Part shown: positions 1-64,000 of the stretch, piece after piece
Numbering within the stretch: the first letter of the stretch is position 1
How the letters are laid out: every line of letters starts with the position of its first letter
Assembly: GCA_963823665.1 (NCBI GenBank)
Contig: CAWGMQ010000010.1
Location: 288,001-352,000 of the forward strand
Direction of reading: 5' to 3'
Source: an uncultured Planctomycetota bacterium
GTDB lineage: Bacteria; Planctomycetota; Planctomycetia; Isosphaerales; Isosphaeraceae
DNA: 64,000 bases
The notes under the pieces: generated by a model
Database searches by the model: none
The model's input: the letters and a program-made list of their open reading frames with translations, nothing else
Told to the model about the DNA's origin: nothing
Translations under genes and position numbers: made by a program

Positions 1-77
1 CCTTGTCTCCGATCGCCGCGCGGGCTGGCCTTCGCTCGCTAGCGTTCGACTGCCGACGTGATCGCGTCCGACGAGGA

Positions 78-1070
78 TCACCGCGGCTCGGAACCAACCC
101 GCTTCCGGGCCTGGAGCATCACCGAAAGCATCGCACGCGCCATGTCGTCCCGCCGTTCGGCATACTTCGCCTCTTCAAATGCACCCCCGTCATAAATCTT
201 GGGATCGAGATACGGCATCGACACACGCAGGACCGAGCCCGTGACCGAGGGGCACGCGGCATCCGCTTCGCCGCAGACCATGAGCGCGGCAAAGCCGTGT
301 TGCGGATTGGTGGAATCGTCGTAGCGCTTGGAGAACTCCGTCGTTTCCAGGGACACCTCGCCCGACTCGGGCGTTCCCCAGCACAACCGGTAGATCGGAT
401 TGGCCGTTCTGGCCTCACCTCTGGGCGCTTCCTTGCCGGTCGGCTCGACTTCAACGCCGATCGTCTTGAGCGCATGTACTGTCCGACTGTTGAATGCGCT
501 CGCCGCGGTGCCGCCGCTGTGAAAGCGGATCTCGGGCATCCCGTAGTAGGCCGCAGCGATGTTGCCCATCGTCTCCCCCAGAAAGCTCCGCCGGGAGTTG
601 GCCGTGCACACCGCGATCACATCAAGCTGCTTGCCCGGACGGTAGTTCGCGGCGATCCACTCCGCCAGCTTTTGCCCGGCGAGGCGGTGCTTTTCGTCGA
701 TCATGTCGAAGGACGTCGTGAGAAAATCAGCGTGAGCCCTGACCCTGGGCAACAGCCGCAGCCGGCTGCGCGGAACATCCGATTCGAGCACTCGCTCGAC
801 CTCCGCCGGATTGATCCGGCCGTCGGCGCCGGCCAGCTTTTTGAATGTCTCGCGTTCCATGAGCCCATCCAGACTGGAAAGCTCCAGCTCGCCGTCCTTG
901 CCAAGAGCCTTGAACAAAACTCCCTTTAGCCGCGGGTCGTTCGCGGGATCGGCCGCCTCGGCTGTCCCGAAGCGCTGAAGCAACCACAAGGCCCGCACGA
1001 AGGGCCCGGTGTCGCCGGCCGATTGCGGGCCAGCCCCCAGAGCCAGCGCCACGATGAGCGAATGGTGCAT
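78..1070 (-). CDS. Exported low-molecular-weight phosphatase/arsenate-reductase-like (CX5R) protein with N-terminal EF-hand-like segment
   Basis: ATG at 1070 with AGGAGG SD at 1081-1086; signal-peptide-like MHHSLIVALALG; P-loop CTANSRRS, SGGT and YLDPK motifs; DGELE/DGRIN EF-hand-like loops. Confidence 0.7.
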   Translation of the reverse strand: MHHSLIVALALGAGPQSAGDTGPFVRALWLLQRFGTAEAADPANDPRLKGVLFKALGKDGELELSSLDGLMERETFKKLAGADGRINPAEVERVLESDVPRSRLRLLPRVRAHADFLTTSFDMIDEKHRLAGQKLAEWIAANYRPGKQLDVIAVCTANSRRSFLGETMGNIAAAYYGMPEIRFHSGGTAASAFNSRTVHALKTIGVEVEPTGKEAPRGEARTANPIYRLCWGTPESGEVSLETTEFSKRYDDSTNPQHGFAALMVCGEADAACPSVTGSVLRVSMPYLDPKIYDGGAFEEAKYAERRDDMARAMLSVMLQARKRVGSEPR

Positions 1071-1178
1071 GGCGAACGATCCTCCTATTTGGTGGCCGTG
1101 ATGTTCGCGCTGCCGGAGTGTACCAGCACTCGCAATATTCATCCGCATGGCCGAATATAGTCGGCCTGCCGGAGTCGG

Positions 1179-2900
1179 TCAAGAGGCTACCCGAACGGCG
1201 CAATCGGCGGCATCGGGGATTGCGATGTGTCTTGCAGCGGTCTCGGGCATTCGGCCGAAGCAGCGGTTGAAGGTCATCAGCGTAAGCGCTGCGAGGGCCG
1301 ACGCGCCGAGAAGGTAGACAATGATCCAGAGGATCCAGGCGCTGCGCAGGGCCGCCCATTCGTGCGGTTGGAAGATTTGCATTGCAAGCGTCGGGAAAGC
1401 CAGGCCAATGATCGGGCTGCCGGCAGCGAAGCTGGGAAAACTGCGCCCCGGGCCCAATAGTCCGACGACGAAAAGCCATCCGATGGTCACGCCGCCGAGA
1501 ACGGCCACATTCAGGGCGACTGCGAGATCGATCCGGGTAATCCAGGTTGCCAGCGCCAGCCCGAGGCTGGTGACGGCCGCGCCATACGCGAGAAACAGCC
1601 CGACGATCAGCAATGCACCATCCCAGCGGCCGCTGTCGCGAGCCAGCGCGGCGGCCAGCACGCCGGGACAGATGGCCACGATGGGAACGGCTCGATACGC
1701 GCCGCACCATTTGCCCCAGACGATTGACCTGGTGCGCAGCGGCGTGGCGAGCAGGACATCCAGGTTTGCGCGGACGCGCTCCTCCCCGAGCGAAGTGGCC
1801 GCGGCGACGCTCAAGAGCAACAGGCCGATGCCGGCCTGGAACCCATTGGCGATCGACGCGACTTGACGGGGCACGGGCCTGCCACTCGAGATCAGGACGA
1901 TCAAGGTGACGGTAAGTCCGATCGACATTGCACCGTAAAGTGACCAGACACCGGCCGCCCAGCGCGACGGACTCAGGCGGTGCCACTCGCGCCAGAGAAC
2001 GGGGTTGGTGTCAATCGACGGGCCCGGCAACAGCTTGAGCATGAAAGCGGATAGAATGGGCGCTCGAAGCAAACGAAGACCCGGAAATGGCGCCGATTCG
2101 CCGCGAGGCGAGACACGGCGGAGCTGCGTTGTCGCGACCGTGATGAACGCGGCCGAGACGATCACGCTGACGGCGAGGAAAGCGATGTAGTCTTCGATGC
2201 CGACGGCGTTCGGCCAGAGGTAAGGGGCCGCAACGAGCCAGACGGGATTGGCCTTTGGGAGCCAGTAGGGCGGTGCCGGGCCCCCGCCCATGACAAGCAG
2301 GTAACCCCACCACATGGGCAGCGCGAGCAGCCAGAGCGCCCAGGCGGCGTAAGTAGTTAATAGCACCTCATGCGTCTTCGTTCCGCAGGCGGAAAATGCC
2401 AGCGCCGCAGCGCAACCGCTGATTGCGACTGCCGTTGTCACGAGCATCGCACAACCGATCATCGGCGCATCGACGCCACCAAGCAGCGACTCAAGCGCGA
2501 GAATCGGCATCGTGCAAAAGAGGATTCCGAGCACGGGCACGAGACGCGCGGCCAGCTTTCCCACCACGATCTCCGCGGACGTGAGATCAGTTGCGAGCAC
2601 GTGGACGAGCGTCCCGCGGGCGCGATCCAGGCAGATCGCGCCGGCCGTCGCCGCCGGCGCCGCCAGCAGCACAACGGCTAGTTGGGTCGCGGTCATCGCT
2701 GCCCAGAAATTCCGGCCGACGGCGGCCTGCGCCTGTACCGACGATTCCGAGCGGCTTCCAACTCGCACCCACCAACCCACCGTCAGGACACATAGAACGC
2801 CGAGAACAAACACCGATCGCGCGATGTACCATTGCCATCGCCGGCTGACGCGCAGCCATTCTGACAGAAACACCGGGCCAAAGGCCGTTCGCTTTGCCAT
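1179..2900 (-). CDS. ABC-2-type permease-like polytopic membrane protein (planctomycete family)
   Basis: 573 aa, many TM helices, two internal halves with DRARGTL..LAT/EERVRANL..LLATPL and IVVGK/IVWGK motifs. Confidence 0.75.
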   Translation of the reverse strand: MAKRTAFGPVFLSEWLRVSRRWQWYIARSVFVLGVLCVLTVGWWVRVGSRSESSVQAQAAVGRNFWAAMTATQLAVVLLAAPAATAGAICLDRARGTLVHVLATDLTSAEIVVGKLAARLVPVLGILFCTMPILALESLLGGVDAPMIGCAMLVTTAVAISGCAAALAFSACGTKTHEVLLTTYAAWALWLLALPMWWGYLLVMGGGPAPPYWLPKANPVWLVAAPYLWPNAVGIEDYIAFLAVSVIVSAAFITVATTQLRRVSPRGESAPFPGLRLLRAPILSAFMLKLLPGPSIDTNPVLWREWHRLSPSRWAAGVWSLYGAMSIGLTVTLIVLISSGRPVPRQVASIANGFQAGIGLLLLSVAAATSLGEERVRANLDVLLATPLRTRSIVWGKWCGAYRAVPIVAICPGVLAAALARDSGRWDGALLIVGLFLAYGAAVTSLGLALATWITRIDLAVALNVAVLGGVTIGWLFVVGLLGPGRSFPSFAAGSPIIGLAFPTLAMQIFQPHEWAALRSAWILWIIVYLLGASALAALTLMTFNRCFGRMPETAARHIAIPDAADCAVRVAS

Positions 2901-3229
2901 GCAAAGTTCTCCTGGGATGACTGTAACAACGATCGCGGCGGCCGAACAGCCGAAGTCGGAGAATTCGCGGCTCCAGCCTCCTCCGTGCGTGTTCGGCCGG
3001 GAATCGACGGGCCGGTGCGTGCGGCGCTCGCGGCCGTTGCCCCGCGGCAGGCGTCATGACATAATGTGGCTCATCCAATCGTGAACGATCGCCTCGATCC
3101 GACGCCAATCCATTGATTGCGCGTGACAGAGGCTCGAGGAAACGGCCCACAAATCCCCGGAGTGAATTGCCGGAGCTTCAGGTGACGAGCAGCGTACCGG
3201 CGCGTCCGAGTCGAGGAGAACCGACCGAA

Positions 3230-4315
3230 ATGAGATCGCATCGTTTCCTGGGCAGCATCGGAGCCTTGGCGGGCCTCGCGGCCATTTTCAGCTTGCCGCC
3301 TCGCGCCGCGGGGCAGGAAGTCAAGAGGCCCCAGGCTCCCGCGGCCGCCGGCGACAGCGTCAAGTCGATCGACGACGAATATGATCAGGAGCTTCTTCGA
3401 CTTGACCGCCGGCGGTTGGAACGGCTGGAACGGCTCGCAGCCGGCCAGAACCCCCCGGAGGCTGCCGCGACTTATGAACGGCTTTTCCGTCTGGCGATAG
3501 CGGGCAACCTGTTCCGCGACGGGGAAGGGGCGGCCAAGACGCTGCTGGGCCGCGGCAGCCCCTCGCGGACGGCGATGGCGCTGGCCCACATGGTGAAAAT
3601 TATTGCCGAGGCTGATCGGGGTGCGCACGACGACTCGATCGAGAGTTTGCGGACGGCGGTCGCCGCGAATGCCGAGGCGGCCAAGGGTGGTGCGCCGCGG
3701 GCGGAGCTCGCGACCGGCGAGATCGTGGGAATCTGCGAGGCCTATTATCAGCGGCTGATTCACGCAGGCCGGTACGACACGGCACGACAGGCCCTGGGGA
3801 TGATTCTTGCCCAGACGCAGCGTCCGATCCTGAAGGAGTTCCTCTCGGACCGTCTGGCGCGGCTCGACCAGGTCGGCAAGCCCGCGCCCAGGATTACCGG
3901 AACGGACCTCGAGGGAAAGCGGTTTGACCTGGCCGATGCCAAGGGCAAGGTCGTTCTGGTCGTATTCTGGGCGAGCTGGTGCCTGCCCAGTGCCGCCGAG
4001 GTCGAATCGCTCCAGAAAGTGGACGAGGCTTTTCGCGGCCGAGGACTTCGAATCCTCGGCATCGATCTCGACGCATTGCAGGAAAGCGGTCAAAAGCCAG
4101 ATGCCGCTATCGCGAACGCACGGCGGTTCCTGCTGGATTACAACGTCACCTGGCCCACCCTGATCAGCGGCGAGGGGGAGACCGACTACGCCAAGTTATA
4201 TCGCGTGACGGAAATCCCGGCGAACGTGTTGATCGCCAAGGATGGGACGATCGCGCACATCGACCTGGTTCATAAGAACCTGGAAGACATGGTGGCGCGC
4301 ACGCTCGGCGACTGA
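3230..4315 (+). CDS. TlpA/redoxin-family thioredoxin-like protein, exported
   Basis: GAGGAG SD, signal peptide, C-terminal GKPAP..GKVVLVVFWASWCLPS and cis-Pro EIPANVLI. Confidence 0.8.
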   Translation: MRSHRFLGSIGALAGLAAIFSLPPRAAGQEVKRPQAPAAAGDSVKSIDDEYDQELLRLDRRRLERLERLAAGQNPPEAAATYERLFRLAIAGNLFRDGEGAAKTLLGRGSPSRTAMALAHMVKIIAEADRGAHDDSIESLRTAVAANAEAAKGGAPRAELATGEIVGICEAYYQRLIHAGRYDTARQALGMILAQTQRPILKEFLSDRLARLDQVGKPAPRITGTDLEGKRFDLADAKGKVVLVVFWASWCLPSAAEVESLQKVDEAFRGRGLRILGIDLDALQESGQKPDAAIANARRFLLDYNVTWPTLISGEGETDYAKLYRVTEIPANVLIAKDGTIAHIDLVHKNLEDMVARTLGD

Positions 4316-4373
4316 AGCGATTCCGTGGAGCCGATTACCGCCGGTGCGGCTGTTGCGAACCGTTCGACCGTAG

Positions 4374-5123
4374 TCAGGGCAAAGGCGGTGCCGGCGGGAT
4401 CTTGCGCGGTTCTGGCGGTGCCGCGGATTGAGCGAGCGAGTCGTAGAGTGACAGCAGAAACATGTGGAAGGCGTCGGAGACCGCGGGCGTGGAGCTCGAG
4501 CGAATCTCCTGGAGGGCAGGGCGGCCGTAGTCGAGCAGCTTCTGCCGCGCGAATGTGGCGCTCGAAACCGACGCAGTGATTTGCCGTTTCGTTTCCTCGA
4601 GCACCGCGAGGCTTGCCTGGTCAGAGACTTCGCGTTTCCCCTGGAGCTCTCCAGCGGTGGGCGATTCGCCGGGCCAGATCAGCTTCTGGGCGGCGTCAAA
4701 GAAGCTGGTGAGCGGCAGGATGGGGTTGCCGGCCAGGAGCTCGCCCCGCCGTGACTGCACCTGGCTCGTGTTTGCGGCGGAGGCAGCTGCGGTTCGCGGC
4801 TGGTAACTCGGCGGCCGCCGCCGGCGCACCTCGTAAGTTGATTGGAAGCCGGGATCGCGAAGCTTGTTGATAAACGAGTTGGGGTTGTTCGCATAGGGGG
4901 TGCGCGAGGGAACGCCTTCACGCGGTCGGTTTGCGGCGGCCAGGGCCTGCTGGTTCAAGTACCCGGTAGGAGACGGCACCTGATGAAAGCCGAAAAAGCC
5001 GCCCATACCCATACCCATGCCCATGTCGAATTGAGCATGGGCGTCGCTCGCGCCGAGCAAAAGCGCCGCGATGGCCGCAGAGAATCCCAGCAATCGCGGC
5101 AGATGCCGATCGGTCCTTAACAT
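4374..5123 (-). CDS. Secreted hypothetical protein
   Basis: Signal peptide ending AHA-Q, Gly/Met-rich N-terminus, Pro-rich tail. Confidence 0.65.
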   Translation of the reverse strand: MLRTDRHLPRLLGFSAAIAALLLGASDAHAQFDMGMGMGMGGFFGFHQVPSPTGYLNQQALAAANRPREGVPSRTPYANNPNSFINKLRDPGFQSTYEVRRRRPPSYQPRTAAASAANTSQVQSRRGELLAGNPILPLTSFFDAAQKLIWPGESPTAGELQGKREVSDQASLAVLEETKRQITASVSSATFARQKLLDYGRPALQEIRSSSTPAVSDAFHMFLLSLYDSLAQSAAPPEPRKIPPAPPLP

Positions 5124-5165
5124 TGGAAGATCCTTGGGTGTGCTTCGGAAATCGCGGCCGACGGG

Positions 5166-5776
5166 TCACTTCGACTGGCCCGAGGCCGCGGCTCGAGCAG
5201 GCGCCTTCTTTTGCAGATCATTGTAGTCCATCTTCGAGAAGAAGTCGCCGAGCGCGGCGGTTTCAACCTGGTGGGGCCGGGTGTTGGCCAAGGGGATGTT
5301 GCGAATGGTCTCGCCGCCGATCTTCGCCTTCGAGCCCTCGAGCGCCCGGCCGTAGACCCTGGGGTCGTCAATCTCATCGACGGCCACATTCAGGGCATCT
5401 CCCGAGAACACGTCACGCTGCTCGGGGCTGTTGCGGAGCCGCGCCTGGATCTTGTCGAGCTCGGCGCTGGTGCGCGCACTCTCTGGCTGGCCTGGTATTG
5501 CCGGTTGGCTTCTTTATTAGATTCATAAATATATTAATTAAATCGTATGATGGTGTCGAGGTTGATCGAATCGGCGATGGCGGTTGCCTTATTGTAGCAG
5601 CCGGCGCCCTGGGCATAGGCGCCCATTCCTCTTGCCAGGCTTCCCTCGGGAATGTCGACGCCCCAGCCGCACATGCCGAAGCCGCCGGGGTAACCCCATT
5701 GCGCTTGGGCCGTCGCCCCTTGCCCCGCCAATAGCGCCAGCGCGAGCACCGGCACCCATCGAACCTTTCCTCGCAT
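5166..5776 (-). pseudogene. Disrupted secreted hypothetical protein (in-frame TAA at 5534-5536 plus frameshift near 5480)
   Basis: Signal peptide AQA-QWGYPGG; reading continues past the stop (YIYESNKEANRQY) and then in another frame (IQARLRNSPEQRDVFSGDALN). Confidence 0.6.
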
Positions 5777-6320
5777 CGCGATTGCTCCGCGCAAAGTGCC
5801 ATTCCGGCATGGTGCAGCTCGGCAGCGCAATTGACGATGGACCGATCGATCGGTCAAACAACCCATCAACAACCGGCACTGTTCACTGTGATCTCGATAT
5901 GCCGAGCGGACTCAAGATTAACCCGGTAGCCAGCCGCAGGCAATGGGCCGGCGGGCAGCCGGCGTCTCCAGCGGCAATCGCACCGGCCATTACGCCCATC
6001 AGGACGGGAATGTCATTCAGTCATATGTGAACCGTTACAGGAGACGCGATCACGAAGATTCGCTCGTTTCGAGCGACAGAGCGGCGCGATCAAGGCACTT
6101 GGTCTTGACCGGCACCCTCTCGATCGGTTTGACTCAATAACGTATTCTTAAGGAGATGACATTCAGGCGAGACTCAAAGGCCTGTCGGCCTCGCCGTCAC
6201 AATCTCAATCTTTCGTTCCGGCGGCTCGGCAGAAGTGTGAAGCCGCAGCACCACGAATGGTCTCCGGTCGAACGGGCCGGAAATCGCAGCCGGGAACGAA
6301 CGCAACAGGAAAAAAACACC

Positions 6321-8237
6321 ATGGATTGCACGCGTGTGATCGCTGCCGGCGCCAGAGGAGCGATACTCCTTGCCCTCGTTCTTATTTCGGGTGCCGGCAA
6401 CTTGCCCGCCCGGGCAGCCGATCCGCCCGAACTTTCGAACGCGACCGTTCACGGCCTGCAGGGCCATCGCATCAAACTGGCTGCCCCGCAAGGCGGAGCG
6501 ACCGTGCTGATTTTTTATTCCACCGAGTGCCCGATCTCGAACAGCTACAGCCCGACTCTCAATGGCCTTGTCGAGGGTTTCCCCGCCGAGAAGTTGAAGT
6601 GGATCGGCGTGTGCATTGACCCCGACCTGAGCGACGCGGACGTGAAGACCCACGCCCGCGACTTCAACTTGAAGTTCCCGTTGTCGCGCGACAAGCACGG
6701 AGCCCTGGCGCGAAAGCTCGGTGTGAAGGTGACGCCCGAGGCAGTTGTGATCGACGGGCATGGTCGCGTGCGGTATCGCGGCCGGATCGACGACCAGTTC
6801 GCCGCCCGCCAGAAGCGAAATGCGAATCCGACCGTAAATGATCTGAAGAATGCGCTCGAAGCGCTCTTGAGCGGCAAAGAACTGAAGACGGACTTCGTGG
6901 AGGCCGTCGGCTGCCCGCTGCCGGAGATCGCGCAGGCGGCGCGGCCGACCTATTGCAAGGATGTGGCACCGATCATTCAGAAGAACTGCCAGGAGTGCCA
7001 CCGGCCTGGCCAGGTCGGCCCATTCCCGCTGGAGACTTACGACCAGGCGCGGAAGCGTGCGTCGGACATCGCGGGCGTGGTCGATGATCGAACGATGCCC
7101 CCGTGGAAGGCCAACCCGCACGTCGGTCCCAAGTTCCGGGACGTGCGCACGCTCTCGGAGGCAGAGGTCGAGACCATTCTCACCTGGGCCGAGAACGACG
7201 CGCCGGAGGGAAATCCGACAGAACTGCTTGCAGCCCCCAAGTTTTCAGACGAGTGGGAGCTGGGCACTCCCGATCTGGTTCTCGATATCGGCGCCGACTA
7301 TGAAGTGCCCGCCAGTGGTGAGGACATCTACCGTTGTTTCGTCGTGCCGACCGGCCTGACCGAAGACAAGTACGTCTCGGCCGTCGAGTTCCGGGCGGGC
7401 AACCGCAGCGTGGTTCATCACATACTGGCATATGTCGACATTTCCGGCAAAGCACGCGAGCGCGACACAGCGGACCCGGGGCCGGGGTATTCCTGCTTCG
7501 GCGGTCCCGGCGACCCGATTCACGGCGGCCTGGGCGGCTGGGCGCCCGGCAATCGGCCGAGCTTTCTCGACGAGGGGGTGGGCCGGTCGCTGCCCGCCAA
7601 GAGCGATGTGATCATCCAGGTGCACTACCACACGCGCGGCAAGGCAGAGACGGACCGCAGCAAGATCGGCATCTATTTCTGCAAGAAGCCGGTCAAGCAG
7701 ATCCTGCACTGGAGCGTCGTGATCAACCCGGAGCTGGTGCTGCCTCCCGGGCAGTCCAACATCGAGGTCAAGGCTGCGTGGGAAGTTCCCGTCGACGTTA
7801 CTCTACGCAACGTCTCGCCGCACATGCATCTGCTCGGCCACGACATGCAGATCTCGGCGAAGTTCCCCGACGGCAACGTGCACGACCTGATCCGGATTGA
7901 CGACTGGGACTTCAACTGGCAATACACTTACCACCTCGAGACGCCCATGGAGCTTCCGAAGGGCACCGTCGTTTACCTGGTTTCACACTTCGACAACTCG
8001 GCGGCGAACCCGAGAAACCCAAACCATCCGCCCAAGGAAGTGCGTTGGGGCGAGGCGACGACGGACGAGATGTGCATCGGCTTTCTGGGCGTCACCAAGA
8101 AGGGCCAGGACCTCACTCGGCCCGGCGAAAAAGACGACTACATGGACATTCTCCGGAAACAGCAGGAGCAATACCGCGAGAAGTACGAAAAGATGCGCCG
8201 GGATGCAAAGGCGCGCAAGGGAAAGAGCTCGTCTTAG
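6321..8237 (+). CDS. Redoxin + CxxCH heme-c + copper type II ascorbate-dependent monooxygenase-like fusion
   Basis: Signal peptide; STECPIS and YRGRIDD redoxin; CQECH heme motif; VVHH, PHMH and DEMC Cu-ligand motifs. Confidence 0.8.
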   Translation: MDCTRVIAAGARGAILLALVLISGAGNLPARAADPPELSNATVHGLQGHRIKLAAPQGGATVLIFYSTECPISNSYSPTLNGLVEGFPAEKLKWIGVCIDPDLSDADVKTHARDFNLKFPLSRDKHGALARKLGVKVTPEAVVIDGHGRVRYRGRIDDQFAARQKRNANPTVNDLKNALEALLSGKELKTDFVEAVGCPLPEIAQAARPTYCKDVAPIIQKNCQECHRPGQVGPFPLETYDQARKRASDIAGVVDDRTMPPWKANPHVGPKFRDVRTLSEAEVETILTWAENDAPEGNPTELLAAPKFSDEWELGTPDLVLDIGADYEVPASGEDIYRCFVVPTGLTEDKYVSAVEFRAGNRSVVHHILAYVDISGKARERDTADPGPGYSCFGGPGDPIHGGLGGWAPGNRPSFLDEGVGRSLPAKSDVIIQVHYHTRGKAETDRSKIGIYFCKKPVKQILHWSVVINPELVLPPGQSNIEVKAAWEVPVDVTLRNVSPHMHLLGHDMQISAKFPDGNVHDLIRIDDWDFNWQYTYHLETPMELPKGTVVYLVSHFDNSAANPRNPNHPPKEVRWGEATTDEMCIGFLGVTKKGQDLTRPGEKDDYMDILRKQQEQYREKYEKMRRDAKARKGKSSS

Positions 8238-8350
8238 TCTGGCAAAAAGTCGTGACGCGTGGGCGATCTGGCGAGTCAGGAACGTGTCCGTTCTCGTGCT
8301 GCCTTTCTGGGCCCGTTCACGGACTTCGATTCGACAATGCCGGCATAAAC

Positions 8351-8390
8351 AGGAATAAACTTGCTTTTCGCTCGCTGCGAGGTGTACCAT
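8351..8390 (+). promoter_or_regulatory. Sigma70-like promoter of leader A
   Basis: AGGAATAAAC-TTGCTT-N18-TACCAT; same arrangement at 32833-32872. Confidence 0.65.
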
Positions 8391-8399
8391 GGCGACTGT

Positions 8400-8566
8400 A
8401 TTGTCGGGAGTCGACATGAGACAACCGACCCGCGGCTCCCGGAGATGATCTGAATTTGTCGGATGACTGGACGAAGGGCAGCTCGGCAATCCCGGGTGGT
8501 CCGTCGAAAAGTAAGCCGGCGTGGTCGAGGACCTTGAGGGTTCTCGACCACGCCGGCTTTTTTTTT
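8400..8566 (+). ncRNA. Candidate cis-regulatory attenuator leader, copy A
   Basis: 5' hairpin GGGAG..CTCCC, conserved core GTCGGATGACTGGACGAAGGGCA..GTCCGTCGAAAAGTAAGCCGGC, ends in terminator. Confidence 0.8.
8515..8566 (+). terminator. Intrinsic terminator inside leader A
   Basis: 19-bp stem 8515-8533/8539-8557 followed by T9. Confidence 0.9.
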
Positions 8567-8706
8567 CGCTCGCGCTGACTTCGCTCGGCCGCTATTCGCC
8601 AACCACTGACCTGAACGACCGGCCCGGTACAGCAAACGCGCAACTGCTCACTGGTCTCCGCGTCAACAACTGCTAATTTCACCAAAGTTTAGCAAGGAGG
8701 AATCAG

Positions 8707-9246
8707 ATGATGTCAGAAAAGAACTCGGTCGTCGCGATCTTCGAGTCGCACGGGCGGGCCGAAGACGCGATCCGCGAACTACAGCGAAGCGGCTTCGACA
8801 TGAAGAAGCTGTCGATCATCGGTAAGGATTACCACACGGAGGAGAACGTCGTCGGCTACTACACGACCGGCGAGCGCATGAAGTACTGGGGCAAGCTGGG
8901 AGCCTTCTGGGGCGGCTTCTGGGGGATTCTGTTCGGTTCAGCATTCTTCTGGCTGCCCGGCATCGGGACGGTGCTCGTGGCTGGTCCGCTCGTGGTCTGG
9001 ATCGTTGGCGCGCTCGAGAGCGCCGCGGTGATGGGCGGGCTCAGCGCCATGGGTGCCGCACTGTACAGCATCGGCATCCCGGAGGACAGTATCCTTCGAT
9101 ACGAAACACACGTGAAGAACGGCAAACTCCTCTTGCTCGTCCATGGGACGCCCGAGGAAGTGGAACGCGCCAAGAACCTCCTGGATCGGTCCGACGCAAA
9201 TTCAACGACGGTCCATGGCGAACAACTGGCCACCGCTGGCGCGTAA
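8707..9246 (+). CDS. General stress membrane protein (DUF1269/YflT-like)
   Basis: AAGGAGG SD; LSIIGKDYHTEE, Gly-rich TM hairpin with PGIG..AGP; paralog at 35241. Confidence 0.75.
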   Translation: MMSEKNSVVAIFESHGRAEDAIRELQRSGFDMKKLSIIGKDYHTEENVVGYYTTGERMKYWGKLGAFWGGFWGILFGSAFFWLPGIGTVLVAGPLVVWIVGALESAAVMGGLSAMGAALYSIGIPEDSILRYETHVKNGKLLLLVHGTPEEVERAKNLLDRSDANSTTVHGEQLATAGA

Positions 9247-9330
9247 CTCAAGGAAATCCGTGCAACACAAAGTTCCGGTCGGCCGCCGACCGGAACGTTA
9301 CACAGAAACATTCTCACGGGGAGGAACGAA

Positions 9331-10167
9331 GTGAGTTATGTAGAACGCTTCAGAGTGCCTCCCAGCACCACCGTCAAGCTTGCAGACATCGACCCGAGTT
9401 TCAAAAACCATCACGAGGGCCACAAGGAGGCGGCCAAGGAGATCGAGCACTACCGGCTGAGGCTGAGAGAACTGCAAGAGTTGCTCTATGCCGATGGACG
9501 GCGATCGCTCCTCATCTGCCTCCAAGCGCTCGACGCAGGGGGCAAGGACGGGACGATCGAACATATCCTGGGTTCGATGAATCCGCAAGGCTGCAAAGTG
9601 GTGGGGTTCAAGCAGCCTTCCGCCTTGGAGTGTGCGCATGATTTCCTGTGGCGAATCCATCGTGCCGTGCCTGCCCGTGGTGAAGTGGTCATCTTCAACC
9701 GTTCACATTACGAGGACGTCTTGATCGCTCGCGTTCATCACCTGGTCCCACATGAGATTTGGGCCCGCCGTTACGATCGAATCAATGCCTTCGAGAGTGG
9801 CCTCGTTGAGGACGGCACGGGCATTCTCAAGTTCTACCTCCATATCTCGAAACGCGAGCAACTGAAACGCTTCAAGGATCGGCTCGACGACCCTGCCAAG
9901 CAATGGAAGATCAGCGAGGCCGATTACAAGGAGCGAACCTGCTGGGGCGACTACACGGCGGCTTACGAAGATGCGCTCGCCCGTTGCAGCACCGAGCATG
10001 CCCCGTGGTTCATTATCCCTTCCGACCACAAGTGGTTCAGGAACCTCGCCGTGGCTCGGATCGTCGTGGAGCACCTGGAAGCGCTGAAGATGACATTCCC
10101 GCCTCCTTCGGTGGACATCGAGCACATTCGCAAGGAATATCACGCAGCGAAGAAGCATAGCCACTGA
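9331..10167 (+). CDS. ppk2: Polyphosphate kinase 2 family protein
   Basis: Walker A ALDAGGKDG, HDFLWR, FNRSHYE, WKIS..D, HKWFRN. Confidence 0.9.
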   Translation: MSYVERFRVPPSTTVKLADIDPSFKNHHEGHKEAAKEIEHYRLRLRELQELLYADGRRSLLICLQALDAGGKDGTIEHILGSMNPQGCKVVGFKQPSALECAHDFLWRIHRAVPARGEVVIFNRSHYEDVLIARVHHLVPHEIWARRYDRINAFESGLVEDGTGILKFYLHISKREQLKRFKDRLDDPAKQWKISEADYKERTCWGDYTAAYEDALARCSTEHAPWFIIPSDHKWFRNLAVARIVVEHLEALKMTFPPPSVDIEHIRKEYHAAKKHSH

Positions 10168-10235
10168 CCTGGAAGGCAGCGTTTCGAGAGAATGCGCCCG
10201 CGGCGGATTTGCGATGCTTGAAGCGGAGACACGAA

Positions 10236-11225
10236 ATGATCAGAGTGCCCATGTATCCGTTGCGATTCGAACCGATTTACCAGTATCGGCTCTGGGGCGG
10301 CCGGCGTTTGGCCTCGTTGCTGAAGGCGCCCCTCCCCGGCGACGGACCCATCGGCGAAGCCTGGCTGCTCTCCGACCGCGATGACCATCTCAGCACGGTC
10401 GCCGACGGACCGCTCAAAGGATCGACCATCCGGCAATTGATGGAGCAGTCGCCGGAGCAGTTGCTGGGAAATTTGGCGGGGCGATTCCGACGGTTCCCGG
10501 TGCTCCTCAAATTCCTCGACGCACACGACAAGCTCTCGGTTCAGGTGCATCCCCAGGATGAGCAGACCGACTATATCCCAGCCGGCGAGAGCGGCAAGAC
10601 CGAAGCATGGGTCGTGCTCGACGTGGCAAGGGACAGTTGTATCTACGCGGGCCTGAAGCGAGGCACCACTCAAGGTGATCTCGACCGAGCGCTCAAAAAC
10701 CGGGCGGTGGCGGACCTTCTGGCAGGCTTCACGCCGACGGTCGGCGACGCCGTCCTCGTCCGAGCTGGGACCGTTCACTCTCTCTCTGACGTGGTGGTTT
10801 TCGAAGTGCAGGAAAATAGCGACGTCACATTTCGCCTGTACGACTGGGATCGAACTGATCCCAAGACAGGCAAGCCTCGACCGTTGCAGGTCGAGCAGGC
10901 GGTTGCCTGCATCGATTTCGACCAGGTCGCGATAGGTCCGCTCAAGCCGGTGGTCGAGCAGGCGGCGCCGGTCCGGCGCGAGCGACTCTTTCAGTGTGAG
11001 CATTTCTCGGTGTGGCGGCACTCGGGACAGTCGCCGTTCACAGTCGGCGCGGCGAGCACGCCACGCGTGCTGGTTTGTCTCGCCGGCGAAGGGGAGCTCG
11101 AGCACGGCGGCGCCGATTATCCCCTCGGCCGCGGCGACGTCGTGCTCTTGCCGGCGGAGGTCGGCGCATGTTCCTGCCGGCCGCGCAATGCCGTCAGCCT
11201 GCTGGAGGTCGCGCTGCCGGAATAG
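10236..11225 (+). CDS. manA: Class I mannose-6-phosphate isomerase (cupin)
   Basis: LWGG, IGEAW, LSVQVHP, GKTEAW, GTVH, EVQENSDVTFRLYDW. Confidence 0.88.
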   Translation: MIRVPMYPLRFEPIYQYRLWGGRRLASLLKAPLPGDGPIGEAWLLSDRDDHLSTVADGPLKGSTIRQLMEQSPEQLLGNLAGRFRRFPVLLKFLDAHDKLSVQVHPQDEQTDYIPAGESGKTEAWVVLDVARDSCIYAGLKRGTTQGDLDRALKNRAVADLLAGFTPTVGDAVLVRAGTVHSLSDVVVFEVQENSDVTFRLYDWDRTDPKTGKPRPLQVEQAVACIDFDQVAIGPLKPVVEQAAPVRRERLFQCEHFSVWRHSGQSPFTVGAASTPRVLVCLAGEGELEHGGADYPLGRGDVVLLPAEVGACSCRPRNAVSLLEVALPE

Positions 11226-11243
11226 TTCCGCGCGGAGGGCACA

Positions 11244-11987
11244 ATGAAAAAGCTCGTGGTTTTCGACCTGGACGGAACCCTTGCCCAGAGCAAGTCATCG
11301 ATCGATGCCGAGATGGCAGCATTATTTGATAAGCTGCTCGTGATCATCAAAGTTTCTGTGATATCCGGTGGTAACTGGCCGCAATTTCAAAAACAGGTGC
11401 TTTCTCACCTTGCCAGTGACCAGCGATTGAAGAATCTTTCTCTCCTGCCTACTTGTGGAACACAGTTCTACAAATACGAAAGTGATTGGACTCGGATTTA
11501 CGCGGAGGATTTTACCCCTGAACAGAAAGAGAAGATTATCAGCTCACTCAAGAAAGCGATCGAGCAATCGGGCCTGAAGGCCGAAAAGGTCTGGGGCGAG
11601 GTGATCGAAGACCGGGGAAGTCAAATCACCTTTTCCGCGTTAGGTCAAGAAGCGCCGCTCGAAGAAAAGGTGAAATGGGACCCTGAGTTCGCCAAGCGGA
11701 AGAAGATGAAAGGTTTTCTTGACACGTTGATCCCGGAATTTGCAGTCCGCCTCGGTGGGTCGACGTCCATTGACGTCACGAAGCCGGGCATCGACAAAGC
11801 ATACGGGATCAGAAAGTTGCGAGACATTCTTGGCATTGCCATCGAAGAGATGATCTTTGTCGGCGATGCCTTGTTTCCCGGCGGCAACGACTATCCGGCC
11901 GAGCAAGCCGGTGTTGTTTCGATCCGGGTCAAGGATCCGCATGAGACGAAACGCGTTATCGAAACAATCATCGCTTGTCTGGGTTGA
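11244..11987 (+). CDS. HAD-IIB hydrolase, eukaryotic-type phosphomannomutase
   Basis: FDLDGT, EDRGSQITFSALG, GGSTSID, GD...GGND. Confidence 0.8.
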   Translation: MKKLVVFDLDGTLAQSKSSIDAEMAALFDKLLVIIKVSVISGGNWPQFQKQVLSHLASDQRLKNLSLLPTCGTQFYKYESDWTRIYAEDFTPEQKEKIISSLKKAIEQSGLKAEKVWGEVIEDRGSQITFSALGQEAPLEEKVKWDPEFAKRKKMKGFLDTLIPEFAVRLGGSTSIDVTKPGIDKAYGIRKLRDILGIAIEEMIFVGDALFPGGNDYPAEQAGVVSIRVKDPHETKRVIETIIACLG

Positions 11988-12020
11988 GTCCGGCCGAGCG
12001 AGACCTTGTGAGGGGAGCTA

Positions 12021-13211
12021 ATGGCAGGATTCCAAATGAAGCGACTCGGGATGCTGATGGAGCCCGAGCCGGGAAATGCCCTGGAGGTCGAAGGCGTCTT
12101 GAACCCGGCGGGGATTCGCGGCCCTGACGGTCAATTTTACCTTTTCCCTCGCCTGGTCGCGAAGGGGAATTTCTCGCGCATCGGCATCGCACGCGTGAAG
12201 TTCAATGAGGCCGGCGATCCGATGGGCGTTGAGCGCCTGGGCATCGCGCTCGAGCCCCAAACCGATTACGAGCTGCGGCCTGACGGCAGCGGAGGCTGTG
12301 AGGATCCGCGAATTACTTTTGGCGAAGACATCAAACGCTACGTCATGACTTACACGGCGCTTTCGCCCGAAGGCCCACGGATTGCCCTGGCCCTATCCGA
12401 GGACCTGTTCCACTGGCAGCGTTTGGGGCTGGCGACCTTCCGCCCGTATGAGGGCATCGAGTTCGACGGTGTGGACAACAAGGATGCCAGCATCTTCCCA
12501 GTGGCCATTCGCGATCCTGAAGGGAAGCCGGCAATGGCCATACTCCACAGGCCACTCTTTCCCGGAACTCGTCCTGAGGAAACGGTCTCTCAACCGGCGT
12601 CCCGCGCGGTTGATCCGCAGCGAGAGAGCATCTGGATTTCCTACTGTCCACTGGGCAGGGTTGACGATCTTCCGTATCACCTCAGCCATTTTACTCTGCA
12701 TAACCGGTTGGCCAGCCCGGTGGCGCCCTGGGAGCAGCTCAAGATCGGCGGCGGCACTCCTCCCGTCCTGACCCGGCACGGATGGATGGTTATCTACCAC
12801 GGCGTCCGCACACTGGCGGGCTCGACCACGGCAGCGCGCAAGTTATGTTACTCCGCCGGTGTGATGGTGCTCTCCAAAGAGCTTCCCCGTTTGATTCGTT
12901 ATCGCTCGCCTGAACCGGTGCTGACGCCGGAATTGCCGCAGGAATGCATCGGGACCGTTGCCCACGTCGTGTTTCCGACCGCCATCGACCGGCGCGATGA
13001 TCTCGGCCTGCCCGATCGATTCGACGTTTATTACGGGATGGCCGACAACCGGATCGGAGTGGCGCGTCTCGACGTGCCGAAGACCTTGCCCCCAGGGGGA
13101 CTCGCCGACCCGCCCCGAGCCAATCGCTCAATTCCCATCGATCGTCAATCCAAGACGGAGAGTCGCGAACGCGTCCCGGTCAACACTAAAGGAGGTTCCT
13201 CGCCAACATGA
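12021..13211 (+). CDS. GH130 glycosidase/beta-mannoside phosphorylase
   Basis: [39 protein letters not shown]. Confidence 0.82.
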
Positions 13212-15252
13212 CTTACTCAGCCACCATCGCTCCGCCGGAACTGGACGAGCTCTGTGTCAATACGCTGCGCTTCCTGGCGGTGGACGCCGTGCAGAAAGCC
13301 AAGTCCGGCCACCCCGGCCTGCCTCTGGGTTCCTCGGCGATGGCTTATGCACTCTGGGATCGCTTTCTCAAGTTCAACCCGTGTGATCCCATCTGGCCCG
13401 ACCGCGATCGCTTTGTTCTCTCGGCCGGCCATGGATGTGCGCTCTTGTACGCGCTGCTTCATGTCACGGGCTTCGATTTGCCGCTGGCGGAGCTCGAGAG
13501 GTTCCGCCAGTGGGGAAGCCGTACCCCAGGCCATCCGGAATATGGAAAGACGGAAGGCGTCGAGGCCACCACCGGTCCCTTGGGGCAAGGCCTGGCCAAC
13601 GCCGTCGGCATGGCCATCGCCGAGGTCGCTCTTGCAGCGCGCTTCAATCGACCTCGTCACCAAATCGTGGACCACTACACTTACGTTTTGGCCAGCGATG
13701 GCGATCTGGAGGAAGGGATATCTTCCGAGGCTGGATCAGAAGCCGGTCACCTGCGGCTTGGCAAGCTCATCGTCCTCTATGCCGACAACCACATCACGAT
13801 CGAGGGCAGCACGAAGCTCGCCTTTACCGAAGACCGTTCGGCCCGTTTCGCCGCGTTCGGCTGGCATGTCCAGCGGGTCGAAGCCAGCAACGACGTTGAC
13901 GCGATCGCTGCCGCGATCGAGGCTGCCAGGGAAGAGACGGGTCGGCCGTCCTTGATTCAGGTTCGCACCCACATCGGCTTCGGCAGCCCCCACAAGCAAG
14001 ACACCGCTGCGGCCCACGGCGAGCCACTCGGCCTGGAAGAAGTTCGTCTGACCAAAGAGGCGCTGGGCTGGCCGGTCGAACCTCCCTTCCATATTCCCGA
14101 GGAGGCCCTGGATCATTTCCGGGAAGCAGTCGCGCGGGGAGCACTGCGCACGCGGAATGGAAGTTACGTCTCGAACTTTATGCGGAGGAACACCCCGACC
14201 TCGCCGCAGAGTTCGAGCGGGTCACGCTTCGGCAACTTTCGAGCGGCTGGGATGCCGACCTCCCGACATTCACCTCAGGCGAAGGCCCAATGGCAACCCG
14301 CATCGCTTCGGGAAAGACGATCGCGGCTCTGGGCTCTCGTCTTCCCGAGTTGATGGGAGGCTCGGCCGATCTTGCTCCCAGCACCCATACGAACATGGAC
14401 GGGGCCGGCAGCTTCGAGCCTGAGACCCGATCGGGACGCAACATGCACTTCGGCATCCGGGAGCATGCCATGGGCGCCATTCTGAACGGTATGGCGCTCC
14501 ACCGCGGCCTCATCCCGTATGGAGCAACCTTCCTGATCTTCAGCGATTATATGCGTCCGCCGATGCGCTTAGCGGCCATGAACGGCCTGCCGGTGATCTA
14601 TGTCTTCACCCACGACAGCATCGCCATGGGAGAGGACGGCCCAACCCATCAGCCTGTCGAACATTTGCTGGGACTCAGATCCATCCCCGGCATGGTTGTC
14701 ATCCGGCCGGCCGATGCGAACGAGACGGTTGCCGCCTGGCGTGTCGCGATCGAGCACAGAGAAGGTCCGGTCGCCCTGGTGCTCACGCGCCAGGGACTCC
14801 CCGTGCTCGAAATTGCCCGATATCCGGGCGTACCCGCTGGAGTGCCCCTGGGTGGCTATGTCCTCGTGGACTCTCCTGCCAGTTGTTTACCCGATATCAT
14901 TCTGATTGCGACCGGTTCCGAAGTGCATCTCGCGCTCGAGAGCCGTGAACGGTTGGCGACCGAGGGCGTCCAGGCCAGGGTGGTGAGTCTGCCGAGCACC
15001 AACCTCTTCTCGATGCAGTCGGAGAAATATCGGAACAAGGTCTTGCCCCCGGGCGTGCCCCTCTTGGCCATCGAGGCCGGTGCGTCCCTCGGCTGGAAAT
15101 CCTATGTCGGTCCCCAGATCGCCGTGATCGGCGTGGACACCTTCGGGGCATCAGCCCCCGGGCCAGTCGTGATGCAGCATTATGGCTTCACAGTCGAGAA
15201 TGTCTGCAACCAAACCCATAACTTGCTCGGCCAAGTCAAGGAGAAACGGTGA
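13208..15252 (+). CDS. tkt: Transketolase (frameshift near 14145)
   Basis: [20 protein letters not shown]; then [23 protein letters not shown] in second frame. Confidence 0.9.
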
Positions 15253-15698
15253 TGCGCGTGGGAATTGCCGCGGACCATGGAGGGTTTGCTCTCAAGGTAG
15301 AGATGGCTGAGGCCCTTCGGACCGCCGGGCATGAAGTCGTCGATTTCGGCGCACGCATCCTGACTTCGGGGGATGACTACCCCGATTACGTTGTACCCCT
15401 GGCTCTGTCGGTGGCAGAGGAGAAAGTCGAACGTGGCGTGGCCTTTTGCGGGAGTGGCGTGGGAGCGTCCGTCGCCGCCAACAAGGTGCCCGGCGTTCGT
15501 GCCGGTCTGATCCACGACGTTTACTCGGCGCACCAGGGAGTCGAAGACGACAACATGAACATGCTTTGCATGGGTGGACGGGTAATCGGCCCGGCGCTGG
15601 CGTGGGAACTCGTCCAGGCGTTCGTGGCCGCCCGCTTCAGCGGAGCCGAACGCCACCAGCGCCGTTTGGCGAAGGTGGCGGCCCTGGAGAACGACTGA
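15252..15698 (+). CDS. rpiB: Ribose-5-phosphate isomerase B
   Basis: DHGG, DYPD, CGSGVG, ANKV, RHQRR. Confidence 0.92.
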   Translation: MRVGIAADHGGFALKVEMAEALRTAGHEVVDFGARILTSGDDYPDYVVPLALSVAEEKVERGVAFCGSGVGASVAANKVPGVRAGLIHDVYSAHQGVEDDNMNMLCMGGRVIGPALAWELVQAFVAARFSGAERHQRRLAKVAALEND

Positions 15699-15743
15699 GG
15701 AGAATATCGCCGTGGAAGCGCAGATGCGGTCCCGGACGCGAAG

Positions 15744-15978
15744 ATGAAACCTCGCGATCAAGGACAATTCACTTTCGATCGTCCTGTTCGTGCTCTTTCT
15801 CATCTGCATTTCCGCACATAGCATTGCCGGCCGGTGGCTCCAAAACGATATTCTTGCGGCACACGGGCGCTCGTCGGTCGGCTACTGGCGTTTTCTGTCA
15901 ACCGGCGCCTTCCTTGAGGGCCTCGCCTCAAACTGGCAGGCAGCCGTCCTTCAAACAACCGGCAAGGCGAACAAATAA
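15744..15978 (+). pseudogene. Truncated membrane-protein remnant (DUF6766-like)
   Basis: KDNSLSIVLFVLF...FLEGLASNWQA; ATG out of frame and C-terminus missing. Confidence 0.4.
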
Positions 15979-16064
15979 TCAGCACGGATCAAGACGTCGG
16001 TTCTCTTGACACGGCGAGCCACTTGCGCGTCAGCGGCCCGATCAGGTCGAAGGTCCGCATGGTG

Positions 16065-16439
16065 TCAGCGCTTGGCTTGGTGGCAAGGGGGTGGCTCGGC
16101 CAGCGTCACGACAACAAACGCTTCGCCGGTTACCGTGCTGATGTCGTGGTGCAGACTGACCACCTTGACGTCGGTGACATCCTGGACCATCGCTTGTATG
16201 AGCGGCTTCGCCGTTTCGATCAGTTGGGTCCGTATTTGCTTGAGCAAATCCCTCCCCCTATCGGATGGGAATTTGGCAAGGTGCTGTTCGGCGGGTGTCA
16301 ACATGCCCTGAAGCCGGACGACGATGAAATCCCCGAGCAGGAAGGCGCGAATGTTTTTGGGGCCTCGGCCCCTGTATTCCTGCTCAAAGCGACTCATCAC
16401 GTCGCAGATGGCGGCCTCGATTTCTCCTTGGGTTTTCAT
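16065..16439 (-). CDS. DUF2294 (MpsC/YbcI-family) protein
   Basis: KTQGEIEAAI, GRGP, RLQGMLTPAEQ.L, LHHDISTVTGE; 4-nt overlap with upstream kinase. Confidence 0.85.
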   Translation of the reverse strand: MKTQGEIEAAICDVMSRFEQEYRGRGPKNIRAFLLGDFIVVRLQGMLTPAEQHLAKFPSDRGRDLLKQIRTQLIETAKPLIQAMVQDVTDVKVVSLHHDISTVTGEAFVVVTLAEPPPCHQAKR

Positions 16440-18406
16440 CGTGCCGGCAACTCCGAGACGGTCGCCAAGATTTGCAGCACCTTCCCGAAATCGCCCGGCT
16501 TGACCAGGTGGTGATCGAACCCCGCATCGAACGAACGCTGAAGGTCGCTCACCCCTCCGTACCCGGTCATGGCGACAAGCACAGCATTCTGGAGAGCGGG
16601 CTGCTGACGTATCTGCTTCGCGACCTCAAAGCCATTGAGCCCCGGCAAGCCGATGTCGAGCAGCACCACGTTCGGCCGGTAATCGAGGGCCGCTTCCAGG
16701 ACGGCTGAGCCGTCGTAAGCCATCCTGACATCGTGGCCGGATTCATTCACCAGCAATGCCAGGGTCGTCACGGTATCCACGTTGTCATCCACAACCAGCA
16801 CGCGCAAGGATTGTCCGCTCGATTGGGCCGACTGGGGAGACGGCGATGCCGGCTGCTGCTGGGGAGGTGACACCACCGGCAGACGCACGACGAACTCGCT
16901 GCCTTGCCCCAAAACGCTAGTTGCCGCCACCGTTCCACCGTGCATTTCCACGAGGCGCTGCACCAAAGCCAGTCCGATGCCCAACCCACCTTGCGAGCGG
17001 TCCAGGGACCGTTCCCCCTGGGTGAACAGGTCGAAGATGCGGGGCAGTGTTTCGGGGGCGATGCCGACGCCCGTATCCCGCACACGCAGCACCGCCTCCG
17101 TGCCCTCTTGTTGCAACGTCAACCAAACGTGACCGCCTCGCTCCGTGTACTTGGCGGCATTGGTCAGCAGGTTCACCATCACTTGTTCCAACCGGGCAGC
17201 GTCGGCGTTTAGCCAGATCGCTTGCGCGGGCAGCGACACGGTGAGTTCATGCTTGCGCAGGTCGATCAGCGACCGGACGGTCGCAACCGCGTGTTCCACG
17301 ACGACGCCCACGGCAATCGGTTCTTGATGAAGCTGAATCCTTCCGGTGGTAATGCGAGAGACTTCGAGTAGTTCATCAACGATCTGCGTCAGTTGTCCGA
17401 CCTGACGCTCAATGATGCTGGCGGATTGCTGAAGTATTGGGTTCTCGATACCGTGCAGTCGATTCCGATTGCTGTGCAGGCGCAGGAGAAGAGCGGCATT
17501 GAGGATGGGGGCAAGGGGGTTGCGAAGTTCATGGCTGAGCATCGCCAGGAACTCATCTTTGCGGCGGTCCAGGTCGGCGAGTGCCGCTGCCTGCTCCTGG
17601 GTCAGTCGCTGCAAGCGTCTGCGTTCGGTGATGTCGCGGATGTTGCATTGAACGACCTGGTGTTGGTTCTCCGCATAGACGTTGCTGACGAACTCGACCT
17701 CGACGTTTTGGCCACTTCTGTTCTCGAGGGGCAGGTTTTCATAGCGGACGTAGCCCGTCTTTTGCAGTTCCCGGTAGGCGGCCTGGCTCTCTTCGATATG
17801 GCGGAACAGACCGATCTCCCAGAGTTCCTTGCCCAGGAACTCATCGTGCGAGAAGCCCAGCAAGGTCGTCATGAACGGGTTGGCGTCGATCACCTTACCC
17901 GTGAGTGCGTCGAGGATGAGGATGCCGTCCTTGGCCATCTGGAACAGCCGCCGATACCGGACTTCGGAGTGCGCCATGGCGGCGTCCGTCTGCCGGCGAG
18001 CAGTAACGTCCTCGATGGCTAGAAGGACCAATTCCGGCTCGTTGCTCTCCGGCGGGAACCTGCGGGCGTTAAGCAGCATTGTCCTTTGCCCGAGAGTCGG
18101 GAAGGTGTGTTCAACCTCGACGTCTTCAATGGGATGGCTGTTGGAAAGAACTTGGGGCAGCAACGTCCGCAGTTGGGGGATGTCCCACTGACCGTTGCCC
18201 AGGTCATAGACGAAGCGGCCCTCCGTGTCCTCTTTCGAGGCATGGAAATCCCGGTAGAACGCGCCGTTGGCGGTGCGTACCCGCAGGCTCTTGTCGAGAA
18301 CCACGAACGGCTCTCTCAGGGTCGCGATGATGTTTTCAGCGTACGCAAGGGCGAGCTGCAGTTCTGTTGTGCGCTTGTCAACGTTCGTTTCCATGCCGTT
18401 TCCCAT
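16436..18406 (-). CDS. Cytoplasmic PAS-PAS hybrid histidine kinase/receiver
   Basis: Two PAS domains, H-box LSHELRNPL, NLLTNAAKY, DTGVGI, GLGIGL, REC VVDD..LLDIGLP. Confidence 0.9.
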   Translation of the reverse strand: MGNGMETNVDKRTTELQLALAYAENIIATLREPFVVLDKSLRVRTANGAFYRDFHASKEDTEGRFVYDLGNGQWDIPQLRTLLPQVLSNSHPIEDVEVEHTFPTLGQRTMLLNARRFPPESNEPELVLLAIEDVTARRQTDAAMAHSEVRYRRLFQMAKDGILILDALTGKVIDANPFMTTLLGFSHDEFLGKELWEIGLFRHIEESQAAYRELQKTGYVRYENLPLENRSGQNVEVEFVSNVYAENQHQVVQCNIRDITERRRLQRLTQEQAAALADLDRRKDEFLAMLSHELRNPLAPILNAALLLRLHSNRNRLHGIENPILQQSASIIERQVGQLTQIVDELLEVSRITTGRIQLHQEPIAVGVVVEHAVATVRSLIDLRKHELTVSLPAQAIWLNADAARLEQVMVNLLTNAAKYTERGGHVWLTLQQEGTEAVLRVRDTGVGIAPETLPRIFDLFTQGERSLDRSQGGLGIGLALVQRLVEMHGGTVAATSVLGQGSEFVVRLPVVSPPQQQPASPSPQSAQSSGQSLRVLVVDDNVDTVTTLALLVNESGHDVRMAYDGSAVLEAALDYRPNVVLLDIGLPGLNGFEVAKQIRQQPALQNAVLVAMTGYGGVSDLQRSFDAGFDHHLVKPGDFGKVLQILATVSELPAR

Positions 18407-18562
18407 CTCCTGCCGTTTTCGGAGCTTAGCCCTTCGATCTAAAGGCTGTAACCAGAAAGTACATCTTATCGGGGGATCGGATGTGCCTCAACTAACGCCG
18501 ATCCTATGCCCGCCTGGACGTCTTTGACCAAGGCGGATCCTTCGGTTGGGGAAGGTGAGGAT

Positions 18563-19102
18563 TCAAGATGTCGGCGGCTCGTAGACATTGATGTGGTCCG
18601 GCCCTTGGGCGGCTAGCAGGCTGTGCGCGCGGGCCACGACCTCCGGAATGGACCGGACGATTACGAGAAACTTGCCCCCCTTGACGTGATTCTCGTAGTT
18701 GATCGCCCGGTCCTTCGGAACACCCCAGCCTACGAGCGCGCCCGCGAGGGTGCCCAGCGCGGTTCCCGCCAGCGCCCCTTCGATGCCCGCCAAGAGCGCC
18801 GCCGCGAGTGGACCGGCGACCCCGACGAGGCCCAGTCCCGGCAAGACCAGGAATCCCGCTCCAACGCACAGGCCGAACAGCCCCCCGAACAAGGACCCGC
18901 TTTCCGCCCCGGCCGTGACATAGTCGCCGCGGCTGACGAAGCCGCATGGCACCTCGGTCACCTGAGAGCCGCGGCCCACGATCGAGAGATCGTCGAGCGC
19001 GAACCCACCTACGTGGAGCTGCCGCACCGCGCGCTCGGCGGAAGCATGGTCGGGATAAACCGCCACGACGCTGGAAACAATCGCAGTTACCGCCTGGCTC
19101 AT
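18563..19102 (-). CDS. General stress membrane protein (divergent DUF1269/YflT-like paralog)
   Basis: VVAVY..H..AE.AV, LSIVG, PGLG..AGPL, YE.HVKGGKFLV. Confidence 0.65.
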   Translation of the reverse strand: MSQAVTAIVSSVVAVYPDHASAERAVRQLHVGGFALDDLSIVGRGSQVTEVPCGFVSRGDYVTAGAESGSLFGGLFGLCVGAGFLVLPGLGLVGVAGPLAAALLAGIEGALAGTALGTLAGALVGWGVPKDRAINYENHVKGGKFLVIVRSIPEVVARAHSLLAAQGPDHINVYEPPTS

Positions 19103-19151
19103 GATCGATTCCTTTTGTCGGGATTACTGCCCGGTTGGACGCCAGTGAAAG

Positions 19152-20633
19152 TCAGTTGGTTTCAGGGATCTCCTTCGCTTCCGTGACGGGACCGCCTTGA
19201 GTGAGGATCGACAGGTTTCCCAGGATCATCTGCTCCGTGCCGTCGATCGGCGTCCAGGGTTCATCGCCGCTGGACGCCGCGTCGGAGCCTGAGCCGCGGC
19301 GATTGGTGACCTCGATCCACTCGCCGTCGCTGACCCCGGTCTCTACTTCGATCCGTTTCGCATAGCCGTTCTCGCAGATCCAGCAGAACGACCTCTCCCC
19401 GACCTGCAATATGGTCTTGTCGCCGAGGTGCATGAGCGCCGAAACCGGCAGAGCCCACACGCCGGGCCGCTCGATTGTCACTTTGGCGTAAGCGTACATC
19501 CCTGGAAGGAGCTGGCTGCCTGGGTTGGTCAGGTCGATCTCGGCGCGGAGAGTGCGGCTCTCGATGTCGAGCGCCCATGCCGTTCGCGTGACGGTGCCGG
19601 GAATCGGCTGGTCGCGGAACGCCCTGATGAGCACGGTGGCCTTGGAGCCAACGTGGACGTAATTCGCGTAATGCTCCGGGATGTCGACGAAGATGCGGAC
19701 GATGTCCGTGCGGTCGACCACATAGATCGGCGCGGCGGAGCCACCGGGCGAGAGGTAGGGACCGCGGCGATTGGCCGAGGGGTCGCCCGTGCTGGGCAGG
19801 ACGAAATCGAAGGTATTGGCATTACGGGCCACGATGACGCCGTCATAGGGCGCGGGAAGTACGAGGTAATCCACCCAGGCCTGGAGCCGCTTCTCTTCGC
19901 TCTGGGCGAATTTCAGGTCGGCTTCGGCGACACCGACGTCCACGTTGGCCTCGGATAGCGCGGCCCGCTCGGAAAGCAGTTCGGCGCCGGCCTTCAGGAC
20001 CGTTGCGGCCGCCGCGTCCCGGGACGCGACGGACGCCTTCCAACGATTCGTGGTCTGGAGGACATCCTGGGGATTGACCACGCCCCGCTTGAGCTCCTTG
20101 TCCAGCCGCTTGGTCTCCGAGTCCCAGCGCTCGGCCTCGGCCCGATAGCCGGCGTGTTCCGCCCGGGCTTCCTCAAGCCGCGCCTGGGCCGCCTCGACGT
20201 CGGCCTTGGCCACTTTCACGGCCGCCTTGGCCAGCTCGATCTGCTCCAGGTCGAGCGCGACTATCGCCTTCTTCGTAGCGTGGTCCTCAACCAGCTCGGG
20301 CGCGAAGAGGTTGGCGAGCACATCGCCTTTCTTAACCTTGTCGCCGATGTCTACGATCCAATTCAGGATGTAAGCGTTCATTTTCGGATAGACCGACGAG
20401 CGCTCGTAGCTCTGCGTGAAGCTGGGCTGCCCGATGACCCGGACGATATCCCGGACCTGCGGCTGGACCAGCCGCACTGTCGGGGGTCTGCCCACACTCG
20501 TATAGTGGGACTCCGCCTTGTGGTGGCACCCCGACGGCACCAGGACGGCCAGAAGACCGAACGGGAGCTGGAACACCAGGCGGCGGCAGTGCACCAGGCT
20601 ATCCGAACGGGCGGAGAACGTGAATCGGCGCAT
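19152..20633 (-). CDS. RND efflux periplasmic adaptor (MFP) 1
   Basis: Lipobox-like VPSGC, lipoyl halves VDIGDKVKKG and APYDGVI, coiled coil, RTLRAEIDL, LLPGMY. Confidence 0.85.
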   Translation of the reverse strand: MRRFTFSARSDSLVHCRRLVFQLPFGLLAVLVPSGCHHKAESHYTSVGRPPTVRLVQPQVRDIVRVIGQPSFTQSYERSSVYPKMNAYILNWIVDIGDKVKKGDVLANLFAPELVEDHATKKAIVALDLEQIELAKAAVKVAKADVEAAQARLEEARAEHAGYRAEAERWDSETKRLDKELKRGVVNPQDVLQTTNRWKASVASRDAAAATVLKAGAELLSERAALSEANVDVGVAEADLKFAQSEEKRLQAWVDYLVLPAPYDGVIVARNANTFDFVLPSTGDPSANRRGPYLSPGGSAAPIYVVDRTDIVRIFVDIPEHYANYVHVGSKATVLIRAFRDQPIPGTVTRTAWALDIESRTLRAEIDLTNPGSQLLPGMYAYAKVTIERPGVWALPVSALMHLGDKTILQVGERSFCWICENGYAKRIEVETGVSDGEWIEVTNRRGSGSDAASSGDEPWTPIDGTEQMILGNLSILTQGGPVTEAKEIPETN

Positions 20634-20646
20634 CACTGGCCCCCCA

Positions 20647-22194
20647 TCAAGGTAGGCGCCTCGCCAGGCGCGAAGTGTCAGGAAGTCGGGGATCGCCCGG
20701 GGACAGTCGTGTGCCTGGATCATGATCCGGCGCGGGCGCCTCGATCGCGATTTTCGTCGCCACCGTCGCGGCGGTGATCTCAACGGCGCCGCCCTCGGTG
20801 AGCGCTGACAAATCGCCGAGGATCACCTGTTCCTTGCCGTCGATCTGCGCCCAGGCAACCGAGTCGCGGGGCGCCTCCCGTGGGACCGGGGGCCGGCGAT
20901 TGCTGATCTCGACCCATTTGTCGTCGCTGACGCCCGTCTCGACTTCAGTCCGCACTGCCTTGCCGTTTTCGTAGAGCCAGCAGAAGGTCTGGTCGCCGTT
21001 ATGAACGAGTGCCGAAAGCGGCAGCGCCTGGACGTCCGGACGCTCAATGATCACCTTGACGTAGGCGTACATCCCGGGCAGGAGCTGGCCTTCAGGGTTG
21101 CTAAGGTCGACCTCGGCGCGGAGCGTTCGGCTCTTCATGTTCAGCGCCCAGGACGTGCGCGTGACGGTGGCCGGCAACTCGGTGTCGCGGAAGTCCCGGG
21201 CAAGCACGCTCGCCTTTGTCCCGATTTTTACGAAGTTGGCGTCTCGTTCCGGGATGTCGAGAAAGATCCGGACGATGTCGAGTCGCTCGACCACGTAGAT
21301 CGGCGCGGCCGTGCCGCTGGGCGAAAGGTTGGGGGAGAGGTAGTAGGCCGTGGGATCGCCTGTAGTGGGTTGGACAAAGTCGAAAGTGTTGGCGTTGCGG
21401 GCTGAGATCACGCCGGTGAAAGGGGCATTTAGCGTGAGATAGTCCACCCAGGCTTTCGCATATCTCTCTTCGCTGTCGGCCACCTTCAGAGTGGCTACCG
21501 CGACCCTGACGGCGACCTGCGTCTTTTCGAGCTTGGCCCGCGCGCTGAGCAATTCCGCCTTCGCCCTCTTGATGGTCGCTTTCGCCTTGTCCAGCGCAGA
21601 GATGCTCGATTTGAGTTGATTGGTCGACTCGAAGAGGATCAAGGGATGGATCACGTGCAGGGCGACCTGTCGAGCCAGCCGATCGACCTCCGTTTGCCAG
21701 CGGTCGACCTCGGCATTGTACTTATTGAGGATCGCCTCGGCCGCTGCAAGGCGCGCCTCGGCCGCGTCGACGTTGGCCCGGGCCACCTCGACCATCTCTT
21801 TGGCCAGCGATATCCGTTCTCGGTCGAGCACGACGGCTGCCTTCTTCGTTCCGAGCTCCTCGACTAGCTCGGGCGCGAACAGGGTGGCAACCACGTCGCT
21901 TTTCTTTACCTTGTCGCCGATGTCGACGATCCACTTCGTTATGTAGGCTGTCGGCTTGGGATAGATCGACGTGCGCTCGTAGCTCTCGATGAAGCTGGGC
22001 TGGCCCACGACCCGCACGATGTTCCGAGACTGCGGCTGGATCAGCCGCACGCTCGGCGGCTTCGTGTTGCCTTCGAATTCGATCTTGTGTTCGCTACGGC
22101 AGCCAGACGCCGCCAGGGTGACAATGAGCCAGGGCACCAGCCGACGGCGGCCGGCGGCCCGATCCGAAATCGCGGGCGAGAGAATCCGGCGCAT
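20647..22194 (-). CDS. RND efflux periplasmic adaptor (MFP) 2
   Basis: Lipobox LAASGC; same MFP motifs; paralog of 19152-20633. Confidence 0.85.
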   Translation of the reverse strand: MRRILSPAISDRAAGRRRLVPWLIVTLAASGCRSEHKIEFEGNTKPPSVRLIQPQSRNIVRVVGQPSFIESYERTSIYPKPTAYITKWIVDIGDKVKKSDVVATLFAPELVEELGTKKAAVVLDRERISLAKEMVEVARANVDAAEARLAAAEAILNKYNAEVDRWQTEVDRLARQVALHVIHPLILFESTNQLKSSISALDKAKATIKRAKAELLSARAKLEKTQVAVRVAVATLKVADSEERYAKAWVDYLTLNAPFTGVISARNANTFDFVQPTTGDPTAYYLSPNLSPSGTAAPIYVVERLDIVRIFLDIPERDANFVKIGTKASVLARDFRDTELPATVTRTSWALNMKSRTLRAEVDLSNPEGQLLPGMYAYVKVIIERPDVQALPLSALVHNGDQTFCWLYENGKAVRTEVETGVSDDKWVEISNRRPPVPREAPRDSVAWAQIDGKEQVILGDLSALTEGGAVEITAATVATKIAIEAPAPDHDPGTRLSPGDPRLPDTSRLARRLP

Positions 22195-25100
22195 CAAGGA
22201 CCTCCGGGTGAGAAAAGTGCGGGCCCCGGCGAATGTCCGCCATCAGGGGACCGGCGGTGTTCGTCCGTTTGCGGCTGAGACAAGGCCGAATCGGCAGCGT
22301 CTTCATCGTCAGACATGCTCTGGCCGGCGGCGGCAGGCGGGACGAAGTGCTCGCTGTCGGGATCGTCCGGATGAATCGACGACGAGACGGCCTTCTTCTT
22401 GCCGATCACGATCGCAAAGATTGACGGGACGATGAGCAAGGTGGCCACCGTCGACATCACCAGCCCGCCGATCACCGCGCGGCCGAGCGGGGCCTGCATC
22501 TGGCTCCCGCGCTCCAAGGCCAGCGCCATCGGCACCATGCCGGTGGTCATCGCGCAGGCCGTCATCAGGATCGGCCGCATACGCTCGCTGGCACCGAGCA
22601 CCGCCGCCTGCGCTGACCGGTTTCCGGCCTTCCAGTGATCGTTGGTGAAAGCAACGAGCATGACCGAGTTCGAGACCGAGACGCCCAGGCTCATGATCGA
22701 GCCCATGAACGACTCGATGTTCAGAGATGTGTTGGTCACATAGAGGATGATCGCGATGCCGGCCAAGACACCCGGCACGGCGCTGATCGATATCAGGGCC
22801 AGGCGCAGCGACTGGAAATAGGCGGTCAAGAGCACGAGGATCACGAACACAGCGACCCCCAGCCCGATCCCGAGCGACTCGAACATCTCGTCCATCGGCG
22901 GCAGCTGGCCCATGGTCTCGACCCGCACGCCGCGGGGCGGATCACCGACGGCGGCGAGCGCCTGGGCGACCTGCCGTGACGCCCGGCCCATGTCCTCGCC
23001 CTCGACATTCGCCGTCAGCGTCAGGTAGCGCTGTGACATGTCGCGGTCGATCTCGCCGGGCCGCACGCCCCTCTCGACCGTGGCCACGTCACGGATCATC
23101 AGATTGACCAGCGGGTTGATCGATTCCAGCGGCAACGTCTCGATGCCTTCTGGCTTGTCGATCCGCAACGGCGGTATCTGGAGCTGCACCAGGTAGTCGA
23201 AACCCGTCTTCTCGTCGATCCAGTAGTTGAGCGAGGCGAAGCGGGTCGACGCCGTCGCCATGACGATGGCATGGGCCACGTCGGAGACCTTGGCTCCGGA
23301 GAGCCCCGCCTTTTCGCGGTCGATGGTGACCTCGACGGTCGGGTAGTCGAGCGACTGCACGAACTCGACGTCGCGGAGGAACGGGATGCGCCTCATGTTG
23401 GTCGCGATCTTTTCTGCGTGCTGCCGCACCAGCTTCAGATCGGTGCCGACGATCCGGACCGCGATCGGCGTCAGCGAGCCGAAGCTCATGACCTTGGTGA
23501 CCATATCGCCCGGTTCGAAACCGAAGGTCGACAGCGCCGCTTGCTTTTCCGCCTCCTCCTTGGCCAGGCCACCCTGCTCCAGCCGCTTGGCCAGCCATGG
23601 AATCACCCGCTTGGGCAGGACCTTGCGCAGGCGCTCGCGGAACTCGTCGAGCTTGATCCCGCTGTCCTCCGTGAGCGCGATCCGCAACTGGCCGTCGTCG
23701 GGCCCGCGCATGAACAAGACCATGTTGTCGATGCCGAAGTTTGTAGCGACCTGGCCGACGTAGCCCATCGTGATCTTCATATGCTCGGGCGTTGCCTCGC
23801 GCTCGATCTCCTCCAAGCACTTGATCGCCATCTGGCGCGTCAACTCGAAGTTCGAGCCGGGCGGCGGCCGGAACCGCAGCACGAATTCCCCCGAATCGAT
23901 CTGCGGGAACAGCTCGGTGCCAACCTGCAACCCGACCAGCCAGAGGATCAGGCCGCACGCCCCGAGATATCCCGGCACCACAAGCCAGCGCAGGCGAACG
24001 AGCCAGGTCACAACTTTGGTATAAGCATCGAGAAACCGATCGAACAGCCCGCGCTTTTTGCCATGCCCCTTGTTCTTGACCATGTGCACGCACAGGATCG
24101 GTACCAACATGATCGTGAGCAGATACGCCGAGATCATGGCGAACCCAACCGCCAGTGTCAGTGGCATGAACAGCGACCGGAGCGGGTCTTTCATGATCAG
24201 CGCCGGTGTGAATACGGACAGGATGCATAACAGTGCCAGCAGGATCGGCACGGCCGTGGCGTTGGCCGCGCCCAGCACCGCCCTGGCAATCTTGGGCGTT
24301 TGCCCCATCTGCACATGCAAGTTCTCGATGTTTACCGTCGACATATCGACGAGGATGCCGATCGACAGCGCCATGCCGCCCAGCGACATGATGTTGATCG
24401 TGTTGCCCGTCAGCCAGAGTCCGACGAACGACCCCATGAGCGCCAGCGGGATGGTGGCCACGACGACGAGCATGCTCCTCAAGTCGCCGAGGAACAGGAA
24501 GATCATGAGTCCGGTCAAGCCCGCGCCAATCAAACCTTCTGTAGCGACGCTCTCGACGGCCGCCACCACGGCGGGCGACTCGTCGAACTCGAAGTTGATC
24601 GAGACGTCCTTGGGGACCGCGTCGCGGAACATCTTCATCGACTTGTGGACGTCGGCCACGACGGTCAACGTCGATCCAGTGTCTTTCTTGATGACCGGCA
24701 GGTAGACCGCGTTCTTGCCGTTGACGAGCGCGTATCCATACGTGATATCGACATAGTCCTGGATAGTCGCCACGTCGCGGAGGTAGACGTTCCTCTCCAT
24801 CCGGAGCGGAATATCGCCCAGCTTCTGGATGTCGCCCACCGTCGCGTTATTGGCGACCATCGGCATCGAGTCGTGGATGTAGACGTTCCCCGCGGGGATG
24901 ACGGTATTCCCAGTCGCCAGGGCATCAATGACCTGCTGCGGCGTCAGGTTGTAGTCCAGGAGCTTGTGCGGGTCGACGTTGACGACGATCGACCGCATGT
25001 TCGGGCCGAACGGCGAGATCGCCACCGTGCCGGGGACGTTCTTTTGCACCAGCGGCCGGATGACGTTATTGGCCAGGTCCCCCATCGCCCCCAGCGAGGT

Positions 25101-25541
25101 GACGTCGCTCTCGAACACCAGGTAGCCGACCGGGACGGAGCCTGAGTCCATCCGCATGATCATCGGCGGCAAGGTCCCCTTGGGCATCCACGACATCGCC
25201 CGGTCGGACATCGCCACGACCTGGGCCATCGCCTGGCCCATGTCGGTCCCGGGGAAGAACGAGAGCTCGCACAAGGCCACCTGCTGGATGTTCCGCGTAT
25301 TGATATCCTTGATGCCATCGACGTACTGGAAATACAACTCGAGCTCATTGACGATGAAGCCCTCCATCTGGTCGGGGCTCATGCCGATGTAATCGAGGAA
25401 GACGTAAATCTTCGGGACGTTCAGCGAGGGGAAGATATCCACCCGCATCCTGGTGAAGCCCAGAAGGCCACCGCTGATCAGGGCCACGACCAGCATCATG
25501 ATCGTGATCGGGCGCCGCATCGCGAATGAAGTCGGGTTCAT
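22194..25541 (-). CDS. RND efflux permease 1
   Basis: 1115 aa; INIMSLGG, GILVDM, RMRPILMT, PLGRAVIGG. Confidence 0.92.
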   Translation of the reverse strand: MNPTSFAMRRPITIMMLVVALISGGLLGFTRMRVDIFPSLNVPKIYVFLDYIGMSPDQMEGFIVNELELYFQYVDGIKDINTRNIQQVALCELSFFPGTDMGQAMAQVVAMSDRAMSWMPKGTLPPMIMRMDSGSVPVGYLVFESDVTSLGAMGDLANNVIRPLVQKNVPGTVAISPFGPNMRSIVVNVDPHKLLDYNLTPQQVIDALATGNTVIPAGNVYIHDSMPMVANNATVGDIQKLGDIPLRMERNVYLRDVATIQDYVDITYGYALVNGKNAVYLPVIKKDTGSTLTVVADVHKSMKMFRDAVPKDVSINFEFDESPAVVAAVESVATEGLIGAGLTGLMIFLFLGDLRSMLVVVATIPLALMGSFVGLWLTGNTINIMSLGGMALSIGILVDMSTVNIENLHVQMGQTPKIARAVLGAANATAVPILLALLCILSVFTPALIMKDPLRSLFMPLTLAVGFAMISAYLLTIMLVPILCVHMVKNKGHGKKRGLFDRFLDAYTKVVTWLVRLRWLVVPGYLGACGLILWLVGLQVGTELFPQIDSGEFVLRFRPPPGSNFELTRQMAIKCLEEIEREATPEHMKITMGYVGQVATNFGIDNMVLFMRGPDDGQLRIALTEDSGIKLDEFRERLRKVLPKRVIPWLAKRLEQGGLAKEEAEKQAALSTFGFEPGDMVTKVMSFGSLTPIAVRIVGTDLKLVRQHAEKIATNMRRIPFLRDVEFVQSLDYPTVEVTIDREKAGLSGAKVSDVAHAIVMATASTRFASLNYWIDEKTGFDYLVQLQIPPLRIDKPEGIETLPLESINPLVNLMIRDVATVERGVRPGEIDRDMSQRYLTLTANVEGEDMGRASRQVAQALAAVGDPPRGVRVETMGQLPPMDEMFESLGIGLGVAVFVILVLLTAYFQSLRLALISISAVPGVLAGIAIILYVTNTSLNIESFMGSIMSLGVSVSNSVMLVAFTNDHWKAGNRSAQAAVLGASERMRPILMTACAMTTGMVPMALALERGSQMQAPLGRAVIGGLVMSTVATLLIVPSIFAIVIGKKKAVSSSIHPDDPDSEHFVPPAAAGQSMSDDEDAADSALSQPQTDEHRRSPDGGHSPGPALFSPGGP

Positions 25542-28500
25542 TTCCCATCCCTCCCGTCCTGGCTGTCAAGGTCGGTGTGCGGCTGAAACGAACCTGAATC
25601 GAAAGCGTCCTCTTCGTCGGAGGTGCTCTCGGCGCCGGCGGCCGGCGGGTCGTAGTGGGTACTATCGGGATCGTCCGGATGAATCGACGGCGAGACGGCC
25701 TTCTTCTTGCCGATCACGATCGCAAAGATTGACGGGACAATTAGCAAGGTGGCCACCGTCGACATCACCAACCCGCCGATCACCGCGCGGCCGAGCGGGG
25801 CCTGCATCTGGCTCCCGCGCTCCAAGGCCAGCGCCATCGGCACCATGCCGATGGTCATAGCGCAGGCCGTCATCAAGATCGGCCGCATACGCTCGCTGGC
25901 ACCGATTACGGCCGCCTCCGCTGCCGGCTTTCCGGCCTTCCAATGTTCGTCGATAAACGTCACGAGCATCACCGAGTTCGAGACCGAGACGCCCAGGCTC
26001 ATGATCGAGCCCATGAACGACTCGATATTGAGTGAGGTATTGCTGAAGTAGAGGATGGTCGCGATGCCCGCCAAGACCCCGGGCACCGCTCCAATCGATA
26101 TCAAGGCCAGGCGCGGCGATTGGAAGTAAGCCGTCAAGAGCACGAGGATCACGAACACGGCGACTCCTAGCCCGATCCCGAGCGACTCGAACATCTCGTT
26201 CATCGGCGGGAGCTGGCCCATGGTCTCGACCCGCACGCCGCGGGGCGGATCACCGACGGCGGCGAGCGCCTGGGCGACCTGCCGCGACGCCCGGCCCATG
26301 TCCTCGCCCTCGACATTCGCGGTCAGCGTCAGGTAGCGCTGTGACATGTCGCGGTCGATCTCGCCGGGCCGCACGCCCCTCTCGACCGTGGCCACATCGC
26401 GGATCATCAGGTTGACGAGCGGGTTGATCGATTCCACCGGCAAGGTTTCGATGTCTTCCGGCTTGTCGATCCGCGATGGCGGTATCTGGAGCTGCACCAG
26501 GTAGTCGAAACCCGTCTTCTCGTCAATCCAGTAGTTGAGCGAGGCGAAGCGGGTCGACGCCGTCGCCATGACGATGGCATGGGCCACGTCCGAGACCTTG
26601 GCTCCGGAGAGCCCCGCCTTTTCGCGGTCGATGGTGACCTCGATCGTCGGGTAGTCGAGCGACTGCACGAACTCGACGTCGCGGAGGAACGGGATGTGCC
26701 TCATGTTGGTCGCGATCTTTTCTGCGTGCTGCCGCACCAGCTTCAAATCGGTGCCGACAATCCGGACCGCGATCGGCGTCAGCGAGCCGAAGCTCATGAC
26801 CTTGGTCACCATATCACCCGGCTCGAAACCGAAGGTCGACAACTTCGCTTGCTTTTCCGCCTCCTCCTCGGCCAGGCCACCCTGCTCGAGCCGCTTGGCC
26901 ATCCAGGGAATCACTCGCTTGGGCAGGACCTCGCGCAGCCGCTCGCGGAATTGGTCGAGTTTGATCCCGCTGTCCTCCGTGAGCGCGATCCGCAACTGGC
27001 CGTCGTCGGGCCCGCGCATGAAGAGCACCATGTTGTCGATGCCGAAATTCGGGGCAACCTGGCCGACGTAGCCCATCGTGATCTTGATATGCTCGGGCGT
27101 TGCCTCTCGCTCGATCTCCTCCAAGCACTTGATCGCCATCTGGCGCGTCAACTCGAAATTCGAGCCGGGCGGCGGCCGGAACCGCAGCACGAATTCCCCC
27201 GAATCGATCTGCGGGAACAGCTCGGTGCCGACCTGCAAGCCCAGCACCCAGAGCACCAGGCCGCACGCCGCAAGATAGGCTGGCACGGTCAGCCATCGCA
27301 GCCGGACGAACCAGCCTACCGCCCTTCCGTAGACCTTGAGGGCCCGGTCGAATAGCCCGGGCTTCTTCTCGCCATGGCCCCCGTGGTGCTTCAGCAGGGC
27401 CACGCTCATGATCGGCACGAACATGCTCGAGAGCAGGTACGACGAGATCATTGCAAACCCGACGCCCAAGGTCAGCGGCATGAACAGCGACCGGAGCGGG
27501 TCGGTCATGATGAAGGCCGGGATGAACACCGACAGGATGCAGAGCAGCGCCAGGAGACGCGGCACGGCCGTGGCGTTGCTCGCGCAGCATCGCCATTGCG
27601 ACGTTCGGCGCGTGCTCCATCTGGACGTGCGTGTTCTCGATCGTCACCGTCGCCTCGTCGACCAGGATGCCGATCGACAGCGCCATGCCGCCCAGTGACA
27701 TGATGTTGATCGTGTTGCCCGTCAGCCATAGCCCGACCAACGACCCCATGAGCGCCAGCGGAATGTTGGCCACCACGACGAGCACGCTCCTCAGATCGCC
27801 GAGGAACAACAGGATCATTAGCCCCGTCAATCCCGCGCCAATCATGCCCTCGGTGGCCACGCTCTCAACCGCTGCCACCACGGTTGGCGACTCGTCGAAC
27901 TCGAAGTTGATCGAGACGTTCTTGGGAACGGCGTCGCGGAACAACTGCATCGACTTATGGACGTCGGCCACCACGGTCAACGTCGATCCCGTGTCTTTCT
28001 TGATGATCGGCAGATAGACCGCGTTCTTGCCGTTCACGAGCGCGTATCCATACGTGATATCGACATAGTCCTGGATAGTCGCCACGTCGCGGAGGTAGAC
28101 GTTCCTCTCCATCCGGAGCGGAATATCGCCCAGCTTCTGGATGTCGCCCACCGTCGCGTTGTTGGCGACCATGGGCATCGAGTCGTTGATGTAGACGTTC
28201 CCCGCGGGGATGACGGTGTTCCCTGTCGCCAGGGCATCAATGACTTGCTGCGGCGTCAGGTTGTAGTCGAGGAGCTTGTGCGGGTCGACGTTGACGACGA
28301 TCGACCGCATGTTCGGTCCAAACGGCGAGATCGCCACCGTGCCGGGGACGTTCTTTTGCACCAGCGGCCGGATGACGTTATTGGCCAGGTCCCCCATCGC
28401 CCCCAGCGAGGTGACGTCGCTCTCGAACACCAGGTAGCCGACCGGGACGGAGCCTGAGTCCATCCGCATGATCATCGGCGGCAAGGTCCCCTTGGGCATC

Positions 28501-28853
28501 CACGACATCGCCCGGTCGGACATCGCCACGACCTGGGCCATTGCCTGGCCCATGTCGGTCCCGGGGAAGAACGAGAGCTCGCACAGGGCCACCTGCTGAA
28601 TGTTCCGTGTATTGATATCCTTGATGCCATCAACGTACTGGAAATACAACTCGAGCTCATTGACGATGAAGCCCTCCATCTGGTCGGGGCTCATGCCGAT
28701 GTAATCGAGGAAGACGTAAATCTTCGGGACGTTCAGCGACGGGAAGATATCCACACGCATCCGGTTGAGGCCCAGAAGGCCGCCGCTGATCAGGGCCACG
28801 ACCAGCATCAGGGTCGTGACTGGGCGCCTCATGGCGAAGCCGGTCGGATTCAC
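25538..28853 (-). CDS. RND efflux permease 2 (frameshift near 27582)
   Basis: GTG start with GGAG SD; near-identical to permease 1; 2 nt missing in a (CG)n run at LR[A]SNATAVP. Confidence 0.88.
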
Positions 28854-28888
28854 AGTCCACACTCCCTGTCTGCTGCGCGACCGCGGCA

Positions 28889-29926
28889 TTATTCTTCAGG
28901 ACGGCTCGGTCCTTCGTCTGTCGGGTTGCCTGCTTTGCTCCCGCCCCTCGAGGAGGTGGGCGCGGCGGACCCGGCTAGAGGGGTGAGACCGGGGATCCGA
29001 TCGCCATTCGAGTGAGCTTGCGCCGCGTCGAGGCGCTCCCGCAGAGTCTTGAGCTCCTCCTTGAGGGCCTCCAGTTGATTGTCGAACTGTCGGTGTGCCG
29101 CCGGCAGCGCGGCGACTTCAGCCATCGCATGAGTCAGCTCGCTCAGCTTTATCTGCATTTTTCGCAGCGCCGGCGGCGTCGCGTCGGTGGGCAGTGTTAC
29201 ACCGTCCACTCGCTCGCGCAAGTGGTCGACCCGGCGCGACAGGTCCGTGATTAGCTGCTTGAGCATATCCGCGTCTTTGGCCGGCGAGACGCCGGGAATC
29301 GAGTTCTTGGTCGATGCCTGCGCGTTCGATCCCTTGCCCGACTCCTTACTTTCCGCACTGCCGGACTTCTTTTCAGGGCCCGAATCCTTCGTCGAGCCCG
29401 AATCGCTCTTGCCCTGCGACTCTTTCGACTTGGGTCCCGCGGACTTCGGCCCGAAAAAGTACGAGTAGCCCATCGCGCCGATCACACCGCAGGCCAAGGC
29501 GACGCCAGCCGTGATCAGAAGATTCTTCATCATCGAAGGCTGCTGTTGCCGAGATCCGTCTTCGCGAAGGTGTTCTTGATCCTGCACTCGATCTGCGTCA
29601 TGCTGGCGAGCCTGCTGACCGCCTCGATTCTTACTGTGGCCGTTCTGGTCCTGAGGGCGGTCTTGAGAATTGCCCTGTTCCTTGTGAGCGAAGACCGTCC
29701 GGACTCCCGTGGCGCCGAGCAGGTCCGACTCGCTCACCTGGGTCGTCTCGACGCTGATGGTGGCGTCCGGGTTAAGCTTCCGGTCTGACGGGTGCTCGAC
29801 CACCTTGTCAATAACCGGATCAGCGGTGTCGATGGTGATCGGCGCTGGGTCCTCGTCAGGAAGCTTGCCCGCCTGTGAGTGCTCGTCAACCCGGTGGGAT
29901 TCGTCGGTCGAATTGGATTTGTCCAT
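28889..29926 (-). CDS. Single-TM hypothetical protein with disordered N-terminus and coiled coil
   Basis: ATG at 29926 after GAGGG SD; TM LLITAGVALACGVIGAMGY; heptad-like C-terminal part. Confidence 0.7.
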   Translation of the reverse strand: MDKSNSTDESHRVDEHSQAGKLPDEDPAPITIDTADPVIDKVVEHPSDRKLNPDATISVETTQVSESDLLGATGVRTVFAHKEQGNSQDRPQDQNGHSKNRGGQQARQHDADRVQDQEHLREDGSRQQQPSMMKNLLITAGVALACGVIGAMGYSYFFGPKSAGPKSKESQGKSDSGSTKDSGPEKKSGSAESKESGKGSNAQASTKNSIPGVSPAKDADMLKQLITDLSRRVDHLRERVDGVTLPTDATPPALRKMQIKLSELTHAMAEVAALPAAHRQFDNQLEALKEELKTLRERLDAAQAHSNGDRIPGLTPLAGSAAPTSSRGGSKAGNPTDEGPSRPEE

Positions 29927-29966
29927 CGGTTCGTCCCTCGTGAGTGTCACCACCCGTCGCCGACGC

Positions 29967-30130
29967 AAACAAAAAACCGGCGTGGCGGAACACCCTGAGG
30001 TATTCGACCACGCCGGCTTACTCGTCAACGGGCCCCCCGGCAAAGCCGGAGTGCCCTTTATCTAGTCGTCCGACGAAATCAGCTCATGTCTTGGTGGGAT
30101 CTGCCTGCTCGCTCGCGCAGGCTATCCATT
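29967..30130 (-). ncRNA. Candidate attenuator leader, copy B (with terminator)
   Basis: Sense GTCGGACGACTAGATAAAGGGCA..GGCCCGTTGACGAGTAAGCCGGC; stem followed by T6GTTT. Confidence 0.8.
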
Positions 30131-30138
30131 CGGTCTCC

Positions 30139-30195
30139 ATTGTCCTATTTGGAGCGTAAATAGCAAGGCCATTGTTGCTATTTCTCACATGAAAA
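30139..30195 (-). promoter_or_regulatory. Promoter TTGCTA-N16-GACAAT plus upstream TTTTCATGTGAGAAATA box
   Basis: Both elements identical in copy C (32609-32665) while the spacers diverge. Confidence 0.6.
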
Positions 30196-30598
30196 TCTTC
30201 AGACTCTTCGGGTAGTCGCGCATGCGGGCATGAGCTTTCTCGCCGGCCTTTTCGTCGGCGAGGGCAAGTTCGAGCAGACCAGAGACAATCTCGATCTGGA
30301 GCGATGGTTTCGCTTGCCCAAGAGTCACGAGCGGCGAATCCACGGTCATCCCCACGCGGGCATTCGAATCGTTCTCCGCAGGCATCGTCGGCCAGGCCGA
30401 TCGGGAATCCCGTCGAATCTCCCGATCGAGCGTCTCGCATCGACAAATCAAATTATTCTAAATATTTTTTGCGTAGAATCTGCATATTCATTACTTTGGG
30501 CGTGGGAATCGCGTGAGAAGCAAGCTGCGGTCCAGAACGCGACGGGGGGATTTCCCCCTTCGGAATTGTTCCGCGGGTTCACAACACGGAGTGCAGCG

Positions 30599-31354
30599 AT
30601 GATTCGGTTCCTCAGATTCTCCCCGAGAGCGATCAAAGCGACAGCGCTGGCGATGACGGTCCTGGCGGCCTCGGCCTCCTCGACATTCGCTCATGGTGGA
30701 GGCGGTGGCGGTCACGGCGGTGGCAGTCACGGCGGTGGCGGCCGCATGGGCGGCTACGGCGGTGGTTATCGAGGCGGCTACGGTGGAGGCGGCTACGGCG
30801 GTGGTTATCGAGGCGGTTACAACGGCTATGGATACGGCCTCTTCGGTCTCGGGATGGGTGGATACGGCTACGGCGGCTATGGCAGCGGGTATGGCTACGG
30901 CGGCTATGGCAGCGGGTATGGCTACGGCGGCTATGGCAACGGGTATGGCTACGGCGGCTACGGCAATGGATATGGCCTCTTAGGCGTCGGCCTGGGTGGA
31001 TACGGCTACGGCGGCTATGGCAACGGGTACGGCTACGGTGGCTACGGCAATGGATACGTCGGGAACAATTACTATTCGAGTGGCTACAACTCGGCTCCGG
31101 TCGTCAACCAGGCTTCCTCGGCCCCGTACTTGACCACTCAGACCTACGAGCCGGGCGACGGCTACCGTTACCCGCTTTATTACAACCCGGCCACCGGGGG
31201 TCACATCTATTACCCTTCGGCTCCGGTCGTCAACCAGGCTTCCTCGGCCCCGTACTTGACCACTCAGACCTACGAGCCGGGCGATGGCTACCGTTACCCG
31301 CTCTACTACAACGCGGCCACCTCGCGTTACATCTATTACACGGTCGCCCGCTGA
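30599..31354 (+). CDS. Secreted Gly/Tyr-rich low-complexity repeat protein
   Basis: GGAG SD, signal peptide ending TFA-H, GGYG repeats. Confidence 0.75.
   Translation: MIRFLRFSPRAIKATALAMTVLAASASSTFAHGGGGGGHGGGSHGGGGRMGGYGGGYRGGYGGGGYGGGYRGGYNGYGYGLFGLGMGGYGYGGYGSGYGYGGYGSGYGYGGYGNGYGYGGYGNGYGLLGVGLGGYGYGGYGNGYGYGGYGNGYVGNNYYSSGYNSAPVVNQASSAPYLTTQTYEPGDGYRYPLYYNPATGGHIYYPSAPVVNQASSAPYLTTQTYEPGDGYRYPLYYNAATSRYIYYTVAR
30860..31051 (+). repeat. 27-bp coding tandem repeat (GYGYGGYG[S/N]), 4+2 copies
   Basis: GGRTAYGGCTACGGYGGCTAYGGCARY units. Confidence 0.85.
31091..31338 (+). repeat. 126-bp (42-aa) coding tandem duplication
   Basis: SAPVVNQASSAPYLTTQTYEPGDGYRYPLYYN starting at 31091 and 31217. 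Confidence 0.9.
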
Positions 31355-31408
31355 TCGAGCGGAAAAGGGGGACGGCTGGCAACCCCGCCGTCCGACGGCA
31401 CGAGCACG

Positions 31409-32299
31409 CTACCGGCCGTTCCCTCTCGCCGTTACCGGAGTTGTTTCGACTCCCGCGATCTTCTCGGATTGGGCCGGCTCCGTCATTGTCGGGGATGCGT
31501 CCGCGGGCCGCCCATCAACCTCGGCACCCGCGCCGTCCCGGTGATGCTTCAGGAATGGCCCCAACAGTTCCAGCGGCAACGGGAAGATAATAGTGGAATT
31601 CTGATCTGAGGCCACGTCCGCGAGAGCTTGGAGGTAGCGCATCTGCATCGCCATGGGATAGGGAGTCATGATCTGGGCGGCTTGCCGGAGTTTGTCGGCG
31701 GCCTGGAACTCCCCCTCGGCGTTGATAACCTTGGCGCGCCGTTCGCGTTCGGCCTCGGCCTGCCGCGCCATCGACCGCTTCATCGCCTCGGGGAGGTCCA
31801 CGTCCTTGACTTCCACGACGGAGACCTTCACCCCCCACGGCTCGGTGTGCCCATCGATGATCTCTTGCAAGCGGCGGTTCACTTTCTCCCGCTCAGTCAA
31901 GAGGTCATCGAGCTCCGCCTGACCCAGCGTGCTGCGCAATGTAGTCAAGGCCACCTGGGAGGTGGCGAACAAGAAATCGGCCACTTCCAAGACCGATCGC
32001 ATCGGATCGACGACCCGGAAATAGAGCACGGCGTTGACACGGACCGAGACGTTATCCCGGGTGATGATGTCCTGAGGCTCGATGACTCTGGTGATGGTCC
32101 GCAAGTCGACGCGCATCATGCGATCGATCGGCCAGAAGACCATGATCAGACCCGGTCCCTTGGGCTCGGGAATGACCCGGCCCAGTCGGAAGACAACCCC
32201 GCGCTCGTATTCGTTCAGGACGCGAATGCAGGAAAACAGGTACAGGGCGGCCAATGCGAGGACGCTCCCCAAGGCCATTGCGGTCTCGATGATCAACAT
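31409..32299 (-). CDS. SPFH/stomatin (slipin) family protein
   Basis: [43 protein letters not shown]. Confidence 0.9.
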
Positions 32300-32437
32300 G
32301 GCTGAACCTCCCAAAAATGGAATCTGATGCGCAATTGCTCGCAAGCGCCGGCCGCTTCGGCGATGTGTTGCGCCCGGGCAGAACTCGATTTGTCCATCGG
32401 TTCGTTCCTCGTAAGTGTGATCGTCTTCGGTCCACGC

Positions 32438-32600
32438 AAAAAAAACCGGCGTGGTCGAAGACCCTGAGGTATTCGACCACGCCGGCTTACTCGTCAACGG
32501 GCCCCCCGGCAAAGCCGCAGTGCCCTTTATCTAGTCGCCCGACGAAATCCGCTTATGTTTTGCTGGGATTTGCCCGCTCGCTCACGCAGGCTATCCATAT
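32438..32600 (-). ncRNA. Candidate attenuator leader, copy C (with terminator)
   Basis: Same core as copy B; stem followed by T8. Confidence 0.8.
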
Positions 32601-32608
32601 CGAAGGCC

Positions 32609-32665
32609 ATTGTCCTACCTTGGGGGTAAATAGCAAGGGAGGTTTTTGTATTTCTCACATGAAAA
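32609..32665 (-). promoter_or_regulatory. Promoter TTGCTA-N16-GACAAT plus TTTTCATGTGAGAAATA box
   Basis: Matches 30139-30195. Confidence 0.6.
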
Positions 32666-32832
32666 GCTCCAGATTGATTGGTGATTATCGATTCAGTCTC
32701 GATCGTGATCGCTCGCACGCACTGGGTGCGGCCGCCGATCAACTAGGCAGACGCGCTCAAAGTCGCAGTGCGAATGTTGCGTCGGTCAACATTCCCGGTG
32801 GCGATCCGGTGTCAACGTTTCCGGCCAGCAAA

Positions 32833-32872
32833 AGGAATAGACTTGCTTTCCTCTCGACGGAGCGCCTACCAT
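32833..32872 (+). promoter_or_regulatory. Sigma70-like promoter of leader D
   Basis: AGGAATAGAC-TTGCTT-N18-TACCAT, matching copy A. Confidence 0.65.
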
Positions 32873-32881
32873 GACGAGTAA

Positions 32882-33044
32882 TGTGCGGGAGTGAGGATGG
32901 CACAGCCGCCCGTCGGCTCCCGGGAATGATTTGAATCTGTCGGATGGCTAGACGAAGGGCAGGCCCGGTACTCCGGGTGGCCCGTCGAAGAGTAAGCCGG
33001 CTTGATCGAGGACCTCAGGGTTCTCGATCAAGCCGGTTTTTTTT
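32882..33044 (+). ncRNA. Candidate attenuator leader, copy D (with terminator)
   Basis: GTCGGATGGCTAGACGAAGGGCA..GGCCCGTCGAAGAGTAAGCCGGC; stem with compensatory changes versus A; T8. Confidence 0.8.
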
Positions 33045-33222
33045 CATTACCGCTGACCTGGTACGGTTGAAGGTACAAACTTCTAACGCGATCGAAGAGC
33101 TCGATTCAGAATGGAGAGTACACGCCGCTTCGTCTACAAAAACGCGGAAGGAAGCCGTCAATCGTGGAATGTGTTCCCGGGTATCCGGGAGTTGTTGTCG
33201 AATAAATACGGGAGTACTGTCG

Positions 33223-33582
33223 ATGGTGTTTTCCGACACACCGCCGTTCCAGCCCTTCGGTGAGCACCCCAGAGCGGAACAGGACGCTCGCGCCCCGGTC
33301 CATGCACAGAGCCCGGAAGACCGCCGCCTGGTGGAACGTGTGGAACGCGCACTTCATACGACCGGCCACGGGGCGCTGCGCAGCGTCGCGGTCTCCGTCA
33401 ACGCCGGGATCGTCATCCTCGTGGGTCGAGTCTCCAGTTATTACCTCAAGCAGGTCGCGCAGGCGACCGCACTGGCGGTTGCCGGATCGCACCAGATCCG
33501 CAACAGCGTGGATGTCGTCCGACCGAACTCAAGCCACCAAGCTGTTATTGTGCGCCGTTCGCTGCCAGTTCGGCAGCCATGA
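33223..33582 (+). CDS. Single BON-domain protein
   Basis: GGAG SD; V.V..G.V.L.GRVSSYYLKQVAQ..I.N.V.V. Confidence 0.75.
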   Translation: MVFSDTPPFQPFGEHPRAEQDARAPVHAQSPEDRRLVERVERALHTTGHGALRSVAVSVNAGIVILVGRVSSYYLKQVAQATALAVAGSHQIRNSVDVVRPNSSHQAVIVRRSLPVRQP

Positions 33583-33615
33583 AGAAAAGGCCGCTGCCAT
33601 GAAGGGAAGTGCCTG

Positions 33616-35013
33616 ATGACCGCCTCCCGTTCGGACGCGCTGGTGCTCTTCGGCGTCACGGGCGATCTCGCCCACAAGATGATCTTCCCGGCACTCTATG
33701 CGATGGCGAAACGAGGCACGCTGAAGGTCCCGGTCATCGGAGTCGCCTCCCCGAAGTGGAGTTTGGCGGATCTGCGCGATCGCGTGAAGGACAGCCTGAT
33801 GCAATCGGGCGGGATCGAGAGTCAACGCACCCTGGACCACCTGATGGCCCTGCTGAGTTACGTGAGCGGAGACTATAACGATCGAGGCACGTTCACCGCG
33901 ATCAAGAAGGCGCTGGGAAGCGCTTCGCGGCCGGCGCACTATCTCGCCATCCCACCCTCGCTCTTCAAGACGGTGATCGAAGGGCTCGGTGCCGCTAACC
34001 TGGCCGAGCATGCGCGCGTCATCGTCGAAAAGCCGTTCGGACGCGACCTGGCCTCCGCGCGCGAGCTCAACCGCGTCGCGAGGTCGGTGTTCCCGGAAGA
34101 CTCGATCTTTCGCATCGATCACTTCCTCGGGAAGGAAGCGATCATGAACATCCTCTATTTCCGCTTCGCCAATTCTTTCCTGGAGCCGATCTGGAACCGC
34201 AACTACGTGGCCAGCGTCCAGGTAACCCTCTCTGAGGATTTCGGCGTCAAGGACCGCGGTTCGTTCTACGAAACCGCCGGCTGTCTGCGCGACGTGATCC
34301 AGAACCACCTCTTCCAGATCGTCGCGCTGCTTGCCATGGAGCCGCCGGCCGTCAGGGACTTCGGAGCCGTGCACAGCGAGAAAGCCAAGGTTTTCGAAGC
34401 CACACGCCCCTTGCAGCCCGACGACCTGGTGCGCGGCCAGTACGACGGCTACCGTACGGAGCCAAACGTTGCGGAGAACTCCGACGTCGAGACTTTCTGC
34501 GCGCTGCGGCTTTTTATCGACTCCTGGCGCTGGGAGGGAGTGCCCTGGTACCTGCGCTCCGGCAAATACTTGGCGGAAACGGCAACCGAGGTTCTGGTGG
34601 AGCTGAAGCCGCCGCCGCAGAGGCTTTTCGCCGACTCAGCGCCAACGACCGGTCCGGCCAACTATCTGCGATTCCGGCTTTCACCCAGTTCCGCCATTGC
34701 CCTCGCCGCTCGCGTCAAGAGCGCAGGGAAAGAGTTCGTGGGCGACCAGCGAGAACTCTACCTGCTCGAAGAACAGGCGGGAGAGGAATCGCCCTACGAA
34801 CGGCTTCTGGACGACGCCATGGCCGGCGACGGTGCGCTTTTCACCCGTGAAGTCGCCGTTGAGGCGGCCTGGTCGGTGGTCGAGCCGGTCCTTGAGAGCC
34901 ACCCCGCTGCGCTTCCCTACAAGCGCGGTAGTTGGGGGCCGAAAGAGGCTGATGTTCTGATCGCAGCCGATGGTTGCTGGCAAAACCCCATGCCTGCGGA
35001 GGTTTCCGGATGA
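33616..35013 (+). CDS. zwf: Glucose-6-phosphate 1-dehydrogenase
   Basis: GVTGDLA, EKPFG, RIDHFLGK, RDVIQNH. Confidence 0.93.
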   Translation: MTASRSDALVLFGVTGDLAHKMIFPALYAMAKRGTLKVPVIGVASPKWSLADLRDRVKDSLMQSGGIESQRTLDHLMALLSYVSGDYNDRGTFTAIKKALGSASRPAHYLAIPPSLFKTVIEGLGAANLAEHARVIVEKPFGRDLASARELNRVARSVFPEDSIFRIDHFLGKEAIMNILYFRFANSFLEPIWNRNYVASVQVTLSEDFGVKDRGSFYETAGCLRDVIQNHLFQIVALLAMEPPAVRDFGAVHSEKAKVFEATRPLQPDDLVRGQYDGYRTEPNVAENSDVETFCALRLFIDSWRWEGVPWYLRSGKYLAETATEVLVELKPPPQRLFADSAPTTGPANYLRFRLSPSSAIALAARVKSAGKEFVGDQRELYLLEEQAGEESPYERLLDDAMAGDGALFTREVAVEAAWSVVEPVLESHPAALPYKRGSWGPKEADVLIAADGCWQNPMPAEVSG

Positions 35014-35090
35014 CGCAAGTTGCCCCAGTCGTATTCCTGCTCGATGTCGATAGCGCCCTTCTCGAAAGGCACAGAATTTGCACGTGTTAA
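35010..35090 (+). pseudogene. 5' remnant of a HAD-family hydrolase
   Basis: ATGA overlap with zwf stop; MTQVAPVVFLLDVDSALL (HAD motif I) then stop at an AT-rich junction. Confidence 0.5.
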
Positions 35091-35240
35091 TATTTAAGTT
35101 TACTGGTCGCGAACCGGAGCAAGAGCGAGGCTGGCGAAGGGCTTGATCAGGCTAACAACAACCTGAGCCCCGGTCCGAGGATCTTTTCACCAGTGAACCA
35201 TCGGTCATTTCACTCACCTTTGACAATGAGGAACAACAGG

Positions 35241-35777
35241 ATGTCAGACAAGAATTCAGTCGTCGCGACTTTCGACTCCCACGACCGGGCCGAGAACGCC
35301 ATCCGGGAGCTTCAAGAGAGCGGCTTCGACATGAAGAAGCTGTCGATTGTCGGTAAGGATTACCACACTGAAGAGAACGTCGTCGGCTACTACAACACTG
35401 GCGACCGGATGAAGTACTGGGGCAAGCTGGGAGCCTTCTGGGGCGGCTTCTGGGGATTGCTGTTCGGCTCCGCGTTCTTCTGGGTGCCGGGCATCGGTCA
35501 GGTGCTCGTCGCGGGGCCGCTCGTCATGTGGATCGTCGGCGCGCTCGAAGGCGCGATCATGACGGGGGGACTCACCGCACTTGGAGCAGGTCTCTACAGC
35601 ATCGGCATCCCGAAGAACAGTGTCCTGCAATACGAGACCAAGGTGAAGAACGGCAAGCTCCTCCTGGTCGCCCACGGAACGGCCGACGAAGTGAAACGCG
35701 CCAAGGACCTCCTGGATCAGACGGAGGCGAATTCGTCGACCATCCATGGCGAACAACTGGCTACCGTCGGCACTTGA
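35241..35777 (+). CDS. General stress membrane protein (DUF1269/YflT-like)
   Basis: Close paralog of 8707-9246. Confidence 0.75.
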   Translation: MSDKNSVVATFDSHDRAENAIRELQESGFDMKKLSIVGKDYHTEENVVGYYNTGDRMKYWGKLGAFWGGFWGLLFGSAFFWVPGIGQVLVAGPLVMWIVGALEGAIMTGGLTALGAGLYSIGIPKNSVLQYETKVKNGKLLLVAHGTADEVKRAKDLLDQTEANSSTIHGEQLATVGT

Positions 35778-35880
35778 CTCAACATGGCCCGTCTAACGAG
35801 GCTCCGGTCGCTCTCCGGCCGGAACCTTCGCCAGACGTGATGTGCATTTCTGAATCATTTGAACCGAGGATATCACGGCG

Positions 35881-36114
35881 ATGAGAGACCTCTCAATGAC
35901 CCTGCCTGAGCTCGCGCTGCTCGTCGGCACGCGGGCGGCGCTCGGCGTCGGGCTCGGCCTTCTGGTGGCGGACCGCCTGCCCGAGAGCCAACGAAAGGCC
36001 GTCGGGTGGACGCTCCTGCTGGTTGGCGCCGTCACGACCGTCCCGCTCGCGTTCGAGGTGCTCGGGAAGGTCCATGCCTCGACCCCCGTTGGTTTGCCAA
36101 CGGGTGCCGTTTGA
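35881..36114 (+). CDS. Small two-TM membrane protein
   Basis: LPELAL..GTRAALGVGLG..RKAVGW.L..VG..TT.P. Confidence 0.65.
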   Translation: MRDLSMTLPELALLVGTRAALGVGLGLLVADRLPESQRKAVGWTLLLVGAVTTVPLAFEVLGKVHASTPVGLPTGAV

Positions 36115-36229
36115 CCGTCGGGCGGAAGAGCAATCGGCTGGCCCGCTCTTTTGATATACAGCGAACGCAGCGCGAACCGGATAAGTTATCCCGGGATGAT
36201 GACCCGAAGTTTACCGACGGGAGTTGACG

Positions 36230-36883
36230 ATGAAGACAGACGCGGAATTGCAGAAGGACGTCATGGACGAGATCAAATGGGAGCCATGCGCCACGGCAGC
36301 CCAGATCGGCGTTTCGGCCGCGGATGGGGTGGTGACGCTGAATGGCACGGTAGGAACCTACGCCCAAAAATGGGCCGTCGAGAGGGCAGCCCAGAGGGTT
36401 CAGGGCGTCAAGGGCATTGCCGAAGAGATCACGGTGAAGCTGGACGGGATTCATGCCCGGACCGATGCCGAGATCGTCGAGACGGCTCTCACTTCCCTCA
36501 AGTGGCACGTCTGGCTGCCGAATGACATCCAGGCCATCGTGTCCCAGGGATGGGTCACACTGAAAGGCCAAGTGAACTGGGAATATCAGCGCTCCGCCGC
36601 GCACGACTCAGTGTGCTTCTTGCCCGGGGTGAAGGGAGTCACGAACGAGATCAGCCTGAAGCCGAAGGCTCAGCCGACTGCCATCAAAGACGCGATCGAG
36701 AAGGCGCTCGTGCGTAGCGCCGAGGTTGACGCCGGGCATGTGAACGTCGAGACCAACGGCAGTATGGTAACGCTTTCCGGCAGTGTCGGATCCTGGAACG
36801 AGAAGAACGAGGCCGGGATGGCCGCCTGGAGCGCCCCCGGTGTCAACTCCGTACGGAACAACATCGAGATCGCTTGCGTGTGA
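36230..36883 (+). CDS. OsmY-like three-BON-domain protein
   Basis: MKTDAELQ.DV..E..W, three G.VTL.G.V repeats. Confidence 0.85.
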   Translation: MKTDAELQKDVMDEIKWEPCATAAQIGVSAADGVVTLNGTVGTYAQKWAVERAAQRVQGVKGIAEEITVKLDGIHARTDAEIVETALTSLKWHVWLPNDIQAIVSQGWVTLKGQVNWEYQRSAAHDSVCFLPGVKGVTNEISLKPKAQPTAIKDAIEKALVRSAEVDAGHVNVETNGSMVTLSGSVGSWNEKNEAGMAAWSAPGVNSVRNNIEIACV

Positions 36884-36914
36884 CGGTCTAATCCGTCCGC
36901 TCGTGGTCAAGGGC

Positions 36915-37382
36915 ATGAAAGCGGCGCTCATCATCGCCGCGCTCGCTTTCCTCTCCCTGCTGCTCGTCCACCTGGAGTGGTGGGACACTGCTCTGAGCTG
37001 GCTCGGACACGAATCGATCCATTTGAGCTTTGGTTTTTATGTCTTCTTCTCTTCCCTGCTTTGTTTGGCTTGGTTCATCAGCGTTTTCGTCATTGACCAC
37101 CTGAGTTTCTGGAGGTTCCGGCCGGGACAGGTCACCCACGAGTATCTTGGGGGGATCGTGAATAACAGTTATGAAACCGACAACTTGACGGCCTCGTTGA
37201 ACCGGCAGGACGACTTCTTCCGCCACTGGATTATCGGCGTCGGGTCGGGTGATCTGCATATGCATACGATGGGCGGCCGCGGCGTGGAAATGTACGTGCT
37301 GAATGTCCTGTTTGTCGGCGGCAAGATGTACAAGATTCAGCGATTGATCGCCACCAAGCCCGATGTGCCCCAGCAAGCTTGA
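36915..37382 (+). CDS. Hypothetical membrane protein (possibly N-terminally truncated)
   Basis: Two TM segments then DDFFRHWIIG.GSGDL; no clear SD. Confidence 0.5.
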   Translation: MKAALIIAALAFLSLLLVHLEWWDTALSWLGHESIHLSFGFYVFFSSLLCLAWFISVFVIDHLSFWRFRPGQVTHEYLGGIVNNSYETDNLTASLNRQDDFFRHWIIGVGSGDLHMHTMGGRGVEMYVLNVLFVGGKMYKIQRLIATKPDVPQQA

Positions 37383-37519
37383 TGTGCGTGAGGCATCCGA
37401 TGCGGCCCCGGACAGAAAGCCTCGTGGATGGACCGGCCCAAGCTGCCTCCGGAGAAGCTGAACGCACTAGAGCGCGAAACATTCCAAACCGCATCGGGCC
37501 CTACAGCAAGAGAGAAAAC

Positions 37520-40493
<2,974 letters not shown>

Positions 40494-40501
<8 letters not shown>

Positions 40502-40823
40502 AGACCAAAGATCGAATATCGCCAACCAAGAGACCCGCTTCAGCCGGCAGGTCGGCGCACAGGCAGCGCGCAAGCTGAAGGCGCGGCGCGAAGCCCCAAA
40601 GAGCGTCTGGTTCGGCCTGGGTATGTCGGGGCTGGTCGGCTGGTCCGTGACGATTCCGACTCTGATCGGCGCTGCGCTCGGTATCTGGGTCGACAAGCGA
40701 TATTCGAGTCAGTATTCCTGGACGCTCATGTTGCTTCTCATGGGCTTGATCATCGGCTGCCTCAATGCTTGGCTTTGGGTCCAATCGGAATACAAGGAGA
40801 TGCAGGAGGATTCGGATGAGTGA
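40494..40823 (+). CDS. atpQ: N-ATPase AtpQ (AtpZ/AtpI-like)
   Basis: WFGLG..GLVGWSV..P, GCLNAW; operon position. Confidence 0.82.
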
Positions 40824-41142
40824 CACCCTGGCTCTTGGCCTGGCGCTCTTCGCCGGCGCCTTGCTCGGAGTGTTTTTCTTCGGCGGCCTATGGTGGACCG
40901 TCCAGAAGGGTGTGAAGTCCGAGACGCCCGCGCTCTGGTTCCTCGGCAGCTTGCTGCTGCGAACCAGTCTGGTTCTGGCTGGGTTTTATCTTGCTGCGCA
41001 AGGTCATTGGTCAAGGCTCGCGGCGAGCCTGTTTGGATTCTTGATCGCGCGCTTGATCATCGTGAAGCGGCTCACGCGAGCGCCGGCGGAAGAGCCGGCT
41101 CCATTGGAAGAGGAGACCAGCATTGCGCCTTTCTCCCGATGA
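40816..41142 (+). CDS. atpR: N-ATPase AtpR
   Basis: FFFGGLWWTV, SLLLR, GFLIAR. Confidence 0.85.
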   Translation: MSDTLALGLALFAGALLGVFFFGGLWWTVQKGVKSETPALWFLGSLLLRTSLVLAGFYLAAQGHWSRLAASLFGFLIARLIIVKRLTRAPAEEPAPLEEETSIAPFSR

Positions 41143-41794
41143 CCTCGTTTTCTGTCGGTACGGCTTTCTCGAGCTCAATCTCACCATCGTCACGACCTGG
41201 GTGCTCATGCTCGTGATGACTGTTGGCTCGTGGCTGATCACGCGCAAGCTCGTGACCGAAGTGCACATCTCGCGCTGGCAAGGCTTCCTTGAAATCGTAG
41301 TCACGACGATCGAGGAACAGGTCAAAGAAGTGGGACTTGAGAATCCTGCCAAGTATCTAGGTTTTCTCGGGACCCTGTTCCTGTTCGTCGCTGTGTCCAA
41401 CCTCTGTGCGATTATCCCGGGATACGATGCACCCACCGGTTCGCTCTCAACCACGTCGGCGCTGGCGATCTCGGTGTTTGTCGCGGTGCCGCTCTTCGGC
41501 ATCGAAGGGCAAGGGTTGGGCGGTTACTTGAAGTCGTACCTGAAGCCAACGTGGATCATGTTGCCGTTTAACTTGATCAGCGAGGTCTCGCGCACGTTTG
41601 CACTCGCCATGCGTCTGTTCGGCAACATCATGAGCGGGACGATGATTGTCGCCATCTTGCTCACGATCACACCTCTCTTTTTCCCGGACTTCATGTACCT
41701 GCTTGGTCTGCTCACGGGCATGGTGCAGGCTTACATTTTCGCCATTCTCGCGAGCGTTTATATCGCGGCCGCCACGCGAACCCACGCAGCATGA
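41123..41794 (+). CDS. atpB: N-ATPase subunit a
   Basis: TTG start after GAGGAG; LAMRLFGN, QAYIF. Confidence 0.92.
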   Translation: MRLSPDDLVFCRYGFLELNLTIVTTWVLMLVMTVGSWLITRKLVTEVHISRWQGFLEIVVTTIEEQVKEVGLENPAKYLGFLGTLFLFVAVSNLCAIIPGYDAPTGSLSTTSALAISVFVAVPLFGIEGQGLGGYLKSYLKPTWIMLPFNLISEVSRTFALAMRLFGNIMSGTMIVAILLTITPLFFPDFMYLLGLLTGMVQAYIFAILASVYIAAATRTHAA

Positions 41795-41824
41795 ACCAAG
41801 ACCACCAGCAACGAAAGGAAACTT

Positions 41825-42106
41825 ATGGACAGCATGACGATTATCGCGATCGTTTCGATCATTACCGCCGGAGTCACGATCGCACTGGGGAGCATCGCGC
41901 CCGCGGTTGGCGAAGGACGGGCCGTCTCGACGGCCTTGAGCTCGCTGGCTCAACAGCCCGATGCCTCTAGCACCATCACACGAACCTTGTTCGTGGGCCT
42001 GGCGATGATCGAATCCATCGCCATCTACTGCCTCGTGATCTCGATGATTCTGATTTTCGCCAATCCGTTCTGGAACCATGTCATTGAAAAAGCCACAGGA
42101 AAGTAA
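41825..42106 (+). CDS. atpE: N-ATPase subunit c
   Basis: GEG in helix 1, QQP loop, AMIESIAIY. Confidence 0.95.
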   Translation: MDSMTIIAIVSIITAGVTIALGSIAPAVGEGRAVSTALSSLAQQPDASSTITRTLFVGLAMIESIAIYCLVISMILIFANPFWNHVIEKATGK

Positions 42107-42109
42107 GCG

Positions 42110-43096
42110 ATGCTCATCAACTGGTTCACCGTCGGCGCCCAAGCAATCAATTTCCTCATCCTGGTGTGGTTGCTGAAGCGATTCCTCTACAAACCCATCC
42201 TCCACGCCATCGACGAGCGAGAGAAAGGAATCGCCACCCAACTCGCGGACGTCGAAGCGAAGAAGACTGAAGCCCAAAAGGACCGCGACGACTTTCAGCA
42301 CAAGAATGAGGTCTTCGACCAGGAGCGTGCGGCGCTCCTGAAAAAAGCCACGGATGATGCCAACTCCGAACGTGAGCGGCTCATCGACGAAGCAAAAAAG
42401 GATGCCGATGCCTTGCGTGCCAAGCGCCAGGAGGTGTTGCGCAACGAACAACGCAACCTCAATCAAGAGATCATCCGCTGGACCCAGAAGGAAGTCTTTG
42501 CCATCACGCGCAAGACTCTGGCGGACCTCGCCGGCACGGGCCTCGAGGACCGCATCGGCGACGTATTCGTCCAGCGCGTGCGTGGCTTGACCGGAGAGGC
42601 CAAGGAGCAATTGGCGGCCGCCTTCAGGACGTCAAACCACACGGTGAGCGTGCATAGCGCGTTCGAACTGCCGCCGGCACAAAAAAGCGCGATCGAAAAG
42701 GCGGTGAAGGAAACGTTCGCCTCGGACGCTCAGGTCCAATTCGAGACCGCGCCGGAGCTGGTCAGCGGCATTGAACTCTCCTCGGGCGGACACAAGGTGG
42801 CCTGGAGCATCGCGGATTACCTGACGACGCTGGAAAAGAGCGCCGGCGAACTTCTGCACAATGATGCCAAGCCCGAATCCAAGCCGGACGCAAAGTCCAA
42901 GCCCGAGCCAAAGGCGGAGTCCAAGCCCGAGCCAAAGGCGGAGTCCAAGCCCGCGCCAAAGGCCGAAGCCAAACCCGCGCCAAACGGTGAAGCGAAGTCC
43001 GAACCAAAGGCTGAAGCCACGCCTGAACCAAAGGTTGAAGCCAAGCCCGCGCCGAAGCTTGAACCGGTGCCATCGGCCCAAAAGGCGGACCATTGA
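42110..43096 (+). CDS. atpF: N-ATPase subunit b (b-delta-like fusion) with Pro/Lys tail
   Basis: [23 protein letters not shown]...KVAWS. Confidence 0.9.
42869..43066 (+). repeat. 24-bp coding tandem repeat ([12 protein letters not shown]) in atpF
   Basis: AAGCCCGAGCCAAAGGCGGAGTCC twice exactly, plus several degenerate copies. Confidence 0.8.
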
Positions 43097-44652
43097 ACCG
43101 CTCGACCGAAAGCCTGCATGCCGTCTTTGACCACGCGTTCGCGGGGATAAGCCGCACGCGTGAAGCCTTCACGCCGCAACTGACGCCGCGTGAGGTGGGC
43201 ACGATCACGAGCGTCTCCGTCGGCATCGCCAAGGTCTCGGGCCTGCCGGGAGTGGGCTTCGATGAGCTGGTGAAGTTCCCCGGCGATCTGTACGGCATCG
43301 CGTTCAATGTCGATTCGGACCAGATCGGCGTCGTGCTGCTTGGAGAATGCGAGCAGCTTCACGCGGGCGATGAGGTCGAGCGCACCGGCCGCGTGATGGA
43401 CGTGCCTGTGGGCGATGGGTTGATCGGGCGCGTCATCGACCCGCTGGGCGCGCCACTCGACGGCAAAGGACCGGTCGCCTCCAGCGAGCGTTTGCCCATC
43501 GAACGGCCGGCCCCGCCCATCATGGACCGCGCCCTCGTTTCCGTGCCTCTGCAAACCGGCATCATCGTCATCGACGCGCTCATTCCCATCGGACGCGGCC
43601 AGCGCGAGTTGATCCTCGGCGACCGCCAAACCGGCAAGTCTGCCATCGCGATCGACACGATACTGAACCAGCGCGACCAGAATGTGCTGTGCGTCTATTG
43701 CGCCATCGGCCAGCGAGCATCCTCGGTCGCCAAGGTCGTCGCTAAGCTGCGCGACAACGGCGCAATGGATTACACGGTCGTCGTCGTGACCGAAGGCAAC
43801 GACCCGCCCGGGCTCGCCTACATCGCCCCCTACGCCGCTACCAGCATCGCGGAGCATTTCATGGAAGCGGGCCGCGACGTGCTCGTCGTTTACGACGATC
43901 TGACGCACCATGCCCGTGCCTACCGCGAGATATCGCTGCTCTTGCGCCGGCCGCCGGGTCGCGAAGCGTTTCCCGGCGATATCTTTTACATCCACTCGCG
44001 GCTACTGGAGCGTGCCACGCATCTTCGCGACGACCTTCACGGCGGCTCGCTCACCGCGTTGCCCATCATCGAGACCGAGGCGCAGAACATCTCCGCGTAC
44101 ATTCCGACAAATCTCATCTCCATAACGGACGGTCAGATCTACCTGTCGCCGACGTTATTCGAGCTGGGCGTTCTTCCCGCCGTCGATGTCGGCAAGTCCG
44201 TATCACGCGTCGGTGGCAAGGCGCAACGGGCGGCTTACCGGGGGGTGGCGGGCGATCTCAAGCTCGCGTACGCGCAGTTCTCTGAGCTGGAATCCTTCGC
44301 CAAGTTCGGCACCCGGCTTGATGACCACACGCGCAAGATTATCGACCATGGCCAGCGAATCCGGGCCATCCTCATACAACCGGAGCTCGAACCGGCGTCG
44401 GTCCCCGAACAAATCGTCATCCTCGTGGCGCTCACCGCCGGCGTCCTGGACAGTGTGCCGATCGACAAGATGCGTGATGTCGAGGAAGCTCTGAGAAAGG
44501 CGGCCACGGAAATCCCTGCCGAGATTCGCAAACGCTTTTCCTCTAATGACAAGTTGAGCGACGAGGACCGCAAAGCGATCCTGCAAGTCGTTGGCAAAGC
44601 CATCGCGCCCTTCCAGCCAAAACCCGATCCCGAACCCAAGAAGAAGCCATGA
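43093..44652 (+). CDS. atpA: N-ATPase alpha subunit
   Basis: [26 protein letters not shown]. Confidence 0.95.
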
Positions 44653-45542
44653 GCGATACACTGGCGAGCCTGCGCCGCAAGATCAGCGGAGCGGGAGATC
44701 TGAAATCGGTGGTCCGCTCGATGAAGGCCCTGGCGGCCTCGAGCATCGGGCAATATGAGAAGTCGGTCCTGGCTTTGGCGGACTATGATCGCACTGTGGA
44801 ACTGGGCTTGGCCGTGTGCTTGAGGAATCGGGAGGCCGCCGCTCTGGAAGCCGGGCGCCCGGCAGGCGGTGCGACGATCGTGACCGCCATCGTCTTCGGC
44901 TCGGATCAGGGGCTCGTCGGCCAGTTCAATGATGTGCTGGCAGATTTCGTCGCGAAGGCACTCCATCCTCTACCGGGCGAAAAGAAGGTCTGGGCCGTCG
45001 GCGACCGCATCCACTCGCGGCTGGCGGATGCCGGTCTCAAGCCGGCGGGACTTTTCGCCGTTCCGACGTCCGTGAACGCCATCACGCCGCTTGTCGGCCA
45101 GATTCTCGTTGAAAGTGAAGCACATCACGACAAGGGCGAGATCGTTCAACTTTACCTGTTCCACAACCGCCCCAAGCAGGGGGCGGCCTATGAGCCCGTC
45201 GGTCAACACTTGCTGCCTCTGGATGATCAATGGGGACTCAGGCTGGCCCATCTCCCCTGGCCGACCAAGAACCTGCCCGAGGTGATCGGTGACCGTGAGC
45301 GAACGTTGCAGGCTCTGGTACGGGAATATCTCTTTGTCTCGCTCTTCAAGGCTTGCGCCGAATCGTTGGCAGCCGAAAACGCGAGTCGCCTTGCCGCCAT
45401 GCAGCGAGCGGAGAAAAACATCGACGAGCTGGTGGGAGACCTGAATCAGAGGTTTCGCCGCCTGCGCCAGACCTCCATTGATGAGGAGTTGTTCGACGTC
45501 TTATCCGGCTACGAATCATTGTCCAAAACAAAGAAGCGCTGA
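44649..45542 (+). CDS. atpG: N-ATPase gamma subunit
   Basis: SDQGLVG, ENASRL.AMQRA, RQ..IDEEL. Confidence 0.92.
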
Positions 45543-45550
45543 GGTGCACG

Positions 45551-46753
45551 ATCACGACAAAAAACACCCTATCTCGCATCCTGACGATCAACGGTGGATC
45601 ATCGAGCCTCAAGTTTGGGCTCTTTGAGAAGACCGATCCATCCGCGCGCCTCCTGTCCGGTCGCGTCGATCGGATCGGGCTGGACCAAGCCCGCTGGGTC
45701 CTGGCCGATCCGCGCGGCGGTTGCGACGAGGATCGCCGGGTCGATGCCCCGGATCAGAAGGCGGCTGTCCGCCTGCTGATCGATTGGCTCGATCGCGCAG
45801 TCGGTTTCACGGAAATCGCCGGCGTCGGACATCGAATCGTTCATGGCGGGAGTCGCTACCATCAGCCCGAACGTGTCACGCCCGAGCTGATCGAGGAACT
45901 GCGAAAGATCAGTCCTTGTGACCCGGATCACTTGCCGGGCGAGATCGAGTTGATCGAGGCGTTCCGAAACCGTGATCCCGACTTGCCCCAGGTTGCGTGC
46001 TTTGATACGGCATTTCATCACGACATGCCCCGCGTGGCCCAGATCGTGCCGATTCCCCGCCGGTTCGAGGCCGCCGGTGTAAGGCGCTATGGCTTCCATG
46101 GCTTGTCGTATGCGTTTCTGATGGAGGAACTGGCCCGGGTCGCCGGCCCGGAGGAAGCCCGGGGCCGCGTCATCCTGGCGCACCTGGGCGCCGGCGCGAG
46201 CCTGGCGGCGGTCCGCGGTGGCCATTCCATCGACACGTCCATGGGATTTACACCCGCCTCCGGGCTGGTCATGGGGACGCGCACGGGCGACCTCGATCCA
46301 GGCCTGGTCCGGTTCCTGTCGCGGACCGCGGGGATGACGGCCGACCAGTTTGACAGTCTCGTGAACCACGAGTCCGGCCTGCTCGGTGTCTCGGAAACCA
46401 GCTCCGATGTGCGCGATCTCCTGGGACGGCAGAATGCCGATGTCCGGGCGGCCGAGGCAATCGAACTGTTTTGTTACCAGGCGAAGAAATGGATCGGCGC
46501 CTTCGCCGCCGCGCTCGGCGGGATAAACACCCTGGTGTTCGCCGGCGGGATTGGTGAGAACGCGCCCGAGATTCGCCGCCGGATCTGCGCCGGACTGGCA
46601 TTTCTGGGGATCGCCCTGGACGAAAACCGAAACGCATCGAGCGCCCTCCTGATTTCGACCGACCAAGGGCCGGTCAAGGTCCGGGTTATCCGCACCGACG
46701 AGGAGTTGATGATCGCCAAAGCCGCGGCTCGTCTCATCGCGCGGCGATCATGA
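45551..46753 (+). CDS. ackA: Acetate kinase (apparent ATC start)
   Basis: Frame open from 45551: INGGSSSLK, GHRIVHGG, FDTAFH, RYGFHG, HLGAGAS, GIGEN, TDEE. Confidence 0.9.
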   Translation: MTTKNTLSRILTINGGSSSLKFGLFEKTDPSARLLSGRVDRIGLDQARWVLADPRGGCDEDRRVDAPDQKAAVRLLIDWLDRAVGFTEIAGVGHRIVHGGSRYHQPERVTPELIEELRKISPCDPDHLPGEIELIEAFRNRDPDLPQVACFDTAFHHDMPRVAQIVPIPRRFEAAGVRRYGFHGLSYAFLMEELARVAGPEEARGRVILAHLGAGASLAAVRGGHSIDTSMGFTPASGLVMGTRTGDLDPGLVRFLSRTAGMTADQFDSLVNHESGLLGVSETSSDVRDLLGRQNADVRAAEAIELFCYQAKKWIGAFAAALGGINTLVFAGGIGENAPEIRRRICAGLAFLGIALDENRNASSALLISTDQGPVKVRVIRTDEELMIAKAAARLIARRS

Positions 46754-46806
46754 TCTCCTGTTATCCACGAATTCAAACCGATCGAACCCAATGAAGGAGA
46801 CAGCCG

Positions 46807-49266
46807 ATGTCAAGACTCGAAGTCAAGAAGAGCACCGTTGCGCAGGAACGACCCCGCCCGAGCCCGTCACAGACCGGAGTGGCGTCGCGATCGATGGACA
46901 AGCAGGTTCCGCTTGATCCCGAAGAACTCCGCAAGATCAATGCCTACTGGCGGGCGGCCAACTACGTGTCCGTGGGCCAGATCTATCTCTACGACAACCC
47001 TTTGCTCCGCGAGCCGCTCTTACTCTCGCACGTGAAGCCGCTGGTGGTCGGACACTGGGGCACGACGCCTGGCCAAAACTTTATTTATGTGCATTTGAAC
47101 CGAATCATCAAGAAGTATGACCTGGACATGTTCTACGTCGCCGGTCCGGGTCACGGTGGCCCGGCAATCGTGGGCAACGTTTACCTCGAAGGCACGTGGA
47201 GCGAGGTGTATCCGAACGTCACCCAGGACGAAGCCGGGCTGCAAAAGCTGTTCAAGCAGTTCTCGTTTCCCGGTGGGATTTCCAGCCATGTTGCGCCCAC
47301 GACGCCGGGGTCGATTCACGAAGGCGGCGAGCTGGGGTACTCGGTCAGCCATGCCTTCGGGGCCGCGTTCGACAATCCCGGTTTGATCGTCGCGTGCGTC
47401 GTCGGCGACGGTGAAGCGGAGACGGGCCCCCTGGCGACCGCCTGGCAGTCCAACAAGCTGCTCAACCCAATTAGCGACGGAGCCGTGCTGCCGATCCTGC
47501 ACTTGAACGGCTACAAGATCAGCAACCCGACCGTCCTGGCCCGCATCGAGCACGAGGAACTGGAGCAATTCTTCCGAGGCTGCGGCTGGACGCCCTACTT
47601 TGTGGAAGGTGATGAGCCGGAGAAGATGCATCAACTCATGGCCACCGTCTTGGAAAAGGCCGTTGAGGACATCCGACAAATCCAAGAGAACGCGCGGAAC
47701 AAGAACGACGCTTCTCGGCCGCGGTGGCCGATGATCATCCTCAGGTCACCCAAGGGCTGGACAGGACCGAAGGTCGTCGATGGACTGCAAATCGAGGGCA
47801 CCTTCCGGGCGCACCAGGTGCCAATCCTTGTGGATTCCGACCATCCCGATCATGTCAAGGAACTCGAGAGCTGGATGAAGAGCTACAAGGCCGAGGAGCT
47901 CTTCGATGAAAATGGCCGGCTCGTGCCGGAACTCGCCGAGCTGGCGCCGAAGGGCGACCGACGGATGGGCGCCAATCCGCACGCCAACGGCGGACTTCTG
48001 CTCCGCGACCTGCGTATGCCGGATTTCCACGTTCACGCGGTGAATGTGCCAACGCCGGGTGCCGTTCTTGGCCAGGACACGCTCGTACTGGGCAGTTTCC
48101 TGCGCGATGTGGCCAAGCTCAATCAAGATCAGCGTAATTTCCGCATCTTCGGTCCTGATGAGACACTCTCGAATCTCCTGGGCGCGGTTTTTGAGGTCAC
48201 GAATCGTCAGTGGGACGCCCGGGAAGTAAAGAATGATGAATTCCTCGCGCCCGCCGGACGCGTGCTGGACTCGATGCTCAGCGAGCATCAGTGCGAGGGT
48301 TGGCTGGAAGGGTATCTGCTGACCGGGCGGCACGGACTGTTCAACAGCTATGAGGCCTTCATTCGCATCGTCGATTCGATGTTCAGCCAGCACGCCAAAT
48401 GGCTGAAGGTCACGCTCGAGCTGCCCTGGCGCCGGAAGATCGCGTCGCTGAACTATCTGCTCGCCTCCCACGTCTGGCAGCAGGATCACAACGGCTTCAC
48501 GCACCAGGATCCTGGTTTCCTCGACCACGTGATCAACAAGAAGGCCGACATCGTGCGCGTTTACCTGCCGCCCGATGCCAATTGCCTGTTGTCGGTCTTT
48601 GATCACTGCCTCCGCAGCCGGCATTACGTCAACGTGGTCGTGGCCGGCAAACATGCACTCCCGCAGTGGCTAACCATGGACGCCGCAGTCGTGCATTGCA
48701 CGGAAGGAATAGGCATCTGGCAATGGGCCAGCAACGACCAGGACACGGAGCCGGACGTGGTGATGGGCTGTTGCGGAGACACGCCGACGCTGGAGATTCT
48801 GGCCGCCGTTTCCATTCTTCGCCAGTATCTGCCCGATCTGAAGATCCGGGTGATCAATGTCGTCGATCTGATGAAGCTGCAGCCCAAGAGCGAGCACCCG
48901 CACGGACTCCCCGACACGGATTATGATTCGCTTTTCACCAAGGACAAGCACATCATCTTCGGCTTCCACGGATATCCATGGCTGATCCACCGGTTGACCT
49001 ATCGACGGACCAACCGCAACCTCCATGTCCGGGGTTACAAGGAAGAGGGAACCATCACGACCGCCTTTGACATGAGGGTGCAGAACGACCTGGACCGCTT
49101 TCATCTCGTGCAAGACGTGGTCGATAGACTGCCGCATTTGGGTTCGCGCGGCGCCTATCTGAAGCAGCAGATGCGGGACAAGCTCATCGAGCACAAGCAC
49201 TACATCGATCAACATGGACAGGATTTACCGGAGATCCGGAATTGGAAATGGGGCAAGTCCAAATGA
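46807..49266 (+). CDS. xfp: Xylulose-5-P/fructose-6-P phosphoketolase
   Basis: [36 protein letters not shown]. Confidence 0.95.
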
Positions 49267-50288
49267 ATGCAAAAGAGCTTATCGACACCGCGAGGACGCT
49301 CGTCGCCGGCGACAAGGGCTTGCTGGCGATGGACGAAAGCAATCCAACCTGCAACAAACGATTTGCCAAGTTGGGGATTCCCCAGACCGAGGAGGCCCGG
49401 CGCGCCTATCGCGAGTTGCTTGTGACCACGCCCGGACTCGGTGAGTGGATCAGTGGGGCGATCCTCTACGACGAGACGATCCGCCAGAGGAAGAAGGATG
49501 GCACGCCGTTCATCAAAGTTATCATCGATGCGGGAATCGTTCCCGGCATCAAGGTCGACATCGGTGCCAAGGACATGGCAGGTCACCCGGGAGAGCGAAT
49601 CACCGAGGGTCTGGACGGATTGCGCGTCCGTCTTCGGGAGTACGTTGAGATGGGTGCCCGTTTTGCCAAGTGGCGCGCGGTGATTGCCCTGGGCGATGGC
49701 ATTCCCAGCCGGGGTTGCATCGAGGCCAACGCGCAGGCGCTGGCCCGCTACGCCGCATTGTGCCAGGAAGCGGGACTCGTGCCCGTCGTCGAGCCGGAGG
49801 TGCTCATGGACGGTGAGCATTCCCTGGAGCGGTGCGGCGAGGTAACCGAAGAAGTCCTGCGAACGGTGTTCAATCAGCTTTACACGCAAGGGGTGATGAT
49901 CGAAGGGATGATCCTGAAGCCCAACATGGTGCTACCGGGATTGACCTGCGCCAAGCAAGAAGCGGCGGACGAGGTGGCGGACGCCACGGTGAAGTGTCTT
50001 TTGCGCGCTGTCCCCGCGGCCGTTCCGGGGATCGCGTTCCTGTCAGGCGGTCAATCCTGTGAGCTGGCCTCGGCCCGTTTGACTGCCATGAATGTTCGAT
50101 TCAAGTCGCGACTGCCTTGGGCGCTCTCATTTTCGTTTGGCCGCGCCCTCCAGCAACCGGGCTTGGAGATTTGGCGAGGCGAGGAGGGCCACGTGCCGGC
50201 GGCACAGAAAGCCCTGTGTCATCGAGCCAGGTGCAACCAGGCGGCGCGCCGTGGCAAGTACGATGCCGCGATGGAGACGCGTGGGTAG
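49263..50288 (+). CDS. fba: Class I fructose-bisphosphate aldolase
   Basis: [37 protein letters not shown]. Confidence 0.92.
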
Positions 50289-50351
50289 GGGAACTCGCCG
50301 AGTGGGAGATTATCTTCCAAAGGCTCCGTGAGCGCCCAATGGAGACCGGAA

Positions 50352-51136
50352 ATGCGTCAGAAATTCATCGTCGGTAACTGGAAGATGTACACCACTGCCG
50401 CCGTTGCCAGTCGGCTGGCCAAGACGATCGTCGATGGGATGGGCGTGGAGGACCGTGTATCCGTCGCGATCTGTCCCCCTTTCCCTTATCTGGCCCTCGT
50501 GGGGGAGATACTCAAGGGCAGCCGCGTCGCGCTCGGGCGCAGAACCTTTATCCCGAGAAGGAAGGCGCGTTCACCGGCGAGGTCAGCCCGAAGATGCTCC
50601 TCGATGTCGGCTGCAAGTACGTTATTCTCGGACACAGCGAGCGCCGGCACACGCTGGGCGAATCCGATACGTTCATCAACCAGAAGGTACGCGTTGCCCT
50701 TGCCGCTGGCCTCGACGTGATCTACTGCTGCGGCGAGACTCTGGACGAGCGCGAGGCCGGCCACACCGAATCGGTGCTCGGGCGGCAACTCATGCAGGGA
50801 TTGGCCGGCTTGTCAGTCGACACCTTGACGCGCCTGACCGTTGCGTACGAACCGGTGTGGGCAATCGGAAGGCTCGGACACCAAGCAACTCCGCAGCAGG
50901 CCGAGGAGGCGCACGCCGTCATTCGGCGCCGCTTCGGTCTGATGTTCGACGAGAAAGCGGCTCATACGGTTGCCATACAGTACGGCGGAAGCGTCAAGCC
51001 CGAGAACGCCGCCGCACTGCTTGGCCGGCCCGGCGTGGACGGCGCCTTGATTGGCGGCGCCAGCCTCCATGCCGACCAGTTTCTGGCCATCGTCCGGGCT
51101 GGGATCAGTGAGCGGCAAACCGAAGGCAGAAGGTGA
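50352..51136 (+). CDS. tpiA: Triosephosphate isomerase (frameshift near 50536)
   Basis: GNWKM; GHSERR, AYEPVWAIG, YGGSV; one G missing at LG[A]QN. Confidence 0.9.
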
Positions 51137-51144
51137 AGAAACGA

Positions 51145-53686
51145 ATGAGCAAACAACCACGTGAGAGCCGCACAAATTACGGTCTTCTGCCCACGGAAGT
51201 CGAGGGGTTCGCTCCCTTGGCCGAGCTTGCCCTGGACCTGCGCTGGTCCTGGAATCATTACAGCGATGAAGTGTGGCGGCAGCTTGATCCTGCTCTTTGG
51301 GAACGCACGCGGAACCCCTGGGTTCTTCTCCAGACTGTCTCGCGGGACAAGCTCCAGCACCTGTTAGCCGACACCGTATTCCGCCAGAAGGTGGATTCTC
51401 TTGTGCAAACCAGACGGCAGGCGGCGGAGACACCCGCGTGGTTTCAGCAGACCTACGCGCAATCTCCCCTGACCCGTGTCGCGTATTTCAGCATGGAATT
51501 CATGTTAAGCGAAGCTCTCCCGATCTATTCAGGCGGCCTTGGCAATGTGGCCGGCGATCAGCTCAAGGCCGCCAGTGATCTGGGGGTGCCGGTGGTTGCC
51601 GTGGGGCTGCTGTACCAACAAGGCTATTTTCGCCAGGTGATCGACGAGGACGGAGCTCAGCAGGCCCTTTTCCCGTACAACGATCCCGGACAGTTACCGA
51701 TCACGCCGTTGCGCCAGCCGAACGGGGAGTGGTTGCGGCTAGAACTCGACTTACCTGGTTACCCGGTCTGGCTCCGCGCCTGGCAAGTCCAGGTTGGCAG
51801 AGTCAAGCTTTACCTCCTGGACAGCAACGACCTTGCGAACTTTCCCGCTCACAGAGGCATTACCAGCGAGCTTTACGGGGGCGGGCCGGAGTTGCGGCTG
51901 CAGCAGGAAATGGTGTTGGGAATCGGCGGATGGCGACTGCTCCAAGCGCTCGGCATCCAGCCGGAAGTCTGCCACTTGAATGAAGGGCATGCGGCGTTCG
52001 CCATTCTGGAACGAGCCCGGACCTTCATGAACGAGACCGGGCAGCCTTTTGAAGTCGCGCTGGCCGTCACCCGAGCGGGGAACCTTTTCACCACCCACAC
52101 GGCGGTGGCCGCGGGCTTTGACCGCTTTGCTCCGGCCCTCATCGAGCAATACCTCGGTCGGTACGCCCAGGACGAGCTTGGCATTGCCGTCCACGATTTG
52201 CTGGCCCTCGGCCACCAGAACTCGAACGAATCGTCGGAGAGTTTCAACATGGCCTATCTGGCAATCCGCGGAAGCGGCGCGGTCAACGGCGTGAGTCGCT
52301 TGCACGGGAAGGTAAGCCGGCAACTCTTCGAGCCGCTCTTTCCGCACTGGCCGGAGGACGAAGTGCCGGTCGGCCACGTAACCAACGGAGTTCACATGCC
52401 GAGCTGGGATTCGGCATCAGCCGATGATCTTTGGACGGAAGCCTGTGGAAAGGACCGCTGGCTGGGCACGACGGAAACTCTGGAACGGGACATTCGCCGC
52501 GTCTCCGACGCCAGGCTCTGGCACTTTCGTAACGCCGCCAGCAAGGCCCTCGTTGAATACGCCCGCGAACGATTGTCGCGGCAACTGACCTCATCGGGCG
52601 CGCGCGCGAGGCGATCGACGGGGCGAAACATCTGTTCGATCCCAACTCATTGACACTCGGCTTTGCGCACCGCTTCGCCACCTACAAGAGACCGAACCTG
52701 CTGCTGCACAATCGGGCGCACTTACTGCGGCTTCTGGCTAACCCTGAGCACCCTGTGCAACTCATCATCGCCGGCAAGGCCCATCCGCAGGACCAAGCGG
52801 GGCAGGCATTGATCCATGAATGGATCAATTTCATCCGCCAGCCTGAAGCCCGACCTTACATCATCTTCCTCAGCGACTACGACATGCTGTTAACGGAACA
52901 CCTGGTGCAGGGGGTGGACGTTTGGATCAACACGCCACGGCGACCCTGGGAGGCGAGCGGAACGAGCGGCATGAAGGTGCTCGTCAATGGAGGCATCAAT
53001 CTCTCGGAATTGGATGGCTGGTGGGCCGAAGCATACACGCGTCGGGTGGGGTGGGCGCTGGGGGACGGCCAGGAGCATGGTGACGATCCCGCCTGGGACG
53101 CTGTCGAAGCTGACGCGCTCTACGACCTGCTGGAGCGCGAGGTGATCCCAGAGTTTTACACCCGAGATGAAAACAGCATTCCCACCGCATGGGTCATGCG
53201 GATGCGGGAAAGCATGGCGCGGTTGACACCGCGCTTCTCCGCCAACCGCGCAGTGCGCGAATACACCGAGCAACACTACCTCCCGGCTGCGGCCGCCTAC
53301 CGAGACCGCGCGGCGAACAAAGGCGCGATGGGCAGCCAAATGGTCGATTGGCAGCATGCGTTGGATCGGAATTGGGGCCCGTTGCGCTTCGGAGACTTGA
53401 GGGTCAAAACCAACGCGGAACACCACGTGTTTCAGGTCGAAATCTCGATGAACGATCTTGACCCGAATTCGGTGCGAGTTGAGCTTTATGCGGATGGGAT
53501 CAACGGTGACGATCCCGTACGGGAGGAGATGAAATGCGCGCGACCGCTGCCTGACGCGTCACGCCGCTGCGCCTATCAGGCAACGGTGCCGGCTTCACGT
53601 CCCGCGAGAGACTTCACGGCACGAGTGATACCGGACCGCTCCGGCGTGGCGGTACCACTCGAATCGGCTCGAATATTATGGCAACG

Positions 53687-53690
<4 letters not shown>
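51145..53690 (+). CDS. glgP: Alpha-glucan (glycogen) phosphorylase (frameshift near 52600)
   Basis: YSGGLG, HLNEGH, TNGVH; RFATYKR, EASGTSGMK (PLP Lys). Confidence 0.92.
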
Positions 53691-55832
<2,142 letters not shown>

Positions 55833-55873
55833 TCGACGTGTCAATGGTGGCAGACCACGCCGAGGAACACAGC

Positions 55874-56476
55874 ATGAACAAACCACTTCCTGATGTTTAC
55901 CTGGCTCGACACGGCGAGACAGCGTGGTCGCTGTCGGGCCGGCACACGGGACGGACCGATATTCCCCTGACCGAACATGGCGAGGACAACGCACGGAGGC
56001 TGCAGGGACGCCTCGAGGGGACCACGTTCACCGAGGTCCTGGTCAGCCCGCTCCAGAGGGCGCGGCGGACTTGCGAGCTGGCGGGCTTCGGGGCCGTGGC
56101 GTCGGTCATCCCGGATCTGGTCGAATGGGACTATGGCGATTATGAAGGCCGGCTCACCTCCGACATCCGCCATGAGCGGCCGGGCTGGTATCTCTTCCGC
56201 GACGGCTGCCCGGGGGGTGAGTCGCTCGCGGAAGTGGGTGCCCGCGCCGACCGCGTAGTCGCCCGTCTACGGGCGGATGGCGGTCGCATCCTCCTCTTCG
56301 GACACGGCCATTTCTTTCGCATCCTCGCCGCGCGCTGGATGGATCTGCCTGTGGAGGACGCGAGGCACTGGATGCTCAGTACCGCATCGCTGAGCATCGT
56401 GGGCTACGAGCATACCTTGGCCGACCCGGCCATTGTCCTCTGGAACGACGACCACCACGTGAAAGCTGGTGCGTGA
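55874..56476 (+). CDS. Histidine phosphatase family protein
   Basis: RHGET, SPLQRA, EWDYG, GES, GHGH. Confidence 0.88.
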   Translation: MNKPLPDVYLARHGETAWSLSGRHTGRTDIPLTEHGEDNARRLQGRLEGTTFTEVLVSPLQRARRTCELAGFGAVASVIPDLVEWDYGDYEGRLTSDIRHERPGWYLFRDGCPGGESLAEVGARADRVVARLRADGGRILLFGHGHFFRILAARWMDLPVEDARHWMLSTASLSIVGYEHTLADPAIVLWNDDHHVKAGA

Positions 56477-56506
56477 ATCGTTCTCATATACTGGGAGAGT
56501 GACCCG

Positions 56507-56722
56507 ATGGGCGATCATCAAAAGAGATGGCATCACAGGGACCACCATGCAAATCCCAAGGAAGGGGAAGATCGCGCTGCGTGGAGAGGAGCTCACAAAG
56601 ACTGGCGTCTCTGGGTCGTCGTGGGTCTGATGCTGCTGGCGATGTTGACCTACGTGATGACGATGGATGAAGCAGTCCGACCTGGAGGAAAGGTGCAGCA
56701 GGCCGTACCGGCAGCCCCCTGA
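56507..56722 (+). CDS. Small His-rich single-TM protein
   Basis: GGAG SD; HKDWRLW + TM + YVMTMDE. Confidence 0.6.
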   Translation: MGDHQKRWHHRDHHANPKEGEDRAAWRGAHKDWRLWVVVGLMLLAMLTYVMTMDEAVRPGGKVQQAVPAAP

Positions 56723-56832
56723 TCGTGAGCCGGCGAGTTGGGCACGGGAGCCCGCAGCCATTCGGTTCTTCGATCAAGGCCAGCGGGAGACGGCGTGGGA
56801 GTGGATCGAGGAGCCTCTCCATTCAGGGATAC

Positions 56833-57786
56833 TCAGTTCATAACGGGCTCGAGCGGGCCGGCGAGTGCGCGATGGAAGAAGAGGCGGCCGGGGAGAGTGG
56901 GCATGAACGAGCTGGGCACCCAGGGGTCCGGGCCATAGCGCAAGGTCATCCAGAGGCTCGCGCCTTGCCACTGCATTCCGCGATCGAACACTCCTTCCGC
57001 GCCACCGATGATGCGGTCGGCCTGCAGAAAGAGGCCCGGGCCGATGGTGTTGGCGAAGGCGGGGACGAGTGTGGTGCGGCTCTTGAAGCTGGTGAGCGCG
57101 TTCTGCTCGATCGTGAGCGGGTGCAGGCGGGCGCCCAGTCGATGCGTCTGGGACTTCCATTCCTGCACTCCGGCAAACTCATCGGCGAAATGAGGCTCCC
57201 AGAAGGCGATGTGACAAACGCGTCCGATGCCGAAGATGACGTGGAGCCGAGCTCCCTGGGCTTTGAGCTCGGCGATGCGGCCGGCGTAGAGCGGAAGCCG
57301 GGCGGGCGTGGCGAACCAGCGGTTCTCGGGCGGGACGGTGAGCGCACCCAAAGGCCCGTAGAAGGCAGCCTCCATCGCGTTCTGGAATGAGCCGGGATGA
57401 TCGGGAGCAAGGGTGTTGCCGCTCGAGTCGCTCCATTCGTCCATGTTGAATCCAAAAACATGGTCACAAGGCAAGTTCCATTCCTTGAGGAAGTAGACTG
57501 CCCAGCGGTACATACCCATCGGGCCGACCGGGAGAATCATCGCAGCTTTCTGGCCGGCCTCGCGCGCCTGCTTGATCGCCAGTGCGATTTCGTGGCCCAT
57601 CATGACGTCGAAATCGGCGACCGACTCGCAGGCAACCGGCTGGAATGCTGGGTGCCACCAGGGCTGTCGATCGCCTATGGACTCGGGCGGGTAGGAGCAG
57701 CAGCGGTCGATCCGGGCGAGATCCCAGCCGCGCGGGAGAAAGCCCTCCATCATCGAACCGGCGTAGGTGGTGAGGAGATTTATCAT
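56833..57786 (-). CDS. Glucosamine-6-phosphate isomerase/deaminase-like (NagB fold)
   Basis: [23 protein letters not shown]. Confidence 0.75.
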
Positions 57787-58778
57787 TTGATTGTGATCAC
57801 AACCTTTCCCGTCAATGCCCCGGCGCCCTTGAGGGTGTTTTCTTCGAGGAATCGCTGGGCCGTGGCGGCTTCTGCCAGAGGGAAGGTCCGGCCGATCAGT
57901 GGTTTGAGGTTTCCATCTTGAATCATCCGGATCATCCCATTTGCACAATGTCGTTGTTCGTCGGGCGGGGAATTGAACATCGCGAAGCCAAAGATCGCGC
58001 AGTTCCGAGGATAGAACGCGCCCAGCGGCAGAGAAGGTTTGGCGGTGCGGCCGGCCATCAGGATGAGCCGCCCGTGTTTGCGGAGCAGGGGGATGGCCAC
58101 TTCGAGGTTCGGCTCGCGCTGGGTTTCAAACCAGACGTCGACTCCTTCGGGTACGAATTCGCGAAGGCGGGCGGGGACATTATCGGTCTTGTAGTTCAGG
58201 GCGAGATCGGCGCCCTTCGAGCGACATAGCTCGACTTTCTCGGGACTACCCGCGGAAGTCGCCACCTTTGCGCCGGCGGCCTTGGCCATCTGCACGGCGA
58301 CCGAGCCGACGCCACCGGAGCCGCCGGGCACATATAGCGACTCACCGCTCTTCAACTGGCCGAAGCGGAAGAGTCCGAGGTGGGCGGTGATGCCGACCAG
58401 AGCCATGGCCGCGGCTTCGCCTTCGGTGAGCGTTTCGGGAGTCGCGTAAAGCCACTCTTCGTCGACGGCCGCGAACTGGGCGGCCACGCCCTGACGCCCG
58501 AGGAGTCCCTGATTCGAGCCCCAGACGCGGTCGCCGACTCTGAATCGGGCGGCGCCCGGGCCGAGCTTGGCGATGGTGCCGGCAAGGTCGCAGCCGATGA
58601 CGTAGGGGAAGGCGAGCGGCATCGGGATGAGCCCCGAGCGGAGGTAGAGGTCGATGGGGTTCAGCGCCGCCGCATGCACCTCGACGAGCACTTGCCCGGG
58701 GCCGGGCTCAGGTTGGGGCAAGTCGCCGACCTTGATGACCTCGGGCGGACCGGTTTCCTCGATGTAGGCGGCTTTCAT
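57783..58778 (-). CDS. NADPH:quinone reductase (MDR family)
   Basis: LNPID, GCDLAG, GGSGGVG, GKVVI. Confidence 0.88.
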
Positions 58779-58793
58779 ACGACAGTTCTCCGG

Positions 58794-59114
58794 TTATTCC
58801 ACGGCGACCTGGATGAGGTCGCCCTCGACTCGCACGGGATAGGTGCCGGTTCGGGTGCGGCCCGACGGGCTGTCGACCGAGCGGCCGTCCTCCAGGCTGA
58901 AGCGCCAGCCGTGCCAGGTGCAGGTGACGGTCTTGTCGAAGACGATGCCGTCGCAGAGGGGTGCGCCCTTGTGCGGGCAGGCGTCGTCAATCGCGTAGTA
59001 GTTTCCCTCGTCGAGAAAGACTGCGATCACGCGTCCTTCGATCTCGACCGGTATTCCTCGGCCCTCGGCGATCTCGCCCACGCGGGCGACAGTGTGATAC
59101 ATTACGGGCGCCAA
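58794..59114 (-). CDS. Rieske (2Fe-2S) ferredoxin
   Basis: CPH...CTWH motifs; GAGGAGG SD before TTG. Confidence 0.88.
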   Translation of the reverse strand: MAPVMYHTVARVGEIAEGRGIPVEIEGRVIAVFLDEGNYYAIDDACPHKGAPLCDGIVFDKTVTCTWHGWRFSLEDGRSVDSPSGRTRTGTYPVRVEGDLIQVAVE

Positions 59115-59200
59115 GGCAATGGCCTCCTCCTCACTGGCGATGGCAAGGGCCCCGTGCCCGCTCCCGTGCGCCGCGAACCGAGACCCCAACTATCATACTC

Positions 59201-59788
59201 ATGGAAAAGAACGTCTGCGTATACTGCGGGTCGGCAAGCGGAGTTGACTCGCGGTTTGCCGAGTCGGCGAGAGACGTGGGGCGGGCGATCGCCGAGCACG
59301 GATTCGGCCTGGTTTTTGGCGGCGGCCGGGTGGGGCTGATGGGTATCGTCGCCGATGCGGTGCTCGCGGCAGGAGGAAGGGCGATCGGGGTGATCCCGCA
59401 GCCACTGGCGGTCAAGGAGATTGCACATCGGGCGCTCACCGAGCTGCACGTCGTGCGCGACATGCACGAGCGCAAGGCCATGATGGCCAGCCGGTCAGCA
59501 GCGTTTCTGACCTTGCCCGGGGGAGTCGGAACGTTTGAGGAATTCTTCGAAACCTTGAGCTGGGCGACGCTGGGGCTTCATCACAAACCCATCGGCATCC
59601 TGAACGCGGCCGGCTACTTCGATCCGATGATCGCACTTCTCGACCACGCGGTCGCCCAGAAATTCCTCAAACCCGAGCATCGCCGGCACCTCTTGATCTC
59701 GACGGATGCGGAGCGGTTGGTTGCTGAGGTGATGAGGCATGCGGGAACTCGAAGCCCTGCTCAGAGGATAGATCTGGGGGGGAAGTGA
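59201..59788 (+). CDS. LOG family nucleotide phosphoribohydrolase
   Basis: GGG.VGLMG, MHERK, PGGVGTFEE. Confidence 0.9.
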   Translation: MEKNVCVYCGSASGVDSRFAESARDVGRAIAEHGFGLVFGGGRVGLMGIVADAVLAAGGRAIGVIPQPLAVKEIAHRALTELHVVRDMHERKAMMASRSAAFLTLPGGVGTFEEFFETLSWATLGLHHKPIGILNAAGYFDPMIALLDHAVAQKFLKPEHRRHLLISTDAERLVAEVMRHAGTRSPAQRIDLGGK

Positions 59789-59810
59789 GTCGATCGCGGC
59801 GTTCATCTCA

Positions 59811-59857
59811 TTGGGCCGCCTTTCCCTATCGGCTAAGATTTAGACGATCTTCTAAAT
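59811..59857 (+). promoter_or_regulatory. Promoter TTGGGC-N17-TAAGAT overlapped by palindrome ATTTAGA-N6-TCTAAAT
   Basis: Perfect 7-6-7 inverted repeat at 59838-59857 directly upstream of an ArsR-family gene. Confidence 0.7.
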
Positions 59858-59887
59858 AAATGACGGGCACGAGCGAATTGACCAGGG

Positions 59888-60180
59888 ATGATGGCGATCA
59901 ACGCGGTTTTCAAGGCGCTTGCGGACCCGACCCGGCGTGAGATCCTGCGGCTTTTGTCGCGGGGGAGCTCACGGCCGGCGAGCTGGCGTCGTCGTTTGAT
60001 ATGACGAAGCCGTCGATGTCACATCACTTTGCGGTGCTCAAAGAAGCAGACCTGATCTACAGTCGACGAGATGGCCAGCAAATCTATTACTCGCTCAATA
60101 CGACCGTGCTCGAGGATGTGCTGACCCGGCTCTGGGACCATCTTGGACTCAAGAACTCGAAAGGATCCGGAGAGAAATGA
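59888..60180 (+). CDS. sdpR: ArsR/SdpR-family repressor (frameshift in G-run near 59962; missing from ORF track)
   Basis: FKALADPTRREIL, then LTAGELA..F.MTKPSMSHHF.VLK, GQQIYYSLNTT. Confidence 0.8.
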
Positions 60181-60836
60181 CGCGCGTTTACTGGGCCGGC
60201 TCGATCTTGCTCGTGGCGCTTGCGGCGGGGGCCGCGGCGTGGCTGGCGCCCACCTTGCCCGACCAGATTCCGACGCACTGGAATATTCGGAATGAAGTCG
60301 ATGGGTACGGCGCCAAGTGGACGCTGTTCGCCTTGCCTGTGATGATGGCGGCCATGCTCGTGCTCTTCTATTTCCTGCCGGCGCTTTCGCCCAAGCCATT
60401 CTCGGTGGACTCGTTCCGGCCAACCTATCTCTACATCATGCTGCTTGTGGTCGGGCTCTTCGCCTACATACAGGGCGTGTTGCTCTACACGGTGCAGCAA
60501 AGTGTGGCCAAAGGGCACGCCGTGCCGCTCGGTCAGATATTCATCGCGGGGATGTTCCTCTTCTTCGGTTTGCTTGGCAATGTGTTGGGGAAAGTGCGCA
60601 AGAACTTCTATATAGGGATCCGGGTGCCGTGGACGCTGGCGAGCGACCGCGTCTGGAACGACACGCACCGCATGGCAGGCTGGCTGTGGGTCGTTGCCGG
60701 ATTCGCGGGATTCGGGCTGGTGATTCTGGGTGTGCCGATCTACATCCCGATCATTCTGCTCGTCGTCGTCGCATTTATTCCGATCATCTATTCATTTATT
60801 CATTACAAGGCGCTCGAGCGCAAGGGGGCGTTGTGA
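60177..60836 (+). CDS. sdpI: SdpI-family immunity-like membrane protein (DUF1648)
   Basis: LPDQIPTHW, NFYIGIRVPWTL..DRVW..THR. Confidence 0.85.
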   Translation: MTRVYWAGSILLVALAAGAAAWLAPTLPDQIPTHWNIRNEVDGYGAKWTLFALPVMMAAMLVLFYFLPALSPKPFSVDSFRPTYLYIMLLVVGLFAYIQGVLLYTVQQSVAKGHAVPLGQIFIAGMFLFFGLLGNVLGKVRKNFYIGIRVPWTLASDRVWNDTHRMAGWLWVVAGFAGFGLVILGVPIYIPIILLVVVAFIPIIYSFIHYKALERKGAL

Positions 60837-60859
60837 ACGCCTTGGGAGCGCCTGAAGGG

Positions 60860-63294
60860 TCATCGCCCCTCGTCGACCCAGAGGGCGATCTGGGCGGGGG
60901 ACGGCGTGTTTTCTTCCATCCTGAGCATGGGCGTTGCGCCGGCCAAAGCGTAAGCCGCTTTCGGCCAGCTTGGTTCGATCGCCGCGATGTTCCGATAGAG
61001 CCAGAGCTGCGACGGCGCGGCCAGCGCCGCCGCCGCCTTGACGCCGCCGAACTGCTCCAGGCCGGGGAGATCGATCGTCGAGGGCCATTCATCGGGCTTT
61101 CGCATCTGGGTCATGCCGGAAAGCTCGATGACGGTGCGCGAAAGCCCTTCGAGCATCGGGCGTGCGACCAGGGCCTGGTAGCCGGCGTCGTCCTGCGCGA
61201 TGAGATTCACGAGGTCCACGTCGGGCTGGCTCTTGGCCCAGGCGAGGACCGTCGCCAGGTCTTGCATCTGGTCGGCGGCTGCTACCGGATTATATGTCTC
61301 GAAATGGGTTGAAGTGGGCCGGTGTGGCGCGGGGTTCCTGGGATCGAGCGACTCGCCGACGAACAGCGGGTCAAATGCAACGACCGCGTGGCCACGTGCG
61401 AGCAGCGCCTGCGCAAGCTCATTGGGACGGCCCGAGCCATCGTCGAGAGCCGCCTTTCCGCGGGAATGGACCAGAATCGTCAGGCGATTCTTGAACTGGC
61501 GGGGCACAATCTTCACCACGGGGATTGCGTCGCCGCGCGCCTTACGGCCGACGGTCAAGTGCTCGATCGCGACATCGTCACGCGAGATGGAGCGAACTTC
61601 CTGCTCGACAATCGAATCATACGCCGGCCGATCGATTCCCGTGCGGATCTTCAAGCTGGTTTGCAGAAGCCTGCGCGAGGCTTCCCAGCGCGCGGGGCTT
61701 GTTCCCGGGGCAAGCTCGTCGAGCATCAGGTTCAGGTTGGCGATCAGATCGTTCTCGAGCTGTTCGGGTGTTTTCCGATCCGGCGGCGCGGGGTGGCCGG
61801 GGCCGAAGGTCCAGAGGTCCTCGGGCTTCTCGAGTTTCTGGTCGCCTTCCCTCGTCTTGGCGGCGTCATCGACGCGGAAGAGCCAGTGGCTCATGGCTGC
61901 GTAAACGGCGTTGCGGCTCGTTTGATTGTAATTATGGGGGAAGTCAAAGATCTGGGCACTCACGCGATCGGGGGAGCCGATCAACGAATAAACGCCTCGG
62001 ATCGCGGGAAAGACCCGATCCATCGTGCGCCGGGTCCAGTCGCCGGTGGCGCCGACTAAGACCAGTGGACGGGGAGCGGTCAGTGCGGCGAACTCGATGT
62101 TATCCGTGCCGTGCCGAAGGCCGGCGGCGTTTTCACAGACACACCCGCCCTGGAAGTAATCGGAGACCATGACAACCGGTGCGGAGACGGTCACCCGGTT
62201 GTCCAGGGCAGTGAGCAGAAATGTTTGGGTGCCGCCGCCGGACTCACCGGTGCAGCCGATGCGGGTGGAATCGACATACGGAAGCGAGGTGAGCCAGTCG
62301 AGCGCGCGAATGCTGTTCCAGGTCTGAAGGGTCGGCAGGCTGAGCCCCCAGTGTCTCAGGCGGTCATTCAAGAACTCGTGCGGAAACGGCTTGCTGTCGT
62401 TGTATCCGACCATGTCGTACATGAAGACGGCACAACCGAGCTTCGCCCAGCGAATGCAGCGGGGCTGCACTTCCGCGTTCACGCGGCCGTCGGACCAATG
62501 GCCGTGCGGGCAGAGCATTCCGGGAATCTTGCCGGTGGAGTGCGCCGGCCGGTACAGGTTGCCGCTCAGGGTGAACCCCGGGAAGGTTTCGAGCACGACC
62601 TTCTCGATCGTGTAATCGCCGCGGTCGAGCTTTCCAGTGATCCTGGGGTTGAGCGGGGTCTTGTGAAACATTGGCCAGAGCCCCAATGTAACGAGCATCT
62701 GTTCCCGCAGATGCTGGGCACGGTCGTGCCACGCGGCTGCGGAGGCGGGCGCTTGAAAATCGACCCCTTCGTTGTTGGTCCGGGCACGGGTTCGCCGCGA
62801 GTCGTGACTCGGCTCGATCGAGTCGACGCGGCCGCGGACCAGGTCGAGTGAGGCCGGCGCGGCGGAGTCTTTTCCCGCAGAAACCCAGAGCAGCGTAGGG
62901 GCAGGCGCAGGGCGCCCTTTGTCTTGGGCGCCTCATTCAAGACGAGCACCTTGAGCGGGCGGTCCTTGGCGAGGTTGATTTTACCGAGCGGTTGCCAGCG
63001 CGGCGTGGTGGAATCACCCGTCCGCGGCTCGACCTTGAAAGTGATGGCGCCGGCGACTTCCTGAAGCTGCCAGAAGTCGGTTGCGGGCGCCCAGACCGAC
63101 ACCAGCGCCGTGCCTGAGAATCCCGGATCGACCCCGGCGGCGAGACGTTTGAAATCGCTGGCCGTGTAGATGGCACCTTGGGATGGCTCGACTGCCGCTT
63201 TCGTGACGGCGTAAGGCGCGAGCAGGATGAAGTATGCCGCCGCGGCTGACTTGAGGCCCTGCGATTTGACGCGTGAACGATCGCGGAAATTCAC
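60860..63294 (-). CDS. Exported acetylxylan-esterase-like alpha/beta hydrolase (frameshift near 62915)
   Basis: Signal peptide; CPHGH, DMVGY, nucleophile GCTGESGGG; frame of the 60860 ORF stays open upstream to ~62910. Confidence 0.75.
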
Positions 63295-63385
63295 GGTTTA
63301 GCTCCGGGGTTGGAGAGTGGCGAGAGCGCGGGGGCGGGGTCATCGGATGGTGACCGGTTTCACCCAATATCCTACAAGCTGTGGA

Positions 63386-64000
63386 TCAAACTGCCAGGCC
63401 GTCGGCGGGATGCACGCATTTCAGCAGCGACTCGATCGACACCGCTCCGGTTGCGGGGAACAGACAATAGCACGGGTGAGGATATGTTCCATCGATGATG
63501 ATCTGGCGGTGGTTTGCCTGGCGAAAGCCTTCGTCGCAAGCTTGATGGCCTGTAATGAAAAAGTCGGCGTCGATCATGGCGGCGAAACGGTCGGCCGTTT
63601 CGGGCGACGTGTCGCGGCCCCAGGTCAGGGCGTAGATGGTGCCCCGCCGCTTCATGGCGGGCTCGGGCCAAAAGTCGGCCTTGAGGAGATCGAGATCGAG
63701 CGTATCGAGGTCGGGTGCGTCGGGAATGGTGTGGCAGACATAGACGCGATTCTGGGTGCGGATAGCCAGCGGCAGCGCGGCGAAGAGGGCCTTGTAGGCA
63801 TCGTAAATCTCCGTAGCAGCAGAGCCGTACGCGGTGGTGACTCCGTGCATGAACTTGGCATTCAATGTTTCGCCGTCCTTGCCGATTGTGCGGCCGGTCA
63901 GCTCGGAGAGCTCGTGATTGCCCAGGATCAGATGCGCGCGGTGGGGGTACTGGCATTTGAGCGCGGCGACGACGTCAAGGACCTGATGCGAGCGGTCTCC
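63386..64000 (-). CDS. Metallophosphoesterase (5' end outside window)
   Basis: LILGNHE, VCH and ITGHQ motifs. Confidence 0.8.
   Translation of the reverse strand, partial: GDRSHQVLDVVAALKCQYPHRAHLILGNHELSELTGRTIGKDGETLNAKFMHGVTTAYGSAATEIYDAYKALFAALPLAIRTQNRVYVCHTIPDAPDLDTLDLDLLKADFWPEPAMKRRGTIYALTWGRDTSPETADRFAAMIDADFFITGHQACDEGFRQANHRQIIIDGTYPHPCYCLFPATGAVSIESLLKCVHPADGLAV

What the first reader, a model, noticed from the sequence alone, without database searches (positions are those of the whole stretch)
8400..33044. Four-copy structured leader RNA with mutually exclusive antiterminator and terminator: candidate new riboswitch/attenuator
Seen: copies at 8458-8566(+), 29967-30074(-), 32438-32543(-) and 32939-33044(+) share GUCGGRYGRCURGAYRAAGGGCA-[variable hairpin]-GGYCCGUYGAMRAGUAAGCCGGC, followed by a ~19-bp stem and U6-9. 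Folded by hand, the core is one long bulged hairpin: GUCGG/CCGGC, RCU/AGU, GAY/GUY, a 3-nt RAA bulge, GGGC/GYCC, and an apical stem whose sequence varies but still pairs (GCUCGG/CCGGGU, GCCCGG/CCGGGU, CUCCGGC/GCCGGGG). Its closing CCGGC is also the 5' base of the terminator, so the two folds exclude each other. The terminator covaries between copies (GUGGUC/GACCAC versus UUGAUC/GAUCAA). Every copy lies between a promoter and a first gene, not after a gene. Inference: an OFF-by-default switch turned ON by a ligand or protein that stabilises the bulged hairpin, like the RAT elements bound by BglG/LicT. I do not recognise it as a known riboswitch class.
Basis: partly seen in the sequence, partly recalled or inferred. 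Interest (0 to 1): 0.93.

Follow-up and report, generated by a model that had tools for sequence, protein, structure and literature searches.

The report
Stress-gene leader RNA with built-in terminator
A conserved, roughly 110-base folded RNA ending in a transcription stop signal sits in front of dozens of stress-protection operons in this and related planctomycete bacteria, matches no catalogued RNA family, and is most likely a new on/off switch for a whole stress regulon.

Summary
The four window copies belong to a family of 26 copies in this 16.5-Mb planctomycete genome. The family occurs in 20 to 23 of 61 related genomes and sporadically in other classes of the phylum.

Each copy has three parts: a promoter-like box, a bulged hairpin with near-invariant internal loops, and a 19-bp intrinsic terminator with a U run. 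No Rfam family matches.

- **Structure:** the inner helices and the terminator covary strongly.
- **Position:** the copies point at the next gene (126 same strand, 19 opposite, 5 none, of 150). Often no room is left for a second promoter.
- **Genes controlled:** a classic general-stress set, including MpsC/DUF2294, DUF3309, CsbD, YflT, SPFH, BON, Dps, G6PD, desaturase, kinases and a PP2C/anti-sigma module.
- **The exclusive helix GUCGG/CCGRC:** it fits 95.9% of cells and forms first in folding models. It is almost invariant, so covariation does not prove it.
- **Effector:** unknown. The genome has no BglG/LicT-type protein.

I read it as a new cis-acting terminator/antiterminator switch, either a riboswitch or a protein-dependent one. 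A divergently encoded MpsC paralogue is tightly linked to it. This scan had not noted the element before on other DNA.

The parts
8361..8390 (+). Copy 1 promoter-like box: TTGCTT (8361-8366), 18-nt spacer, TACCAT (8385-8390)
   Evidence: Sequence read. The same box is conserved upstream of most copies. The sigma-70 consensus scan does not call it, so it remains inferred.
8405..8442 (+). Copy 1 variable 5' hairpin (CGGGAG...CUCCCG) between the promoter box and the core
   Evidence: A hairpin of different sequence is present in both leader subtypes. It is absent where the -10 box lies 6-9 nt from the core, for example L027.
8458..8520 (+). Copy 1 conserved bulged hairpin (candidate sensor domain): GUCGG 8458-8462 paired with CCGGC 8516-8520, enclosing ACU/AGU, a 3-bp helix, GGGC/GYCC and the apical stem
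   Evidence: Model R2 scores 80.3 bits at this place.
8513..8566 (+). Copy 1 intrinsic terminator (20-pair stem, 14 GC) plus a U9 run; its 5' base is the CCGGC of the hairpin
8707..9246 (+). First gene after copy 1: YflT-type general stress protein. The operon continues with PPK2, mannose-6-P isomerase, PMM/HAD, GH130, a split transketolase and RpiB, to 15698
   Evidence: Pfam scans
30139..30166 (-). Copy 2 promoter-like box: TTGCTA (30166-30161), 16-nt spacer, GACAAT (30144-30139)
30012..30074 (-). Copy 2 conserved bulged hairpin: GUCGG 30074-30070, CCGGC 30016-30012
   Evidence: 127.9 bits; 87.5 bits
29967..30019 (-). Copy 2 terminator and U run
28889..29926 (-). First gene after copy 2 (345 aa, no Pfam family). 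Its ATG lies about 40 nt after the U run. The operon continues with RND pump genes, two HlyD-type genes, YflT, a PAS hybrid histidine kinase and an MpsC-A-like gene, down to 16065
32609..32636 (-). Copy 3 promoter-like box: TTGCTA (32636-32631), GACAAT (32614-32609)
32438..32543 (-). Copy 3: conserved hairpin (GUCGG 32543-32539) plus terminator and a U8 run (32445-32438)
   Evidence: (120.1 bits)
31409..32299 (-). SPFH/Band 7 gene after copy 3, preceded by a short 34-codon ORF
32843..32872 (+). Copy 4 promoter-like box: TTGCTT (32843-32848), 18-nt spacer, TACCAT (32867-32872)
32939..33044 (+). Copy 4: conserved hairpin (GUCGG 32939-32943, CCGGC 32997-33001) plus terminator (stem 32994-33039) and U run
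   Evidence: (117.8 bits)
33067..35013 (+). Genes after copy 4: BON-domain protein (33067-33582) and glucose-6-phosphate dehydrogenase (33616-35013), followed by YflT and a triple-BON protein
16065..16439 (-). MpsC-A-like (DUF2294) gene, last gene of the copy-2 operon, next to a PAS hybrid histidine kinase (16436-18406). The MpsC-A subfamily is tightly linked to the leader elsewhere

Best explanation
The element is a cis-acting transcription-attenuation leader that gates a general-stress regulon.

Proposed sequence of events:
1. Transcription starts at a conserved TTGCT(A/T)-N16-18-nAcAAT promoter box.
2. After an optional 5' hairpin, the polymerase makes a 63-nt bulged hairpin. Its near-invariant core (UCGGAYGACU opposite AGUAAGCCGR) is closed by a short helix, P1 = (G)UCGG/CCGR(C).
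3. The CCGRC strand is also the bottom of a 19-bp terminator. When the terminator's 3' arm emerges it takes that strand away from P1 and transcription stops at the U run. This is the default state.
4. If an effector holds the P1/core region together by roughly 8 kcal/mol, the bottom five to six pairs next to the U run cannot form and the polymerase reads into the stress operon.

My best guess for the effector is a small molecule or ion that reports stress, which would make this a new ON riboswitch class. A dedicated RNA-binding protein is nearly as likely.

Shown: the RNA structure, its position and orientation, the terminator, the overlap of strands, and the regulon. Inferred: conditional read-through, the role of P1, the promoter, and the nature of the effector.
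For: - **Family size and spread:** 26 copies in the genome. Matches occur in 23 of 61 related genomes, 20 of them strong. In an even sample of the phylum, 5 of 151 genomes have it. A pattern scan of 185,579 species returned 28 loci, nearly all from Planctomycetota MAGs.
- **Structure:** on 148 distinct sequences, 96.2% of cells pair, against 24-49% when the 3' partners are slid. 14 of 20 pairs have compensated changes, and 0 of 500 shuffles reach any observed measure. The terminator covaries too, for example pair 95-150 is A-U 73 and G-C 63.
- **Riboswitch-like conservation:** the highest conservation is in unpaired or loop positions flanking P1 and P2, while the apical stem varies.
- **Orientation:** the next gene is co-oriented in 126 of 150 copies, opposite in 19 and absent in 5. 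At least two of the 19 are gene-caller misses: an HPr gene and a 143-aa ORF lie on the same strand. The gene on the upstream side splits 73 to 69.
- **No room for a second promoter:** the median gap to the called gene start is 92 nt. Some start codons lie 30-45 nt after the U run.
- **Terminator always attached:** every hit of the aptamer-only model coincides with a full-length hit or is followed by a terminator. The counts are 26 of 26 in the own genome, 12 of 12 in five other genomes, and 3 of 3 in other classes.
- **Folding model:** the nascent RNA forms P1 in 143 of 150 copies. The complete RNA has the terminator base in 142 of 150 and P1 in 1 of 150. The P1 state is a median 7.8 kcal/mol less stable.
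- **P1 variation that keeps pairing:** pair 11-94 is C-G 139, U-G 7, U-A 1. Pair 10-95 is U-G 71, U-A 70.
- **Coherent regulon:** of 108 first downstream ORFs, 17 are MpsC, 8 DUF3309, 7 CsbD, 7 histidine kinases, 5 Band_7, 4 YflT, 3 BON, 3 ice-binding-like and 2 ferritin/Dps. Single cases include G6PD, a desaturase, a ribosome hibernation factor, SpoIIAA-like, PAS-PP2C and a sigma factor. 25 have no Pfam family. The own-genome set is similar.
- **Not catalogued:** no Rfam family matches.
Against: - P1 is not proven. Two of its five pairs never or almost never vary.
- The outer pair 9-96 is unpaired in 23 of 148 sequences. When position 96 is U, position 9 pairs in only 6 of 12, while the terminator partner 149 compensates in 12 of 12.
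- Position 10 stays U in 142 of 148 sequences even where C would make a stronger pair. The 5' GUCGG may therefore be conserved for a reason other than pairing. It could also form a mini-hairpin, GUC-GGAY-GAC.
- The fixed, sequence-conserved terminator on every copy is unusual for riboswitch classes, which as I recall vary their expression platforms. It fits protein-dependent antiterminators or sRNAs equally well.
- The regulated genes include no biosynthesis or transport genes that would point to a metabolite.
- There is no expression evidence for conditional read-through. Only contigs of soil metatranscriptomes from relatives were available.
- Gene calls behind the orientation counts come from my own crude codon-usage caller.
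Confidence: 0.42

Rival explanations
1. This is protein-dependent antitermination, of the RAT/BglG, PyrR or HutP type. A dedicated RNA-binding protein, active under stress, clamps the invariant internal-loop core and P1 and so blocks the base of the terminator. The anatomy is the same as in the best explanation; only the effector differs.
For: The terminator is an obligate, sequence-conserved part of every copy, as in RAT/terminator pairs. The core consists of purine-rich internal loops (AYG opposite AAG), the kind of feature proteins often read. The regulon contains many signalling proteins, including hybrid kinases, PAS-PP2C, SpoIIAA-like proteins and HPr. A highly conserved acidic protein, MpsC-A (70-90% identity across families), is encoded divergently 175-300 nt from a copy in most loci, including one from another class. 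MpsC is present in 20 of 20 genomes with a strong motif hit, against 5 of 41 others.
Against: No candidate RNA-binding protein was identified. The genome has no CAT_RBD. Its two ANTAR proteins are unlinked to the islands, and the RNA lacks the two-hairpin ANTAR target shape. MpsC-A has more acidic than basic residues by my own count of its sequence. Its model (pLDDT 87.5) resembles only weakly the Bet3/YslB/H-NOX-type small-molecule-binding folds (best E 0.014, TM 0.44), not a known RNA binder. MpsC co-occurrence may simply reflect membership of the same stress island.
Confidence: 0.28
2. This is a family of trans-acting small RNAs, or a dual-function leader. The roughly 170-nt terminated transcripts are the functional product. 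They would act by base-pairing through the conserved single-stranded GUCGGAYGACUAGA, or by titrating a protein such as CsrA through the GGA motif. Read-through into the next gene would be incidental.
For: A 5' structured domain followed by a strong terminator with a U tail is the standard sRNA shape. In the minimum-energy fold the 5' GUCGGAYGACU is largely unpaired. A near-invariant GGA can sit in the 4-nt loop of a GUC/GAC mini-hairpin (pairs form in 122, 142 and 148 of 148 sequences). The genome has 10 CsrA paralogues, one directly downstream of a copy. Multicopy sRNA families exist elsewhere (recalled).
Against: An independent sRNA gene would not point at the next gene in 126 of 150 cases while the upstream neighbour is random. 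It would also not leave only 30-45 nt to the next start codon. There is only one conserved GGA, whereas CsrB-type sponges carry many (recalled). The downstream genes form one coherent stress regulon, which argues that the element controls them.
Confidence: 0.15
3. There is no sensing. The element is a promoter-plus-leaky-terminator cassette that spread by duplication in front of stress genes. It sets a fixed low read-through or stabilises the 5' end, and all regulation happens at the promoter through a stress sigma factor. A physical sensor of temperature or ionic strength that acts on the weak P1 helix is a variant of this idea.
For: The promoter box is as conserved as the RNA. Some copies share sequence even beyond the terminator, into the first codons, which suggests that whole cassettes duplicated. 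A sigma factor and a partner-switching module belong to the regulon. Cold and desiccation genes (desaturase, ice-binding-like proteins) are members, which suits a physical cue.
Against: A mere attenuator needs no invariant internal loops conserved across classes of the phylum, while its stems covary. The aptamer-like hairpin is kept even where the promoter-to-core distance and the downstream gene differ.
Confidence: 0.12
4. It is a MITE/REP-like repeat or a chance palindrome with no RNA function.
For: It has many copies per genome, and the terminator is a long palindrome that also scores on the opposite strand.
Against: There is a strong orientation bias towards downstream genes. Compensatory changes are strand-specific, including G-U pairs. 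The element is conserved across families and classes at orthologous positions next to MpsC genes. The flanks are not shared apart from the promoter.
Confidence: 0.02

Closest known systems
Transcriptional ON riboswitches whose P1 3' strand is the terminator 5' strand (for example the adenine pbuE/ydhL switch; recalled from the literature, not tested here)
   Same: It is a 5' leader. A compact conserved aptamer-like hairpin has invariant junction and loop nucleotides and covarying stems. A short closing helix shares a strand with an intrinsic terminator. The default fold is the terminator.
   Different: No sequence or structure match to any Rfam family. The ligand is unknown. The closing helix is not supported by covariation. 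The terminator is fixed and sequence-conserved on all copies. The regulon is a general stress response, not a metabolic pathway.
Second-messenger riboswitches with many copies per genome and heterogeneous regulons (c-di-GMP-I/GEMM-I, c-di-AMP ydaO; recalled)
   Same: There are tens of copies per genome in front of functionally diverse genes that share a physiological theme. Signalling proteins are among the regulated genes.
   Different: The fold is different (one bulged hairpin of about 63 nt). There is no Rfam hit. Nothing here identifies a nucleotide ligand.
BglG/LicT/SacY antiterminators with RAT RNA
   Same: A hairpin with internal loops overlaps the 5' arm of a terminator, so the two folds exclude each other, and the terminator is invariably attached.
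   Different: The genome has no CAT RNA-binding domain (0 PF03123 matches; genome 91.9% complete). The regulated genes are not sugar-PTS operons, although HPr-like genes are among the targets. The hairpin is about twice the size I recall for RAT.
Sigma-B / EcfG / RpoS general stress regulons (recalled)
   Same: The gene content matches: CsbD, YflT, Dps, BON/OsmY-like, DUF1328/YtjA-like, transglycosylase-associated YmgE-like, G6PD, PP2C plus anti-sigma-antagonist module.
   Different: Those regulons are defined by a promoter alone. Here nearly every operon additionally carries the same structured leader with a terminator, a second layer not known to me for any general stress regulon.
Rhodopirellula-1 motif (Weinberg et al. 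2010, PMC2864571), the only planctomycete cis-regulatory candidate my searches turned up
   Same: It is a candidate cis-regulatory RNA reported from Planctomycetes. I saw the table row in the main text and its alignment in the supplements.
   Different: Its aligned sequences (AACAA..CG.GAU..GAAC ... GUUAUC..CGUU) share neither consensus nor architecture with this element. It is a different motif.

Membership tests
Riboswitch with terminator expression platform | Conserved structured aptamer supported by covariation | tested here: met
   14 of 20 pairs have compensated changes; 96.2% of cells pair, against 24-49% when slid; 0 of 500 shuffles reach the observed values. Helices 24-31/74-81 and 34-38/63-69 carry the signal.
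Riboswitch with terminator expression platform | Located in the 5' leader, co-oriented with the regulated gene | tested here: met
   126 same strand, 19 opposite, 5 none, of 150. The upstream neighbour splits 73 to 69. Start codons lie as close as 30-45 nt after the U run.
Riboswitch with terminator expression platform | Mutually exclusive aptamer-closing helix and terminator | tested here: inconclusive
   The strand overlap is certain from the sequence. P1 pairs in 95.9% of cells but is nearly invariant, and the outer pair fails in 23 of 148 sequences. The energy model favours P1 in the nascent RNA (143 of 150) and the terminator in the full RNA (142 of 150).
Riboswitch with terminator expression platform | Direct, specific binding of a small ligand that changes termination | not testable with these tools
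   Needs in-line probing or single-round transcription.
BglG/LicT-RAT antitermination | CAT (co-antiterminator) RNA-binding domain protein encoded in the genome | tested here: not met
   0 matches to PF03123 in the own genome (91.9% complete). The control search rings in 4 of 14 reference genomes.
BglG/LicT-RAT antitermination | Controls sugar-PTS / beta-glucoside or sucrose operons | tested here: not met
   the downstream genes are general-stress genes. HPr-like genes appear (1 of 108, plus 1 in the own genome), but no PTS permeases.
ANTAR-regulated dual-hairpin antiterminator | Two tandem short hairpins with hexanucleotide loops, the second overlapping the terminator (definition recalled) | tested here: not met
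   The alignments show one long bulged hairpin with a variable 3-8 nt apical loop. ANTAR proteins exist in the genome (2) but away from the islands.
Any Rfam 15 family | Score at or above the family's gathering threshold | tested here: not met
   0 matches in the whole window; only sub-threshold chance rows, the best being mir-341 at 24 bits against a threshold of 90; divergent members give only a tmRNA and a tRNA elsewhere in the loci.
CsrB/RsmZ-type protein-sponge sRNA | Many GGA motifs in hairpin loops; an independent gene (definition recalled) | tested here: not met
   There is one conserved GGA (columns 12-14), possibly in a 4-nt loop. The copies are not independent genes.
MITE/REP repeat | No orientation bias relative to genes; no strand-specific RNA pairing | tested here: not met

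The most novel reading that the evidence does not exclude
This is a new riboswitch class that senses a stress signal, either a second messenger or alarmone or an ion or osmolyte. Through one aptamer-terminator module copied in front of 20 to 40 operons, it gates the entire general stress regulon of large-genome soil Planctomycetota. The ancestral unit would be a divergent pair: MpsC-A on one side, and the leader followed by MpsC-B on the other. The H-NOX/V4R-like MpsC proteins may sense the same signal at the protein level.
Probability: 0.3. Interest if true: 0.92.

Novelty: new member of a known kind. Interest (0 to 1): 0.8.

Why it matters
**Significance if it is a ligand-sensing switch:**
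- It would be an orphan riboswitch class with one of the largest per-genome regulons known.
- It would be the first RNA-level master control of a general stress response that I am aware of.
- It sits in Planctomycetota, a phylum whose gene regulation is almost unexplored.

**Significance if it is protein-dependent:** it still defines a new antiterminator system and gives a ready-made list of the planctomycete stress regulon.

**Practical value:**
- The element is a precise marker for stress operons in MAGs.
- It is small enough (about 63 nt plus terminator) for direct biochemical ligand screening.
- It assigns a physiological context to several domains of unknown function (DUF2294/MpsC, DUF3309, DUF1328, DUF2934).

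Tried and rejected
- **Laying the whole genome for scripts:** I worked from fetched loci instead.
- **Leader-peptide attenuation:** short ORFs exist in the 5' part of copies 1, 2 and 4. They are absent in close paralogues such as L002 and L003, where the same bases form the two arms of the 5' hairpin. Rejected.
- **Expression data:** only Logan contigs of four soil metatranscriptome runs held small shares of the stretch.
  - They cover relatives' YflT genes at high depth and the conserved leader region 8435-8582 at low depth.
  - The non-conserved spacer is not covered.
  - One 162-nt contig runs about 80 nt beyond the U run into unlike sequence.
  - Contigs cannot show ends, strand or levels, so I draw no conclusion on termination or read-through.
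- **MpsC-A as an RNA-binding antiterminator:**
  - Its sequence has no PDB relative.
  - A confident AlphaFold model gave only weak Foldseek rows, to Bet3/TRAPP, YslB and H-NOX.
  - The protein has more acidic than basic residues by my own count of its sequence.
  - Left as a linked gene, not a demonstrated factor.
- **Pattern scan of genome contigs:** four loci are labelled as other phyla (Chromatiaceae, Patulibacter, Dehalococcoidia, Desulfobulbia MAGs). None gave a covariance-model hit at E <= 1e-9. I take them as chance pattern matches, of which I estimated about 12 beforehand.
- **Literature:**
  - Six full-text searches found no description of this motif.
  - One search was wasted on an ambiguous term.
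  - The only planctomycete candidate found, Rhodopirellula-1, is different.
  - Papers outside the open-access library were not searchable, including the 2017 Weinberg motif survey. Its motifs are, as far as I recall, in Rfam, which gave no hit.
- **Earlier notes of this scan:** nothing on this element.

Full report
**Observation**

They fall into two subtypes. Copies 1 and 4 share one upstream region; copies 2 and 3 share another. Copy 1 folds at -66 kcal/mol, against -38.6 ± 3.8 for shuffles (z = -7.3). The terminator scan-pair stems followed by T runs at copies 1 and 4.

**The family is much larger than four**

- blastn with copy 1 finds 20 full-length copies in the 16.46-Mb, 12-contig genome.
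- A covariance model of the hairpin alone (R2) finds 26. Fourteen of the 26 lie in a 40-kb island at C10:2.42-2.46 Mb.
- The full-length model (R1) matches in 23 of 61 related genomes. Twenty of those are strong (E < 1e-15). Three are weak: G010, G022 and G036.
- Match counts per genome reach 43-45, but these include reverse-strand hits to the palindromic terminator.
- Hits occur in five of the nine families sampled from the class.
- In an even sample of the phylum, only 5 of 151 genomes have it. Three of these are in other classes, with one copy each.
- A pattern scan of one genome per 185,579 species returned 28 loci. All but four were labelled Planctomycetota: Planctomycetaceae, Pirellulales, Planctomycetia, Phycisphaerae and Tepidisphaeraceae. 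The four others failed the covariance model.

**Not a known family**

- Rfam 15 gives no match at gathering thresholds in the window.
- A permissive scan of copy 1 gives only sub-threshold chance rows.
- Six loci with divergent members give nothing at the element.
- Six literature searches found no description.
- The Rhodopirellula-1 motif of Weinberg et al. 2010 (PMC2864571) is unrelated in sequence and shape. I saw the table row in the main text and the alignment in the supplements.

**Structure**

The analysis uses 150 model-aligned copies, 148 of them distinct (A4).

| Helix (columns) | Evidence |
|---|---|
| 24-31 / 74-81 | 6 of 7 pairs have compensated changes |
| 34-38 / 63-69 | 5 of 5 pairs have compensated changes |
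| Terminator | 16 of 19 pairs have compensated changes |
| ACU/AGU | almost invariant |

- Overall, 96% of cells pair, against 24-49% with slid partners. No shuffle out of 500 reaches the observed values.
- The alignment was fitted to a model built from this structure, which inflates the paired percentages somewhat. It does not create the compensated changes.
Pair 25-80 shows A-U 55, G-U 48, G-C 33 and no A-C. Pair 24-81 shows U-A 32 but C-A only 1.
- The most conserved nucleotides are U10-A14, G16-U19, A26-A27, G30-A32, G78-U79 and A86-G94. These form two purine-rich internal loops and the short helices beside them.

**The exclusive helix**

CCGRC (columns 92-96) is both the proposed partner of GUCGG (columns 9-13) and the bottom of the terminator. 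That overlap is a plain fact of the sequence. Whether GUCGG pairs with it is not settled.

For pairing:
- 95.9% of cells are pairs.
- Pair 11-94 occurs as C-G 139, U-G 7 and U-A 1.
- Pair 10-95 tolerates the A/G polymorphism that the terminator compensates on its other side.
- An extra pair 8-97 forms in 111 of 150 copies.

Against:
- Positions 12-93 and 13-92 never vary.
- Pair 9-96 is unpaired in 23 of 148 sequences. It follows a change at 96 in only 6 of 12 cases, while the terminator does so in 12 of 12.
- U10 is kept even where C would pair better.

A thermodynamic model gives the expected kinetic picture:
- RNA transcribed up to column 97 forms P1 in 143 of 150 copies.
- The full RNA has the terminator base in 142 of 150 and P1 in 1 of 150.
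- The state 'P1 plus truncated upper hairpin' is a median 7.8 kcal/mol less stable.

An effector would therefore have to contribute roughly that much energy, or act kinetically.

**Cis or trans**

- With a simple codon-usage gene caller, the next gene is on the same strand in 126 copies, opposite in 19 and absent in 5, of 150. The upstream neighbour is 73 same, 69 opposite and 8 none.
- Some of the 19 are caller misses. An HPr gene and a 143-aa ORF lie directly downstream on the same strand.
- The median gap to the called start is 92 nt. Several start codons with Shine-Dalgarno sequences lie 30-45 nt after the U run. This leaves no room for a separate promoter, so those genes can only be expressed by read-through.
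- Every hit of the aptamer-only model has the terminator: 26 of 26, 12 of 12 and 3 of 3.

**Promoter**

Of 148 upstream regions, my scan found a box in 144, and most of those carry CTTGCT(A/T)-N16-18-(G/C/T)A(C/T)(A/C)AT. The box often follows an A/T-rich stretch and lies a median 56 nt before the model start. In about ten copies it lies only 6-9 nt before it. The generic sigma-70 scan does not call these sites. The promoter is therefore an inference from conservation. Between box and core lies a hairpin of variable sequence.

**Regulon**

In the window:

| Copy | Operon it heads |
|---|---|
| 1 | YflT, PPK2, mannose-6-P isomerase, PMM/HAD, GH130, transketolase, RpiB |
| 2 | a 345-aa unknown, RND pumps, HlyD proteins, YflT, PAS hybrid kinase, MpsC-A-like |
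| 3 | a short ORF and an SPFH protein |
| 4 | BON, G6PD, YflT, triple BON |

Elsewhere in the genome the first genes are HPr, amidohydrolase, BON, methyltransferase, MpsC, DUF3309, transglycosylase-associated protein, desaturase, DUF1328, BrkB, CsrA, a hybrid kinase and a sigma-54 activator.

Across 108 further first ORFs:

| Family | Count |
|---|---|
| MpsC | 17 |
| DUF3309 | 8 |
| CsbD | 7 |
| Histidine kinases | 7 |
| Band_7 | 5 |
| YflT | 4 |
| BON | 3 |
| Ice-binding-like | 3 |
| Ferritin/Dps | 2 |
| C92 amidase | 2 |
| Methyltransferase | 2 |
| SnoaL | 2 |
| KaiC | 2 |
| No Pfam family | 25 |

Singletons include G6PD, a desaturase, a hibernation factor, SpoIIAA-like, PAS-PP2C, a sigma-70-family protein and MscS-BON. 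This is the gene content of a general stress, dormancy or osmoprotection response, as I recall it for the sigma-B, RpoS and EcfG regulons.

**The MpsC link**

- MpsC (PF10057) is present in all 20 genomes with a strong motif hit, and in 5 of the 41 others.
- The family splits into a leader-controlled MpsC-B and a very conserved MpsC-A. MpsC-A is 68-90% identical across families, and about 26% identical to MpsC-B.
- MpsC-A genes lie divergently 175-300 nt from a leader copy in most loci examined. This includes a genome of another class, where the leader's own gene looks like a DUF2934-type protein by eye; that family name comes from no Pfam call. These loci were fetched around leader copies, so the frequency is biased, but the fixed geometry is not.
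- MpsC-A models confidently (pLDDT 87.5). It has only weak fold matches, to Bet3/TRAPP, YslB and H-NOX. It has more acidic than basic residues by my own count of its sequence.
- I therefore treat it as the core of the ancestral module and a possible sensor partner of the adjacent hybrid kinases, not as a demonstrated RNA-binding factor.

**Candidate protein effectors**

The genome has no CAT_RBD, two unlinked ANTAR proteins and ten CsrA paralogues. One invariant GGA could be presented in a GUC/GAC mini-hairpin. That keeps a CsrA-type interaction possible but weakly supported.

**Expression**

Only contigs of soil metatranscriptomes were available. They show that relatives' leader sequence and, at much higher depth, the YflT gene occur in RNA libraries. 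They say nothing on ends or read-through.

**Verdict**

This is a real, conserved, multicopy cis-acting leader RNA with an obligate intrinsic terminator. It heads a planctomycete general-stress regulon and is absent from Rfam and from the literature I could search.

| Explanation | Odds |
|---|---|
| Conditional antitermination, any effector | about 0.7 |
| — small ligand (riboswitch) | about 0.42 |
| — protein | about 0.28 |
| Trans-acting or dual-function sRNA | about 0.15 |
| Non-sensing attenuator cassette or physical sensor | about 0.12 |
| Repeat without RNA function | about 0.02 |

The weakest link is the P1 helix, which is compatible with the data but not shown.

Noticed in passing
window 16065-18406 (-); L109:13703-14089; L110:11277-13631: A highly conserved MpsC/DUF2294 subfamily ('MpsC-A', 68-90% identity across families) sits either divergently about 215 nt from a leader copy or next to PAS hybrid histidine kinases. 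Its AlphaFold model weakly resembles Bet3/YslB/H-NOX-type ligand-binding folds, which suggests a sensor-kinase pair like H-NOX/HK.
   Followed up: partly
window 25538-28889 (-): An AcrB-type RND pump gene appears as two overlapping ORFs. 26817-28889 matches profile positions 3-415, and 25541-27565 matches 642-1020. This indicates a frameshift, an assembly error or a split gene in the copy-2 operon.
   Followed up: no
G000:C10:2422000-2462000 (loci L109, L110): A 40-kb 'stress island' holds 14 leader copies. Its genes include Dps, DUF3309, a desaturase, ice-binding-like proteins, MMPL, hybrid kinases, a PAS-PP2C phosphatase, a LuxR-type response regulator and a Crp-like regulator. Similar islands exist in relatives, for example G012:C40, G030:C13 and G033:C5.
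   Followed up: partly
window 29924-29960 and 32386-32425 (-); L017; L110:2688: Some type-B copies share sequence beyond the terminator, through the Shine-Dalgarno region and the first codons (ACGAGGGACGAACCGAUGGA(C/A)AA). After copy 3 this leaves a 34-codon ORF before the SPFH gene. It looks as if whole promoter-leader-5'-gene cassettes were duplicated in front of new genes.
   Followed up: partly
whole genome G000: The genome has ten CsrA paralogues, one of them directly downstream of a leader copy (C5:1203638-1203811). That is an unusually large number.
   Followed up: no
window 9331-15698 (+): The operon behind copy 1 couples a YflT stress protein to polyphosphate kinase 2, mannose-phosphate enzymes, a GH130 phosphorylase, a split transketolase and RpiB. 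Together with G6PD behind copy 4, this suggests stress-induced rerouting into the pentose-phosphate pathway and possibly synthesis of a mannose-based compatible solute.
   Followed up: no
L045:363-724 (+): In genome G053 a tmRNA gene lies about 140 nt beyond the end of an MpsC-A gene (832-1206, minus strand) that faces away from a leader copy.
   Followed up: no

Follow-up and report, generated by a model that had tools for sequence, protein, structure and literature searches.

What does a small DUF2294 protein do at the end of a long gene block that is headed by a structured RNA leader? The window (the whole stretch of DNA that was analysed, 64,000 nucleotides) contains an intact ORF of 124 amino acids that is assigned to PF10057 (MpsC/DUF2294), with planctomycete proteins as its closest relatives (Table 1). 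A preliminary description had noted that this gene overlaps the stop of a hybrid kinase gene by 4 nt and closes the minus-strand block begun behind leader B. Both points are confirmed, the first by Pfam and the ORF coordinates and the second by the ORF order: the run starts with an ORF at 29926, DUF2294 is its last gene and the next gene, rpiB, is convergent. Its further remarks that DNA-binding regulators and MpsAB/DabAB transporters are absent also hold for the ORFs scanned (74 of the 232 listed), which gave neither a DNA-binding domain nor a DabA/DabB-type match; DabA was not found in the host genome (91.9% complete) either. Within this scope the window copy has no mpsAB/dabBA beside it, whereas a transporter accessory would be expected to be co-located with these genes.

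Missed in the preliminary description were the other family members of the host genome, which has seven PF10057 matches. The family falls into two classes, class I (which includes the window copy) and class II, a distant paralogue; five of the seven matches are full-length class I. Elsewhere on this contig a second cluster (G000:C10:2424700-2489100, loci L038-L042) comprises five of the matches, four of class I and one of class II, along with 13 leaders; the canonical cassette of divergent class I and class II genes is among them.

Table 1. Features of the window, with positions counted from its first letter.
Feature	Position	Strand	Basis
DUF2294/MpsC class I protein, kinase-coupled subclade Ib, candidate RNA-binding antiterminator	16065-16439	-	PF10057 122.4 bits (cut-off 23; profile positions 1-110 of 111); subclade support 99; R25, R42, K67, R70 retained
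Hybrid histidine kinase PAS-PAS-HisKA-HATPase-REC, candidate input	16436-18406	-	Pfam; stop overlaps DUF2294 start
Putative internal promoter of the kinase-DUF2294 pair, TTGAGG-17 nt-TAAGAT, inferred	18463-18491	-	By eye; 8/12 matches, below scan threshold; homologous stretch in L051
Leader B block: unknown protein, two RND genes (one split, two frames), two membrane-fusion genes, YflT	18563-29926	-	
Leader A, heads YflT-ppk2-manA-tkt-rpiB	8455-8564, core 8455-8523	+	R1 75.8 bits; Pfam
Leader B, antiterminator hairpin overlapping intrinsic terminator	29969-30077, core 30009-30077	-	R1 87.1 bits; both states folded
Leader C	32438-32546, core 32478-32546	-	R1 77.7 bits; repeat family D9
Leader D, heads BON/zwf/N-ATPase/xfp/glycogen run	32936-33044, core 32936-33004	+	R1 67.2 bits; Pfam
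Short remnant of class II DUF2294 start after leader C, weak	32296-32397	-	Class II profile positions 4-30, iE 0.036

All four leader cores of the window run into a terminator, and the host genome contains 26 leader copies without a weak tail, about half of them in the second cluster. The conserved part is an irregular hairpin of 69 nt, as derived from 83 diverse copies. Covariation is evident: 14 of 21 pairs change on both sides and 93% of the cells pair, a result that none of 500 shuffles equals and no slid control reaches. Two core helices exchange C-G and U-A across phyla (27/20 and 49/18 in 77 sequences). The foot reads GG-N-RG-AY on the 5' side and RU-AR-N-CC on the 3' side, and a purine-rich 3x3 internal loop lies between two short helices. 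The basal helix is built in part from the initial bases of a strong intrinsic terminator's 5' arm. When folded at full length, 63 of 67 leaders have the terminator as their MFE structure; the antiterminator lies a median 7.2 kcal/mol higher (in these totals the row of leader A is mis-indexed, so at least one row is wrong). With the terminator as default fold the leader is OFF by default, and something must hold the hairpin.

At gathering score, Rfam 15 gave no match in the window and none at the leaders of 15 other loci; for leader A we obtained only sub-threshold hairpin matches. The four window leaders are members of an undescribed RNA family. Soil metatranscriptomes contain 6-7% of the words of 29000-33400, as contigs in which neither ends nor levels are visible; related leaders occur there too, followed by diverse sequences.

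In planctomycetes the leader is closely tied to DUF2294. We fetched 80 loci by protein similarity only, and 75 of these carry the leader (138 matches in 1.11 Mb, against none in shuffled sequence). The arrangement depends on the class: all 61 class II genes have a same-strand upstream leader (41 within 180 nt), class I outside subclade Ib has a divergent leader at no more than 432 nt in 61 of 68 loci, and class I has a same-strand upstream leader in three of the 80 loci only. A fixed divergent class I/class II cassette is present in 57 of the 80.

The co-occurrence of leader and protein, which the preliminary description had proposed as a check, also emerges from whole genomes, although only 25-33 candidates were scored in each genome and known positives escaped the search, kin are not independent and the positives of models R2 and R3 are largely their own training loci. 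Model R1 matched 4 of 14 DUF2294-positive against 0 of 137 negative genomes in a phylum sample; in a class sample of 150 Planctomycetia genomes the corresponding figures are 15 of 33 and 1 of 117. Of the ten positives missed by R1 in the phylum sample, nine have on reading a shorter variant right after the gene, and the tenth is on a contig of 1.9 kb. In the class sample R3 adds 13 positives, 12 of which are its own training loci, so that the total of 28 of 33 is partly by construction; on the negative side, 2 of 117 genomes have a credible leader. One of the two (G234, a closed genome with no DUF2294 detected) has a degenerate leader with a broken basal pair and an imperfect terminator, and the other (G262, 130 contigs, no DUF2294 match) carries a variant that looks intact and precedes carbonic anhydrase. 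Three genomes (G180, G169, G248) have DUF2294 without a leader being found, and in G155 the leader precedes carbonic anhydrase on a different contig from its DUF2294. DabA is present in 101 of the 150 class genomes and DUF2294 in 33, which indicates that the leader tracks the protein and not the target. Furthermore, the RNA variants track the protein clades in a tree (quick search, 126 columns).

Some matches in DUF2294-negative genomes were rejected: an R2 match in G007 lies inside an ORF, and the six weak R3 matches that were inspected (out of 11) are all ordinary-looking terminators or within ORFs. Separately, two planctomycete-like loci (L047, L090) stem from bins labelled Alphaproteobacteria and archaeon, by mis-binning or transfer.

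A similar linkage is seen far outside the planctomycetes. In Acetoanaerobium and Anoxybacillus records the core is located directly 3' of the DUF2294 gene, before an MFS gene and sbtA (one leader per record, both in the training set of the model). A core-plus-terminator pattern was fixed on these cases before it was tested on 80 new metagenome loci, which had been fetched with a Bacilli-led alignment. Among the 70 loci with room, 42 have the pattern downstream on the same strand within about 470 nt, and none has it on the opposite strand. The raw matches over the 80 loci number 71, against 0-6 in five shuffles; 12 matches (spurious, nested or duplicate) were removed before alignment A6. Many of the same sites are recovered by R1, even though this model is planctomycete-only. 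In a Bacillus-like locus (L189) the core precedes dabBA. PF10057 also matches in B. subtilis, used as a control, and two DUF2294 loci are on viral contigs. DUF2294 and the leader are thus tightly linked across several bacterial lineages and phyla. This comparison strongly supports the main idea of the preliminary description, DUF2294 as candidate trans-acting factor of the leaders, and also its view that DUF2294 is a regulator rather than a transporter subunit.

The linkage has its exceptions. The preliminary description had proposed to look for the same fold at mpsA leaders; the two Staphylococcus mpsA leaders both have a terminator and match neither model. In the available part of PMC6689103, deletion of mpsC leaves growth of S. 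aureus in air unaffected and mpsA falls under 5% CO2. MpsC is accordingly not a needed activator of mpsAB in this species, which fits the missing core. For the fdhD-linked DUF2294 paralogues of Bacillus no leader was found.

Several loci and records deserve a brief mention. Neither the leader nor the class I signature is present in a distant Bacillota group (L172, L181, L179) whose DUF2294 genes lie by fdhD/formate dehydrogenase or ABC genes. The Anoxybacillus DUF2294 gene has a second, different terminator-containing leader upstream of itself (L169:8830-9000, plus strand). In L323:145-1749(+) a broken DUF2294 is followed by an ArsR regulator, a carbonic anhydrase and a SulP transporter, without leader; possibly RNA control was replaced by a repressor here. 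The records OR845004.1, OR845000.1 and NZ_CP154629.1 are labelled phage or plasmid and look chromosomal.

The genes behind the leaders give an indication of what is controlled. In the distant set 51 of the 59 first downstream ORFs were scanned, yielding 14 GTP-PEPCK, 6 NuoL/DabB-like, 2 SbtA, 2 AIR carboxylase-like, 1 PEP carboxylase, 1 biotin carboxylase, 3 DUF4914 and 2 class II DUF2294 genes, with 7 unmatched; 26 of the 51 concern inorganic carbon. In L189 the NuoL/DabB-like gene is followed by DabA. A separate planctomycete clade (support 94) has the leader before dabBA, sbtA, beta-carbonic anhydrase and isocitrate dehydrogenase. The link of DUF2294 to CO2/bicarbonate supply is thus real across the family.

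The clade of the window copy differs. Here 47 of the 138 leaders lead to class II DUF2294, and 75 of the 87 other downstream ORFs were scanned without finding a carbon-uptake gene among them; the first genes include YflT, Band 7, ferritin, PRC, desaturase, HPr and PAS kinases, and in the host genome also CsbD, CsrA, BON and SpoIIAA-like genes. A single RNA core thus heads two unrelated regulons, inorganic carbon and stress, which a protein with a changed input would explain more easily than one ligand. Judged by its targets, CO2 sensing would fit other DUF2294 clades better than the window copy, because the leaders of the latter precede stress genes.

Individual target loci show some peculiarities. 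The run behind leader D includes a complete N-ATPase operon with AtpR (38563-45542, plus strand); Na+ riboswitches are known before N-ATPase genes in other bacteria. A CsrA gene behind a leader (L263:4597-4812, minus strand) links the switch to another RNA-binding regulator. In L168:580-2898(+) a class II-like DUF2294 is fused to the N-terminus of GTP-PEPCK, and the same locus has apparent tandem leaders near 350-440 and 458-543; in L156 and L160, too, PEPCK is preceded by a similar second element. A variant leader lies between DUF2294 and a 2-oxoacid:ferredoxin oxidoreductase operon in L195:6370-6446(+) and in L207, possibly a CO2-fixing target.

On the protein side, the predicted model (pLDDT 94.8) has the order alpha-beta-beta-alpha-alpha-beta-beta. 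Searches of the PDB by fold and by sequence gave no clear solved homologue (no Foldseek match at E<=0.001), NCBIfam has no match for the window protein, Pfam assigns PF10057 only, and the ESM Atlas with PF10057 excluded gave no usable match. The order alpha-beta-beta-alpha-alpha-beta plus one strand recalls RbfA and type II KH domains, and RbfA scores Z 5.7 (rmsd 3.7 over 87 aligned residues) and 4.5. These scores are in the range of chance arrangements and below the best rows (Z 6.9), which are unrelated folds, and no sequence match was obtained; the predicted likeness to RbfA is a hint only.

K67 and R70 are invariant in all 290 class I sequences of five sets, R25 is found in 288 (it was selected for in the metagenome set) and R42 in 274. 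In planctomycete class II these positions are substituted (K67Q in 56/59, R70H in 59/59, R42T in 59/59). The net charge of class I is about neutral (median -2 to +1), which counts against a plain RNA-binding surface. A REC domain is assigned to 36 of 89 longer homologues, though of seven that were inspected only two are true fusions with a linker. The other five (P0273-P0276, P0356) were rejected as REC fusions, since they look like a window-type kinase tail joined to DUF2294 by a frame change. In G003 a REC-DUF2294 protein follows an HWE kinase, and in G011 a class II-like domain is fused to PEPCK.

The RNA family, its covariation structure, the terminator overlap, the linkage, the regulons and the residue patterns are established. 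Building on these comparative data, we consider it probable that class I DUF2294 is an RNA-binding, trans-acting antiterminator of the leader family. The leader would fold during transcription into the long hairpin, of which the foot borrows the first bases of the terminator 5' arm. Unaided, the terminator would win (OFF). Active DUF2294, probably as a dimer, may bind the internal loop via its invariant basic residues and hold the hairpin, presumably giving read-through (ON). In most lineages the DUF2294 gene stands just before the leader and the likely input would be low inorganic carbon, given targets that supply or use CO2/bicarbonate. In one planctomycete clade, including the window copy, the switch appears rewired to a multi-copy stress and storage regulon. 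There class II, which lacks the basic residues, would be the first leader-controlled gene and likely acts as feedback damper or partner, while kinase coupling or REC fusion may supply the input.

Such a mechanism has parallels in known systems. The antiterminators BglG/LicT/SacY/GlcT act on RAT elements and consist of CAT and PRD domains. Likewise, the gene of the candidate regulator DUF2294 directly precedes its leader, the 5' arm of the terminator is overlapped by an irregular, internally looped hairpin (according to covariation and two-state folding), the default is OFF, and protein clades have matching RNA variants. In contrast, DUF2294 has neither CAT nor PRD (PF10057 only, 124 aa), the 69-nt core matches no Rfam family, and the targets are inorganic-carbon and stress genes instead of the sugar PTS. 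The ANTAR regulators AmiR/NasR/EutV have a helical-bundle output domain and twin stem-loop targets. DUF2294 resembles them as a small output domain that occurs alone, behind kinases or REC-fused, with a multi-copy leader regulon; coupling to two-component systems is apparent from the REC domains, the HWE kinase in G003 and the kinase overlap in 12 of 80 loci. It differs in that Pfam detects no ANTAR domain, the fold is alpha/beta and not a helical bundle, and the target is one long hairpin. S. aureus MpsC and B. subtilis YbcI belong to the same Pfam family and are linked to mpsAB/dabBA, whereas the window copy represents a kinase-coupled planctomycete subclade without transporter.

A more far-reaching reading, which we regard as possible though less likely than not, is that DUF2294 constitutes a previously undescribed RNA-binding fold with a direct CO2/bicarbonate sensor (for example at Lys67-Arg70) and antiterminates a cross-phylum inorganic-carbon regulon. 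It would then be the regulator so far missing for dabBA/mpsAB, sbtA, carbonic anhydrase and PEPCK in many non-photosynthetic bacteria. Planctomycetes would have made of it a termination-level master switch of general stress over dozens of operons, with the help of kinase coupling, fusion to REC and a paralogue blind to the RNA.

Among the competing explanations, indirect control survives best, though we deem it unlikely. DUF2294 would make, destroy or hold a small signal that is sensed by a riboswitch in the leader, or it would act via RNA polymerase or another RNA-binding protein. The same linkage would result, the protein is not basic, and the other invariant class I residues (E8, E51, E75, D99, S101, T102, E106, and mostly H97) beside K67/R70 could form an active or ligand site. 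Nevertheless, RNA variants that track protein clades are what direct contact predicts, the conserved RNA core amounts to about a dozen bases only, and no enzyme fold was matched.

Still less probable is a stand-alone riboswitch for bicarbonate, a PEP/oxaloacetate-like carboxylation metabolite, pH or Na+, with DUF2294 as co-inherited accessory. Na+-I (DUF1646) is a transcriptional ON riboswitch before N-ATPase genes in which the basal helix competes with the terminator. The leaders share this competition, a classic expression platform, and leader D has an N-ATPase operon behind it; on the other hand they have no Rfam match, their core is small and their distribution is tied to one protein family. 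The inorganic-carbon genes in the distant set, the tandem leaders, the G262 leader without detected DUF2294 and the dispensability of mpsC in S. aureus (in the available part of PMC6689103) would suit a riboswitch. Against it, class I genes precede the leader or diverge from it and are not under it, the leader is nearly absent from the 117 DUF2294-negative genomes, within the limited sensitivity of the search, despite the frequency of DabA, the same core heads a stress regulon without carbon-uptake genes, and the G234 relic has lost its basal pair.

We consider it improbable, to a greater degree again, that DUF2294 binds the leader with another sign or partner rule, such that class I promotes termination or acts as an obligate class I/class II heterodimer. 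The frequent divergent cassette and a two-domain homologue (P0272) would agree with a heterodimer, and the neutral deletion phenotype in air, as given in the accessible text of PMC6689103, with a repressor; yet it is the antiterminator form that is conserved while the terminator is the fold adopted by default, and at many distant loci class I is alone beside the leader. The accessory role in transport that the Pfam name implies, with the leader link as hitch-hiking, is largely refuted and very improbable: DUF2294 adjoins dabBA/mpsAB or sbtA in several loci, but it equally adjoins PEPCK, carbonic anhydrase and icd, forms REC and PEPCK fusions and is matched seven times in the host genome, where no DabA was detected, and MpsAB functions without MpsC (PMC6689103, available part).

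Returning to antitermination by class I DUF2294, it can be asked how the window copy itself is controlled. It falls in a kinase-coupled subclade (support 99) inside the stress clade (support 100), and a kinase directly precedes DUF2294 in exactly the 12 closest of the 80 loci, behind varied upstream DNA. Eleven of these 12 relatives have no same-strand upstream leader within 8 kb, and three have no leader at all. In L051 a stretch homologous to that around the promoter-like site also precedes the kinase, with different DNA further upstream; a promoter scan of 15600-33200 returned 4 sites against 3.7 expected, none of them before the kinase. From this comparison the kinase-DUF2294 pair is a module, probably with its own promoter. 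The positive feedback that the preliminary description expected in the event of co-transcription from leader B is not supported, as class I genes stand outside the leader-controlled unit and the pair probably has its own promoter. The minus strand gave no terminator call from YflT to the kinase, which would leave room for read-through from leader B. Given one same-strand leader among 12 relatives, a promoter-like site and no intervening terminator, leader B, at a distance of 13.5 kb, could possibly provide such feedback, though this is unsupported. The conserved feedback element may instead be class II, weakly represented in the window by the short remnant after leader C. That the window copy acts on the window leaders seems to us slightly short of an even bet.

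In the literature searched (with subscription journals outside its scope) no regulatory role was found for DUF2294/MpsC/YbcI/COG5609/PF10057. Term searches in the main texts of PMC11109978 and PMC8632094 gave no such motif; the supplements of PMC11109978 and PMC5737381, outside the search, might list it. The available portion of a B. subtilis preprint (10.64898/2026.09.08.750065) makes no mention of ybcI and describes how the operon is regulated as unexplored. The protein-RNA module is real and undescribed in the literature searched.

If the proposed antitermination is true, a widespread DUF that Pfam names as part of a transporter would gain a function, and a new RNA family would be joined by what is probably a new RNA-binding fold. 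Planctomycetes would possess a stress regulon that is controlled at the level of termination (26 leaders in the host genome). In many bacteria DUF2294 may turn on the genes of CO2 supply, and in planctomycetes stress genes. For the question how non-photosynthetic bacteria tune bicarbonate uptake to CO2, a cis element, a candidate factor and its residues can now be named.

Finally, two observations concern the window itself. Several genes are truncated or split between two frames, by assembly indels or decay: one RND gene (25538-28889, minus strand), tpi (50328-51136, plus), glycogen phosphorylase (51133-53690, plus), isoamylase (53678-55832, plus) and probably ackA (45599-46753). Between leaders B and C a gene for a Gly/Tyr-rich repeat protein (30600-31354, plus strand) contains internal tandem duplications.
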